Notes: generated by a model from the sequence alone, not told the origin. 64,000 nucleotides of DNA from Epiperipatus broadwayi (GCA_028023455.1 JAQFVV010000004.1:620001-684000), one strand, 5' to 3'; shown: positions 1 to 64,000, counted from the first letter of the stretch. Numbers and translations: made by a program.

Positions 1-80
1 TGATTCTATTTTTTGTAAACCTTATCATGTATGTAGATATAAACAAACAACTATAACATTTGATAGACAATAAAATATAC

Positions 81-139
81 TTTCAAAACTCTCAAAAATT
101 GTCAAATGGGCTTCCAATGCTTCTGTACCATATTCATGA
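81..139 (-). CDS. Candidate internal exon of the minus-strand gene (HEYGTEALEAHLTIFESFE)
   Basis: AT-rich acceptor ...gaatactag| and donor |gtatat on the minus strand; 59 nt; only one frame is open; no homolog recognised. Confidence 0.35.
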
Positions 140-2949
140 CTAGTATTCAAATAATATTAATAAAAGAGATAACATTATTAATTAAAATTCCAATTTTGAA
201 TTAGTTGAATAGGATACGAGTTGAATTAGAAATAAACTCCCATATTTCATTACTTTCTCATTTCTGGTTTTTTCTTTAGTCATATTATTATAATTAAAAA
301 AAAAAACAACCCGTTTTTCTTTCGTAACTTAAAAAAAAATTAAAGTGCAAATAGGATCAGTTTTTGAATGATTATATTAATGGATGTGCTATTTAATTCT
401 TGCATTTAAATTTGCTCATCTCCCTAAAATATATTGAATAATCTATATATGTGTGTTTTATTCGAAAATGATAAGTAGCAGACATTCATTCAATATATTG
501 AACTTTATTTTTTTTACATAATTAATAATTACATACACAAATATGGACTTACTGGTAAAGTGTCAATACATAATTTTCTGCAAGTTTTTATTAACTTTTA
601 ATTTTTAATAGCTTTTATAATATTTATGACCTTTCCTCCAATTTGAATTATAAATTCTACTTCATTTTCAGCTTTCTTTCTGAAATCTAAGTTTTATCTT
701 TGACTAATTACTGTCTTCTCTTTCAAATTATTAAATCAGTTTATTTTGTTAGTGCATATTATTGTCTGATCTAACTTTGACATATCTCTTTAAATGTTGT
801 AGTTGAGAATTTGAATGTCCAAATCTCCAATTTTATTTGCGGTTTTTATAACTTTCTCAATAAACACAATTATTTAGCTTTTTTTTTTTTTTTTCCTTAA
901 GTATAGATTTTTTTCTTTTAAATTATAATTTTTAATAATTAGAACGTTTATAATATTAGATGACTTTATTCATTTATATTTTTATATATCTACTTAAAAT
1001 TAAATTATGTATTAAATAATAAAATTATATGAAAAAATATTTTTTTCCATTAAATATATATAAACATCAAATAATAATTAAGGTATAGGATATTTGAAAA
1101 AAAAAATTAAATTTACATTGCATTCTATTTTAATAATGTTTCATCATCTTCAATCTTTTGATATATGTTCTGAAATATCAGTTCTATGCAATATGATCTG
1201 AATAAATATGAAAATGCTTAAAATTAAAGAAATTCAAGAAATAGCATGTTTTGACTTTTATGATTTGTTACTAATTCCTAAACTGCAAATTAGAGATGCA
1301 GATTGAGCAAGGTATAGACCATAAAAATAATTTGCAATCTAATTGTACCATGTATTAATTCAAAGCCTTATTTAATTAATAAAAAAAAAAACTAGATTAT
1401 AGATAGCTAATGGTAGGTGCTATAGAATAAGAATATGATTTGATGCTAACATTTATCAGAAATTTTTTTATCTATGCAAATTTTTTATCAATTCCATATT
1501 GTTAAATTTAAATAATTTTGAATTAAATTTATAAAAGTTTTCCTCTCATAAATACTAAACTTTTTATAGCTGAGGAAAGAAACTTAGCTATTTGTAAGCC
1601 TACAACAATTAAAAATGCATAGTAATTATTTTTTATAAAAAAATTCACCATACATTAATATTCCCATTATAAATATATATATTTTTATAACACAGTTTCT
1701 CTTATTTTTATTATAATTTTACAAATTTAAAAAAAAAAATAACGAATTGAATTAAAATTACATTAAAATGGAATTGTTAATATATTTTATATATATATGT
1801 AAAATGTTTTGATTTGTAAATCATGTCATTTTATATTTAACCATTAGGAAATATATCTTAGAATTCTTACAGATTAAATTTGATCTTTTTCATAAACATC
1901 ACAATGTATTTCTTTGATTTTCACTATATATTTATTTATTATATATTCAAAAACATGCAGCATCAGGACAGATAACATATAATACGATTCACCATACTTA
2001 GAATTTGATTTAATAATCCTTAAAAATTATTGCAATCCAGGGAAATTATAATAAAACCTGAACTCACAGATGATGTGATAATTTAGAAACTGTCAAACCT
2101 GAAGAGAGAATTACCCCAAACCTATGCTTGATAGAGCTCACCCTTTTGCCAATCATTTTCTTAATTTCAGTTTTGAAATTGCTTAATCTGTTCCTACAGT
2201 TCATACAAGCTATTACATCATTTTTGCTTTATATTCTTTTTCTTTCAAAATTCCTAGTCGCAATGTTTCTAAATCAAGCGATATTTTAATTTTCTAATTG
2301 AGACAATTTTTGTGACTTCTTCACTAAAAATAAAACCATACAAAAAGGCAGAATAATAAAAAAATTAAAGTAGACATTCATTTTGAAAAAAAAAAAAAAA
2401 ACTACATAACTTTATGCAAGTCACTCAGTATGCCTTACACTTGCATGGGGAAAAAACCATTAAAAAAAAAAATCTATTATTTATAACTTTTGTCTACCAA
2501 AAACAACAAAAAATATTTATGTAACCCAAATTCTCTGACACTACAATAAAGTGATAATGCTTGATCATTGCTGCCAGTATCTTAATGAAATTTAATATTT
2601 GACCTTTACAATATTTACAACCACACTTTAAATTATATAAAGCCTTTGTATCAATATTAAACAAATTAATAATTACAATAAAAGTTAATACGATGCATTG
2701 TTTGAATTCTTTAGCTTTCTTTAAAATGGCAAAACAAATATGACTGAATGAAAAATCGTTAATCCTATTGCGACATGAATATGACTGTCATTATAATTCC
2801 ATAAAAAAGAGTAGAAAGATACACAATAAAAATTTAAAGATGACTTTTGCACCAACAATAATAAAAAAAAACAAAGAAAGCAAAGATTTGAGTTAGAATT
2901 CATGTATAATTATAATTTAATTAAAGAATGGAAATGAGTTTATATAAAC

Positions 2950-4900
2950 ATAAAATTCAAATATGCTTAGTGCAGAAAAATGACTGTCAAGCACACAACA
3001 AACAATTCTAAAAATCTAAATGATTAAAGGCAGTTAAAGTAAAGAAAATCGAGAATATGAAAGAAGAAAAGAGAAAGGAAAGACTGTTGGAAAGAAAGCT
3101 AAACTTTTATGATCTATCTTATCAAAGTAGAGACATAATCTTGGTTTGCACTGCTTACTGTTTTCTTTTATAGTTAACTCTCATATCTGAAAGTCATTCA
3201 CTATTAGTCACCTATGGATTCTATTATATATCTGTTATCAGATCATGTAATCTTTGAACTCCAAATGACAGGCTGAGCACAATAATTACATTGAATTGAT
3301 ATTTTTCATCTGAGAATGAATCCAGAAACTATATTAAAGTAAATCACAATATATTTACTGCTTCAGTTTATTGTAATTATAATAAACTTAAATAAATTTT
3401 TAACACTATTTTAATATAACTAACTGCACAACAATATATACTTTAATAAGATAAGAAAAGCATAAAAACTTTGTCTATTTAGGTTTTGATGATTAATTCA
3501 TGAATATACTATTTAAATTCTTATATTTATCACAATTTGAGAACCTGTCAAATTCTGATATTTTTATTTATTCCAAATTTAAGGAGTTATATCTCAAGTT
3601 TGTAAATAAAAAGCATTCTTATTTTTATCTGGGTATTTAAAATAAAAAATTGAGTGACTTTTATTAAAAAGATTATCTAGATAAATAAAATACTTGCCCC
3701 ACAATGTCAATTATATTTTTCATCTTTTATAATTTTTATGTCAATTATATTTTTGTTGTCAATAAACAAATTTAATGCAGTTTTTCTCTAAAATTGTTTA
3801 ATTTTTTTCTCTCTCTTTCTAAATTTGCAGATACATATATATAATTAAAATTATCTACCAAACAAAAAAATATTACAACAAAACAATGAAAAAAAACATA
3901 ACCATACTTACAAATCTCAGACCAATATCAATGAGTCCACTAGGTACTAAGGTATTAGAGTCAGTGATCAAGGAAAAAATTCAACCCTACATATTGTCAC
4001 AACTCTTGAGATTGCAGTTCACTAAAAAGGGCTCTTCAACAGGTCAAGCTGCATTTTCTGTTTAAAACAGTAATAGATTCAGTCAGAACTAATAAGTAAT
4101 ATGGTCTGGTTGTAGTGAAACTAGATATAAAATCTGCATTTGACACAGTACCAATTGATCTACTAATCAATGAACTAAGAAAAATATCAATACCAACTTC
4201 ACTAATATATTTGTTTATAAATTTACTTCTGAGCAGAGAAATACACATTAGCCTCAATGGGAAATATTCACCATCTTTTAACACTTTTTGTTCAATTCCA
4301 CAAGGATCGCTATTAAGTGCCCTATTATTTACATTATACATTAATCCATTGATTAAAGCAATAGAAAACGATTTGGCAGGAATATATATATATAACAGAA
4401 TTAAAAACAAATATTCCATGTATTACATATATGGATGATATATCTGTGTTTCTAACATCTAAAAAACAAATTCCAAAATTATACAAAAAAATATAAGATT
4501 GAATTCAATATGGAGAAATCAAATGCATGGTCAATATATATAGGATGCTATTATGAAGAATACTTCAAAGGGACACAGAGCTCTTTTTTAGATTCCCCTT
4601 TTTTAAAAACAACATGGAAATGTGCTTACAAATCCAAAGAGAACTAATAAACAAAACTGAGAAAATAATCGATTCACTCTCCAAATCCTACTTGTTACTA
4701 TAAGCAAAAGAGGCACTATTTAATCGTTTAGTGATGACAAGGATTTCATACTACACCCTAATAATTATATACGGCAAAGCCTTCTCATTAAAAATTGATA
4801 GCTTGTGTAGAAAACTATTGTGGGGGGAAAGGATGTCCACAATATCAATTAAACGAATTCAAAATCCCCTAGTACAAAATGGATTGAGATTACACGCAAT
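2950..4900 (+). mobile_element. Degenerate non-LTR retrotransposon (L1/Tx1- or L2-like LINE): end of APE endonuclease plus RT
   Basis: LSDHVIFEL (APE C-terminal SDH motif) at about 3236-3262; ORF 4115-4438 has LDIKSAFDTV and PQGSLLSALLFTLYINPL; YMDDI follows in a shifted frame at about 4428-4442. Confidence 0.75.
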
Positions 4901-5055
4901 AATAAATTTAGTGCAGTTTTTCTCTAAAATTGTCTTATTTTTTCTCTTTCTAAATATGCAGATATATATATAATCAAAATTACCTATTTCGATATATATT
5001 GCATCTACCAAAAGTAAGAACAATTGAGCAAAAATTATTACAACAAAACAATGAT
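3765..5055. repeat. Diverged direct repeat pair (about 3765-3890 and 4898-5055) bracketing the RT fragment
   Basis: Both copies share gcagttttctctaaaattg...tttctaaat(t/a)tgcagata...atctacca...tattacaacaaaacaatga. Confidence 0.75.
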
Positions 5056-5678
5056 ACTTGATCATGATAAGTAGCAATTACAAATTACCTATCATTTTTT
5101 TAATGCAATTTATTCTAATACTGTATTTCAATTTTATGTTGCATCTTAAACTTTAATGCGTCCTTTCACCATTAAAACGAGCAATAAAACATAACCTTCA
5201 ACATAAAATTTCTATATCAACAAATCAAACTAAATCCAAAAATTAATGAAAGAGGTATTAAAATTGCCAATTATTTAAAATATATATATTCACTTACAAT
5301 ATTTGACTGAAAAGATGAAAGATGGTTACAAAATGAAAGTACCAAGTGATAATTGTAATTTAATCGTTTTAAAATGTAAGATCTTATAAATTATTAGAAA
5401 TATTTATCTTTAAAATATGAGAATGGTATAAATTTACAAATAAAATTATAGATGATTGAGATACTAAAAATAACAAGATTAGCACATACATTTACCACAT
5501 AACATAAATCAATTTATGGTGACCGATAAAAATATCCAGCGTTTTTAGATATTAACTCATGTTTTAAAACAAAATATACTTTTTATTACCTATTATGTAA
5601 ATATAGCCTTTAATGCTTTTTATTTGTAAAGAGAGTAATTCCCACAATGAACAGAAATTAGTAAAATAATGCTAGTAC

Positions 5679-5714
5679 ATAGATATGTCGATCCTTTTTA
5701 AGTTCAGCCGCCAT
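5679..5714 (-). CDS. Candidate first coding exon of a minus-strand gene (MAAELKKDRHIY); weak resemblance to the N-terminus of prenyltransferase beta subunits (DRH motif as in GGTase-I beta)
   Basis: aaaaaacaATGGCGGCT start context in a locally GC-richer patch; possible donor |gtacta; stop follows if unspliced; downstream prenyltransferase exons not found. Confidence 0.35.
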
Positions 5715-5888
5715 TGTTTTTTAAGACCGCATTTGATATAATTTAATTATTACTGTATTCGTCTTACACTAAAACTAAAAGTATATAATTAATAATAATA
5801 AAAATATTATAATTATTTTATAAAACTTTTCAATTCAAAAACATTTTATTATATATTATTTAAATAATAAATGCGGGATTAAAAAATA
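5715..5888. promoter_or_regulatory. Putative bidirectional promoter and 5'UTRs between divergent ATGs
   Basis: 174 bp between two divergent, A-rich-context ATGs (5714 minus, 5889 plus); inferred from geometry only. Confidence 0.35.
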
Positions 5889-5943
5889 ATGGCAGAAGCA
5901 GAAGACTCCAGTTCTGCCCTCAGGGATCAGGAACCCCTAGAAG
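5889..5943 (+). CDS. Candidate first coding exon of a large plus-strand gene (MAEAEDSSSALRDQEPLE)
   Basis: aaaaataATGGCAGAAG start; GC-rich 55-nt island; donor GAAG|gtttat; in-frame stop right after if unspliced. Confidence 0.55.
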
Positions 5944-7063
5944 GTTTATGAATAATGTTTTTTTTTCTTTCTTTTTTGAATCTATATTTTGTATATATGA
6001 TAAAGTTTATTAAAGTTGTGACGTCTCAAGTTTGATTTTAGTTTTAATTATTTGTAATGTACAAATGAAAAACTCAAAGCATTGGTATAAATAGCACTGT
6101 CTAGTATAAACATGTTGCTCATCTCAGTGAACTATAAATAGCTTGAAAGTCTGGAAATATATAGTCGTTTCATTTATATTATTTTATCAACTGATTTGTC
6201 TAATGTTAACCATTTATACTTTTTTATTTTATTGATAACCTCTTAAAAATGCGATATTAATATTTATTTTAAAAAAAATTAATACACGTTTCAAACACAA
6301 CATATTTTTAGAAATAAGCGTAATTCTATTTCCTAGTGCACAATTACAATGTCTGTTTTATTCGTGGGAAATTTATTTATTTAATGAAAGCAAATAGTAA
6401 ATATAAAGAATATTATAAACAAATCGTTATTAAACATAACTTTTAACATGTAATTAAATAAAATGAGAAATAGATATTGTAACGTCAACATTTTTATAAT
6501 TATCTTGGTGATGCTTTAAATACTAATCTTAAAATCATTTAACATTAATCGTGCATTTATTTTTTTCCAACCTTTAGTTTTAAATTATTCATTTAACATT
6601 TTTCTCTTATTACAGTTTCTTCCAATTTATTTTCTAAATATAATTCCGTTTCATGGGGTTTTTTTTTTTTTTTTGGCAATTATAAACATTTTCCACTCAT
6701 GCTAAGTCATTCAGTATTGCATATCCAACTTTTTTTTCCTTTTTTCTCTATATCTTTTATTGCAAATGTCTATAAAACAAAACAAAAAAAATCCAACTTT
6801 TATAACCACATATTCTAGACTTTAGACGAAGCATTTTTTTTTCCAATATTTATCTCACTGAATCATAATATAATACTTGTCTATTAGTTGTTTGCTATTT
6901 TAGCTTTAATCTATTTTATACTAACTCGTCACATCTCAAATTTCTTAATTATTTAAATGCTATAAGCCATTTCATCATTGTTGTATATATTTATTTTAAG
7001 CATTTAAAATTTTTTATCTGACTAGTTATAAACATACACATGCACATATACTGTATATTGTAT

Positions 7064-9960
7064 GTCAATCAATAGTGCTTTGACCTATGGATAAATTCAG
7101 AGAGCAATCACACAGCTCACTCGTCCACTTCTACATTCTGTTTTAGTCACTGCCCAGATCTTCAATTCCACATATCTCTTATATCATCAAACATCATTAA
7201 TTTTTATCATTCTTTCTTTTTTTTTCATTCACTATTTCCTCTAAAACATCCTTCATTAAACTATTCTTCTCTCTTGGTATATGTCTGATCCAGTTTCTAT
7301 TGCTAATTTCCTCAATCTTTTTTTTTTTCTTTGACTTTTTCCCAAACTTCTTCACTTGTCATTTTATTCACTTAACCAATTTTCTCAATTCTCCTCCAGG
7401 TCTACAGTTCAATGGCCTCTAATCTGTTCCTATTTTTTTTTAGTTATTGTTCATGTTTCAACAAATATGTTATTAATACACTCCACACATAAACTTAGTT
7501 AATATTTTCTTTAATTCTCTCTTCAAAGATCCACAAAATATTTTTGTTCTCTTAATGAATGTATCTTTTGCCAATACTATTTATGATTTTAACTCCATCC
7601 TTGCTTTTTTCATCTTCACTCAACCAATCACCCAAATATCTATTACCATTCACTTGTTGAATTATTATTAGTATCAACTTATATTCTTTTTGTATTCCTT
7701 TCTATTCACAAACACTTGATCTTTCAACAGTAATTTTAATTACATATTTTATATATTCCTCCACTAATTTATTCAACATATTCTGGATATACTTTTAATC
7801 CTCAACTGCATCATATCATCTACAAATCTTAATAATTTATTATTCTACATATGACTCCACCACTGTCTAAATATTTATTTAAAATGTCATCTAAATAAAT
7901 ATTAAAAAACACAGGTAACATGTAGGGTCCTTGTCTTATTCCTGTTTTTATATTCACTTCTTCAGTCTCATTATTTTCCAGTCTGGTTCTTATTTTCCCA
8001 GTATACATATTCTAAATCAATGTTCCCTTTTTCCAAATACTCTTTTATTTTTCAAGGTGATCATAAGTTTATTCCAGATGACTCTATTGAATGCTTTTTC
8101 CAAATCCACAAAACATATATCAATTTTACTTTTTTCAAATTTTTTTTCTGCAATTGTTTTAACAATGCCACTTTTGCCTCTCTGAAAACTAAACTGAATT
8201 CCCAATATAATATTCTATCTTCTCATAAATTTTTTGAATTAAAATTTTCAATAATATTTTGGAAGCTTGAAATAACAAACTTATTGTCCTGTAATCTTTA
8301 GCTTTCTTCTTTTTAGCAGTTGGAATCATTATATTCCAAGAAATCTTTAGGTCAAACTCCAATATTATATGTCAGATTGTACAGTAAGTCCAAAAATTTT
8401 TTTCATGGTAGACTTTCAACTCTTTCAAAAATTCTATAGGTTTTGTATCAAATCCAATGGCTGTATAATTTTTAATTTCTTTAATCGATTTAATTACTTC
8501 TATCAATATTCTCACAACTGATTAACATCTTTTTTACTATTAAGTTCATAATTAATTGTATGGATTTTTTTTCTAAACAGATATTCAAGATATTCTTTCA
8601 CCTTTTCAATATAAAATCCTTTTTAGTTAATGTCTTCATTCTTCTCAGGTATTTCGCTTATTAATCTTTTTTTTTGTCTTGAGTGATTTTTTTTTTTTTG
8701 TTTCAAATGATATTTTTAATTCTATTTTACATCATATCATCTTTTTACATGATGAAGCACTTCTATCTTTTTATATTCTTGTTTCCAGCATTTTTCTGTT
8801 GCCAAATCTGTCTCTCTTCTTAATTCATTATTAAATTTTTTATATATTCTTTGTCCTTCTTCATTATTGACATTTTGCCATCCTCTATGTACTTCCTTCT
8901 TTTTCAATATTTGTTCATGTGTCCAAGATTATTTATCATTCTTTAATCTTATAATTCCTATTCTATTTTTTACTGTTTTTAATATTTTCTCTTTAAACAT
9001 ACGCCAACATTTATCAGAATCATTCGTATATTTTTCAAATTTATCAATCTTCTTTATATTTTTTCATGTATAAAACCAAACCTTCTTTTCTCCATTCCTC
9101 TCACTTTATACAAGTTTTTTCTGTTTTCATTCTTTTTAAGATTCAATTTTAATTTTGCCATAAATATATTATCTGAGCTTTATATCATTGCTGGCAAAGT
9201 ATGTGAATCCATAATAGCATTCTTTATACACTGTATCAATATATAATCTATCTGATATCTTTCTCTATTTTCTGGAACTTTCCATGTATAAAATCTTCTT
9301 GGATGATTTTTATACTTAAGTATTTGCAACTACCAAATTATGCTCTTTACAAAATTCTATAACTGTCTATCTCTTTCATTCTTTTTTCCAATATCATAAT
9401 TTCCAACAATTTATTCCTTCTTTACCTTTTCCCACAACAGCATTCCAAACACTCAATAGCACTATACATTCATTATTTCCCTTTTGTTGTATTATTTTCT
9501 CCACTTTTATGATCATGATCATCTATTTCAACATCATCATCATTCATATTTGGTGTATAAACTTGTATAAGTACCAAATCTTTAGAATTTGTAGTTATTC
9601 TTATCATCATAAATCTATCTTCATCACAAACCATCTTTCCAACACTTATCCAAACTTTTATTCCAACAGCAATACCAACTCCATTAACTGCTCTATTATC
9701 ACCACAATAAAAACAATTTTCTATTTCCACTATTTATTTTTCCACTCCTCTCACTTCACTTAATGCTATAATATTGATATTACATATTTTTATTTCTCTT
9801 CTCAAATTTTCCAGCACTTCTTAAAGATTTTATATTCCAAATACCAACTCTCAATGTCTCTTCTTTCAATGCACTATCTTTATGACGATTTTGCAGGTTT
9901 ACAATTTGATTAATTTCATGTCTATTTCTGCCAGGCAAAACACCAAGTTTTTCTTAGCTA
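7064..9960 (-). mobile_element. Near full-length degenerate RTE-clade LINE (APE endonuclease + RT)
   Basis: Minus-strand LRVGIWNIKSL (about 9820-9852), NGVGIAV...DRFMMIRI...LVLIQVYTP (ORF 9473-9730), CFVDLEKAFNRV (ORF 8017-8205), RFVDDM (about 7812-7830); 3' end actattgattgac; many stops and frameshifts. Confidence 0.9.
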
Positions 9961-10880
9961 AGGTCTCAATACCTATCAGAATTAATTTTATGTTCAAGTT
10001 TATAATGGAAAAAACAAGAGAAATATAAAGTCAAGTGTTTTTCCATTAAATAAAATTACACCTCATTGGATGCTTGATCAGTAACGGTATTTTTACCAAG
10101 TCAATGGAAGACCATTATAGCTGTCAGTAGTGAAGAGAGAAAGCAATAAATAAATGATTGTGAAGGTTATTGTTAAAATTATTGTAGTATACATAGTTAG
10201 AAAAATACTTTTAAAGAAAAATGTGTACATTTTTATTTCTAGAGATAGAAAAAGTTGTAAATTAAATTAATAGTTGAGGCTTATAGTTCATCATTTTTAT
10301 AAATTTGTCATTTTGAAATTTTTTTTTTACTGGACTTTCAGTTTGATTTTATTTTTCATATCAACATTCATTAGCTTTCAAATTTTTGTTTTATGACACA
10401 TGGCAAATATGTATACATTTTTGAGGCTAGTTTTTAAATTTTTTTTGATATCAACGTTAATCCATTTTCAAATTCTGCATTTATGGTTCAAATTACAGTA
10501 CAAGCATTTAGAATACATTTAGACAAAAATATCTACAATTTAACATTTTTACTATAAAGATACAAAAAGATAAGCGAACAAAATTGATAATTAATTTTTA
10601 TATGGCAAAGATGTTTGTCTTTCTAGTGTTCATTATATGTTTTTGTATTTATTGTATAAGTCATAATTTAATGAGAAATGTATTCTATTAATTATTCGCT
10701 CTAGAAGTCTTTATATTAGCAGACTTCAGTAATATATTTTGCATTATTATTGATTATATTTACTGGCTAATACAAATTTATAAATTAGTCATATTTTTTT
10801 TTTATATAGGAAAATCAATGGCAATATCTACATCATAAATTTTAATATGTATAAAATGAATTAATTTCACACTTTTCAGA

Positions 10881-11080
10881 TTTTGTTTTATTCTATGAAC
10901 TATTTTTCATTTTGATTTTCTTCCTACATTTTCACCATGTTATATAGTCATTATCAAGGATTATTCTTCTTACTTTCATATTTGTCTAAGCAAGAATAAG
11001 AATCCTTGACAATGATCATATAATATGATCAAAATATACGAAGAAAATCTAAATGAAAAATGGTTCATAGAATAAAACAA
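10881..11080. mobile_element. Foldback element (about 90-bp arms), each arm with a degenerate U3-A8 hammerhead
   Basis: ttgttttattctatgaac...caaggattattctt is mirrored by aagaataagaatccttg...gttcatagaataaaacaa; arms read tcc-TTGA(T/C)AA-t-stemII-(G)AAA. Confidence 0.7.
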
Positions 11081-11420
11081 TGAAAAGAAAAAGTGTGTGA
11101 AATTAATGGACTGTATTTGGAAAGAAAATGAAATAATTAATCAAGTATTGATTTTATTAAATCATACATTTTATGCTTTATCTGGTCAGTGTTTTTATTT
11201 TAACATGATTATGGATCAAATTTTAGTTTTATGTTTCTGTACAAATAAGCTTAAATTACACACAACACAATTCAATTTCAATTGGATTCTTTGTAATTTA
11301 TTAAAAATAGCAATAATAATTAATATTTTTGTCTTATTAAAAAAAATACTCAGTTTTAAGCAAGAATGTTACTGAGTAATTTTTAAAAAGTAATATAAAT
11401 ATGAAGTTAATATATAACTG

Positions 11421-11660
11421 TTAATGAAAACATCAACAGGAAAAATGGGTTTTTAAAAAATATTCAGCGTTATTACTGCCTAGCATGCTTTCAATATAAT
11501 ATGTATATCATAATCATATTCGCAGTTTATAATAATGAGTCATATTATTATAAGCCATCAATGTGATATACATGTTATATTGAAACCATACTAGTTAATA
11601 ATAAAGCTGAATAATTTTTTTAAAAAAACTACCTTTTCTGTGGATGTTTTCATTAACAGC
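11421..11660. mobile_element. Foldback element (about 100-bp arms) with decayed hammerhead remnants
   Basis: ttaatgaaaacatc...ctagcatgctttcaatataat is mirrored by tatattgaaaccatactag...gatgttttcattaa; minus arm reads GAUAUA/UAUAUU-GAAA-GCAUGC-UA. Confidence 0.6.
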
Positions 11661-11856
11661 CATGTATTACATTAATTCAGAAAAGAAGGAAATTATTTAT
11701 ATCACATGACCACCATCTCTTATACTAGCACATAATTGTTATTAAACAAGGCAAAACTCTCCATACAGTAGTGCCATCCTGTGCCAACCAAAGTAATCAA
11801 TGGATGCCAAAAGGCTTGTGCATAAAATCCCTATCTAGTGCCTACTTATCCAATAT

Positions 11857-11896
11857 TCCCAGACTAGTTTCTGGCTTGTAGCCTTCATCGGTGAGG
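11857..11896 (-). ncRNA. Minimal type-I hammerhead ribozyme, family A copy 1 (U4>C)
   Basis: CCUCA-CCGAUGA-A-GGC UACAA GCC-A-GAA-ACUAGU-C^UGGG: stem I pairs, palindromic stem III, GUC triplet. Confidence 0.75.
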
Positions 11897-11948
11897 AGCC
11901 TTGGATCTGAGAGCACTGCACCCTATCTAGTGCCTATTCATCCAATAT

Positions 11949-11988
11949 CCCCAGACTACTTTCTGGCTTGTAGATTTCGTCAGTGAGG
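11949..11988 (-). ncRNA. Minimal type-I hammerhead ribozyme, family A copy 2 (core intact, stems II and III damaged)
   Basis: CCUCA-CUGACGA-AAUC UACAA GCCA-GAAA-GUAGU-C^UGGGG. Confidence 0.7.
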
Positions 11989-13155
11989 AGTAGGCACTAG
12001 ATCGGGATTTTATGCACAAGCCTTCTGGCATCCATTGATTACTCTGGTTGGCATAGGCTGGCACTACTGTATGGAGGGTTTTGCTTTGTTTAATAAATTA
12101 TTTATAGTTGAAATATGAAGCTATTAAATATTACTTTTTTATGTTCTAGCTAAATTTTAATATTTTCGTTTTGTAATAAATAATATCAAAGTTATCAAAT
12201 TTATTATTTCAATCTAATTTTAACTGACAGTATTATTGCATTTGATATTATTCTTTATATTAGGGCACTAAAATCCTTTCTATAAAGCTTTTATGCATTA
12301 ATTCCTATATATATAGATTTCATTCTAATTTAATAATTTATAATTGATATTTTATTATATATGTTTATAGTAGTATTAGAATAATAATATGGCTAATAAT
12401 TAACTTTTTTGTTATTGGTAAACATTTATGTATAATAATAAATTTATTATTAATTGTTGAGGATTCTTGGTCTTTTTAAAATATATATATATTAGGGGGG
12501 GGGGTCAATTTTCCATTGGCATCATAAATATTGTTATAGTATTTTATAATTTAAAATAAAAACAAAAAAAATATTTAACTTTTTAAAATAAACAGTTAAA
12601 CATCCTAATATTTATAATCTTATTTTATTTTATATATACACTAGATTAATAATATTATAAGGCTGGTTCTTGTTTAAAAATGAAGTTAATTCAAATAAAT
12701 TATAACATACATTTATGTGCTGGGTATGTGTTTTTTGTAATAAAGAGATATTATATTTACAAATATATTTTTTAAATAATGTTATGCAATAGATTTTTTT
12801 TTATCTATCCAGACATTTTTTCATTTTTCCTATTGGGAAAATTTCTGTAGATAACTGTAGACTAGATAATACCTGACAGCAGAGAAAAACAGAATATAAT
12901 AATCAATGATCATATATTTTGGAAAAATAGCTTTTGCAAAAAATACTTTGAAATAATGCAAACATAAATTTGAAAAAAAATATTTAAAAAAATACTACAT
13001 TTTCAATTTTTCTTAAATTATTCTTATTATTCAAACAATAAATATTATTTTATTACTTTATGAAAGTAATAGATTAGCTGCTAAATAAAAATATTTAAAA
13101 ATTTTTAGTATTGAATATATAATAACTACTTTTTTCTATTGCATTGCCAAATGTG

Positions 13156-13717
13156 TACCATATAATACTCAATTGTCCAAACACTTTACTACTTTTACAG
13201 TGCTTTATTTTCCATTCTTTTCTATAGAACTGCAACATAATATAAAAATATAAATATATATGAACATATAATTTACATTCTATATATACATCTTATAATA
13301 TCTTTTATTTTACATTATTATTATTATTCATTTCTTACCCTTTTTACCTTCTATATTTATTAATCACAATATTTCCTATACATATATTCACACATACACA
13401 TATGTACACATACATGTATATGTATATGTGTATGTGCATATATATGTGTGTATATGTATATATGTATAGGAAATATTTTGATTAATAAATATAGAAGGTA
13501 AAAAGTTAAGAAATGAATAATAATAATCATGTAAAATAAAAGATATTATAAGATGTATATATAAAATGTAAATTATTTGTTCATGTATATTTATATTCAT
13601 ATGTTTGTATTATGTTGTAGTTCTGAAGAAGATTGCTGGGGCAATCGAAACTGGAGGATGGAAAATAAAGCATTGTAAAAGTAGTAAAGTGCTTGGACAT
13701 TTGAGTATTATATGGTA
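13156..13717. mobile_element. Foldback element (about 240-bp arms, AT/AC microsatellite loop), PLE-pLTR-like; hammerhead kept only in the right arm
   Basis: taccatataatactc...atttcctatacata is mirrored by tatgtataggaaat...gagtattatatggta; the left arm lacks the HHR core. Confidence 0.85.
13617..13660 (+). ncRNA. Hammerhead core with perfect stem II; cleavage triplet appears mutated
   Basis: CUGAAGA-A-GAUUGC UGGG GCAAUC-GAAAC-UGGAG. Confidence 0.65.
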
Positions 13718-13815
13718 TTGTATATATATATATATAATTAATAGTAATAAAATCATGTTGTATGTCACATGACATACAACATGCAATCTGGCATCATTTT
13801 TCTTTTTTTGAATAA

Positions 13816-14197
13816 GTGTAGATATATTGCATAATTTAATTAAATATTTATCAAATGTCAGTATATTTTTCTTATTTTATATCTTATACCTTATTTAATT
13901 ATTATAAATAGAGTCATATTATTGCCACAAGAAGCTGATAATCTTCAACGAAAAGTAGCTGTAATCATTGTAATTGTATATAAATCTATTGTAATAAATA
14001 CTGCATTGTGTAGGTATATTGCATAATTTAATTAAATATTTATCAAATGTCAGTATATTTTTCTTATTTTATATCTTATACTTTATTTAATTATTATAAA
14101 TAGAGTCATATTATTGCCACAAGAAGCTGATAATCTTCAACGAAAAGTAGCTAGTCATCGTAATTGTATATAAATCTATTGTAATAAATGCATTGTG
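13816..14197. repeat. 192-bp tandem duplication containing a candidate 43-nt exon (13912-13954 and 14104-14146, VILLPQEADNLQRK)
   Basis: Near-identical copies with period 192; ataaatag|agtcatattattgccacaagaagctgataatcttcaacgaaaa|gtagct in both. Confidence 0.85.
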
Positions 14198-15711
14198 AAC
14201 AGAACATATACTTGTGATGAGCTTTAAATATAATAGAATAAATAAAGGAATAATGAGCAATGGTGGACTATTAATAAAATAAATAAAGGAATAAAACAAG
14301 GAATATAAAATATTAACTATGCATGTTCGTATATCTATTGCAGATCAGACTTCAGTAGAAAATACATATATATAGTTTTGAGAAATGAAAATGGATATAA
14401 GAATTTGACATCCTGAAAATAAAAATAGACATCATGATTTAGATATTGTTTTCTGTGTAAGATCTAAAAGAGAGTTTTATAAGTATCCCTTCAATAAATG
14501 ATTAGACTATAAGCATAGGCAAAAAAATTATTTATGTATTAAAAGTTAAATAATTATCATGGTGATTTTGAATTTTGTGATGTGACAAGGAAGAAATGAT
14601 AGGGCTGAGGGAAGCGGAGGGGATAAAAAATAAATATAAAATATTGATAAAAGTTGTAGAGAAGATAGCGTAATGACAATGATGACATTGTTTAAATATC
14701 GCAAGAGAAAGGTTTACTTTGAAAATCTTCATATGTTAAAATGAAATTTTAATTCAGTTAGAAATATTGTTATTTCAATATCCTTAATTCTTGAGTCTTT
14801 TTGGATTAGGAAATTTTACTTATTTAAACAAAGTTATTCAAATAATTATAACAGTAAAATGGAACAATGCTTAAAAAGTGTTCATACAATTATTGCTTTC
14901 AAAAAATTAATTAAGAAAAAAATAGATAAATTCAAATAAGTATGATAATGAAAGTTATGTTCTTTTATCACAGTGCTTACATGTTCTTTCACAAATTGTG
15001 CTCTTTGGATATACATGCTAATGTAAAAATGCTTAAATATCAGTTAATTCACTATCATTGTTTTAAATAAAATTGTAATTTTTTGCTTTTATATTTGATA
15101 CATATTGAGAGTCAGTAACATGATTTTTGAACAATTCAACTCTTAGTAGTTGATTTTGTCCATAAATAGTAATATGTGCTTGTGCATGCTATAATTGTGA
15201 TGACAGAATTAAAAATGGCTGGTTAATAGATTACTATCTAAATTTTGAGTAATTAAATATTTGTATAGAATTGTAAATTTTTTTGCTTTATATTTTGTAT
15301 GCAATTAAAAATTAGATGTGGATAAATTACTTTAATTTTTAAATAATTCAGATTTTTCAAAAATGAATACTTTAAGAAAAATTATAATCTATGCTTATGT
15401 TTGCTACATCATGTTGACAAATTTAAATGGTCAGACATTTGTGTGTTGTTGTTTTTTAATTTCATTCATTTTAAATAGAGGTATTTAGTCTAGAATTGTG
15501 AATCTTTTTTATACATTCCATCCACTGTTTAGAATTAATGTATATTAAAGATATTTTCAGAACATTTTGATAAACACTTAATGAATAATATTTCCTTAGT
15601 GTAATTTTCATTACAACACTATAGAAGTATTATTCATTAAATGAATAATCTCTAGTCTGATGAATGACCAATAAAAATTATTAATATTTTGACAAACACT
15701 TTGCTTTGATC

Positions 15712-17667
15712 CAGCCATACTCAGCCCTTTTTTTTTTTTGGAAGGGAGGGAGGACATACATGTGTGTTTATGTTACATGGGACACAAGGCAGTCTGCAAC
15801 ATAGTACACTATATCTCATCATATGATGTGTAAAAAAGTAAACCTAAATGTATTCAAGTGTGTATTTAAAAATTACTGTGACTTTTGATGTTGAGACAAA
15901 CTTTTGATTGTAATTAGCTAGATACCACCCTTAATACATTTTAGAATAGGATAATTTGCAATGGTAGATTAATATGAACAACATGAGCAGCATTTGGACA
16001 CACTTTTGTACAATCTTGTATTTTTCAAGCACTAATTTCCAAAATTCAGCATACTTTTTCCCTTCCTTTTTTTTAAAAAAATTCTCCGGATTCATATCAT
16101 TTTTGAGTTCAGTGAATTCATCAAATAGGTTTGTATAATCATATTCCAATGCAGCTATTTGTGTAATAATTGTTGTTTTTAAATACTAGGAATTTTCTAC
16201 TAATATAATAGACAATTCTTAATGTTTTTTAAATCTTGAAACTTACTCTTAAATCCCTTCTACAAGGCAGTTTTTTAAGTTCCAGGGATTTTCTACTAAT
16301 AACAGACAGTTCTTGACATTTTTTAAACCTGAAATCTGTACTTAAATCTATTGTATAAGGAAACTAAATAATTTGAAATGATTGCATAGTCTTCTGGGAT
16401 ATTATCAATACCATCTTGTTTAGCTTTTATTATGTTTGGGCTATGTATGTGTTCTAAACACCTATATATTTATATGTAGGGAGTAAAGTTAATAGTAGAA
16501 ATATATTTTGTTTAATAAAATATATTAATTTTATAAAAAGTAATCAGCACTAAATAGAGAGATTTTACTTATGATAAAATTTGATAATGAATATTCAGTG
16601 CTTAATCATTTATAAAACTAACCAATCTATTTTATCTAGTATAAAATCTCTCTATTAAACATTGCCTATTTTTAATATAATTAATATATATTTTATTAAA
16701 AACATAAAATATATATCTACTGTTATTAACTTCTTATAATATATATATATTTGCTTTGAATCTTGACTTAGTAGTTGTAAAATTAAGCAGTAGTTAGTTT
16801 TGTATTTCCTTGTAACAGATGCTTAGTTTTTCATTAATTAGATTCTTAATTAATTAATAATTTATTTTAATTAGATAAAATGATTCATTTCTTATATCTA
16901 TTTTTACTACATAAATATAGGTACATGTAAATGTGTGTGTGTACACAGTACTTGATTCGCTATATGTGAAATTATTTTATTCTCAATCCATGAACACTGA
17001 TTGAATTTGCCATGTTTTTTTGTAATATCACATAGAAAGACTAAAAGTCACCGACATCCATCATTTTCAACTTTTCTGGAAACTTTATTGTTTTGTTGCA
17101 AAAATAATTTCTTGCCTACTAAAAATACTGATATAGAACTTTTTCTCTGCTTAGCTATCACACTAATGTAATGTGAAGGAATGTTGCTATAATTACTGTT
17201 TATTTTCACATCTTATTAAAGTCCAGTGAGGAAAAAAATCCTTAAATGATTTGTGTTTCATAATGATGAATGATATTATAATTTTTTAATACCACACTTT
17301 CATGATAAATCACACAAGTTGCCAAACTATGTTTAATTTACACATGGAAACATTTCCTTTGCAACTGTGTTAAAACACTCTATTTTCATTGGATATTTTT
17401 TTGTTTGTATTTTGAAAACACTCCTGCCATTGTAAGTAATTAAATTATAGTTTGACATGAAACAATACCTTTTGAAACAGGCACAGAGCTTGTCACACAT
17501 TGAAGTAATTTTGCAAAATAAAACAAACAAATGTATCATGAATGCTATCTCTGATTGAAGTGAGGTGCGGGTAGGTGCAGCACATGTTAGTATTTTAAAA
17601 ACTTAGATTAATGAGTGTGTGTTTTGAGCACATAAAAACTTGATGGGTCGCAGATTGAGTATGTCTG
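15712..17667 (-). mobile_element. Internally deleted hAT DNA transposon (Buster/SPIN/GTF2IRD2-like) with TIRs and 8-bp TSD
   Basis: TIRs cagccatactcagcc / gattgagtatgtctg (12/15 match); flanks ctttgatc / ctttgatg; ORF 15931-16149 (EFWKLVLEKY...LLMLF..YHCKLSYSKM) resembles the hAT C-terminal dimerisation domain; ORF 17333-17539 (LCAC...YNL) resembles the N-terminal zinc finger. Confidence 0.85.
16485..16735. repeat. AT-rich foldback (about 90-bp arms) nested in the hAT element
   Basis: ttaatagtagaaatatatttt...aatagagagattttact is mirrored by agtataaaatctctctatt...tatctactgttattaac. Confidence 0.65.
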
Positions 17668-17829
17668 CTTTGATGTGATTTTTTAAAAAAATTAACATTT
17701 TCATTAATGAATGTGATGCAGAAATTGGCGTTTTTGTGTATATTTTTGCTACATTATAATTAGATTAATCTTATAGTGCTGAATATTAAAAGTTTTCAAA
17801 TTTGAGGATTTTGGAATAATAGTATTCAC

Positions 17830-19617
17830 TCTATATTAAAAGTGTGCATACACATATTGAAGCCGCAGTAGATTTGGATCACAATTTAGTAATGGGAAAA
17901 TTGCAGATATCTTTTAAAAGAATATAGGTAACTGAAACAAAATAGAAATAGGCAACTTTTAAGTTAAAAAAGGATATTAGAGAAAATATATATATATAAG
18001 AAAATAAACTTGTAGAAGTGTAGTAATTAAGTATGCAGAATTACTCCAAAAAAAAAAAATGTTAAAAATATTGCAATAAATATAGGAATATCTTTAAAGA
18101 AATAATTTTAAAAAATAAAAAAATAAAAAGCCTTGTTGTTTGGAAGATCAACAATAAAATTATATAGGGAAGGTAGTAGTATATGAATTCTGTAAAAAGA
18201 AAATTGTACGAAGACAGCAAGGGAATTGAGATGAGAAAAAAATACAGCTAGAAGAAAAAAGTTTAGAAAGTGATTATAATGAGATAGAGATTTATAAAGA
18301 GAAGATAATTTTGATTTAATGTACAGCTAAATAAAAAAGTGTTGCAAAAGCTGGGTTGGGTAAACGAAATTGTATCTAAAGATGGAAATGGTAAATTATT
18401 ATTTAAAGTAGGTGTCAAGCGTTGGTGGTCGAGTGGTCAGCACAGCTGCCTTACAAGCAGTTGTTGCGGGTTCGCCGATGCTTTGACACATGGAAAAAAA
18501 AGTAGGTGCATTGCAAAAATAGAGTAACCCAAATGATTTTTATGACAGAATTCTCAAGCCATTATTTGTATTATTTAGAAAAAAACAGTTAAGCAATAAT
18601 AAAAGAAGTTGGAAAACATTAATTAAAATTAAAATTGGTAAATACAAAGAGTTAATAAGATTTAACTTATGAGGCAAAAGAACTTGAGAATATTAATTGT
18701 TGTTTGTAATCTTGTTTATGATGTGGAAAATGACCTATAGATTATTTTATAACAGTTACAATTCTAATAAAAATAAAAAATAAAAATTTAAGAAGTTTAG
18801 AACAATTAGTTTAATTTCATGCATGGATAAGATTCTATTGATAGACATTTTTATCATATTCCTATGTGAAGAACACTTTGTATTTAGAAAAGATAGATGG
18901 ACAAGAGATGCTATTGGTATAATGATAATTTGTTGAGAAATAAAGAGACTTGGATTAATTATCGTTTCATTGATCCTGGAAAGATTAAGTTACTTTGTTG
19001 ATTATATTGAAAAGAAATGTCCAGAATGGGAAAGGCAAATTATAAAAAACTTGTGTATAAATCAGAAATTTTTTCTTAAATTTTTTTTATTAAAGAAATA
19101 TGTATAGGAAGAGAAATAAAATGCACACTCATATATATGTGTTGTGTATGTGAATATTGAAAATTTTTAGTGAGAAAATCAAATAAACAAAATATTAAAA
19201 CTGGAGTGACAAACTGAAAGCATGTTCTTCAGCAATAATATTTGACTGTGAAACGCAGACAATAAGTAATAAAATTAGGAACAAATTGGAAGTCTTTGAG
19301 ATGGAGAAGAATAGAAAAAATCAGTTGGATGAAAGAAGTAAATAAAAAAAGAAGGTAAATTGAGAAAATCAGAAAGAGAAACTGGATTGGATATATATTA
19401 AGAAATTAAAGTTTAATGAAAGATGTTTTTGGAGAGGATGGTGAGTGGAAATAAGAAGAAGGGTGGAAAAGATTGAAAGTGTTGGATGATATAAGAGATG
19501 GGAAAAATGAATGAGGAGCTGGGCAATGAAGAGAATGGAATGGAGAAAATGAATAAATTGATGATGTGACAGCCCTTTGAACCTATCCATGGGACCGAAT
19601 ACTATTAATTGATTGAT
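17830..19617 (+). mobile_element. Degenerate RTE LINE (same family as 7064-9960), interrupted by a SINE
   Basis: DLDHNLVMGK (end of APE) at about 17870; CETQT and EVFEM (RTE C-terminal motifs) at about 19248-19305; 3' end acctatccatgggaccgaatactattaattgattga matches the 3' end of the first copy. Confidence 0.8.
18415..18500 (+). mobile_element. tRNA-Gly-derived SINE (anticodon reads TAC), with TSD aaagtaggtg
   Basis: tcaagcgttggtggtcgagtggtcagcacagctgccttacaagcag...tttgacacatgg(A)n; flanking duplication. Confidence 0.85.
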
Positions 19618-20044
19618 TTATTTGTCTGTTCTGTAAACCAAAAATGGACTATTTAACTTATTCCCTAGTTTCTAAATAAGAAAGGCAGATTAAACATTAG
19701 TATTATATATGAAAAGTTAAAGTATTATAACTGTTCAAATTTTTTCATAAGTAAATAAATCTTTCTCATAAAATTCCTTATTTAAAAACTAGATAATAAG
19801 CTGAAGTGGTCCATTTTTAGTTTATGGAGGGGTCAAATAAATATTGTTGGATGATGAATTTTCAAATTGCAGTTCCAGTTTTTAATTGTTTAATTTTCTT
19901 GTTAATGCCATTGCTGAACTCAAAAAATACAAGGATTATCTCATGAAAGCTTTCAATATTTACATCTATAAATCTAAAAAAAATTTCAAATATATATATA
20001 TATATTGTAATGACATATAAGGAACACCAAGAATGAGCAGTATC

Positions 20045-20143
20045 TTTTTTTTTTTCTCATGTGTCATAGCATCAGCCGGGAAGCGAACCCGCTAACCCGG
20101 GACAACTGCTTGTAAAGCAGCCGTCGCTGACCTCTCGACCAAC
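20045..20143 (-). mobile_element. tRNA-Gly-derived SINE, 5'-clipped
   Basis: Reverse complement of ttggtcgagaggtcagcgacggctgctttacaagcag...gatgctatgacacatgag(A)n; flanked by tatcttttttt on both sides. Confidence 0.85.
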
Positions 20144-20734
20144 AATATCTTTTTTTAAATCAATGTTAAATAATGTTACATTTATATATAAGGCAACAGC
20201 AAGATGTAAGTTGTTTAAAATCCGTCTTAAAAAAGTAACTATTTGAAATCATAATTTTAATCAATTATATGTATTAACAAATTTTAAAGTAATAAAATAA
20301 ATATGAACACAGTATCAGATAGATAGTACTTAACTAGTTTGTTTAAATGAAACTTTAGCCTTTTCTAAAATAGTTTTTTTAAGTGTTTTTTTTTTTTTAA
20401 AAAAGAGCTACTTTTAAAAAAGAATAATAACACTTAAAACAAGATTTATATTCTATGATAAGTTATTTTGAAAGCTATAATTATATTTAAAACTTTTCAA
20501 AAAATTTCAAAATGGGATTAATTATAGATAAAATAAGCTTTGTTATTGTGATTCAAAAAATGCAAAGCGATAACAATTTTTTTCTAGAATGAAGAACTGG
20601 TTCCAGCATGGTGGCTCCACTCTTTAGCTCTAATGAATTCTAACTGATAGTTAAAAATTCTTATGGTTGAATGCTAGGATTTTCCAATATAGATTTTGAA
20701 TAAGAGAATGAGGTATTTACATATTAAACCGTTT

Positions 20735-21000
20735 TGCAATGGCAGAATGCCTTATCTTTTTTCAGCTGGGGGGTGGTAGTGGTGGTAGGAGTGTTTGCTA
20801 TGGCATTCTACCATAGTTGTAACTTCTTAATACGACCTGAGAAAAAAGTCACAGTTTTTAAAAATGTATTAAAAAGTCACAACCACAGCATTCTGCCATT
20901 GCAAATACCCCCCCCCCCCAACTGAAGAAAGATACAGCATTTTGCCATTGCAAATACCCTCCCATCCCCAACTGAAGAAACATACAGCATTCTGCTGTCA
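20735..21000. repeat. About 47-50-bp tandem unit (2.5 copies) plus an inverted copy
   Basis: cagcattctgccattgcaaata(c)n-aactgaagaaa(g/c)ata repeated over 20886-21000; inverted ttgcaatggcagaatgc...ttcagctggggg at 20735-20772. Confidence 0.75.
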
Positions 21001-21524
21001 GAAACACGGATAGCAGGTCTAATACGTAAGTACCAAAAAGGATTTGCATTCAGTGAATTACACCAATTAATGATATTTCAAATATTAATGCTTAAAAATA
21101 TATATAAATGTGATAAGTTCAACACAATACTTTCATTAGCTTCAAAATCTTATAAATATATTAATGACAAATCTTCATTTATTTTATAACTTATAGAAAC
21201 AATTCAATTACGAAGTATCGCCCAGATGAGTTTTATAAGTACTTGTCAGTAGGAAAAATGATATGGTAATTCATAATATTTTAAATCATCCAAATATCCT
21301 ATAACTTATCTTTGATTTTCATAATGTTATCTAGAGAAATTTTTGAAAAAAATATCCATTTTCTTAAGGAAAAGATATGACTGGCATGCTAAATTAAACA
21401 CTTACGTGATCAAATAACTTTGAAAAATATTAAACTTTAACTACAATTTAGAGAAAAGAGTTGCAGCACTATGATTTTTACCATTGTATTTAATAAAAAA
21501 TTTAATTCTAATATATCATTACTT

Positions 21525-21830
21525 GCAAAAGACAACCCATTGTTTATTACACCACAGCGATTTTTGACTTGGTAAAAACTCATCTCACAAAGGGATGCTG
21601 TAATTGGTTTTGAAAACTATGTAAGCTGAAAAACCAAAGAGCACATCAATGTACCAAGCTTTTTACTTAATTTCATGATAGCAAAAACGCAATGCAAGTA
21701 CTAGTTAAAAATCTGCCACAAATGCTACATTATAATGTATTTGAAGAGGAAGCAAGTCTTGGACTAGACAAATTCTTTTCACCCGGCTTTACCAGATAAT
21801 GAAGCCAATACTGTTATAAACATTAATGAC
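21525..21830 (+). pseudogene. Possible mariner/Tc1 transposase relic
   Basis: One frame reads PIVYY...CNWF*KLCKLKNQR...FHDSKNAMQV, and a shifted frame gives HPALPD; loosely parallels mariner IVYYELL...HHDNARPH...HPPYSPDL. Confidence 0.3.
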
Positions 21831-21944
21831 TATTTATATCAGTTAAATTATATGGCAAAATGACAGGAATTCTTTCTTTGCAGTTGAAGCAGAGTAATTT
21901 CAAATATTGGGGGGGGGGGTATCTAAAAAACTAAAAAAAAAATA

Positions 21945-22070
21945 TTGCAAATCTTACAATGAAAGAAGTCATTTCACAAAAATGAGAACCCAACTTCAAA
22001 AAGAAGGATCTCACATATCTTACAATGAAAGAAATCATTTCACAAGAATGAGAACTGAACTTCAAAAGCA
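21945..22070. repeat. About 66-bp tandem duplication
   Basis: atcttacaatgaaagaa(g/a)tcatttcacaa(a/g)aatgagaac..aacttcaaaa occurs twice. Confidence 0.8.
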
Positions 22071-22461
22071 AAATGATAAGCAACAATTCAGCATCTGCTG
22101 TAACAAAAAAAAAAAAATCCAGGATGTTTTAATTCATTGACTGAAATTACTCCTAATGAAATTTGAATAAATTAAACTAAGCAGAATCATGGCAGTGCTA
22201 TTTCTTTATTTCTGCAGCAACTACTACAATTAACAGAAATTGGTGCTCCCAAGTGATAGTCCAAAAAAAAAAAAAAGATTCAGAATTTTTTAATAGATTT
22301 AATTCATGCCTCTTCTACAACACGTATATAAATTGAGAAATCCTCACATCAAAGAATATAAATATTTTACTTCTATGAATAAGTTGATACATTTCATCCA
22401 TTACAAAAAATGATTTGAAATGACCAGATAAATCTCATTATTTTACATTGATGTTTTTTAT

Positions 22462-22655
22462 TGGTTATTTGGCGCAGTTGAAAGAGCATCCAACTTGAAA
22501 TTGGGAGATGCCAGGATTGATTCTGACACTCGAACTTGTTATGACGTCCGCACAATAAAGTCACTACCATTTTTTTGCCCTGTGTGGTTTGATGTAGTTA
22601 GTAGAACTTCCAACTTAAGATCAGGAGATTCCAGGATCAATTCTTCGGCATCAGC
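22462..22655 (+). pseudogene. Tandem pair of decayed tRNA-like sequences
   Basis: tggcgcagttgaaagagc-a-tccaa cttgaaa ttggg-agatgccaggattgattctg and tgatgtagttagtagaac-t-tccaacttaagatcagg-agattccaggatcaattct share a tRNA layout with damaged B boxes. Confidence 0.45.
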
Positions 22656-22779
22656 AATAATGCCAAATGCCTTTTTTTATTGGTAATTTGTTAATATTAA
22701 TTTTTTACTATTTCTGTTTTTCTTTTTTATTTGTTTTTTTTTTTCCTCTCCATAAAATCCCATCACAGATTTATGTTTT

Positions 22780-24330
22780 AATGAAATAAATCTAAGGGGC
22801 ATCAATTCTCCTCTCATATTTTTTTATTTACAAAAATAAAATACTCTATAAAGATTTTCAAAACTTCAGCAGTATCTTAGCAAATTTGGAAATTTCAATA
22901 AATTCATTTTCTAAACTTTCAGGATTTTATATTTAGATCAGCATATGAAATTCTGTATCATTTTGCTTTTTTACTTTTAGCTTTACAATGTATCTATATA
23001 ATAACTCATCATTAAACAATTAATTAATCAGATTAATTTGATTTTAATTCTTAATTTATCCCCATCTATAATTATGGGGGATCTCAATATGTTCTTTTCT
23101 GATTTTGCAGCAAAATATTTGAATCTGATTAGTAGAAATCTTATAAGAGCAGGTATCTTTTCTGCTAATTCTATCTTTTATATATATATATATTAAAAAC
23201 CACTCTTCCTTAATTGATGTTATTATATTTAATTTACTTGCATTTTATCTTAAACCTTTCCTCATTCCTATTTGTTCTCTATCTAGTATTCAGTGTTATG
23301 ATTAGATATGCAAGATCAGTTATTACTTTTACTTAATAATATTACCAGATTTCTTGTTAAGTGTTCTATTTCACATAGTGACTGAAATTTATATTTTATT
23401 TAAAAAAAAAATATTTCTCTTGATCAAGTAAAGGGCTGGTTTTCCTTTATCAACATTATGTCATCTATAATTAGTTTTTTTGTTCAGAAAAATAAGCATC
23501 CTAAGAGACTCATCAAAGAATTAAATTCATTCTTTTAAACTAAATAGAATTTCATGTAAAATACTTCTTTAATAGATTATGCTCCCCAAGCAAATTTATA
23601 GGCAGTCTCAGTTCATATTGCTTGGCTAGTTTTAAACTAAAAAGTATAAGATTTTTTTAGCTAATCTTCACAACTGATACAAAGGTTATATCTGTTTAGT
23701 GCTCCATTATAGGCCAAAAAATATCATCTTTCTCTATTCTCAAAAATTCTAATTTGATTGTTCAAAAGATATGTTGTCTTTTTTTTCTTTAAACCACACC
23801 TATGGAGGCTTAATTTTTTGAAGTTCTCTTCCTTTTTTTTTTATTTGTTATCACCAAAAACAACTGTATAGTCACAAAATACAAGATTGTTATAAAACTG
23901 AACTTTTAGGAATTCCTAAGTTTTTATTGATACACTTACTTTAGTTATTTCACTATTTCTATCATCAATATGCTATCTTAAAAACAGATTTAGATTGTCA
24001 ATCAACTATACCCAATGACTGTGGTTCCTTTTTTAAGAAACATTCTTTCTTTCTCTTTGGTAATTTGAGACTAATTTCAGCTTTACCCAATTATAAAAAA
24101 TATTGAATTTTTCATCAAAGATAAAATTCAATCTTTTATTTTTTTCCCCATTTCATAGTTTCAATTTATCAACAAGAGCTGCTCCAATTCTAAAGGACTG
24201 ATGCTGTCTAAAATAATTATAAATAATATTAACCCAAGTAAAAAAAGGCAGTTTTTATTGTTATTCAGTTGGACATGTATTGACAAATTCTTCTAGCATT
24301 AATGTATATACTGGCGAATTTGCTTTCAGT
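22780..24330 (+). mobile_element. Degenerate L1/Tx1-like LINE fragment (APE endonuclease into early RT)
   Basis: INLRGINS (about 22786) and PSIIMGDLNM (about 23060-23090) are APE motifs; the rest is riddled with stops. Confidence 0.55.
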
Positions 24331-24360
24331 AAGAAAATACATATAACTTTGAATGTAAAT

Positions 24361-24780
24361 ATAGGAGATTTGAACTCAAACTTTCAAGCACCCTTCAACT
24401 ATCCATACTATCTCATACCGCTGATACACATGACCACATACATGTAGAAAAGATAAATAATCACCAATATACGTATTTCATGCTAAAACAGCACTCATCA
24501 GTTGGTCTAGATTATCTCACACACGTAATCAGTAATCACTTTATATGAATATAGCAAATGTCCATACTTTAATGGACAGGCTTCAATCCACTCCAACCTC
24601 CAAATCTTCAGCCATCCATACCATTGAAAATCTGATGATGGAAAGCTCAAATCACCATGCTGATGCCAATATTATTGTCATGCTCATGTTGACCTCAAGT
24701 CATTCTGACCCCTCATGTATAAGACCTTATCCATTTCAATCCTGCCCGTCCCTCTTCTATGTATTTAAATGGATAATGTA
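24361..24780 (-). mobile_element. Family B element: PLE GIY-YIG remnant, hammerhead, and tRNA-like tail
   Basis: Minus strand has frameshifted HEHDNNI...HHQIF (GIY-YIG C-terminal half), then the HHR, then a tail ending gagttcaaatctcctat; homologous to 44820-45655 and 46960-47265. Confidence 0.7.
24463..24506 (-). ncRNA. Apparently intact minimal type-I hammerhead ribozyme
   Basis: ACCAA-CUGAUGA-GUGCU GUUUU AGCAU-GAA-AUACGUAU-A^UUGGU: 5-bp stem I, 5-bp stem II, palindromic stem III; predicted cut between 24468 and 24467. Confidence 0.85.
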
Positions 24781-26494
24781 ACATTTTAAAATATATTAAT
24801 ACACTTTATTAAGAGCAATAAGCAAAGGATAAATTGTCTCTGTTAAATATTACGGAATAGGCAATGAGGTGACATTTGCCTCCTGCTCTGATTATTTTAA
24901 TATGATGATAGTTATCAATTTCTGCCGCTAGCAAATTTAAACTTTAAAGAAATAAAAATTAAGAGTGAAGGATGTGTAATTTCAAAGAGAGGTGAAATCA
25001 CACTGTTTTCTATGCCAACATTTATTTTATTTCATTGGTGTTGTAGTTGATTACTTTGCCTCCTTTTATGAATATCTGAATGGAATCATTCTTAATAAAT
25101 GTTAACTAAACATTTTTATCAATAATTTTCCGACTCATTTTAATAAATAAGCTGTGTCAGCAATGAAACTTCTTAATTTGAATTTAAATATTTATTTAAT
25201 TTTATCAGGAATCAGTATATTATTACTATGAAGAAAATTAAATGCATTTAATGTTTTAAAGGAAAATGGCATAATTGGTTTGATGGCTGAATATATGAAT
25301 GAGTGTGCATTTGTTAGTTTTTGTACTAATTATGGTATTTTATGAATTTGTACACTGTATTGGTAACTTAATTATATTGGTGTTATTTTGTAATGTGAAT
25401 TTTATTGTACACGTAGGATTACCATACCCATAATTGGTTTCATAATTTCCTCCACTATGATAATATAAACATGTAAATAAAATAAATACTTTATAGGTAA
25501 TAATGTTTATTAATAAAAAAGTTTTAATATATACCATTTATATCTTTTTTTTAAATAATACATTTTAAGCTTAAAATTAACCTGGAATTAATGAGATCAT
25601 GCAATTAATATGTAATTGTATGGACTTTCAAAATCTATAACACATTACTATATACCTATCATTTTTTAAAAGCATCTTAAACTTTTGGAAACTCAAACAA
25701 ATACATATATATAAATATATTTAATATTAAGAAAAAATAATTATTATTAGTTAGAATATTTATTGAATATACCTAGATAATTATCTGTGAAGAATATAGT
25801 TTTATTTTATACTGTTATTATTTCAACAACTATTCTTTTTAGATAAGATCCGTACAATTCATGAATGAGATCTGAAGATTAGTTAACATTTTTTAATACT
25901 CTCAATTTTGAAAATATACAGTGTTCAACATATTTTTTATTCTTTCATTTTTATGCATTTAAACATAAACTCTATTCCATTATTTTGATATATATTTGGA
26001 AATTGCTTCTTTTAAATGATGATGATTTTTTAAAAATCCAAAGTCTGTTTGTATTCTAAAGACTACAAAAAAATAAATAAATAAGGACCACAATGTACTA
26101 TTCTTTCCAGTTTAAAAATTAATGCAAGCCCAAGAATTGAATGTGAGCATTTTTATTAGAATAATACTATACAATGTCAATTTAGCTCATTGTTGCAGAT
26201 AGAGGGGGTTTTTTTCATGTAAAAAATTATATTTTATATGTGGAATATTTATCAATACATTACTGTGTTAAATGACAAAATGAATGACTACTCAAAAAAT
26301 GAATTTCTTATCAAACACTCTGATTTAATACATTTTAATTCTAATATAGATAATATTGATTTAATTATAGGATTTTCAAATTATAATTTCACCTTAATGT
26401 TTACAAATTTCATTTGCTCTTTTTGATTTAGTATCACTAGCATTTATAGAATTAAAATAATAAATGATATTTCAGTGATAATAATGATAATGTA

Positions 26495-26757
26495 TTTACA
26501 ATTTATCCAAACCACTTCAAAGACTTCTTAGCAAAATTCTTTATTTGTACATATACATACACTTACGGTTTCGACTGACCTGTAGTCTTCAGAGCTATGA
26601 TATAATGGTATTATTATATAGTTATGTTTTTTTATTTTATTTTGTTCATTTTATCATAGCTCTGAAGAAGACTGCAGGTTAGTCGAAACATAGGTGTATG
26701 TATATATACAGATAAAGAGTTCTGCTAAAAAGTGTGATTTGGATAAATTGTATTTAT
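26495..26757. mobile_element. Foldback element (about 110-bp arms, 45-bp AT loop) with a hammerhead in each arm (26561-26597 minus, 26657-26696 plus)
   Basis: Plus arm UAGCU-CUGAAGA-A-GACUG CAGGU UAGUC-GAAAC; minus arm UAGCU-CUGAAGA-CUACAGGUCAGUC-GAAAC-CGUA-AGU (3-nt deletion). Confidence 0.85.
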
Positions 26758-29169
26758 AGGATATTATGGTAAAAATAAAGAAAAGTGTGATTTTGATAAT
26801 GTATTTACTTGTGGCCTGAGAATATTATCTAAGATTGAGTAATTATATGTATTGCAGATATTGAAATATTTAAATATAGACAAGGTGAATGATAATATTA
26901 TCAATCTTTGATTATCCTCTACATTTATTTTGAATATATGTTAAATTCGCTGCCCAAAGTTAAATAGAATAGCTAGCATTAAATCATTATAACCAAAAAA
27001 TAACGATCATCGTTGATATTAGTTTACCATTGCTTGCCACCCTTTTAACATAATTAACCTAAAATATCAATTTTTACATTATATCATAAACTTTATTGAG
27101 ATTTTACAAGAGATAAGACACATTGTTCTTTGTATACTATGATAAGTTTTAGCCTGCCAATTAATTTAAATGGAACTTATTTTAACTTTTTTATTTACAA
27201 AGTTATTTTTAATAAATAATGGCAAAAGTAACTTTTATTAATAAATTTGTCATTTTAAAATACCAATATAATTATTAAAAGTTATTCAATTTTATATAAC
27301 TTGGGAATCATTCCTTTTATATATATTTTTGAATAGCTTTGCACCATTCATGTGTAATTTATTTATGTGGATTTAGTATGCAAATTTTACATAAATCTTA
27401 TAAAGTAGAGAATAAATGTGTAACATGAACTTAAAATCTTTAATAAATTTGTCAAAACTTTGTTATTTATTTCAGTAAACAAATCAATATAAATATTAGG
27501 ATCATATCTTAGTAATTTATATTTTGCTTTGAGACTAAATATTATATAAATAAATCAGCTAAGGCCAGTGCCAATGATAGATATGGGACTAAGCATAAGA
27601 ATACTATTCTCAGTTAAATGTTTAATTTAATGTTATTGTATATTAACTCTTAAATAACTGTAGGCACATAGAGTGCTTTATAATATTTTTTTTCTATGAT
27701 ACTACTAAAGAAGTATCCTGAAATGTATTGTTCTATATCTTTTGATGCATCGTGTAATCTCAAGTTTATTCAATATTCAAACTGAAATCATTTCCGTACT
27801 AAGATGACTTTTTCAACACAATGCCATTTAAATTTAAAATAATAGGATTTTTTACTGCATGTCATAATGCAAATATACTATCATATTTAAGGCACAAAAA
27901 CTCTGCATCATAATTCACTGATGTATATCTCAAACTACTTTAAACTTGACAATCTTTGTAATTTCAAATCTTGAGTACACAATTTTTATGATCATAACAG
28001 AAAGAAATTTAAAATAAGTTGATTGCACATTATTCAAGCTTATATTTAGAATTCCTTTAACAATTTAATTTTGGCATATTAGATTTAATACAGACATAAA
28101 CTTAATAATGCAAATGCAGATGCTATAGTTAAAACATTTACTTAGCTCAAAATATTGCATTTAAAATGAGAAATAATTTCCCTATCCTCCTATGTAATTA
28201 TGTTAAATTAATGAACAACTTTAGTTTTAATTTTACTGCATCACTACACAACTCTTTTTGTAACAACAAATTTTTTTCTGCAATAAAATCATTTACTATT
28301 AGATGTGTTCTGTAATTTATTTAAATTTGCATACATAAATTACCTATATTTAATAAACATTAAATGTATTGGATAATTTATTACATAGGAGTGCAAATAT
28401 ACTTCCAAGGACTTAATAATCTTTGGTAAATATAAATAATCATTTACGTAAAAGAAATTTTAGATTAAAAAACACCTAGCAAAACTGTGATTCAACTACA
28501 AATAGGTCCTATATCAATAGACAAATAAACTCAAGATTAAATGTAGATTCAGCATATAATGAGACAGTAGAAAATTAGGCAACTATATATGAATTAAGAC
28601 AAAAAATTTACAATAAATACACAAATATAGTATATAATACAAATAACTGTGAATCTGTATTTTAGCAAAAAGTGATTTACAGTAATCACTTTAAAGTAAT
28701 TACTTAATTAGTTATTCATTTTGATTAGATTATAAATTATATTGCATTTAAATTTAAATATAGATTTTGATTTACTTAGGTACATGGTAATCTGTACCCT
28801 TCTCTGATTTTTTTTTTTAGAATTTATGTTCATTTTCACCTTTGCATTTTAAATCTGTAGTTGTAGATGTTATAAAAAACTAAAATGCATTTCAACTTCA
28901 TATGGTTAGCCAAATGCTACAATTCATTACTTTATGTTTATTGGTGTACATTATTCAAATTTATTCTAATACTATTTTTTTTTAATAAGCACATTCATAC
29001 CAATCACTTTTCAATCAATAATTAAATATTTGATTATTAATTATTGTCACAGATCAGAAATTATTTTGCATTTAATCTTAGATATAGAATTTAAATTTAA
29101 TAAAGTTCTAATATACAATATTTGGAATAATGATTTAATTGTACAATAATCTCTTCTAATGTTGTATAG

Positions 29170-29254
29170 CATTTAGGGAGCTATATGGGACTTGGGCTTT
29201 TTAGAAGACCTGATTGTTGGAACTATGTAGCATGTTTTCCCCATGTCTACAATT
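29170..29254 (+). CDS. Candidate exon (HLGSYMGLGLFRRPDCWNYVACFPHVYN)
   Basis: gttgtatag| acceptor and |gtaagt donor; 85 nt; only one open frame; phase-compatible with the next exon. Confidence 0.65.
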
Positions 29255-29470
29255 GTAAGTTCTAAATGTCAGGGTGAAGTTAAATAATAATTTATAGAAT
29301 ATATATATATATATGATAGTTTTTTTTTTGCAATAATTATTTAATTTTATAGTTAAAGAATATTGTTCTAGACATCAGTTTTTACAAAATTTCTATTTTA
29401 ACTGTCTATCTTATATTCTCCTCCCTCAGATATAAATATATTATTGACAAGTATTGATTAATGTTTACAG

Positions 29471-29504
29471 CTAACAACTCGTGGAATTACCATTTAAATA
29501 AGAT
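29471..29504 (+). CDS. Candidate micro-exon (SNNSWNYHLNK)
   Basis: tgtttacag| and |gtatat; joins the previous exon in phase 1. Confidence 0.5.
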
Positions 29505-29703
29505 GTATATATTTTAAATCATTTTTGATTATATCTATTTACTTTTTTAAAAATAAAAAAAAAAAGAGTAAAAGAAAATATTATTGAACTAGTTTTATCT
29601 AGATAGATCTCTCATATGCTATATTTATTTTCAAATGATTCTAACTGATGATAATCTAATATATATGATAGCTAATATTTTATTTGAAAAATTGAATTTT
29701 CAG

Positions 29704-29781
29704 ATATAGAATATGCGTGTGTGTGTATATATATATATCAGGATACCTAGCATTTAAATTTCCAGAAATGCTATCTGGATG
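29704..29781 (+). CDS. Candidate exon (YRICVCVYIYISGYLAFKFPEMLSG); alternative acceptor at 29742
   Basis: aattttcag| and |gtaaag; the frame is open through the (GT)n(AT)n run and in phase with the previous exon. Confidence 0.4.
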
Positions 29782-30419
29782 GTAAAGTTTTTCTTTTACT
29801 TGATTTGGAAATTTGTAATTCTGATAGTACTGATAGAAATTTATATATTAGTTGTCATGATATTATTTATATTTAATTCTCCCACATCATTATGTATATG
29901 CTTATATAAACATTGATATATATATATATATTGGTGTAAAAGTTGGCTGGATTTTTAAAATATAATTTGTTTGTTATTAAATGTATATAGAAAACGGAGA
30001 ATATAATTAATTATTTATAAAATGATGACCATAAGCTGTGAAAAACTATGAACAAAAATAAATAATAAATTTTATTGGGAAGGGTTTTATTAATTTATTA
30101 AATTTTTTTTTACCAATTATAATAATTTTTAGTTTACTTATGCTTTTAAGAAAAAAATAAAATAAAATTCCCCAGCAAGATTAATTGTGATATCATTTTA
30201 AAACATATTAAATAAACATTTCCAAAACTACAGAAAAAATAATTGAATTCAGTTAAATTTTAACAAAACCTTATTGTTAAATGAGATGTTAATAAATCAA
30301 GAAAACAAAGTCTCTGACACACATTTAATAACAATAAATAAATAAACATTTTCACGAAACAGAATAAAAAAAATTTAATTATTAAAAGCAATGCTGTGAA
30401 TACTCTAAGCATTTCAAGT

Positions 30420-30702
30420 TTTTAAAACAGGCAAAACTTTCTATACATATTGCCAGTCAGTGTAAGTCAGAATAATCAATAGATGCCTGAAGGCTTGTGC
30501 ATAAAATTCCCATCTAGTGCCTACTCATCCTATATTCCCAGACTAATTTCTGGTTTGTGGCCTTTGTAAGGAGCCTTGGATCTGAGAGCACTGCACCTAG
30601 ATCTTAGTATCTCATGCAATCCTGCCATAGCCACCTTTTATCTCTGCTTAACTACAAAACTTGAGTGGCAATACATATAGAGAGTTTTGCCTGTTTTAAT
30701 AA
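30420..30702. mobile_element. Family A hairpin element, second copy (short right arm, collapsed HHR at about 30537-30572)
   Basis: aaaacaggcaaaactttctatac...aggcttgtgcataaaa...cccagactaatttctggtttgtggcc...gagccttggatctgagagcactgcacc; ends gagagttttgcctgttttaata. Confidence 0.8.
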
Positions 30703-31399
30703 CAGTTATAAGCAAGCATAGGAAATGGTGATCATGTGACATTTTAAGTTTTCTTCCTTTTTTTTTTATTTTTATAAAGTTCTTTCATTTTATTATTTAA
30801 CTAGGCAGTGGTTCCTTTTCAGTAAATCATTAATAATACAATATTGTAAAAAAAAGACTTCTTTTTTTCAGTGGAACCAAAAATTCTTAACCTCATTTCT
30901 TAAGAAAATTTTATCCCTGGATAATATATTAAGCTTAAAAATACAAATTGACAATTTAGTGTTTAATAGTTACCAAAATTTAGCATGAGTAGCATTTCTA
31001 AAAAACGAGCATCAAAATTTGTAACGTTATATTTGGAATAGATATTGTTATTTAATTAAAGCTCATTTTAACATTGGACTGAAGTGCTCATAAAGTTTTT
31101 TATTTTTTTACTTTGATTTATAACTAATCATAGATACCATTGTTTTAAATATAGATGGATCTATATGCCTTTATAGTGATTTTTCTGTTTAACAAAGTGT
31201 TTATGATAGCTAATCTATGTATCATGTCAAAATTCATTAACAACAGACAATACTATTATTTCCTATAATTTGGAGTTGTAATTTACTATTCCTACTAACA
31301 TAGACTTTAATTTCTCAAAGAAGAAACATTTGACATTTTATTGAAATTCATTTAAAACACTTTTCAATAATAATTGAAACCTTTTTTATTCCTGAATTT

Positions 31400-31640
31400 T
31401 CTGAATCTAACAGGGCATAACACTTAAGTTGGGGGCAGATACTGGTGTGCAAAGAAATTTTTATTATCATTAGACTCATCGATACCTCTCCAAATTCCAA
31501 AAAAATTCAAGTTACCAAGTTATACTTAGCAGTGAATCCACTACCATATAGTCTTACTTTGAACTATCCTTCTAAACAAAGATTCTTTTCTCTGGAATAT
31601 GAATATTTCTTATTGCAAACTTATATTACTTATTAATTTT
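31400..31640 (-). mobile_element. RTE endonuclease fragment
   Basis: Minus strand GSGFTAK...GIDE...PPT resembles the RTE APE segment GVGF...SERLM...YAPT. Confidence 0.4.
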
Positions 31641-32166
31641 ACTATTCTATTTTCAGATTTTGAAGACTCCACATACCATATATAATATTTCCTCTCTCTT
31701 ACATGGTTTTCATAAGTGCAATTTCAGTTATTCTATCTGCAAGTCAAAAATAATAATAAGTAAATTATTTAAAAAAATTACACATTAATAAAAAATGAAT
31801 TTTTAATTTGCTTCATTTTAATCTGTAGGTGTTAAAAGCACATAATATGGTTCAATATTATTTGTGAATTTTAATATCTGCAATATTTGTCTGAAACCAA
31901 GTGTCATGGATATAGGAAGATTGACTGCACCTATATTTTTTATAAAATTGAATTACTTTTTTTTTTGTTATCATCACTATTTCTTCTATTGTCCTTATTA
32001 TTAGTAGTAATATTATAATTGTTTCTATTGTTCAATGAACAGTATGCTGGATATTGTGACCAATCCATATTTTCTAACAAAACATTTTTAGATCACTTTT
32101 CTAACTTCCTATATATTTGTTAGCAGAAAGAAATCTCAAAATAGAGCTGCCAAATATACAATGGTT

Positions 32167-32272
32167 GTCAAGCATTATAAGCCGAGAGGTCAGCGCGGCC
32201 GCCTTGAAGCAAGTAGTTGGTTACCGATGGTTGTTGCGGGTTTGCCTCCTGGACGATGCTATGACATATGAA
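32167..32272 (+). mobile_element. tRNA-Gly-derived SINE with internal expansion; TSD atatacaatggtt
   Basis: gtcaagcattataagccgagaggtcagc...gggtttgcctcctggacgatgctatgacatatg; 13-bp flanking duplication. Confidence 0.8.
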
Positions 32273-32824
32273 TATATATATACAATGGTTTACTATCTGA
32301 AACTCCTGATCCAGATTGAGTTCCAAAAGAACTCATTATTGATGGTCTTGTCTCATTCAAATTTACAATTGAGGACTACCTGTCTGCTAAGTCATCACTA
32401 TCATCTCAGTACTGAAGGCTTTTTTTATTTGCATATTCATTCATACTTGCCTACTCTGAAAAACAAAATGGGTTAAAATGGCCATGTTTTTAATTAAAAG
32501 TATGGAAATATAATTGCATGAACACACTTTCTTTCTTATAGTTTATGCAAAAAGATGACAGATGGTGTAGCACGACAATCTCTCAGAAATGAACTTTATA
32601 TGCCAACTTAACTGTGAAAATATAAAAAAAATGACAAATTAATGAAACAAATGGAATACAGAAAATATTTCCTAAGCAACATTATATCCTATAAGATAAG
32701 CAAAAAATATTTTTATTGGGCAATGTATAGATTATTTACAGATAATTTCCATATCTGAAAATTATCTCATTGTCTGAAAAATATGACTATCTTTGGTAAT
32801 CTGAGTTCACTATATATTACCCAC

Positions 32825-33400
32825 ATCATCATTTTCAATCATTACCAATCCACTGCAGGATGAATTCTCTCCAAATTTAAACCAGTTTCTCATATCCACA
32901 GCCTCTCCATATCATAGCAACAAACTCCTTATTTCATTCATCCAGCTCATGTGTGGTTTCTTTCTAAATCTTTTACAATATCTTGGGATCTAATTTAAAA
33001 CATTAACTATTTATTTACTATCCTTTCCAATATATCCAGCACAGTTCTGTTTCAGTCTCTTAATTTTTTCAATGCTGTCAGTGATAACTGTTTGTTCTCT
33101 TGCCCACATATTTTGTTTCTGATCTCTTGTTGTTGTTCCTGATATACATTTCTTCATGTTTCATTGAATGGTCTGAATTTGATATTGCTCTTCTGTTAAG
33201 TATTCAAGTCTCCGAACCATAAGCAATAACTGATGAAACATATATATTAAAAATCTTCCTTTTCAAACACTGATACAAATAGTTTGAATAATCAGTGCAA
33301 CGTCCTAATTTAAAAAATCAATAATTGATATCAAGATTTACTTTTCTTGGTCTATTACTTTCTCTTCAATTTTAGGAATGTTCAAACTATTACTTTTATT
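32825..33400 (-). mobile_element. 3' fragment of an RTE LINE
   Basis: AYGSET* motif (reverse complement of caagtctccgaaccataagc); RTE-like 3' end tcctgcagtggattggtaatga. Confidence 0.65.
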
Positions 33401-33779
33401 AATCTATGAAGAGTATTTTATTTCTCATACATAAAAATGGAAAAGTCTTTATATTTTAAAATATACTGTATGTATGGTAATCTATAAAATATGTAATCAG
33501 TTTTATTGTCTTGCAAAGGAATTTAGTTTCTGTTATTTATAAATTCAGTATATTCACACTTTTTATGAACCATTTAATCATGATTAACAATGTTCTTATT
33601 AAACACCTTTATATCCTGATTAAACAAATGAATATTTATTGCAAAATGTCTAGAAAGAAAAATCTACAGTCAATTTAGTTTACTTGAAAACTGTAAAGAT
33701 TTGACTTGTCAATCTAGTCGTATTTATTAAAAGAAAATTATGTAGAGATTGGACAAATAATGGAAATACATTTAATAAC

Positions 33780-34700
33780 ATTCATATGTTAAAGAGTCAT
33801 CATTTACATATTTTATTGTTTGTATTGTATGCTGGAATTATGCAATGTGCAAACAGTATCCAAAAATATATTAATATACTCCTCATAGTGAATACTCTGG
33901 TTTTTCAATAGATGATGATAAATGATATTATTGTGTAGAGGATATTTTTTCATTCCTTATTCAAAAATGGAACACAGAGGCTCAATAATGGTTTTAATCA
34001 ACTAATTATAAAGGCTTTGCGAAATATAAGACATTAACCTCATTTTCTTTGAAATTGATGTTGCTGTTTAGTGACCATGTACTGTTCCTGATTTCTTAAA
34101 GTATTTGACTAATTTGCGGCAGCGATATATCAATCTAAAGTAAGATTGGATTAAAATAATACAATGACATAGCTGTCCAAATCATGAAGTTCTATCAACA
34201 GGTTTTATAACTGAGATAAAGTAATCTGGAGTTGTTGTTTCTTTGGTAACTGCCAGATAGGAATCTTTGCAATAATTGGAAAAAGTATATGGTTAATTTG
34301 TCTGATAACATAAATGTGCTTTTTGTCTCCCATTTTCTTGGTTTTATTATATTATTATGATACTCTTTTTACATCATACGAGTCTTATCAGAAACTCTCT
34401 ATAAATGCTGTATTTGTAAAACTTATAATGGCTTGAATATTAAACAATGAAGTGTTCTAATATATGGTAACTTGTTCAATTCATAATGTTCATCAGTTTC
34501 TCACAGTAAGCCTAAATTATTGTTTAGTTTTCATTTTTTCATCTTTAGTTTTTACTGTTGATATTGAAATATTTATTGCTTTTGGGTTTCAACTAATCAG
34601 ACATTAACAATTTAACTTTTTTTGAACTCGGGCGAGTCTGATTTTTCTTTTTAAATGATTATGAAACTGATATTATTTACCTATCAAATATTCCTTAGTA
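33780..34700 (-). pseudogene. Decayed hAT (Ac/hobo-like) transposase fragment
   Basis: Minus strand IYRCRKLVKYFKKSG (about 34085-34130) and a frameshifted SS..E.RVFT (about 33880-33925). Confidence 0.5.
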
Positions 34701-35153
34701 TGACTTTAAGATTCCTTCAGTTAAAGAAAAAAAAAAGTTAATTGTTAGATGTTTTCATCTTTTTACTGCACAATCTCGAAAATATAGTGCTAATAACATT
34801 TGATATCATTATTTGTTCACTTAGTATATCTCTAATTACATTTTTTTGGATGAAAACTGTTATTCATCTAATCAGACAAATAATACAGCAACAGCTATAA
34901 TTGAAAAAAATAAAATAACCTCCAGTCAAACAAACAGCAATTTCTTAAATCAGACAAACACTAGAACTTCTTTTATAATACTTTGAGGTATATTATATTA
35001 GAGATAATTTTAAACCAGATTATCATAGATATATTTTATTCAGACCTTACGGACCATTTGGGATGCAGGAACTTTACTTTCAATCTATATATAAATCTCA
35101 TTTTAGATTATAAATGAAGCATATGTAATATTTAAATACAAATATAATATATA

Positions 35154-35254
35154 GTCAAGCATTGATGGTCGAGTAGTCAGCACAGCTGCCTTACAAGCAG
35201 TTGTCCCGGGTTAGCGGGTTCACTTCCCGGCTGATGCTATGACACATGAAAAAA
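35154..35254 (+). mobile_element. tRNA-Gly-derived SINE (anticodon TAC)
   Basis: gtcaagcattgatggtcgagtagtcagcacagctgccttacaagcagttgtcccgggttagcgggttcacttcccggctgatgctatgacacatg(A)n; flanked by aatatata. Confidence 0.85.
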
Positions 35255-35271
35255 TATATATACATTAAGCT

Positions 35272-35330
35272 AGACGTTATTTGAACCCAGACTTTCAAGC
35301 TCCCTTAAGTCATCCACTCCATCTTATGGT
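35272..35330 (-). repeat. Solo tail of family B
   Basis: atttgaacccagactttcaagctccctt..catccactccatctta matches 24361-24420; another solo tail lies at about 43205-43275 (+). Confidence 0.6.
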
Positions 35331-37859
35331 TTTGAATTTTACATTAAAATAAATATAGTATTTTTCAAAATTAAAAATTACGAGTTGTTTTGCTTTACTA
35401 ATATCTAAATTATTGATATAATATCAAAAGATCTTACCTTGAAAAATATAATGCTAACATAAAAATATGTAGTTGATAACTTTATTTAAGAATAAATTTA
35501 TAAGTATAGAAGCCTATTGTTTCATTATACATATGGTCAAAAAATAATGTATGGTGTCTCTCTTGATTTATAGACATGACTCATGGCTTATGACATGTAC
35601 AAAGATTAAGTATCCAACTAGAGAAATATTTGAGAAAAATATTACAGCTTTGATAAATTGGGGGGGGGGGGGGATTCTTTACCCAGCTAGAAAAAAAAAA
35701 ATTAATGTATAAGAATAGATCTTGATTAAAATACAAATGGATGTGAATATCAAGTGAAAAGGAAAATAGAAATTTAGATGAAATAATTTAATAGACAAAA
35801 AAAAAGGAAACAGGAAAAATTAGATTATTGCATAATACACACACACTTGACAGTACAGAATATAGTTCCTAAAATATTTATTTGCTGACAATAAAAATTT
35901 AATAAATAATTTTCAACTTGTTCATATTGTATGTTATTAAACATTAATTTCAAATACATTAACTTTTAATAAAAATTTGGCATATAAAATTTTATTACAT
36001 ACTGTATAGGTAATACAAGTATATACTATATTCTTTCATTTGTACATTGAAATTACAATAATTCTTACTTTGTTTTAATATTTGTATAGTTGCTTATTAT
36101 AATCTGATTACATGATTTTGCACATTATCTTTTAAAAGTGTAGTATCTAGACATTTGTTGAGAACAGTAAGAGTTTAATTAAACTTTTGTTATGTAAATC
36201 ACAAATGTATTATTTTAATCAACAGTTTATTTATTAGCTGAAAATTTATTTTGATATATTAATCTTTATAATAAGGTAAAGTATTACATGGTGCATTGAT
36301 TAATTTATGAGTCTGCTACCCCCATAATAAAGGATTGAAATCCAGGGTGAATCTAAGGGATCCCCACCCCCATTCCCCTTGAATTGATACATAGCTAATA
36401 TAGATAACCAGCTAATATTGTTTGGCCTTGATTATCTAGTTATTTTGGAGGGTTAAATAAAAAAAAAACATGAGTAAAATTTGTTCCTCTAGTATTGTTC
36501 AAAACTTTTGGAGAATATTTGTCCCACCATAGGCTTTTAAATATGATTATTTAATATCTACACATAGTAATATTTGACATATACGATTTTACAAAATAGT
36601 CAATATATTTCAAGGAATGGATTCTCTTGCAGCTTAACTTCTTAATTCTGTCATTTAGTCGTTAGCATTTTGGTAATTAGTTGTGGTTTATGTTTGACTA
36701 CACCTACATAAATACTACATAATTTTCTGATGCAAACAGTAAAATGATTGTGATATATTTGAGTATATTGTCAAAACGTCAGTATCTTCTAGGAAGATTA
36801 ATGCTTTTATATTTTTATTAAATAAGAAAAAAAATTAAAATTAACAATATAATAATTGTTTATTGTCCTATTATAACATTGTTTTTTGAATCATTGTTAT
36901 TAGTTGTAGTAATACAGTAATGGATGTGCATAAATTAAAGGAGGTTTTTTTTTTTCAAAGGGAGTGGGGAGAGGTTTCAGGATTGAATGTTATTTTAATT
37001 TAATAATTTATTTTGTATTAAATGTAAGGAACACCAAAGCACTTATTTTAATAAATAAGTGACAAATATAAAAAATATTTAGGGTGAATAAAATCAATTA
37101 TAGTAAACAAAGAAAGAAATGACCAATTGTGCATAATCATATATCATAAGAATATATATTTGACCATTCTATTTTGGATTGACAAAATGTTAGAAATATT
37201 TCTTTACAATTGCTGCTTTTTTTCAGTTCTTTTCATAGTTGCAAATTTTTGCATTGAGATATTTATGTTTTATTATTATTTTCTCTTCAGGCCTTTTTAA
37301 AAATTGTTTATGCTATTTATTTTCTTATTCAATATTATTGATTGATCCCCCCCCCACTCTTCTCTTTCTTGTTATCTTCCCACCTTTCCTTCCAATCATC
37401 TAGTTATTTAAATCATAAGTAGTTTTTTTCTATTTCTTTCATTATAATAACAAATTTTAAACTTACATTCTCTGTCTTTTTATATTGTTGTCAAAGTTTC
37501 TGCTAAATAAATTTCAGTAGATTTAAATTTAAGCTTTCATAATAAATAAGTTTATGAAATTGTATATAAAATAGTAATTTTTTATAAATTTTGCATAGTT
37601 AATAATTTTTATGTTTAATATATTTTTTTTTTCAATTTCTTATAAAATATTTGAATTTTTATGACATAGAATCTTAAAATATGTGCATACATTTACAAAT
37701 ATAGAATTAGTATATGTGGGCACTAAATTTCATATAATAAGACAAATAAAAAGTAACAACTGTCTTCTATTTTAAAAATAGATCATTAATTTTAAAATAT
37801 ATATAATCCATGCACAAATTTCTTTATAAATCTTGATTTATTATAATATGAACTATATA

Positions 37860-38900
37860 CTCCAATGTTTCTACTATATTATTTTATAGTCTTTATCAAG
37901 GAACAATTAAAAAATACATAAAAACCAGTAAATACAAATATTCCATAATACATATAACAAATACTTCTTACCTTAAACCTCTTTTAATAAACAATCTTAA
38001 TGTTTCATTACAGTCGTTTCTTAAATATCTTTCTTATTAATTAACCTATTATACTCTTTTTTTTTTTCAAGTAACCCATTCATTACGAGTCTCATTTTAT
38101 TAATGTAAATTCCTTTTATAATTCTTTTATGATATGATCTAATACATTCCAAGGTTCTATTTTAAAATTGGTATGTTCAAATTTATTCATATGACCAAAA
38201 CTGCAGAATTTTTATCATTTAAATGCTGTTTTAATCTTGTTATTAATTTATTCTTAGTAGTTCCAACATATGACATTTCTTTATTATCTTTAAAACTATC
38301 TAAACTTGTGGTTAATACCTGTAGAGGTCCCTACCTTCACATTTTCAACCGCACATGCTTTAGGTTTATTGCCTTAGTAAATATTACTTCTAAATTATTA
38401 CAGTCATTATCATTATTAATTAATAAATTTAAACATTTTTTTTAATAAACAGGACAAATAATAATATATTTTTTATTAATCATTTTAAATAATTTCCTTT
38501 TGAAACATTGAAACCAACATAAATTATCTTACTATTATTATTATTATTTAATTTTATCCTATTATTCATTTTTTCAATATTTTTATTACAAAACAAATCA
38601 TTAATAACTTCTCTAGGATAATCATTTATAATAGGACACATGAAATCAAAACCTTATAATTTTTTTTTATCTAATTTTTTAAACGTTAATTTTAAAAAGT
38701 ATTAGTTTTTTTTTTTTCTTGAATATAAAAATTGTTATATTTAAAGACATTTTCTCACAACTTAAATTATTTTAAAAAATTAAGATAAGGAGTAGTTTAC
38801 AAATTTTTTTTTTTTTTAATTAATCTAAAAATTGTGTTTATGTTTATAACAAACAGGTCAGATGAAATTCTAATAATTTCAACATATCTGTAAATAAAAT
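37860..38900 (-). mobile_element. Degenerate Penelope-like element 3' half (GIY-YIG) with a U3-A8 hammerhead remnant at 37860-37903
   Basis: SYVGTTKNKLITRLKQHLNDKNSAV at about 38200-38275; NDYPREVI at about 38605-38630; UUCC-UUGAUAA-A-GACUAUA...UAUAGU-A-GAAAC-AUU-GGAG. Confidence 0.75.
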
Positions 38901-38974
38901 ACAGCTATCAAATATGCAGCTGCTAATATAAACATTTAAGCTTGAATATATTAGCATGATAATTCATCAGATTT

Positions 38975-39081
38975 GTCCAGCATTGGTGGTCGAGAGGTCA
39001 GAACAGCTGCCTTACAAGTAGTTGTACTGGGTTAGCGGGTTCGCTTCCTGGACGATGCTATGACACATAAGAAAAAAAAAA
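38975..39081 (+). mobile_element. tRNA-Gly-derived SINE; TSD tcatcagattt
   Basis: gtccagcattggtggtcgagaggtcagaacagctgccttacaag...gatgctatgacacataag(A)n. Confidence 0.85.
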
Positions 39082-39529
39082 TCATCAGATTTTTAAAGGA
39101 TCATTTAAATAAACTTGCAAATCATTATTTATTTATGGGCTTGCTTAAAATTTTTAGAATTTTATCTAAATTGTTATTTGAAACAATAAGAATGTTTGAT
39201 TAATATTAAAATAAAAATCACCGCTAATTAAAAGTTTCAGCCTTTTCGGCTGTCTGTGCTTGATTTACTACCATATAAAGTTGTGGAGATCTGATAAAAG
39301 TAGTTTTTTTTTATATATCTACCTAGAATAGTTAGATACTCATTTGCTAATCACTTTTGTATAATAACTATTAACTATGAGTTACTTAACTAAAAGAAAA
39401 ATGTCAAACCTATTTGTGATTTGAAAAAATGTTAGTTTGCCAAGTGCAGATTCAACCCCCAAATCATGGATGAGCATGGCCGACTAATATATTAATCACT
39501 GTAGTATGAATTCCTTTAACTTTTCTTAG

Positions 39530-39613
39530 AATATCAATGGGCTTCACATGTAACTGATAGTGGAATGACCTTTAGATATGAGAAAACAATACCAAACAGT
39601 GCCCAACATAAGA
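39530..39613 (+). CDS. Candidate exon (YQWASHVTDSGMTFRYEKTIPNSAQHK)
   Basis: aacttttcttag| and |gtactt; 84 nt open; phase-compatible with the next two exons. Confidence 0.5.
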
Positions 39614-39748
39614 GTACTTCCTGCTGCCTTATAAGATAGGATGTTGGTTTAATCAAAGGCTAGGTACTTTTTTCAATACTAATAATCTTCTATATCTCCC
39701 TCTTTTTTGCTTTTTTTTTTTATCACTTAAAGTTAGTGTAACATTCAG

Positions 39749-39797
39749 ACATTATGACCTTTCATGCCATCTATATTAATTGTGACAAAGGAATAGT
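39749..39797 (+). CDS. Candidate exon (NIMTFHAIYINCDKGIV)
   Basis: acattcag| acceptor; weak |gtgttt donor chosen for phase continuity. Confidence 0.4.
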
Positions 39798-39840
39798 GTG
39801 TTTGTGTGGCAATATTTTTATATTTTAACTATACTCACAG

Positions 39841-39913
39841 AATTTCTGACTTCAATTCCCTTTTCCACTTTTTTTATCTCAAGCCTTTGAGAATTAAGAA
39901 AGCAATGGTAGAG
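39841..39913 (+). CDS. Candidate exon (ISDFNSLFHFFYLKPLRIKKAMVE)
   Basis: atactcacag| and |gtaggt; 73 nt open. Confidence 0.5.
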
Positions 39914-40300
39914 GTAGGTTTACTAGGCTGGCAGTCCTTATCTGTGATCTTTGTTAATTGAGTACAATCACCAATGAATTAGTTTGGAATTGGATTTGAG
40001 AGAAGTTTCAGATAGCAAAGATTGTATAGTTAGGTAGCTGCATTTAGAGATCCTCTGTTTACCATGGAAACAGAAAGGACCTAGACAATTTAGTTTTAAA
40101 TAAACTGTGATACACAATATGGTTACATTGTTATGCCTGATTGTTAGAGCAATAGAAATAATATTATCATTAGTAATGATAAAGCAGGAGGCAGTTGTAT
40201 TAATAAACAGAAATATTATATATATATATATAGTAATCAATAGAGGAAGTCATATATCATGTGACATTGCTTTTATAAGCTTGTATTTACAAATATGTAA

Positions 40301-40564
40301 TATAGCGAACATACCAATAGCTCAAACAAGTTCTTATTGATAAACGTCCGAAAATTTCAGATTTTCTACTTAAATGTTACATATTAAATAAGTGCTGGGG
40401 TTTAAAAGATCTAGTCTGAATGTTCTAGCTCCTCGCTGAGATGAGCCAAAAGCTCGAAAGCAATTTGGTCTGGGGATTGGAATATTCTAGATAGAGATTT
40501 TAAATATCTTTCTCTTACCGCACTTATCAATAAGAGCTTGTTTGAGCCATTGTTATGCTCCCTA
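40301..40564. mobile_element. Hairpin element with a single hammerhead in its loop
   Basis: tatagcgaacataccaatagctcaaacaagttcttattgataa is mirrored by ttatcaataagagcttgtttgagccattgttatgctccctata; inner arms are also complementary. Confidence 0.75.
40431..40475 (+). ncRNA. Hammerhead-like motif lacking N7
   Basis: CCUCG-CUGA-GA-U-GAGC CAAAA GCUC-GAA-AGCAAUUUGGU-C^UGGGG; stem I nearly identical to family A. Confidence 0.6.
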
Positions 40565-43342
40565 TATTATTTATTTAATAATATGAAAACTTTATTTGAT
40601 AAAATCTTCCAGACCAGAACAGACAGCCCTGGTGGCTAAGGTGTTGGTAAGATTTAAGACTGATTGAACTACTCTTATTTTTAAAACATATTATGGTAAA
40701 TATTATTTTAATGATTTTGATTATTGGGTTGATCAAAAAAAAATATGCAAAAAAGTACTTCATTTTATTTTACATATAAAATCATTGTCTATATTAGAGC
40801 ATAAAATTGATTACAAATTCATTTTCAAAATTGCAATATATATGTATTGCAATTTTATATAAAATTTTGGATTCATATATATAAAATAGAGCTAATAAAA
40901 AATAAAATATGGTAAAAAAAATTACTTGGAGAGTAAGTACTTTTCTTAACTCCATATGCACATATAATATCTCATTTTCAAAGCAAATCTTTTGTATGGC
41001 ATTTATCAATATTAGCACTGTAAATGAACTGCAGAAAATAAGTAATCTCAATGCAATTAAATGTACTACTGTAATTATTGCATTCATCATTATTTAAATT
41101 TAATTAATTAATATTTAATTATTATTATTTTTTGCAGAGTACTTATTTATGATGTAGCTCTAAATTGGAGATGCTAAAGTAAATTGTATTAAGATATTGG
41201 CTGAGAATGTTAAACCACCGCCAATAATGATTTAAATGTTATTGTTTGATTGACTTTTTCTATCCTAATTATTCAATCTGTTTTCAGTGAGAGTACTTAA
41301 CATATGTATTCATATTTTTATTTATTGATTCTATTTTATTTGCTTTAATAATACTATTTTAAATAAATATAATTACATACTTTCAGGAGTTTTTTCTCAT
41401 TTATTTAATCTCTTAGACAATACAAATTACTAATTTTTAAAAAAATATTTTTAAGCCTATATTCAAACTGACTAGATTTAATTAATAAAATTCTGATTCT
41501 CAGTTATTTGGTATTATAGCAAAATTAGTGTTTTCATCCACAAATCTGAAATAATTTAGATATATAGTCATTGTTTATCTTATAACCTGATTTTAAAAAA
41601 TAATAATTCATAGAAAATAATATTGCCCTTTGATGCATAACTTTTTTTTTCTCATTTCTTCTAATTTTCTGTAAATTTATTCATGTGACAAGTTAATAAT
41701 TTTTAAAAAAATTTAACACAAATCCTTTTAATTTCTGATATTTTTAAAGTACTAATCACAACCAATGCATATATCGAATTAAAACCCTGTTTAATATAAA
41801 TAAATTACCCTTTATATTAGTAACTATTTCAGATGTTTGGAAATTATCCAACTGATTTTAAATTTTTTCTGCTCTTGACTGAAAACAATTTTCCTTGAAA
41901 TCTATATAAAACATTAAAGAAAGTTCACAAAGTACAATCTTTTCTATTATATTTTTAAAAAAGTAAATATTGGGCTTAGTACTTGTGGAAGGATTGCACT
42001 AAGAAACTCAGGTTAATGAGAAATTTTTATTGTATACCTAATAATAAAAAATAGATATTCATTTTTAGTCAGCCTGTGATTTTAAAAGATTCATGTTCAC
42101 TCATTATATTTAACTTTGATTTTTCCATGTTTGAAATGATTCATTCTATTTCAGCTGTAAATTTAAAAATTTATCTTAATATTTTGAATAAATGTTTTTA
42201 TTGCTAAAAATAAAGATACTACCTTTGTTTAAAAAAATTAACAAATTTTTGAACTTGCTTTACAATTTCTTTTTTATTAGCCATTCTAATTTATTGTTGT
42301 TTTTTTTAATTCATGTGTGATGGTTTCATGTAATCAGATTCAGACTAATCTTTTTTAAACTTTTTGCTTATTTATTTATTATCATAGTTATAATTTAAAA
42401 AAACTGATGATTATTATATGCTAAGATGTGTAAACAAAAAAAATCAGTATATTCCACCTAAAAAAAAGAATCTTATTTACTACTGTTTAATGTTTTTTGT
42501 TATTATTTCATTGCAACTTTAGAATTATCTGATTTTTTAAAATTCTTATTTAAAAATGTTTTTTCATATTGTGATGTCTGTTCTCATATATAGCTATAGA
42601 TTTTTTTATTCATTAGCTCAATGTTTCTCCACCCTTGGGAATATGTAATATATTTCCAGATAACAAGAGTACAAATATCCAAAGTTAAATATATATATTT
42701 TTGTATTATTTTTCAATTATAATTTTTGTTATGGATACCAATTTCTTGTTCATCAAGGTATTCATATATAGTAGATCCCTTCTGAATAGTGTAATAGATT
42801 AACATTAGTAAATCCTATAACATTATTTTAATTGCTATGTCTTCTTTTCAACTGTGTTTTTTTTTTGGAGGGGGGGGAGGCTCTCTTTTTTAAACCAAAA
42901 TATTACAATAATTTTTTTAATTTTTTCTTTTATTCTTGCTTCCTTGGAAAGAAGTGATGTTTTATGTTTATGATTTTAGTATCAGCAGATATTTGCTTAT
43001 ATTGGAGGAATAGATGAAGTTTGCTATTCTAGATAAAGGCAATTTGGCAAGAGTTTGGTGATTAACTTCCATATAGTAGACTTGAATCTTTCTGATTTGA
43101 TTTTTTTTTTTTCTATTTGAATAACACTAATTATTATTAACAAAACATTTTACTTTTACAGTTGATGTGTTTTCATTTAGAATAATTTGCTTGAATCTTA
43201 TGCTGTCTATCAGTTGTATAGGATGGAATGAATAGCTAAAGGGAGTTTGAAAGTCTGAGTTCAAATTTCCTCAAATGTTATATATAATAATTTGAAGTTA
43301 TGCTCCATATATTTATCTCTGCAGGGGTTATTACAATTTTTA

Positions 43343-43449
43343 TTTTTCCATATGTCAAAGCATTGGCCGGGAAGCAAACCTGCAACAACTGGCTGCAAGT
43401 AACTGCTTGCAAGACAGCTGCGCTGACCTCTCAGCTACCAACGCTTGAC
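43343..43449 (-). mobile_element. tRNA-Gly-derived SINE (anticodon TGC)
   Basis: Reverse complement gtcaagcgttggtagctgagaggtcagcgcagctgtcttgcaagcag...ttcccggccaatgctttgacatatgg; flanks tatta(c/t)aatttta. Confidence 0.8.
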
Positions 43450-43752
43450 TATTATAATTTTATTACTCCACTAAGATGTTAATGTCAAATATAAATATTA
43501 ACTTTTTTTTTAGATTTATGATAAGGGTAGAAAGGACTAAATAATTTTAAATTATTTAGATAATTAGTTAATTTTGGTAATGTAATTTTATGATAATACT
43601 AGGAAAGGTACTTTTAATTGTAAATAAAATTATTTTAAAAATAAAAATTCTAATATTAATTTTTATTATTGCTATTTTATTTTGATCACTTGATTTATAT
43701 GTTTTCATGAATTTCAGTTATTAAAAGATATCTTTTTGGGTCATCTTCCTAG

Positions 43753-43832
43753 ATTTCACCTTCATATATTAGTGATAGACAACCCAATATTGAATACCTG
43801 TTTTATGTTATGGATTGTGAAGGTCTTATGAG
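43753..43832 (+). CDS. Candidate exon (ISPSYISDRQPNIEYLFYVMDCEGLM)
   Basis: catcttcctag| and AG|gtacta; 80 nt open. Confidence 0.5.
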
Positions 43833-44582
43833 GTACTATCTTTATGCAAGTTTACAAGTAAATAATTACACTTTGCTAAGTTTTGCTTTACCATTAATTT
43901 TTTATTAGTATGAGATTGAAATGAAAAGAAAAATGGAGGCAGACACAATTGATAACACAAAGCAAATGAATATTTTATAGTGCATCTTAGCATTTATTGG
44001 TTAAAGTAAATAATGTTCAATAATACTGAAAAATGTGTTCATTATATACATGTGGTTTTTAAATATTGTGTTCTGAATTTGTTAAAATTTATGATGCAGT
44101 TCTAAATATTATTGTAATATAAATTTAAAAAGTGATAATCACTTGTATACTATTACATATCATGATAAAATTTATTGCTTGAGTATAGTGCCTTATTACC
44201 TAGTTAACTTATTTTCTTTCAAAAAAAGAGCATTTTTCTTCATTTAACTACTATTTTAACGACTAATAACTAAATAAAGGCAGAATGGTAAAGTTGTTAA
44301 ACTTTAAAAGGAATAGTGATATCCATATGTGCATATAATGTGTGTATGTGTAAAATACTATATAGATATATGCAAACATAGACATAAATATATCTTTTAG
44401 AAATTATTATATTGGTTAATTTAGGAACTGATAATAATTGTGTTTGATTGAGTTATTCTATGAAACTTTGGAACTAAATAAATTTGTCTTTTATTTTAAC
44501 TTGCTAAGCATTTGTAAAAAAATTATTATCTAGTTGTTAAATAATAATTATATAATTTAAATATTAATTAGAATATAATGAC

Positions 44583-44702
44583 ACTAGTCTGGGGATATTG
44601 AATGAGTAGGCACTAGATGGGTATTTTATGCACAACCCTTCTGGCAGCCATTGATTACTCTAGTTGGCACTGAGTGGCACTACTGTATGAAGAGTTTTGT
44701 TT
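44583..44702 (+). mobile_element. Family A solo tail starting at the hammerhead stem III / cleavage site
   Basis: actagtc^tggggatattgaatgagtaggcactagatggg...gcactactgtatgaagagttttg. Confidence 0.8.
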
Positions 44703-44819
44703 AAGGAGAAGCCACAATACATCACATCACATCTGTTTAAATATTATTATTAAACCGTTATAATTAATTTACAAATTATCATTTAATATTTAAATACAAG
44801 TATATTATATATACTTTTG

Positions 44820-45655
44820 ATCTATATGTAATTAGAGGGGATTTGAACCCAAATTTTTAAGCTACTTTTGATCAGCAACTCTATCTTATACAACCAATAT
44901 ACATGATTACATATATGCGAAAAAGATAAATGATCTCCAATATATGTATTTCATACTGAACCAGTACTCATTAGTTGGCCCAAATCATTATCTTCCACAT
45001 ACATATGTAATCAATCAGTGCTCTGTTTATATTAAGATAGCAGTTCTTCAAACTTTAATCTCCAGTTTTTGAGTTGTTCATATCATTGAAAATCTGGTGT
45101 TGGTATGTTCAAAACCCTTGTTTTCCAATTTTCTTGTCATACCCATGTTGACCGTAAGTCACTCTGACTCCTCATATGCAGGACCTTAAGCCCATTTAAA
45201 TTCACAGAAGAGGGATGGGCAGAATACAGGCTGAATATGTAATATTTAAATATAAGTATATTATATATACTATTAATCTAGATGTAATTATGAGGGATCA
45301 AATTGACTTAAGGTCAACATGGTTATGACAACAAAATTAGCAAACAAGGGCTTTGAACATGCCATCACCAGATTTTCAATGATATGAATGGCTGAAGAGT
45401 TGGAGAGTGGAGGGATTGAAGCCTGTCCATTAAAATTTGAAGAATTACTAGCTTAATATAAACTGAGCACAGATTATATATATGTGTGGGAGATGATGAT
45501 CTGGACCAACTAATAACTGCTGATTCCGCACACAATACATGTATTGGAGATCATTTTTCTTTTTTGCATGTACGTAGTCATATATATCGATTGTATAAGA
45601 TGGAGTTGATGACTAAAGGTAGCTTGAAAATCTGGCTTCAAACCCTCTAAATAAT
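44820..45655. mobile_element. Family B head-to-head palindrome (about 400-bp arms) with mutated HHRs at 44935-44980 (minus) and 45503-45549 (plus)
   Basis: Left arm is a minus-sense and right arm a plus-sense copy of the 24361-24780 element; cores read CUAAUGA and CUAAUAA; tails gggttcaaatccc / ggcttcaaaccc point outward. Confidence 0.8.
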
Positions 45656-46429
45656 TATTTATTAATAGTTGTAGCAGATTAGCAAAAATAAAATAGCCAA
45701 CTAAAAGCTCAGCCTTTCTAATATTACTCTAAAGAGAAACAATAAAGGAAAAAACAATGTTTACCAAGTTATTAAAATATCAAGTGATGAGAAGTGGCCT
45801 TTTTGTTTTATCCTCTGGCTATGAATAATCATTTTCTTAACCAATTGTAAAATAGTTGGTTTAGTTACTTGAAGAAAAAAAAATCTTAATTTTGCTTGGA
45901 ATCTGAAAAACTTCGAAATTTTTCTTTAATTCGAACCCAACCTTAATGTCATTATTTTTTTTTATCTTTTAAATATATGATTACTATAAAAGTAATAGTA
46001 GTAATAATAACAGTAAATGTATATGTGACATTATGGTGAAAATACAAAGATTTTTTATTATGTTTAAAAAAGGTTTTTTAAAAAAAAAAAAATTAAAAAA
46101 AAAAACGAAAAGAACATGATATTAATTATTCTGCTAAATTACAAAGTTTTTATGGAAGAAAAAATTAAAGTGCTAAAAAGGAAAGTTATTGTAGTTTGAT
46201 ATTCGTCAGTATTATTAAATATACTAAAAGTAAAAATAAATAAATATTAATTTGCCATTATCTTTGCATTTACAATCATCATTTATTATTTGAAGAAACA
46301 GTTCAAGTTATGATTACATTAATTTAAACTGAATTTCTTTTATGTTTTTTTTCTTCTAATTTTAAAACAGCAAACATAATTTTAATGTAATGCATTGCCA
46401 TTTTCATGCTTCATGTTTTATTAACTATC

Positions 46430-46700
46430 TAATAAGAGCACCTCTTCATTGTTTATAAGATGTTTCTCAGGAGGGTGGCTTATCAATATCCATTTGTTAG
46501 AAAAGTACTGAGAAGCTTGGCTTTGTATTAGCTATTAAGTCTATCAAGCTCTTGTGTGGCGGCTAAGCCTATTGTGCCTCGGGTTTTTCTTATGTTGCTG
46601 GTTGGTAGGCCCATCTTCACCTGTTTAATCTCATTGACTTACTAATGTAAGCTCCAGTTTCAAGAAATTATGTTACCACCAGATGGTGAAATATGAACTA
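46430..46700 (-). mobile_element. PLE RT-thumb remnant
   Basis: GC-richer patch; minus strand LLSTFLTNGY resembles the PLE F..NGYP motif. Confidence 0.4.
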
Positions 46701-46959
46701 AACTGTGTGCTCCCCCTCCCCTTTATTTTGAGATTTATCAAAAGATAATATTGTATATTTAAATAAATATGTGTGTATATATGTATGTGTGTGTATTTTT
46801 TTAATGTGTTTATGTATTATATATGAGTTAGTATAAATGTAAATATATGTTTACATAAATATTGTAATATTTTAAGCATTTTTTAAATATATAATTGAGT
46901 TGCTCTTATTTGGATCATATTGTTTCCAGTGTAGAAAAAATGTAAACAATATAATCTAT

Positions 46960-47265
46960 AGGGTATATGAGCACAGACTTTCACATGATCCACCCCTCTC
47001 CACTCTATCTCATAAAACTGATACACCCGAACACATATATGTTGAAAAGATAAATAATCACATATATGTATTTCATGCTAAACCAGCAATCATCAGTTGG
47101 TCCAGATTACCATCTCTACACATATATGCTATAAGTGCTCAGATATATATTAAGATAGCCAATCCTCATACTTTAATGGACAGGCTTCAATCTACTCCAC
47201 ATTCCAACTCTTCAACTGTCCATCCAATTGAAAATCTGATGATGGAATGCTCAAAGGCCACCCTG
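46960..47265 (-). mobile_element. Family B copy with HHR at 47058-47102 (core intact, stem I damaged)
   Basis: GACCAA-CUGAUGA-UUGCUGGUUUAGCAU-GAAA-UACAUAU-A-UGUGA; the rest aligns to 24400-24650. Confidence 0.75.
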
Positions 47266-47297
47266 AGGCCGAGATTTCTACTGAAAGGTGTATTTAT

Positions 47298-49490
47298 TTA
47301 AGAATTACTCCCTTTATTGTTAATCATTTCTAACATATATATTTTGTTACAGTTATAATAACACGTGTAAACTAGTATGGCCATTCTAACTTGAAAGAAA
47401 GAAGAGGTAGAGGAAAAACCTCTTTTAGGAATGAAATTTGCGATAGCTATATTAACCAATTTATGGAACACAAATACATCCATATATAGAACATGCTGCT
47501 CTATTTTTCTGCTTATTTGATATATGTGTCTTTTAATTTTTTCATTAGAAAGCTTTTCTTTCTGAAATATTTCAACCCTATGTCTAATTGTAGTTCTTAT
47601 ATGTATTCTGTTGTCAGACAGATCTTCCCAATTGAAGCAATCAATACTGCACTTTTTTACAATTTCATTGAGGTATTTCTTATAACAAAGATAGGGTCTA
47701 CCACTTCCATGAAAACTGTGCTCAAGTTTATCACAAAACATCCTTTAGTCTTTCATTGTTCATTCATTTTATGTGTCCAATCCAACAAAAGTGTCATTTT
47801 ATAGTAGTGGTCTCTAATATCACATCCAATATGTTAAATAAATTGATTGTTTTTATGATTCTGCCATTGTATTTTTAAAATTTATAATACATCCTTAAAT
47901 AAGTTTTCTAATGCTATTATATGGTGTCCAAATTTCATATTCATACAATAAATTAGATACAATAATAGCCCTATATATAGCTATCTTAGTGGCAGTTTTT
48001 TCTGTGATGAAATACTCTTTTAACTTGTTTAAATCAGTAGCATCAGATTGGAGTCTGTGTTGTACTTCAGCATTTTAAGTCCACCTTTCTATTAATAAAA
48101 CTATCAAGGTATTTAAACTGGTTTACATTTTCAAGTCGATAATCATCCATGCTAATAGTTGCTGAGGATTTTTCTTCCATCACTGATTGATAAAGAATTT
48201 CAATTTTTTGAACAATAATTAGTCTTTTTATTTTACAATCAAAATATTGAATGCATTGCATAAGTCATCATTTGAACTGCAAAAAGTCATACCATCATCA
48301 GTATACTATAATTCCAGAGGCCAAGAAATCTTTGTTTTTGCTTTTAATCACTTTGAACCTGTACTGTATCTTTATTCCTGTTGTTCCCTCTAAATATTTT
48401 CAAAGATTGCTGTCATAAAAATTGAAATCAATGTTGGAACAAGTAAACATTCTTGTTCCTTGTTTAATACTAATCTTCATTTTAAATGCCTCACATTTTC
48501 CACTTGTAGTAATAATGCTTATTCTCATTCTATCATATAGAAATTGTAATACTTGAATAAAATTTGGTGGACAACTAACTGATTTCAAACAATGTGCTAG
48601 ACTTATTTTACTAATTGAATTAAATGTCTTGATCAAATCAATAAAAGCAATATGTGAACCATTCTTTTGTTCCTGACACATTTCTCACATTTGCCTGGTA
48701 ACAAATTGTCTAAAACCATTCATCTACAGCTGGAAACAACCTATTCAACAAAATATTGAAAATACTTTTTTTTTGTAATAGATAATAATGATGTTCCATG
48801 ATAATTATAACAATCTTGTCTATTTTTCTTGTTTTCCCTAAGATCAGGGGGCACAACTTCATTGGTCCATACCTAAAACATTCCACTATTTTTGAAACGA
48901 ATATATTACTATCATGTTTTAAAACTTCCCCAGATATTTCATCAATACCTGCAGCGTTTCCATTTGTAAGATTACAAAGAGCTGTTTTGACTTCATTAAG
49001 CTGAATATTGTTGACCAAATCTTAATGAGAAAATAAAATGGGTATGATTAAAAATCATCATCTCAATTTTTGTATCAGATATTCAAAAAGTGATTAAAAT
49101 ATTCCTTCCACCTTTTTAGAATATTGTCATTTCTGGATTTAATAGGATTATGGTACTGTGTCATGTCCATTTATTGCTTTCATTGCATCAAAAGAAGATC
49201 AGTGAATGTCAGTATGTTCTTTACAGTTTTAATCCACTAATCATTTTTAAGCTTTGTCAGTTACAGAACTTTTACCTTCAGATCTTTTATTTTTATTATA
49301 AAGTTGCCCACTTAATCAATTATTCTGACAAACAGAAAATGCCACATATTTCTTTTAATCAAATTACTATTAATAAAATCATTGTCAGAAAATTGATCAT
49401 AATTTTTTTTTTAGTGAAACCAAGAATACATTTATTTATATTCATAACATATTACTTAAAAGAATTCCATGCTTCAGTAATGTGATAGTC
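47298..49490 (-). mobile_element. Degenerate RTE LINE (second family), RT to C-terminus
   Basis: EVKTALCNLTNGNAAGIDEISGEVLKH, IAFIDLIKTFNSI, KQG, YTDDG (about 48287-48303), LENVNQFKYLDSFI, GRPYLCYKKYL...NWEDLSDNR. Confidence 0.88.
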
Positions 49491-49629
49491 ATGAAGATCC
49501 CTTAAAATGTTAGTGTTTTATTAGCTGTTGAAATTTAGTATATACTTATGTCTTCTAGGATACATTATTAGCAACTGAAATGTCAATGAAGTGAAACAAT
49601 TGAAGATGTTATTATTCAGCATAATATAG

Positions 49630-49735
49630 TTTTTCTTTTTTCCACATGTCATAGCGTCAGTCAGAAGGCGAACCCGCAGCAACTGTCTGCAACCAACTGC
49701 TCCCTTGCAAGGCAGCTCGGTTAACAACGCTTGAC
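49630..49735 (-). mobile_element. tRNA-Gly-derived SINE (anticodon TGC); TSD gcataat(a/t)tagtt
   Basis: Reverse complement gtcaagcgttg...gagctgccttgcaag...cgggttcgccttctgactgacgctatgacatgtgg(A)n. Confidence 0.8.
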
Positions 49736-50791
49736 AGCATAATTTAGTTGTCTGGTGAAAACACGAATTCACAAAAAATAAAATAATGATCAATTTTTAT
49801 TATTGAACAATTTTATAAAATTGTTTTAAATTTTTTTGAGGCTTCATATAAATTACACATATAATTAAATTTTAGGGAATTATTTAATTGACAATGTTAT
49901 TTACAAGTACAGTTTTTATTAGTAATTTTTAATCAGATGTTAATCCCCCATCTACACATGTGCTATTTAATCATATTACTGGCTTTACAATATTATATAG
50001 AGTATAGAGGAATATTTTGTGCTTTGGTTTGAGTTTCCTGCATAGTCTATATAACATCATAGTGCTAGTAATATGATTCAGCAGCACATGTGTAAACAGC
50101 TGATATGATTAAAAATAATTATTATATGTAAATATATGTAATTCTAGATAAATGATTAGTCTTTATTAACTTTTTAACTGATTCATTATTATACTAGTTT
50201 CTGGACTAAAAAAATGTATTTTTTTAAACTTATTTTTATTATATATTTATTCAAATGTGAAAAACCGCTTAAAATTTTTTGAAATATTTTATTAATTTAA
50301 CAATCTTGAAAATAAATATGCATTTGTACTATAGTTAATGAAATGTTGAGATTAAAAATGGGAGGAGGAGGAGGGGACAATTAAAGTTAAATTCTGGTCT
50401 TTATTTACATTTGTACAATGTCATTACTTATAATACATAAAGATTATATAAAGAAGAATGTATCCTATACTATAATTTATAAACCCAATTTGGAAGATCT
50501 ATATACAGTACACAATACATTGTTGAATTACATATAAAAAAATAATTTAGTGCAAAAAAATGAAACCAAAATCATTGTAATCATCAGTTTACATTTTGTT
50601 AAAAAAGGGAAAAATAAAGACAATGGCAAAATTATTTGGAAGTTTTACCTTTTTGAAAAAAATTATATTAATATTTTTAATGAATAACTTTAGATAAATA
50701 AAACCATAAAACAGGCAAACTTGCCTGTCTGACTTTATTCATTTGCAGATAATAAATATTTGAATGACTTTATTACTCTGTAGGTCATAAG

Positions 50792-50913
50792 AAATAAAAC
50801 TACCAGAAGTACCAGTACTGGAATCATTGGATGACTTTATACACCAGAGTATAACGTTCTATCGCTGTACTAAACCATCCAGAACTGTAGCATATAATGA
50901 AAGAAGGCATTAT
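50792..50913 (+). CDS. Candidate exon (IKLPEVPVLESLDDFIHQSITFYRCTKPSRTVAYNERRHY)
   Basis: 122 nt open with coding-like composition; donor |gtaact; the acceptor (taag|) is weak. Confidence 0.4.
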
Positions 50914-53833
50914 GTAACTGAATAAATAATTATCAAGCAGGAGATAAAAATATAATCTCCTAGGTTTAATTTTAATTTGAAAAAAATGGAGCTTGGGTGA
51001 AATAGGGATAAAAATAAAATGGCACCTTAAAAACTATTGGATTAAGAAGATAAAAGTTATGGTTTCTAAAGTTTAGAAAGAACCGTCTCTATATATTAAT
51101 AACATGTATATTTAAAGAAGATATTTGTCAGCATATGATGGTTGTGATGGTATTTCTATATTTTTGCAGTCTAGTTCATTTTTGTCTTGACTACATAGGG
51201 AAAATATGGCCTCAATATGAGAAAAGCTCATCCTTGTTTATTTTTTATTAGAAAGTCTAACTTTAATTCTGGGAACCAGCATTTGAATTTTAATGATGAG
51301 ATAATTACTGAAATGTAGAACTGAGGAGCATCTTCTGAGTTTGGTGGATATAATTTAGAAATTCTAATTTTCTACTGTGTTGCAAATCACTGATAGTAAT
51401 TTTAATTTCAGAGTATCTTCTACTTTCATAATTACAGTTCTTTTAATTATATCAAAAATATAATTCAGTTAGTTATATACTTAATAAAAGAATGTCAAGT
51501 CATTCAAGATTAACACTACAAATCCAGTGATCATTTCAAATAAGATTTTATTTATTTAATTTTATAAAAAAAATAATAATAATAATTGATTTTTTTTTAC
51601 ATAAAGTATTTTAAGTTTATATCCATAATTACTTAATTAAATATTTCTTAATCCCTGAGCAGTTTTAAGCTGCACGCAGATGTCTTTCTTCATTTTTTCA
51701 AGACTATATGGTGGAATGAAAGTTTTAAATATATATATATTATAACGGTCACAGTGTGGGTGATCGAGTCTTACTGTATCTGCACTACAGAGCGCCACTA
51801 GGACATTTGAACCTAGAAAATTTATAGAGTAGGCAGATACACGCTGTTAAAAAATCCAACTTTTATTTTATTGACCGTTTGCCCTTGCCACTAGCTCATG
51901 GAGTAGCAGAGGTTTTAAATTATATTTATTAAAAAAAATAAACTAGATCACTGCCAGTACTAATAACACAACTGATTTTATTAACTCATATTTAAAATTG
52001 AGGAATAAAATTTATATTTAGATTTTAACATTAATTTTTAAATTTAAATTACTATTTTAAATAGACCGCACAGATGGACATTTTAATAATATTTTACTTA
52101 ATCATGTTGAGTATAGATAGGCTACATAGATTTCTTACTTAAAAAAAAAACTTATCAAGACACTCATTCAATCTGACTAAAAGTTTGTAGCCAAACCAAC
52201 GCCTGCTTCCAGATGTATAGTCGCAACCAATGCAATATGAAGATGCTAGCATAAAATCGCACTGACAGGAATGTGCATCTGACAGCGTGATATTATTTGA
52301 AGGACATGATCCTCATCCAGTACAAGAATGGGCATCTGTCTGGCGAAGGAATCATGTATATAAATTAATTAAAGAGTGCTATGTATGGGGGAGAGCGGTC
52401 TTTTCTGCCGACTTATAAATCCCTGTCCATAGAGCTAGAAAGGGTCAATGGCACAGGAAATATGTCTGCGACCATTGCAATGATATGACTGCCTCTTTGG
52501 GGTCATGCATTCAGTTGGGCACGTTGCCCTGTATGCTAAACACGCTTCACATTACATTGATATAAACACCTATATATCCCTCCACAAGCATCGTCCTAAC
52601 TACGAAATAAATAGCCTGAAATTAACCCCATAAAATAAACATAAACGAATTTAAACTTAGTTATTAATTTTTATCCATGCAGCTATCTACACCCAACTTT
52701 AATTTAATACATTTTAATTAACACTTAACACAAAAAAAAAAAAGAAATGGAAATGATTGCTTAAACAGATGCATAAAAAAAAAATTACTAATAATTGATT
52801 TGAATTCTTTAGGCCAGATAATAGTTTTTATTTTCAGCTATTAATTGCAAATTTAGGAAAAGTTCCTATTAGATAAATACAAGAGTTCATACTTTACGGA
52901 TTGAGCAGATTTAGAGGTCCATCTTCGTGATCACTTTCATAGATTGTTTGTCCTTCTTTGAAACGAAACCACCACTTGCCATGCATTTGGTCAGGAACTG
53001 TTATCCAGAGGCCTCAGCTGGTTATCCGGAAATTAAATTTATTGCAGACTTCTACATTGCAAAATCTGCAATACAGCTACGGTTCATATATATAGCTTAA
53101 TAGTCAGCATCTAAGACAACAATTATAATAATCTCTCAATTTAAAAATTTGGGGTTTTATACTTTTATTAACCTCTTATCATCAAATCTTCGGATTCAAT
53201 GAGCAAGATGTCACTAATCCTCTCGTGTTTCATTTATGGTCCGTGCTGTCATTTCGTGCTTGCATTGGTCATTTAATTTCTTTTCATTCTCTTACCATTT
53301 AATTATTCGAGTGCCTCAAGGGCTAGTGTGCTTTAGAACAATCATTTAATTAATAAAACAATCATTTCCATTTTCTAAGACTATAGAAATCAACACTATT
53401 TCTATTTTCAAAAATATCAAATCTTTACATCGTTACTTTTTTTACAAAAAAAAAATACTTTCAAATACTTTTACTTTTAAAATAGTTTTTAAAGTTTCCC
53501 ATCTGTGTGATATATATACGTTAAACAACTTTAAATTTTCAATTTTTAAGTTAAGTTTTTTTCTTTTTAATAAATCAATTTTTATTTACGATCTTTTTAT
53601 TTTCATTTTAAAATAATGTAACGGCATTGGCATTTTATATACCGTTACAATATATATTTAAACCAAGAGAGATGTAGTTAAATAAATGCATCAATTGTTT
53701 TATAATAGATACTTGTCAAATAAATGTTGATAAATTATTTAATTTTGGACTATGGTGATAGCTTTATTTGTTCATACAATTTACAACTTTCTTAAACACT
53801 TTATCAATGCTATTTTTTATATCAATACTTTCT

Positions 53834-53875
53834 TCTAACAGTTTCGACTGTCCTGCAGTCATCATCAGAGCTACA
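53834..53875 (-). ncRNA. pLTR minimal hammerhead (core intact)
   Basis: UAGCU-CUGAUGA-U-GACUG CAGGA CAGUC-GAAAC-UGUU^AG. Confidence 0.75.
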
Positions 53876-54503
53876 ATATTCAAATATATAATTATATAAT
53901 TAATACACTTATATACATATTCATATACATAATTAAATACACAAAATAAAATATGCATTTTAACCTGACCATTGTAAATAATCATTTTCCATTTTATTAC
54001 TTTACGCTTAAATAATTTTATCCACATTTATTTTATATTACTTTATTTTATTTTCAAAAAAATTATTTATTATAATTTTAATTTTAAAAAACATTAACTT
54101 TTATTCTATTATTTAATACATATTATAGTCTTTTTACTTATATTTTTAATAAACTTCTAACCTTTTCTTATTTTTATTAAATATTTTATAATTATCAATT
54201 AACTTTTTCCACATTACAAATTACTTTTTTACATTACAAAAATTACCTACCTCTTTACAATCCTATTTCTAAAAACCCAACTGACAAAATTTTCAAAATT
54301 TGTATACTTGTTTAACACCTCCCTCTATCATCATTTTCTTCATCTTTATTCTTTTAACCTTTTTCAAATTCAAACTATTATTAATAATAATTGTTTATAA
54401 AATTATTGTCTTTACCCAAAAATCCCTATTAAGATTTTGTTTTATATTCTTAATCAATATTGCCTCTTTAATTTTCCTATCCCTTCTATTTTTGTATAAT
54501 TAA

Positions 54504-54818
54504 TCATTTTATACTATCTTTCTCAAACCTATGACCTGTTTCTAATGAATGCAAATAAATAGGTGATCTCTTATCATATTTATGTTGAATTAATCTTGTA
54601 TAAATTGAATTCTTTGTTTCTCCTACATAATTAGTTTTTATATTTTTACTTTTACATGACTTGTATTCAATTTTATATACTCCATTTATGCATTTTTCTA
54701 CTTTTCTCACATATTTATTATCTAATATATTAAGTATATTCTTTCTTCTTTTATTTACTATCTTAAATTTTATTACATTATTAAACTTTTTATTAATTGT
54801 AATAATTATTTTATTCAT
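54504..54818 (-). pseudogene. PLE GIY-YIG endonuclease fragment (truncated by a frameshift)
   Basis: Provided ORF translation shows the GIY-YIG motifs. Confidence 0.85.
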
Positions 54819-54861
54819 ACTTTTTACAATACTATTATAAGTTTTAATACCTATATATTAT

Positions 54862-55173
54862 CTATTTTATTTTTCTACATACTATCCCATTATTTTTCTT
54901 AAATTTTTCTTCCAATCTTCTTATACTTTCTTTTCTAAGTTTTTCTGGATATTTATTATCTTTAAACTCTTTAATTATCAATTCTATCTGTTTACTATAA
55001 TCTTCATTTGAGCAATAATTCCAAGCTCTATATATTATTGAATTTATACTACTTTTTTTATATTTAACATCTATATTTGATTTCCAATTACTTATATTGC
55101 TATCTACATTAGCCTTTTTATATACAAATGTTTCTATCCTGCATTCGCCATTTTTATATAACTTCTTTAACAA
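54862..55173 (-). pseudogene. PLE reverse transcriptase thumb/linker fragment
   Basis: TFVYKK...SNISNWKSN...RAWNYCS...NKYP pattern typical of PLE ORFs. Confidence 0.8.
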
Positions 55174-55342
55174 AATATCTAAATATGATAACTTATTATC
55201 ATATTTTATTATTATAATAATAGCATTGTAAAAGTATGGATAAAATAATTATTAGAATTAATAAAAAGTTTAATAATATAATAAAATTTAAGATAGTAAA
55301 TAAAAAAGGAAGAATATACATAATATATTAGATAGTAAATAT

Positions 55343-55660
55343 GTGAGAAAAGTAGAAAAATGCATAAATGGAGTATATAAAATTGAATACAAGTCATGTA
55401 AAAGTAAAAATATAAAAACTAATTATGTAGGAGAAACAAAGAATTCAATTTATACAAGATTAATTCAACATAAATATGATAAGAGATCACCTATTTATTT
55501 GCATTCATTAGAAACAGGTCATAGGTTTGAGAAAGAAAGTATAAAAATGATTAATTATACAAATAATAGAAGGGATAGGAAAATTAAAGAGGCAATATTG
55601 ATTAAGAATATAAAACTAAATCTTAATAGGGATTTTTGGGTAAGGACAATAGTATTATAA
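55343..55660 (+). pseudogene. Inverted copy of the PLE GIY-YIG domain, C-terminus intact
   Basis: ...HSLETGHRF...RRDRKIKEAILIK...LNRD. Confidence 0.85.
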
Positions 55661-56170
55661 ACAATTATTATTAATAATAGTTTGAATTTGAAAAACGTTA
55701 AAAGAATAAAGATAAAGAAAATGATGGTAGAGGGAGATGTTAAACAAGTATAAAAATTTTGAAAATTTTGTCAGTTGGGTTTTTAGAGATAGGATTGTAA
55801 CAATGTAGGTAAGTTTTGTAATGTAAAAACTAATTTGTAATGTGGTAAAAGTTAATTGATAATTAAAAAATATTTAATAAAAATAAGAAAAGGTTAGAAG
55901 TTGATTAAAAATATAAGTAAAAAGACAATAATATATATTAAATAATGGAATAAAAGTTTTTTTAAAATTATAATAAATAATTTTTTTTTTAAAAAAGTAA
56001 AATAAAGTAATATAAAAGAATTATTTAAGAGTGAGGTAATAAAATGGGAAATGTTTATTTATAATGGTCAGGTTAAAATGTATATTTTATTTTGTTTTGT
56101 TTTATTTTGTGTATTTAATTATATATATGAAAATAAGTGTATTAATTATATAATTATGTATTTGAATATC

Positions 56171-56212
56171 GTAGCTCGGTTGATGACTGCAGTACAGTCG
56201 AAACTGTTAGAA
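56171..56212 (+). ncRNA. pLTR hammerhead, core mutated (CGGUUGA)
   Basis: gtagctcggttgatgactgcagtacagtcgaaactgttag mirrors 53834-53875. Confidence 0.6.
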
Positions 56213-56341
56213 TAAAGTTTTGATATAAAAAATAGTATTGATAAAGTGTTTAAGAAAGTTGTAAATGGTATGATATGTAAAAGTAGAAATCAATATATAG
56301 GAAAAGGAAGAAGAGCTTTATTTGTTCTGAAATATTTCAAG

Positions 56342-56462
56342 TTTATAAGTCTGCCTATAGTAGTATATCTTGTAAGTTAAAGGATAGTACAAAATTTCCT
56401 TTGTTTCCAATGTATATTCCAGTAAATGATCAAGTTAACCCTGAGAATAAATTATTTCATAG
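56342..56462 (+). CDS. Candidate exon (YKSAYSSISCKLKDSTKFPLFPMYIPVNDQVNPENKLFH)
   Basis: atatttcaag| acceptor; 121 nt open; donor uncertain. Confidence 0.4.
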
Positions 56463-56520
56463 GTCTTTGTTTATGCTCTGTAGTATCCAGGTTTACTTCA
56501 CACATAGTTAGTTTGAGGTA

Positions 56521-56816
56521 TTCTATTACATTTTATTTCTTTTATATGAATATGGTTTTCTATTACATTTGATTTCATTTCTCATCATATGTAAACAGTG
56601 TATATTACATTTCTTGTCCAATGATTGGGACGATTTCATCTTTCTTCATTTGGATACTGCATTCTATTTCATTTGTCACTACCAATTAAGGCAATCAGAT
56701 GTTCTATTACATTAGGCCTTGCAACATGTGGCTTGACTATTTGATTGGTGGTTGTGAGGTATTCACGTGAGTTCGATTAATTAATTGGTTAGTGGTTATA
56801 TACATTCTATTACATT
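56521..56816. repeat. Spaced array of a 12-bp motif TTCTATTACATT (about 6 copies)
   Basis: Copies at about 56521, 56558, 56601, 56662, 56702 and 56805, separated by unrelated sequence. Confidence 0.65.
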
Positions 56817-57098
56817 TGCCACCCAATGTTTAAGGCCAGGGCATCTTTTCATATGTAGATATGCATACTTTTACAATATGAAAGATATTTTTTGAGAGGC
56901 ACTATGAAAAGATAAAGTGAATAAAAACTGAGGCGAAATATAGTGGAAGATATTTAAAGAAAAAAGATACAGATTCTCTTACTGTGATAAATTGTTAGAG
57001 TAGGAAAGATTACATTTAATTCATCTTATCTTGCTTGGATCTCTGTTTTGCCAAAGCAGGTACTTAAATACTTGTAAACATTAAAAACATAAATAAAT

Positions 57099-57658
57099 AA
57101 TCAAAATTACCCAAATTCACAACTCAACCAGACTAGCCAAGAAAATAAACTCTAGAACACTACCAATGGTTTCCCTGCTAGTAGCAGACTTTTCATATGT
57201 AAAGAACAATAAAATAACAACATACTTAAACTAAACATTACCCACAATTCCACTTACTTCCCATACATCCTTAATATTAAAATAACTTTTAAATAAGTTA
57301 ATCGCTTCAGAATCATAAAATTTTAATAATAAAGATTCTTTAATTAATTCTTTTTATTTCATTTCTTTCAAAGAAGACAACCTTAGCTTCATCAAAATTA
57401 ATAGGCCACACTATTAAAGAATCTTTATTATTAAAAATTTATGATTCTGAAGCGATTAACTTATTTAAAAATTATTTTAATATTAAGGGTGTGGGGGAGG
57501 TAAGTGGAATTGTGGGTATTGTTTAGTATAAATATGTTGTTACTTTATAGTTCTTTATATTTAAGAAATCTGCTTGTAGCAGTGAAACCATTGATAGTAT
57601 TTTAAAGTTTATTTTCTTGGCTAGTCTCATTGAGTTGTGAATTTGGGGTAATTTTGAT
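57099..57658. mobile_element. Foldback element (about 245-bp arms) with decayed hammerheads at about 57158-57205 (minus) and 57552-57600 (plus)
   Basis: Mirrored arms; CUGC-loop-GCAG-N-GAAAC-CAUUG(G/A)U-A in both; 5' cores eroded. Confidence 0.75.
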
Positions 57659-60600
57659 AAAGTACTTTTATATAAAACAATTCTAAGAAGAACACACAAA
57701 TAAGAAAATATTAAAGTTATTATTTTTATTATTAGCAATAATGAAACAAACTGCTATACTTATTTTACTGGAGAGATAAAAACTGATGAAGGAAGCTCTT
57801 ATTATATAAAATCAGTGTAATTTTAAAATCAAGGCAAATACGAGCATTTAAATATCAAAAAAAAATTATTGTAAAAAATAGAAAATAATGTATTAATATA
57901 TAAAAATAAACAGAAAAATGTAAATAAGAAATTGTGATAGAAATTATTAACTTTATATTAATTATTATGTATGAAAATGCTCTGTATGAATGAGAGTGAG
58001 TGGCAAACTCAAAAGCTAGAATCTTCTGGAATTATCACCAGCATAAGAATGTAAAAAAATATCAAATTTAGTCAAGTGCTTGAATATCACTTGAACTCCT
58101 GAGAAAATTTAACCTTATGATTACTTGTAAAGTATTAAAATTATATAAAATAATAATTTTAATGAAATGATATTTAGCATAGTTATTTTATAAAGGAATT
58201 TGAGAAGACCAACTAGGAAATAAATATAATCCAAATTTTATAGTCATTCAATTCCGTCATTGCAAATACAAATCAAACATTTATTAGTAACATTTTTTTG
58301 TGGTTTGTCCTAAGTCAGGAACTGTTAATTTTTATTCTTGAAGCTAATAAACACATTGACCATGAATTGAATGATTTTTAGACTCCTGAAGATCATATCC
58401 AGTTGTATTTATTTTTATATCTGGAAAAAATCAATTTCAACGATAATCTTTATATTATTCACTCTACAAATAGCTTGCTTCTGCATGTACTAGTTAAGAA
58501 GAAACTTAAAGAAGTGATAGATAAATATCTGTTTTTAGGTGATTTATGGATAGTTTCACATCCATTTTGTGATGATTGAGATAAAAAAAAATTTAAATCA
58601 TTTGGAGAAAGTTCTTATTTTAATTTGTGATTAAGAATGTAATGAAATCTCATACTAGTAACTAATCACTGTTAATTCGTATAAAGGTTGTTTAGATTTA
58701 AACCTATTTTTGCTTCATGATTACATCTGTAATTTTGAGTATTTTTAAAGTTGACTTAATCAAATATGGCCAATTGCAAAGCTTAAAAAAAAAAAAAGAA
58801 TTAAAAAAGTAAATCTTATTTTTAAAAAAATTCACATAGAGGGAAGACAAAAGATAAAAAAAATTAAAAACTTTGTATGGTAGATTAATATCTTTAATTA
58901 TATTGTATTTAAAATTGTTGTTTCATATATATATATGCTCAGATCTATGTTTTAAAAGATGTGGGGTTTTTTGTTTTTTCCCTCAGTAGGAGATGCAAAA
59001 ATTAGAATTGAAAGCAAAATTGTCACTTTCTAACAAAAAAATAAGTTCAATCTACCTATGTTTTAAGTATTTTTTTTTAAATAATGTGATCTCAGTTAAT
59101 TTATAATTACTGAAAAAAGGCAAATGATGTGATCAAATTGCTTTACAAATTTATTTTCCAAAAGTTATTATAGTGCTGTAATTGTTCATTAATCTTCACT
59201 TGTAGCAATTAACTTGTGTAAATGACTTCTATGAAAAATTAATCATGTAAATGTTACCTTTTAAGCCTTTGTTGGCAGTTTTCATTTTTATTTTTAAAAA
59301 ATTGTGTTCATAATGTCCATAATTTCATTTGTATAATTTAGTTTTTCAGTGGAAATGATTAATAGTAGGAATAGTAGTTATTAAGTAATATCTATAACTA
59401 GTCATTTCTTATGAAGTTTGTGTATCTATTTATACAAATTCATAGCACACACTTCACATACATTTTATTCTGTTCACTTCATTACCATTCCTACATATTA
59501 TAATACGAGATTAATGTCCCAGTTGATGGTAATAAATTTGAAGATAATAAAATAGTAGATCAACCATTCTCTGCTAATAACTAATTTTAAAAAAAGAGTA
59601 ACTGTTTGCCGATCAGATTCTTTATACTCAAGGTGAAAAACAACAACAACAAAAAAATTGCAAATAACAAAAAAAAAATGTTTTTAATCATTAAAAATTT
59701 TAAAATTTCCTGTTATAATTAAACACAAAAGACATTTTAAAATACAACAAACATCCAGATTTTTATAAATGTGTTTAAATACTATACCAACAAAATTATT
59801 CCCAATCATAATTTGTTGTAACTAATTTTATATTTTAGTTAATTGTCACATAATGTGACAGTTCTTGAACAGAGATATAATGAAGATTTTGAAATAATAC
59901 AAAATTTTTTTTAGGTGTATTGTGATGTTTTTCTTTATACAGTGGAACCCATGAACTAGGTTATATTTTGTTTCAAGCCCATGTCGCCTATAAGCATATA
60001 TATATATAATGTAGTATCTCATGGTTTCTTGATAAACATTGATTAAAATTAAATATGTATTGATTAAAATAGAGTATGTATTGTTTATTGAACTGCAAGT
60101 GTAAAATACTTTTCACTATGCATATATATAATAGGGATGTTTTTTTATTATTATTTATAGTATGCAAATGTAAATTAAGATTATAATATAAACAAACTTT
60201 TAAAACAATGTAATAATTATTAATAATAAATTGAAGGAGAGGCATTTACACATTTTGAATATGTTCACTCATGCATTCACTGAAAGAATAAATGGGGGGG
60301 GGGGATCTAACTATCAAATTTCTATTTTTTAAATAAAATAGTGAAATGTCTGACTTTCATCAATACATATCTGGGTGATATTTATTTTCATCAATATCTT
60401 TTTTTTTTCTTATAGAAACAGAACAGTGGTCTTGTTATCAAGAAATTAGTTATCTATCTAATTGTTTTGATGTTTTTAAATTAATATCAATATTTATCAT
60501 GTTTTAAAATTTTGTAAAACTTTTGACATTAAGCTTTGAAAACATTTTATTACCCAATATATTGTATATCAAATTTGGAGCAAAGAATAAAATGTATGTA

Positions 60601-61000
60601 CTTTCAACGTAAATGAAAGAAATATTATTAATAAATGTGATTGCATACTGCACTCTGAGATATATTGTAAAGTATATTTACAAATTTTAATTATTTTTTT
60701 AAAATATGATTGGATATGGTACTAAAGAGATGGAAAAATATGCTCTCACATTGTAAAATGTGTTACATTTACACATTTTTATGCTTTTTTGTTTATTTAT
60801 TTATTTACATTTTTTATTCCTGGATGGTGTATAATTGCAGTTAAATACATTGATAGAACATAATGTATAAGTCAAAATATTTGAAAACTACTCTCATTTT
60901 GCAACTTAATTGATCAAACATTTCTATTCTTGAACTCATTTGATTCTTTAAATAAAAATTTGTAAATTGATTAATAAAGTATTTTAATAATCACTTACAA

Positions 61001-61096
61001 GTCAAGCATTGGTGGCCTAGTGGTTAGCATAGCTGCCTTCCAAGCAGCTGGCCCGGGTTTACTTCCCGGTCAATGCATTTGACACATGAAAAAAAT
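61001..61096 (+). mobile_element. tRNA-Gly(TCC)-derived SINE, least diverged copy (cloverleaf at 61006-61077)
   Basis: gcattggtggcctagtggttagcatagctgc-cttccaa-gcagctggcccgggtttacttcccggtcaatgca; T-loop/B box mutated; same gtcaa leader, tgacacatg(A)n tail and ataatcac TSD as the other copies. Confidence 0.85.
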
Positions 61097-62256
61097 AAAT
61101 AATAATCACAAAAGTATTTCTAATGATTAAAGAAAAGTATGATCATCAGAAATTTTATGTCTTAAACCTTACTGATATTAAAAAGTAAATTAAGAAATCT
61201 TGATTCAGTTTCCCTACTCATTAAATTATTTTAAAATATTCCCAAATAAATAGTGTATAAATAAATAAATTCATGGATAATTTTTTTATGAAAGTAGTAT
61301 CAAAATAATTATTAAAGCCAATCAATAATTTAAAAATGTTAACTATAATTTAAAAAACAAACTATTCTACTCTACCAATAAATAATATACCAAAGCATTT
61401 TCCCAACTCTGATAAGAAATAATAATCAGAAACCTTGTCATAATAATAATAATAATTTAATTAACAATGTAAAAGGGAAACACAAGAATTAAAAATATTG
61501 CTGACAGGTATTTTCTAATTAAGCTTACAGTTAATTATATCTAATAGCTAAAAATATATAAAGTAAAAATCTCTATAAATTGAGAATAGATTTTGATTAG
61601 TTTATAGTCAATGTGAAATCATGATAAAATATAGTCACATATTTTTCATAGAATATTCAGTAACTCTTATTAGTTTTAATTATAAAATTATATCAGAAAA
61701 GCTATATCTGAAATTAATAATCTCAATAATAATTGGACATTAATATCAAATAATATCATAATAATCCACAATCATTTACTTCACAATATATTTACATGTA
61801 TATCATTGAAGACTGTACCTTATTTTCATTCAGCTCTCATTTATTGCTTTTGGAAACTAATAGTAGGTAGCCATGTCATATTTACAATGTCAGTTGGCAT
61901 GTCAAATTGAAGTTATATAAACAGCTACTATATACTGTATGTAGAAAATTTTTAGACACATCAAATAATCTCTCTTCATAATTTTAAAGGAAGAATTTTG
62001 TATAAAATTTATAGATGATTTAATGATAAAAATCAAACTCAAAATGGCATCATGAGGAAAAATAATAAAACATTTATTAAAATATCTAGTAGTATTATAT
62101 GTGCTTCAAGATTTTTCAGATTAATAATCTCTTTAAAACATACTGTAGCAATACCTACAAGAGTTTTAATAATATCATGAGTTATTACTAATTCGATATC
62201 AGTTTTTAATTTAAAGCTGTGTTGTAGCTATGGCAAAGATGATAATGTAATTTCAG

Positions 62257-62324
62257 ACACCTTTTGAAGCAGGAACATATTGCAAAATCTATGAATTCTA
62301 TGTAGAAAATTATATTAGTTATAT
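62257..62324 (+). CDS. Candidate exon (TPFEAGTYCKIYEFYVENYISY)
   Basis: gtaatttcag| and |gtaaga; 68 nt open. Confidence 0.5.
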
Positions 62325-62399
62325 GTAAGAGTTCAATGTCTACAAACCTCCAAATTAATTTTGGCCTTCACTATTTATTTCAAAATTAAAATCATGCTA

Positions 62400-62820
62400 C
62401 ATACATTTCTGAAATTGCCTTGCATAAGATATGTTTGACTTCAATTTTTGTTGCTTGTCAAGTGTTATTCTTATTCTCCAGCATAATTCTGCTGCTTCTT
62501 CTAAAGGCAATTTTTGATTGACTTCTCAGTGGCTGCCATTATATTTAATAAAGGGATATTAGACAGTATTATGGCAAAGTTTAATCCTCTTTCAAGAAGA
62601 GAAATTTCAATATCTGCTAGATGTTTAGAACTGAGATTTTTAACAGATGAATCTGGTAAACTACTCGGTACATTATGATTTTTGATATGCTCATGTAGGT
62701 TAGCGTGTTTCTTCTTTGGCATTCTTTTATTTTTCCATGTAATGTTGAACATGATTGTTTTACTGCTTGAGAAACTTTTGTGAAGTCTTCATCAGTAAGT
62801 TTTGTCAAAGTAATGAAAAC
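62400..62820 (-). mobile_element. PLE ORF N-terminal fragment
   Basis: VKNLSSKHLADIEISLLERGLNFA matches the conserved PLE V.NLS...L...E..LL.KGLNF motif. Confidence 0.75.
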
Positions 62821-62824
62821 AGAA

Positions 62825-62871
62825 GGCCTGGGTTCGCTTTCTGGTCAACTCATTTGACCTAGAAAAAAAAA
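62825..62871 (+). mobile_element. 3' fragment of the tRNA-Gly SINE
   Basis: ggcctgggttcgctttctggtcaactcatttgacctag(A)n. Confidence 0.6.
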
Positions 62872-63349
62872 TGGTTGTTACGAGGTCTATTTATTTCCAA
62901 AAATAGATAATGCTTGTCCTCTGATAGTTTTAGTAAACAAAATAATTAAGGTTTTTTTATATTATTTGAAAGATGATTTTAAAACAGATTTATTAATTTA
63001 AAAAAATGAATATTTCTGATATGTCACATCAAAGAAATTCTCCATTGATGGATATATATATATATACATACAACTGTAAATATTATATACTCTTCTATAC
63101 TAAGATATTTTGATGTTTAATTTAAATTTATTCTTTATTTTTATACAGACGGATACTGCATTTATATAAAAATAAACAACTACTAAAGATTCAAAAAGAT
63201 TAAATACATCTTACTTTTTATCATTAATCTGACCCCTTCTCACTCTCATACTTTTATATATAAAAATTACATAGATATTTAAAAAGTTTGGTATTTTTTG
63301 TAAATATTATGAATATATATATTATAGACTACTTTTCTCAAGTAGATAG

Positions 63350-63560
63350 CATATCTCGGAGCCCTTAGTTGGGTTGCCATTGTACCTAAATAAAAATAGT
63401 GTTGTTACACAAATGGAACCTGGGGGGAAATGCTGACAAATACCATAATAAACTAGTCATTTCAGGTATATGACATATTCTGAGCCCTAATTGGACAGCC
63501 ATTGTAACCTAAATAAAAAGCATCCAATAGTGGGTGAGAGCCATTGGTAATTTAATAAAA
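63350..63560. repeat. About 47-bp motif repeated at about 124-bp spacing, plus a partial third copy
   Basis: catat.c.gagccct.a.ttgg...gccattgta.cctaaataaaaa at about 63350 and 63474. Confidence 0.65.
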
Positions 63561-64000
63561 ATATTTCAAAATAGATCCAACAGTATTTTACCCACTTTTT
63601 ATCTCTATTTTTATATTAAATGAATACTATGTGAATATGGTCTATCAGGGCACCACTAGGTTATCTAAACCTAGACAAAGTTATATTCTATACCTACTTA
63701 CAAATGTACCAGGTTTGAACCCCTTTTGGTATCTTATTTATAACCGGATGTAGTATTTTGTATTTTAGGACCATATCACATTTTCACTAACATTAAGAAA
63801 AGCAAAAACATCCTTATGCTTTGGTTGTGCATATAAAATTCATCAAACAACATTACTACTTAGATTTTAACATCATAAATGCATTTCAACATTTTCATAA
63901 GTCTTGCTAGCTCATATCAAACACTATTGATTTATGGTGGAAGTTCATTCAGCCTTGAATGATGTGGATTATCATTATGGTGGTTATTATCTTATAATGA

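Follow-up and report, generated by a model that had tools for sequence, protein, structure and literature searches.

Ten long inverted repeats in a 64,000-nucleotide stretch of the Epiperipatus broadwayi genome (the window; GCA_028023455.1 JAQFVV010000004.1:620001-684000) are best explained as by-products that arose one insertion at a time from several Penelope and retrozyme-like families. They are probably fold-back products of Penelope-type target-primed reverse transcription, generated in several families, in which hammerhead ribozymes travel as passengers. A preliminary description had already attributed these hairpins to the machinery of Penelope-like elements (PLEs), and this attribution is supported by the RT-linker and GIY-YIG sequences of one hairpin (H12), by an insertion signature present in five hairpins and by the traits of PLE minimal hammerheads (PMC4209133).

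Layout of the inverted repeats

All ten long inverted repeats of the preliminary description are present in place and share the layout that was ascribed to them. Their arms are 78% to 98% complementary, the weakest case being 30420-30702 with arms of about 38 nt, and each repeat contains a hammerhead-derived segment, which lies either in the loop or in an arm, there on the strand that reads outward. At least 10 hairpins from at least five sequence families are found in 47 kb. Most insertions are reduced to non-coding tails that form hairpins of 200-600 bp, and H12 alone contains coding sequence. Related hairpins differ in their inner junctions, loop contents and arm lengths.

A truncated Penelope-like element

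Judged from its sequence, H12 (53758..56327) is a 5'-truncated EN+ PLE accompanied by a shorter inverted copy. The main copy extends from 55229 to 53772 on the minus strand, only its 3' part being present, and meets the inverted copy (55230-56273, plus) head to head at 55229/55230; the arms are 91-98% complementary and enclose a central loop of 405 nt. An ORF of 103 aa in the loop (54862-55173, minus-strand copy), annotated as the RT-EN linker, matches proteins in which Pfam places RVT_1 before and GIY-YIG after the matched region. A second ORF (54504-54818, minus-strand copy) aligns to the GIY-YIG segment of these proteins with pairwise E values of 1e-4 and 0.015, and GIY-YIG look-alikes of this piece were found in Atlas. 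Neither GIY-YIG nor RT was detected directly in a Pfam search of the AT-rich H12 ORFs. The element also carries a GT-AG intron of 380 nt (54250-53871, minus): three runs of RNA libraries and one of DNA show a joint from 53870 to 54251 that leaves out these 380 nt and has GT..AG borders on the minus strand, and copies lacking the intron are present among contigs from DNA and contigs from RNA libraries of three species, a situation reported for the Penelope of D. virilis as well (PMC4209133). The intron ends 2 nt ahead of the core of a minimal hammerhead (53868-53837, minus), whose predicted cleavage lies between 53837 and 53836 and which is followed by the tail down to 53772. In the inverted copy the hammerhead core (about 56175-56205) is mutated. 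Among assembled contigs examined over 52000-57900, no reads started or ended at the predicted cleavage sites. The hairpin is bounded by a TSD (53758-53773 and 56312-56327) and bears a one-sided extension of 38 nt (56274-56311). Linker, GIY-YIG, intron and layout bear out the view of this 2.5-kb palindrome as a Penelope with GIY-YIG.

Three smaller hairpins, H4, H7 and H13, appear to belong to PLE-tail families, and H1 and H2 probably do so as well. H4 (13108..13728) is flanked by a TSD of 14 nt (13108-13121 and 13715-13728) and extended by 34 nt on the left (13122-13155). Its right arm carries a minimal hammerhead (13623-13650, plus) with an exact core, an extra A and a helix II of 6 bp (GAUUGC/GCAAUC), and the core of the left-arm copy has been lost by deletion. 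H7 (26484..26808), with a TSD of 16 nt (26484-26499 and 26793-26808) and an extension of 35-43 nt on the right, combines a right-arm minimal hammerhead with an exact core (26662-26688, plus) and a decayed left-arm hammerhead (26565-26592, minus). H13 (57091..57667; arms of 242 nt, 88% complementary) shares homologous tails with H12, H4 and H7. It retains two minimal-hammerhead relics with mutated cores (about 57150-57185, minus; about 57575-57605, plus), in which helix II (TCTGCT/AGCAGG) and GAAAC are found. H1 (10881..11080) is non-coding and has arms 86% complementary. Its right-arm relic (11006-11034, plus) shows a U3-A8 core, an extra base after A9, a helix II of 7 bp starting with G-C and an A in place of G12, and the left-arm copy is more decayed. 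In H2 (11421..11660; arms about 78% complementary) the left-arm motif (11489-11517, minus) has an A3-U8 core, an extra base, a helix II of 6 bp, GAAA and a palindromic helix III (GCAUGC), and the right-arm copy has a core deletion.

Retrozyme-like families

Families A and B, with units of about 456 nt and of 92 nt respectively, appear to be ORF-less, retrozyme-like hammerhead families. Family A is represented by a solo copy (24320..24740, minus; unit of about 420-456 nt) that carries the only complete canonical type-I hammerhead, located outside any hairpin (24463-24506, minus). It possesses a helix I of 5 bp, a helix II of 6 bp and a palindromic helix III (UACGUA); cleavage is predicted between 24468 and 24467, and folding of 24460-24509 is predicted to give helices I and II. 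The fold-back H10 (44781..45673) belongs to the same family. Its left arm (minus) is longer than one unit (about 1.13 units of a 456-nt repeat), and a 57-nt direct repeat recurs 456 nt apart (44784-44840 and 45240-45296). The left-arm hammerhead (44937-44978, minus) has a change at position 5 and the right-arm one (about 45500-45545, plus) is decayed. Each arm of H10 resembles other family A copies at least as closely as it resembles the opposite arm, so that a single-event origin of this hairpin is less certain. Another solo copy, 5'-truncated (46902..47276, minus), includes a decayed hammerhead at about 47062-47116; it adjoins an unrelated LINE reverse-transcriptase remnant.

In family B, H3 (11689..12106; main copy on the minus strand) has arms of 108 nt, 94% complementary, around a loop of 142 nt with two tandem 92-nt type-I hammerhead units, one with a position-4 change (11856-11897, minus) and the other with helices II and III broken (11948-11990, minus). 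It is flanked by a TSD of 13 nt (11689-11701 and 12094-12106), and its left arm only is extended, by 37 nt (11702-11738). H8 (30410..30752, minus) likewise has a TSD of 13 nt (30410-30422 and 30740-30752) and an extension of 37 nt, on its right arm only (30703-30739), homologous to that of H3; the core of its central hammerhead unit is deleted (about 30540-30580, minus). The loop of H9 (40284..40583, plus; arms of 60 nt, 83% complementary) harbors a family-B-like type-I hammerhead (40418-40493, plus) that aligns to the full length of Rfam HH9 and has a disrupted core. A 5'-truncated solo copy (44580..44700, plus) starts inside the hammerhead helix III, a few bases ahead of the point where cleavage is predicted. 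Long tandem arrays of families A and B are absent from this window, two units being the maximum.

Hammerhead motifs and their enrichment

Descriptor searches were controlled with dinucleotide shuffles, and decoy cores were run on the native sequence. A strict full type-I descriptor matched once against 0.017 expected, and a descriptor requiring an exact core, a perfect helix II and GAAA matched four times against 0.055. A covariant descriptor (core C3-G8, U3-A8 or A3-U8; G10.1; helix II of at least 5 bp; then RAAA) recovered six motifs against 0.22 +/- 0.51, with a shuffle maximum of 3, and the decoy cores gave 0-1 matches apiece. Five of the six lie inside hairpins, which occupy 11.4% of the window (p about 1e-4), and all five read outward. 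The motifs are enriched in hairpins. Alignment adds 13 decayed homologues, giving about 19 hammerhead-derived segments. The earlier count of about 20 hammerhead-like motifs in 64 kb consequently holds when relics are included and falls to six when the descriptor is applied; the roughly 13 remaining segments fail the conserved-box criterion and are counted solely as relics.

A reading of the hairpins as DNA-transposon MITEs, or as generic palindromes, in which hammerhead-like strings arose by chance in AT-rich DNA, is scarcely credible. A loose descriptor that tolerated one mismatch in the core and one in the helix found 6 motifs for 3.7 expected in shuffles, without enrichment, as such a reading would have it, and three further inverted repeats (16452-16760, 20733-20954 and 49878-50157) have neither ribozyme motif nor TSD. 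The Rfam scan of the window also returned no hammerhead at the gathering score, its only hammerhead signal being HH9 at 40418-40493 with a sub-threshold 22.7 bits; it missed, however, the textbook minimal hammerhead at 24463-24506, and its silence is therefore uninformative here. (Spurious miRNA matches were returned by Rfam at 13343-13502.) Against chance stand the stricter descriptors, enriched 27-80 times, and the homology of the motifs among copies, with PLE-specific traits. Enrichment, TSDs and the GIY-YIG encoded by one hairpin largely refute the DNA-transposon or palindrome reading for the ten hairpins.

Five of the six descriptor motifs carry an additional, unpaired base between positions 9 and 10.1, and the 10.1-11.1 pair is G-C in four and G-U in the other two. 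Helix II measures 5-7 bp, with compensatory differences between families. A palindromic helix III, which would permit the ribozyme to act as a dimer, is clear in family A, in H2 and in family B (CUAG); the type found in H12, H4 and H7 has just C-N-G at the palindrome position and a helix I of 2-3 bp. Defects in core or helix, or a helix I of merely 2-3 bp, affect 18 of the about 19 motifs, and nearly all hammerheads of the window thus appear to be inactive relics at present.

Insertion signature

In H12, H3, H8, H4 and H7, a TSD of 13-16 bp adjoins one arm and stands 34-43 nt off the other, the one-arm extensions measuring 38, 37, 37, 34 and 35-43 nt, respectively. This arrangement is expected at random for 1.3% of interval pairs, and its occurrence in five hairpins from three families has a chance probability of about 5e-7. 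The TSDs are unrelated sequences. H3 and H8 share a conserved extension, which is therefore element sequence. No TSD was found at H1 (where the search was ambiguous), H2, H9, H10 or H13; great age or a different mode of formation may account for this. The preliminary description had opposed a GIY-YIG-type insertion signature to TA, TTAA or 8-bp TSDs; none of the latter was found at any hairpin, and the outcome favors the former. Published PLE insertions include a 5'-truncated copy in inverted orientation, pLTR hammerheads and a tail of 30-40 bp on one side (PMC8557442), and the signature of the five hairpins matches this published Penelope signature.

The one-sided extension also bears on snap-back self-priming of a single cDNA, or a later palindrome-forming rearrangement, as the source of the hairpins. 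Palindromes with outward tails and a unique central loop, as in H12 and H3, fit snap-back equally well, but the copy should then stop at the nucleotide of its template, whereas one arm regularly includes 34-43 nt more of the element's own 3' end. Such an excess would be expected if synthesis began separately at each of the two start sites observed in vitro (PMC11167929). A later rearrangement is at odds with the single TSD around each hairpin, and both variants are considered very unlikely.

Proposed origin of the hairpins

Under Penelope-type target-primed reverse transcription, the GIY-YIG endonuclease would make staggered cuts 13-16 bp apart, as read from the observed TSDs. Both cut strands would then prime reverse transcription of the element RNA within its 3' region, and the two cDNAs would grow inward with their 3' tails outermost. 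Priming of both strands is inferred from the layout of the end products and is supported by in vitro work, in which the PLE protein cleaves and extends both strands and RT starts at two internal sites (PMC11167929). Initiation at alternative start sites about 35 nt apart would leave the observed extension on one arm. Both cDNAs would halt early at arbitrary points and join centrally, giving arms of any length in elements that range in size from 200 bp to 2.5 kb. The hammerheads would be the usual minimal hammerheads of PLE tails or type-I hammerheads of retrozymes, about 65-155 nt from the 3' end, present in both arms, or in the loop where the inverted partner stopped short of the motif. For families other than that of H12, the link to PLE enzymes is suggested by insertion signature and ribozyme type.

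The preliminary description went further and saw a distinct non-autonomous class of ribozyme-bearing MITEs, transcribed and mobilized as hairpins whose RNAs cleave themselves. One layout is indeed common to many hairpins of several families, a valid element 3' tail would end either strand of a fold-back, and the arms and center of E-family hairpins show very high summed depth in one DNA run. Such a class is nevertheless unlikely. Solo copies of the same families exist, junctions and arm lengths vary, short fixed TSDs are lacking, and the architecture has already been described for PLEs (PMC8557442). The arms of H3 are 94% alike versus 70-87% between H3 and other family B copies, as expected if arms are born together at each insertion. 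Double-stranded RNA hairpins that cut themselves are also unlikely: a hairpin transcript is predicted to fold into a nearly perfect duplex of about 130 bp that encloses the ribozyme core, which should sequester arm-located ribozymes instead of permitting cleavage, and most motifs bear disabling changes.

More speculatively, and with little likelihood in our estimation, fold-backs could constitute a self-reinforcing state, serving as bidirectional source copies and also as dsRNA feeding small-RNA silencing of the same families. Both strands end in a sense 3' tail, and read-through in either direction would thus give RNA usable by the PLE RT.

Comparison with known systems

Canonical EN+ PLEs of the Penelope/Poseidon type (Evgen'ev & Arkhipova 2005; Craig et al. 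2021, PMC8557442; Frangieh et al. 2024, PMC11167929) agree with H12 in several respects: GIY-YIG is C-terminal and follows the RT-EN linker, the copies are heavily truncated at the 5' end, where they adjoin an inverted and likewise 5'-truncated copy, a hammerhead lies in the tail or pLTR, and one end may be extended by about 30-40 bp. The Penelope of D. virilis similarly retains a spliceosomal intron whose 3' end meets ribozyme helix I (PMC4209133). The window differs in that its insertions are mostly bare non-coding tails at high density. Opposite-strand pairs of minimal hammerheads 100-700 bp apart were reported in 2014 (Cervera & de la Pena, PMC4209133). PLE minimal hammerheads share with the present motifs such pairing, an unpaired base between A9 and G10.1, G10.1-C11.1, a helix II that is long next to a short helix I, the U3-A8 variant and, in part, a helix III that is palindromic or minimal. 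The A3-U8-type core of H2 lies outside the variants described there, and the H12/H4/H7 type, known from sequence, differs by its helix I of just 2-3 bp.

Families A and B resemble metazoan non-LTR retrozymes (Cervera & de la Pena 2020, PMC7229834; Li et al. 2026 preprint, 10.64898/2026.07.22.740005) in lacking ORFs, in their AT-rich composition, in having one type-I hammerhead per unit and some copies that exceed one unit, and in a proposed dependence on PLE enzymes. In contrast to retrozymes, they occur here as one or two units in fold-backs with TSD and one-sided tail, and the 92-nt unit of family B is below the published range of 170-400 nt. MITEs are likewise small, non-coding, hairpin-forming and dispersed; the arms of the present hairpins are, however, whole inverted copies, one of them longer, and not short terminal repeats around a core.

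Significance

Fold-back scars of PLE insertion are already known, the hairpins are not a new kind of mobile hairpin and current views are not overturned by the findings in this window. For annotation, hairpins of 200-600 bp would be miscalled as MITEs or microRNA-like, and the combination of TSD and one-sided tail allows them to be assigned to Penelope-type retrotransposition. They bring genomic, in vivo-derived support to the in vitro findings that both target strands are primed and that RT has two start sites about 35 nt apart. The PLE-retrozyme link was previously argued mainly from co-occurrence and phylogeny, and ORF-less retrozyme-like families bearing the PLE signature constitute direct structural evidence of mobilization by PLE enzymes.

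Inverted repeats and insertion signature

The AT-rich eukaryotic DNA of the window (G+C about 25%) contains thirteen hairpin-shaped inverted repeats or fold-backs (H1 to H13). The ten listed in the preliminary description were all found: H1 (10881-11080), H2 (11421-11660), H3 (11739-12096), H4 (13156-13717), H7 (26495-26757), H8 (30420-30702), H9 (40301-40564), H10 (44820-45655), H12 (53772-56272) and H13 (57099-57658). Three further inverted repeats were absent from that list: H5 (16452-16760), H6 (20733-20954) and H11 (49878-50157). The centre of H4 (13343-13502) is palindromic, (TG/CA)-rich and microsatellite-like, and it gave spurious sub-threshold Rfam matches to many microRNA families (mir-3149, mir-5014 and others).

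No target-site duplication (TSD) of the TA, TTAA or 8-bp kind was found at any hairpin, which argues against the arms being terminal inverted repeats of DNA transposons with such fixed duplications. With BLAST-wide boundaries and exact matching, a first scan yielded no TSD; the productive re-scan used tight arm ends and tolerated one mismatch. In five hairpins, a direct repeat was then found abutting one arm and lying at a fixed distance beyond the other, where one arm alone carries extra terminal element sequence. This TSD measures 13 nt in H3 (11689 / 12094, one-sided extension of 37 nt), 14 nt in H4 (13108 / 13715, 34 nt), 16 nt in H7 (26484 / 26793, 35-43 nt), 13 nt in H8 (30410 / 30740, 37 nt) and 16 nt in H12 (53758 / 56312, 38 nt). 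Of 1000 random interval pairs, 1.3% had a repeat of 12 nt or more in the same geometry, so that 5 of 13 hairpins would be reached by chance with a probability of about 5e-7. H3 and H8 share a conserved extension, which is therefore the 3' terminus of the element itself, carried by just one of the arms.

With purified protein of a Penelope-like element (PLE), both target strands are cut and extended, and reverse transcription begins at two internal positions that bracket the one-sided tail (Frangieh et al., PMC11167929). Taken with these published activities, the TSD and the one-sided extension suggest that each hairpin is the product of one insertion, with cDNA synthesis on the element 3' region primed from both of the cut strands.

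A Penelope-like element in H12

The 2.5-kb palindrome H12 is a Penelope-like element. A 103-aa ORF (54862-55173, minus strand) lies in its unique centre, and the proteins matched by this ORF in phmmer searches have the Pfam order RVT_1, matched region, GIY-YIG. The next ORF (54504-54818, minus strand), which reads ..GVYKIEYKSC..NYVGETKNSIYTRLIQH.., aligns to the GIY-YIG segment of the same proteins, in line with the GIY-YIG proposed for this palindrome, and most of its look-alikes in the Atlas are GIY-YIG clusters. Pfam applied directly to the H12 ORFs gave neither a GIY-YIG nor a reverse transcriptase match and a word-based protein search gave no match; the identity was settled by exhaustive phmmer and by Pfam on the matched proteins.

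In contigs of three RNA-library runs and of one DNA run, position 53870 is joined directly to 54251. The skipped 380 nt are read as AAAGAG/GTAGGT...TTGTAG/CT on the minus strand, with CUGAUGA immediately after, which shows that the H12 tail holds a spliceosomal intron ending at ribozyme helix I. Intron-less copies are present as DNA. Both an intron in this position and intron-less DNA copies are known for Penelope (PMC4209133; PMC8557442). The inverted copy, which is the shorter of the two (55230-56273), meets the 5' end of the longer copy, and both tails consequently face outward.

According to assembled contigs, high-copy repeats occupy 52000-57900 throughout, and tail sequences are also found among RNA-library contigs from three related organisms. 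In RNA-library run X9, which comes from a related organism, the match of 25 contigs extends from 53838 rightwards, with heterogeneous, unlike sequence to the left, and 8 more diverge likewise at 53833. As the cleavage site predicted for the minus-strand H12 hammerhead lies between 53837 and 53836, copies or transcripts of the H12 tail family cease to resemble one another within 1-2 nt of it.

Two kinds of hammerhead ribozyme

The first kind of hammerhead, uagYu-CUGAWGA-w-GAYUG..CARUC-GAAAC-N-GU-H, is located in the homologous tails of H12, H4, H7 and H13. An unpaired A or U separates A9 from G10.1, and the motif further has a G10.1-C11.1 pair, a helix II of 5-6 bp whose sequence varies by family while pairing is kept (GACUG/CAGUC, GAUUGC/GCAAUC, UCUGCU/AGCAGG) and a helix I of only 2-3 bp. 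These are the traits listed by Cervera and de la Pena for the minimal hammerheads of PLEs, i.e. an extra base, G10.1-C11.1, a long helix II and a short helix I, the latter of 2 bp in D. virilis (PMC4209133). Type-III readings, a hairpin-closed helix I and a long helix III were sought in the H12/H4/H7 motif; none was consistent across copies.

The second kind is found in two ORF-less families, A (a retrozyme-like unit of about 456 nt) and B (a 92-nt unit), and consists of type-I hammerheads with a palindromic helix III. The only complete canonical hammerhead, accaa-CUGAUGA-GUGCUG..UAGCAU-GAAA-UACGUA-UA/uuggu (24463-24506, minus strand), lies inside a solo, non-hairpin copy of family A; the remaining three family A copies have an altered core or helix. 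Family B motifs are situated within the loops of H3, H8 and H9, where helix I has an internal loop and then continues into the long hairpin arms, a layout resembling that of HH9. H1 contains a hammerhead relic with a U3-A8 core. H2 contains an A3-U8-core motif with helix III GCAUGC; as a match to this core alone is not above chance (1 vs 0.57), the motif is credible only because of its position, orientation and palindromic helix III.

Enrichment of hammerheads in hairpins

The Rfam scan of the window returned no hammerhead at gathering scores, and at permissive thresholds its sole hammerhead match was a sub-threshold HH9 in the H9 loop (22.7 bits). Because Rfam also misses the textbook minimal hammerhead of family A, its silence is uninformative on minimal motifs. 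Hammerheads were counted with explicit descriptors, each compared to dinucleotide-preserving shuffles. The strict full type-I motif was found once (0.017 expected), exact catalytic boxes with a perfect helix II four times (0.055 expected), and a descriptor also admitting the published U3-A8 core and the A3-U8 core six times (0.22 +/- 0.51 in shuffles, maximum 3); decoy cores gave 0-1 matches each in the native sequence. A loose full-hammerhead descriptor, superseded by those based on published minimal hammerhead traits, was not enriched over shuffles (6 vs 3.7), which indicates that the signal consists of well-formed motifs and not of a cloud of near-matches.

Hairpins make up 11.4% of the window and hold five of the six motifs (p about 1e-4), and all five read outward; hammerheads are thus enriched in inverted repeats. 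Repeat-copy alignment added 13 decayed homologues, bringing the total to about 19 hammerhead-derived segments. The initial estimate of about 20 motifs consequently holds if relics are included and not for the six descriptor motifs.

Families A and B and the status of the hairpins

Family A copies share their 5' end, and a 57-nt direct repeat 456 nt apart in H10 shows that the family A copy there is longer than one unit. Family B forms tandem units of 92 nt. Both families resemble retrozymes, for which a dependence on PLEs has been proposed (PMC7229834; preprint 10.64898/2026.07.22.740005). Solo copies of these families occur at 24320-24740, 46902-47276 and 44580-44700, and related hairpins differ in their junctions and arm lengths. 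Hairpins are thus a way in which these elements insert and not an element form that is inherited.

The preliminary description had attributed the hairpins to PLE machinery and proposed a non-autonomous "ribozyme-MITE" class. The observation of hammerhead-bearing hairpins is sound, and their link to PLE machinery is supported by the H12 ORFs and by the TSD with one-sided tail in five hairpins. A new category is not needed, since the families also exist as solo copies with variable hairpin junctions and arms and since PLE insertions have already been described with this layout, ribozyme type, one-sided tail and intron, and with pairs of ribozymes on opposite strands.

A reading of the family A tail at 46902-47276 as 3' UTR of the neighbouring minus-strand ORFs (47298-49018) was discarded, as the ORFs are LINE-like and the upstream sequence common to other family A copies is missing here. 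The ORF region is a decayed LINE-type reverse transcriptase (motifs including NAAGIDEISGEVLKH and AFIDLIKTFNSI, weak RVT_1 match) unrelated to PLE, which a truncated family A hammerhead copy adjoins. The 17-nt segment AGAAGAGGGAYGGGCAG, which lies close to the family A 5' end between short inverted ATTTAAAT-like strings, is inverted in the H10 left arm (45202-45236) relative to the solo copy (24760-24790); this small segment may be able to invert or tend to form a hairpin.

Predicted folding of hairpin RNA

The hairpins had been suggested to yield dsRNAs that cut themselves. For the H7 transcript, the predicted fold is an almost perfect duplex (-132 kcal/mol, z = -18), where the antisense copy pairs with both the ribozyme core and the strands of helix II. 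Only the loop-located family B units remain free in predicted folds, and those units have core or helix defects. With arm ribozymes buried and loop units defective, these models make self-cleaving dsRNA hairpins unlikely at these loci.

Other repeats

A tRNA-related repeat is present in seven copies (18414-18501, 20046-20186, 32151-32282, 35082-35262, 38928-39085, 43340-43516 and 60939-61103). The last scores as tRNA-Gly(TCC) at 61006-61077 (42.7 bits, ARAGORN in agreement) and the other copies are weak tRNA matches; they probably represent a tRNA-Gly-derived SINE family, or a tRNA gene and its SINE relatives. The family A 3' tail (24363-24430) carries the tRNA T-arm-like string GAGTTCAAATCTCC, and a 68-nt piece of this tail recurs inverted at 43204-43271, beside a copy of the tRNA-related repeat. 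GC and AT skews are strong and opposite, the GC skew being -0.36 to -0.43 at 6001-10000 and +0.38 at 18001-20000. An inverted repeat pair joins 19238-19612 to 7065-7468, and the two skewed regions may belong to a strand-biased repeat family.

Novelty of the hairpin set

What is new here is the particular families and their density, together with a clean set of fold-backs bearing both a TSD and a one-sided tail, ORF-less hammerhead families included.
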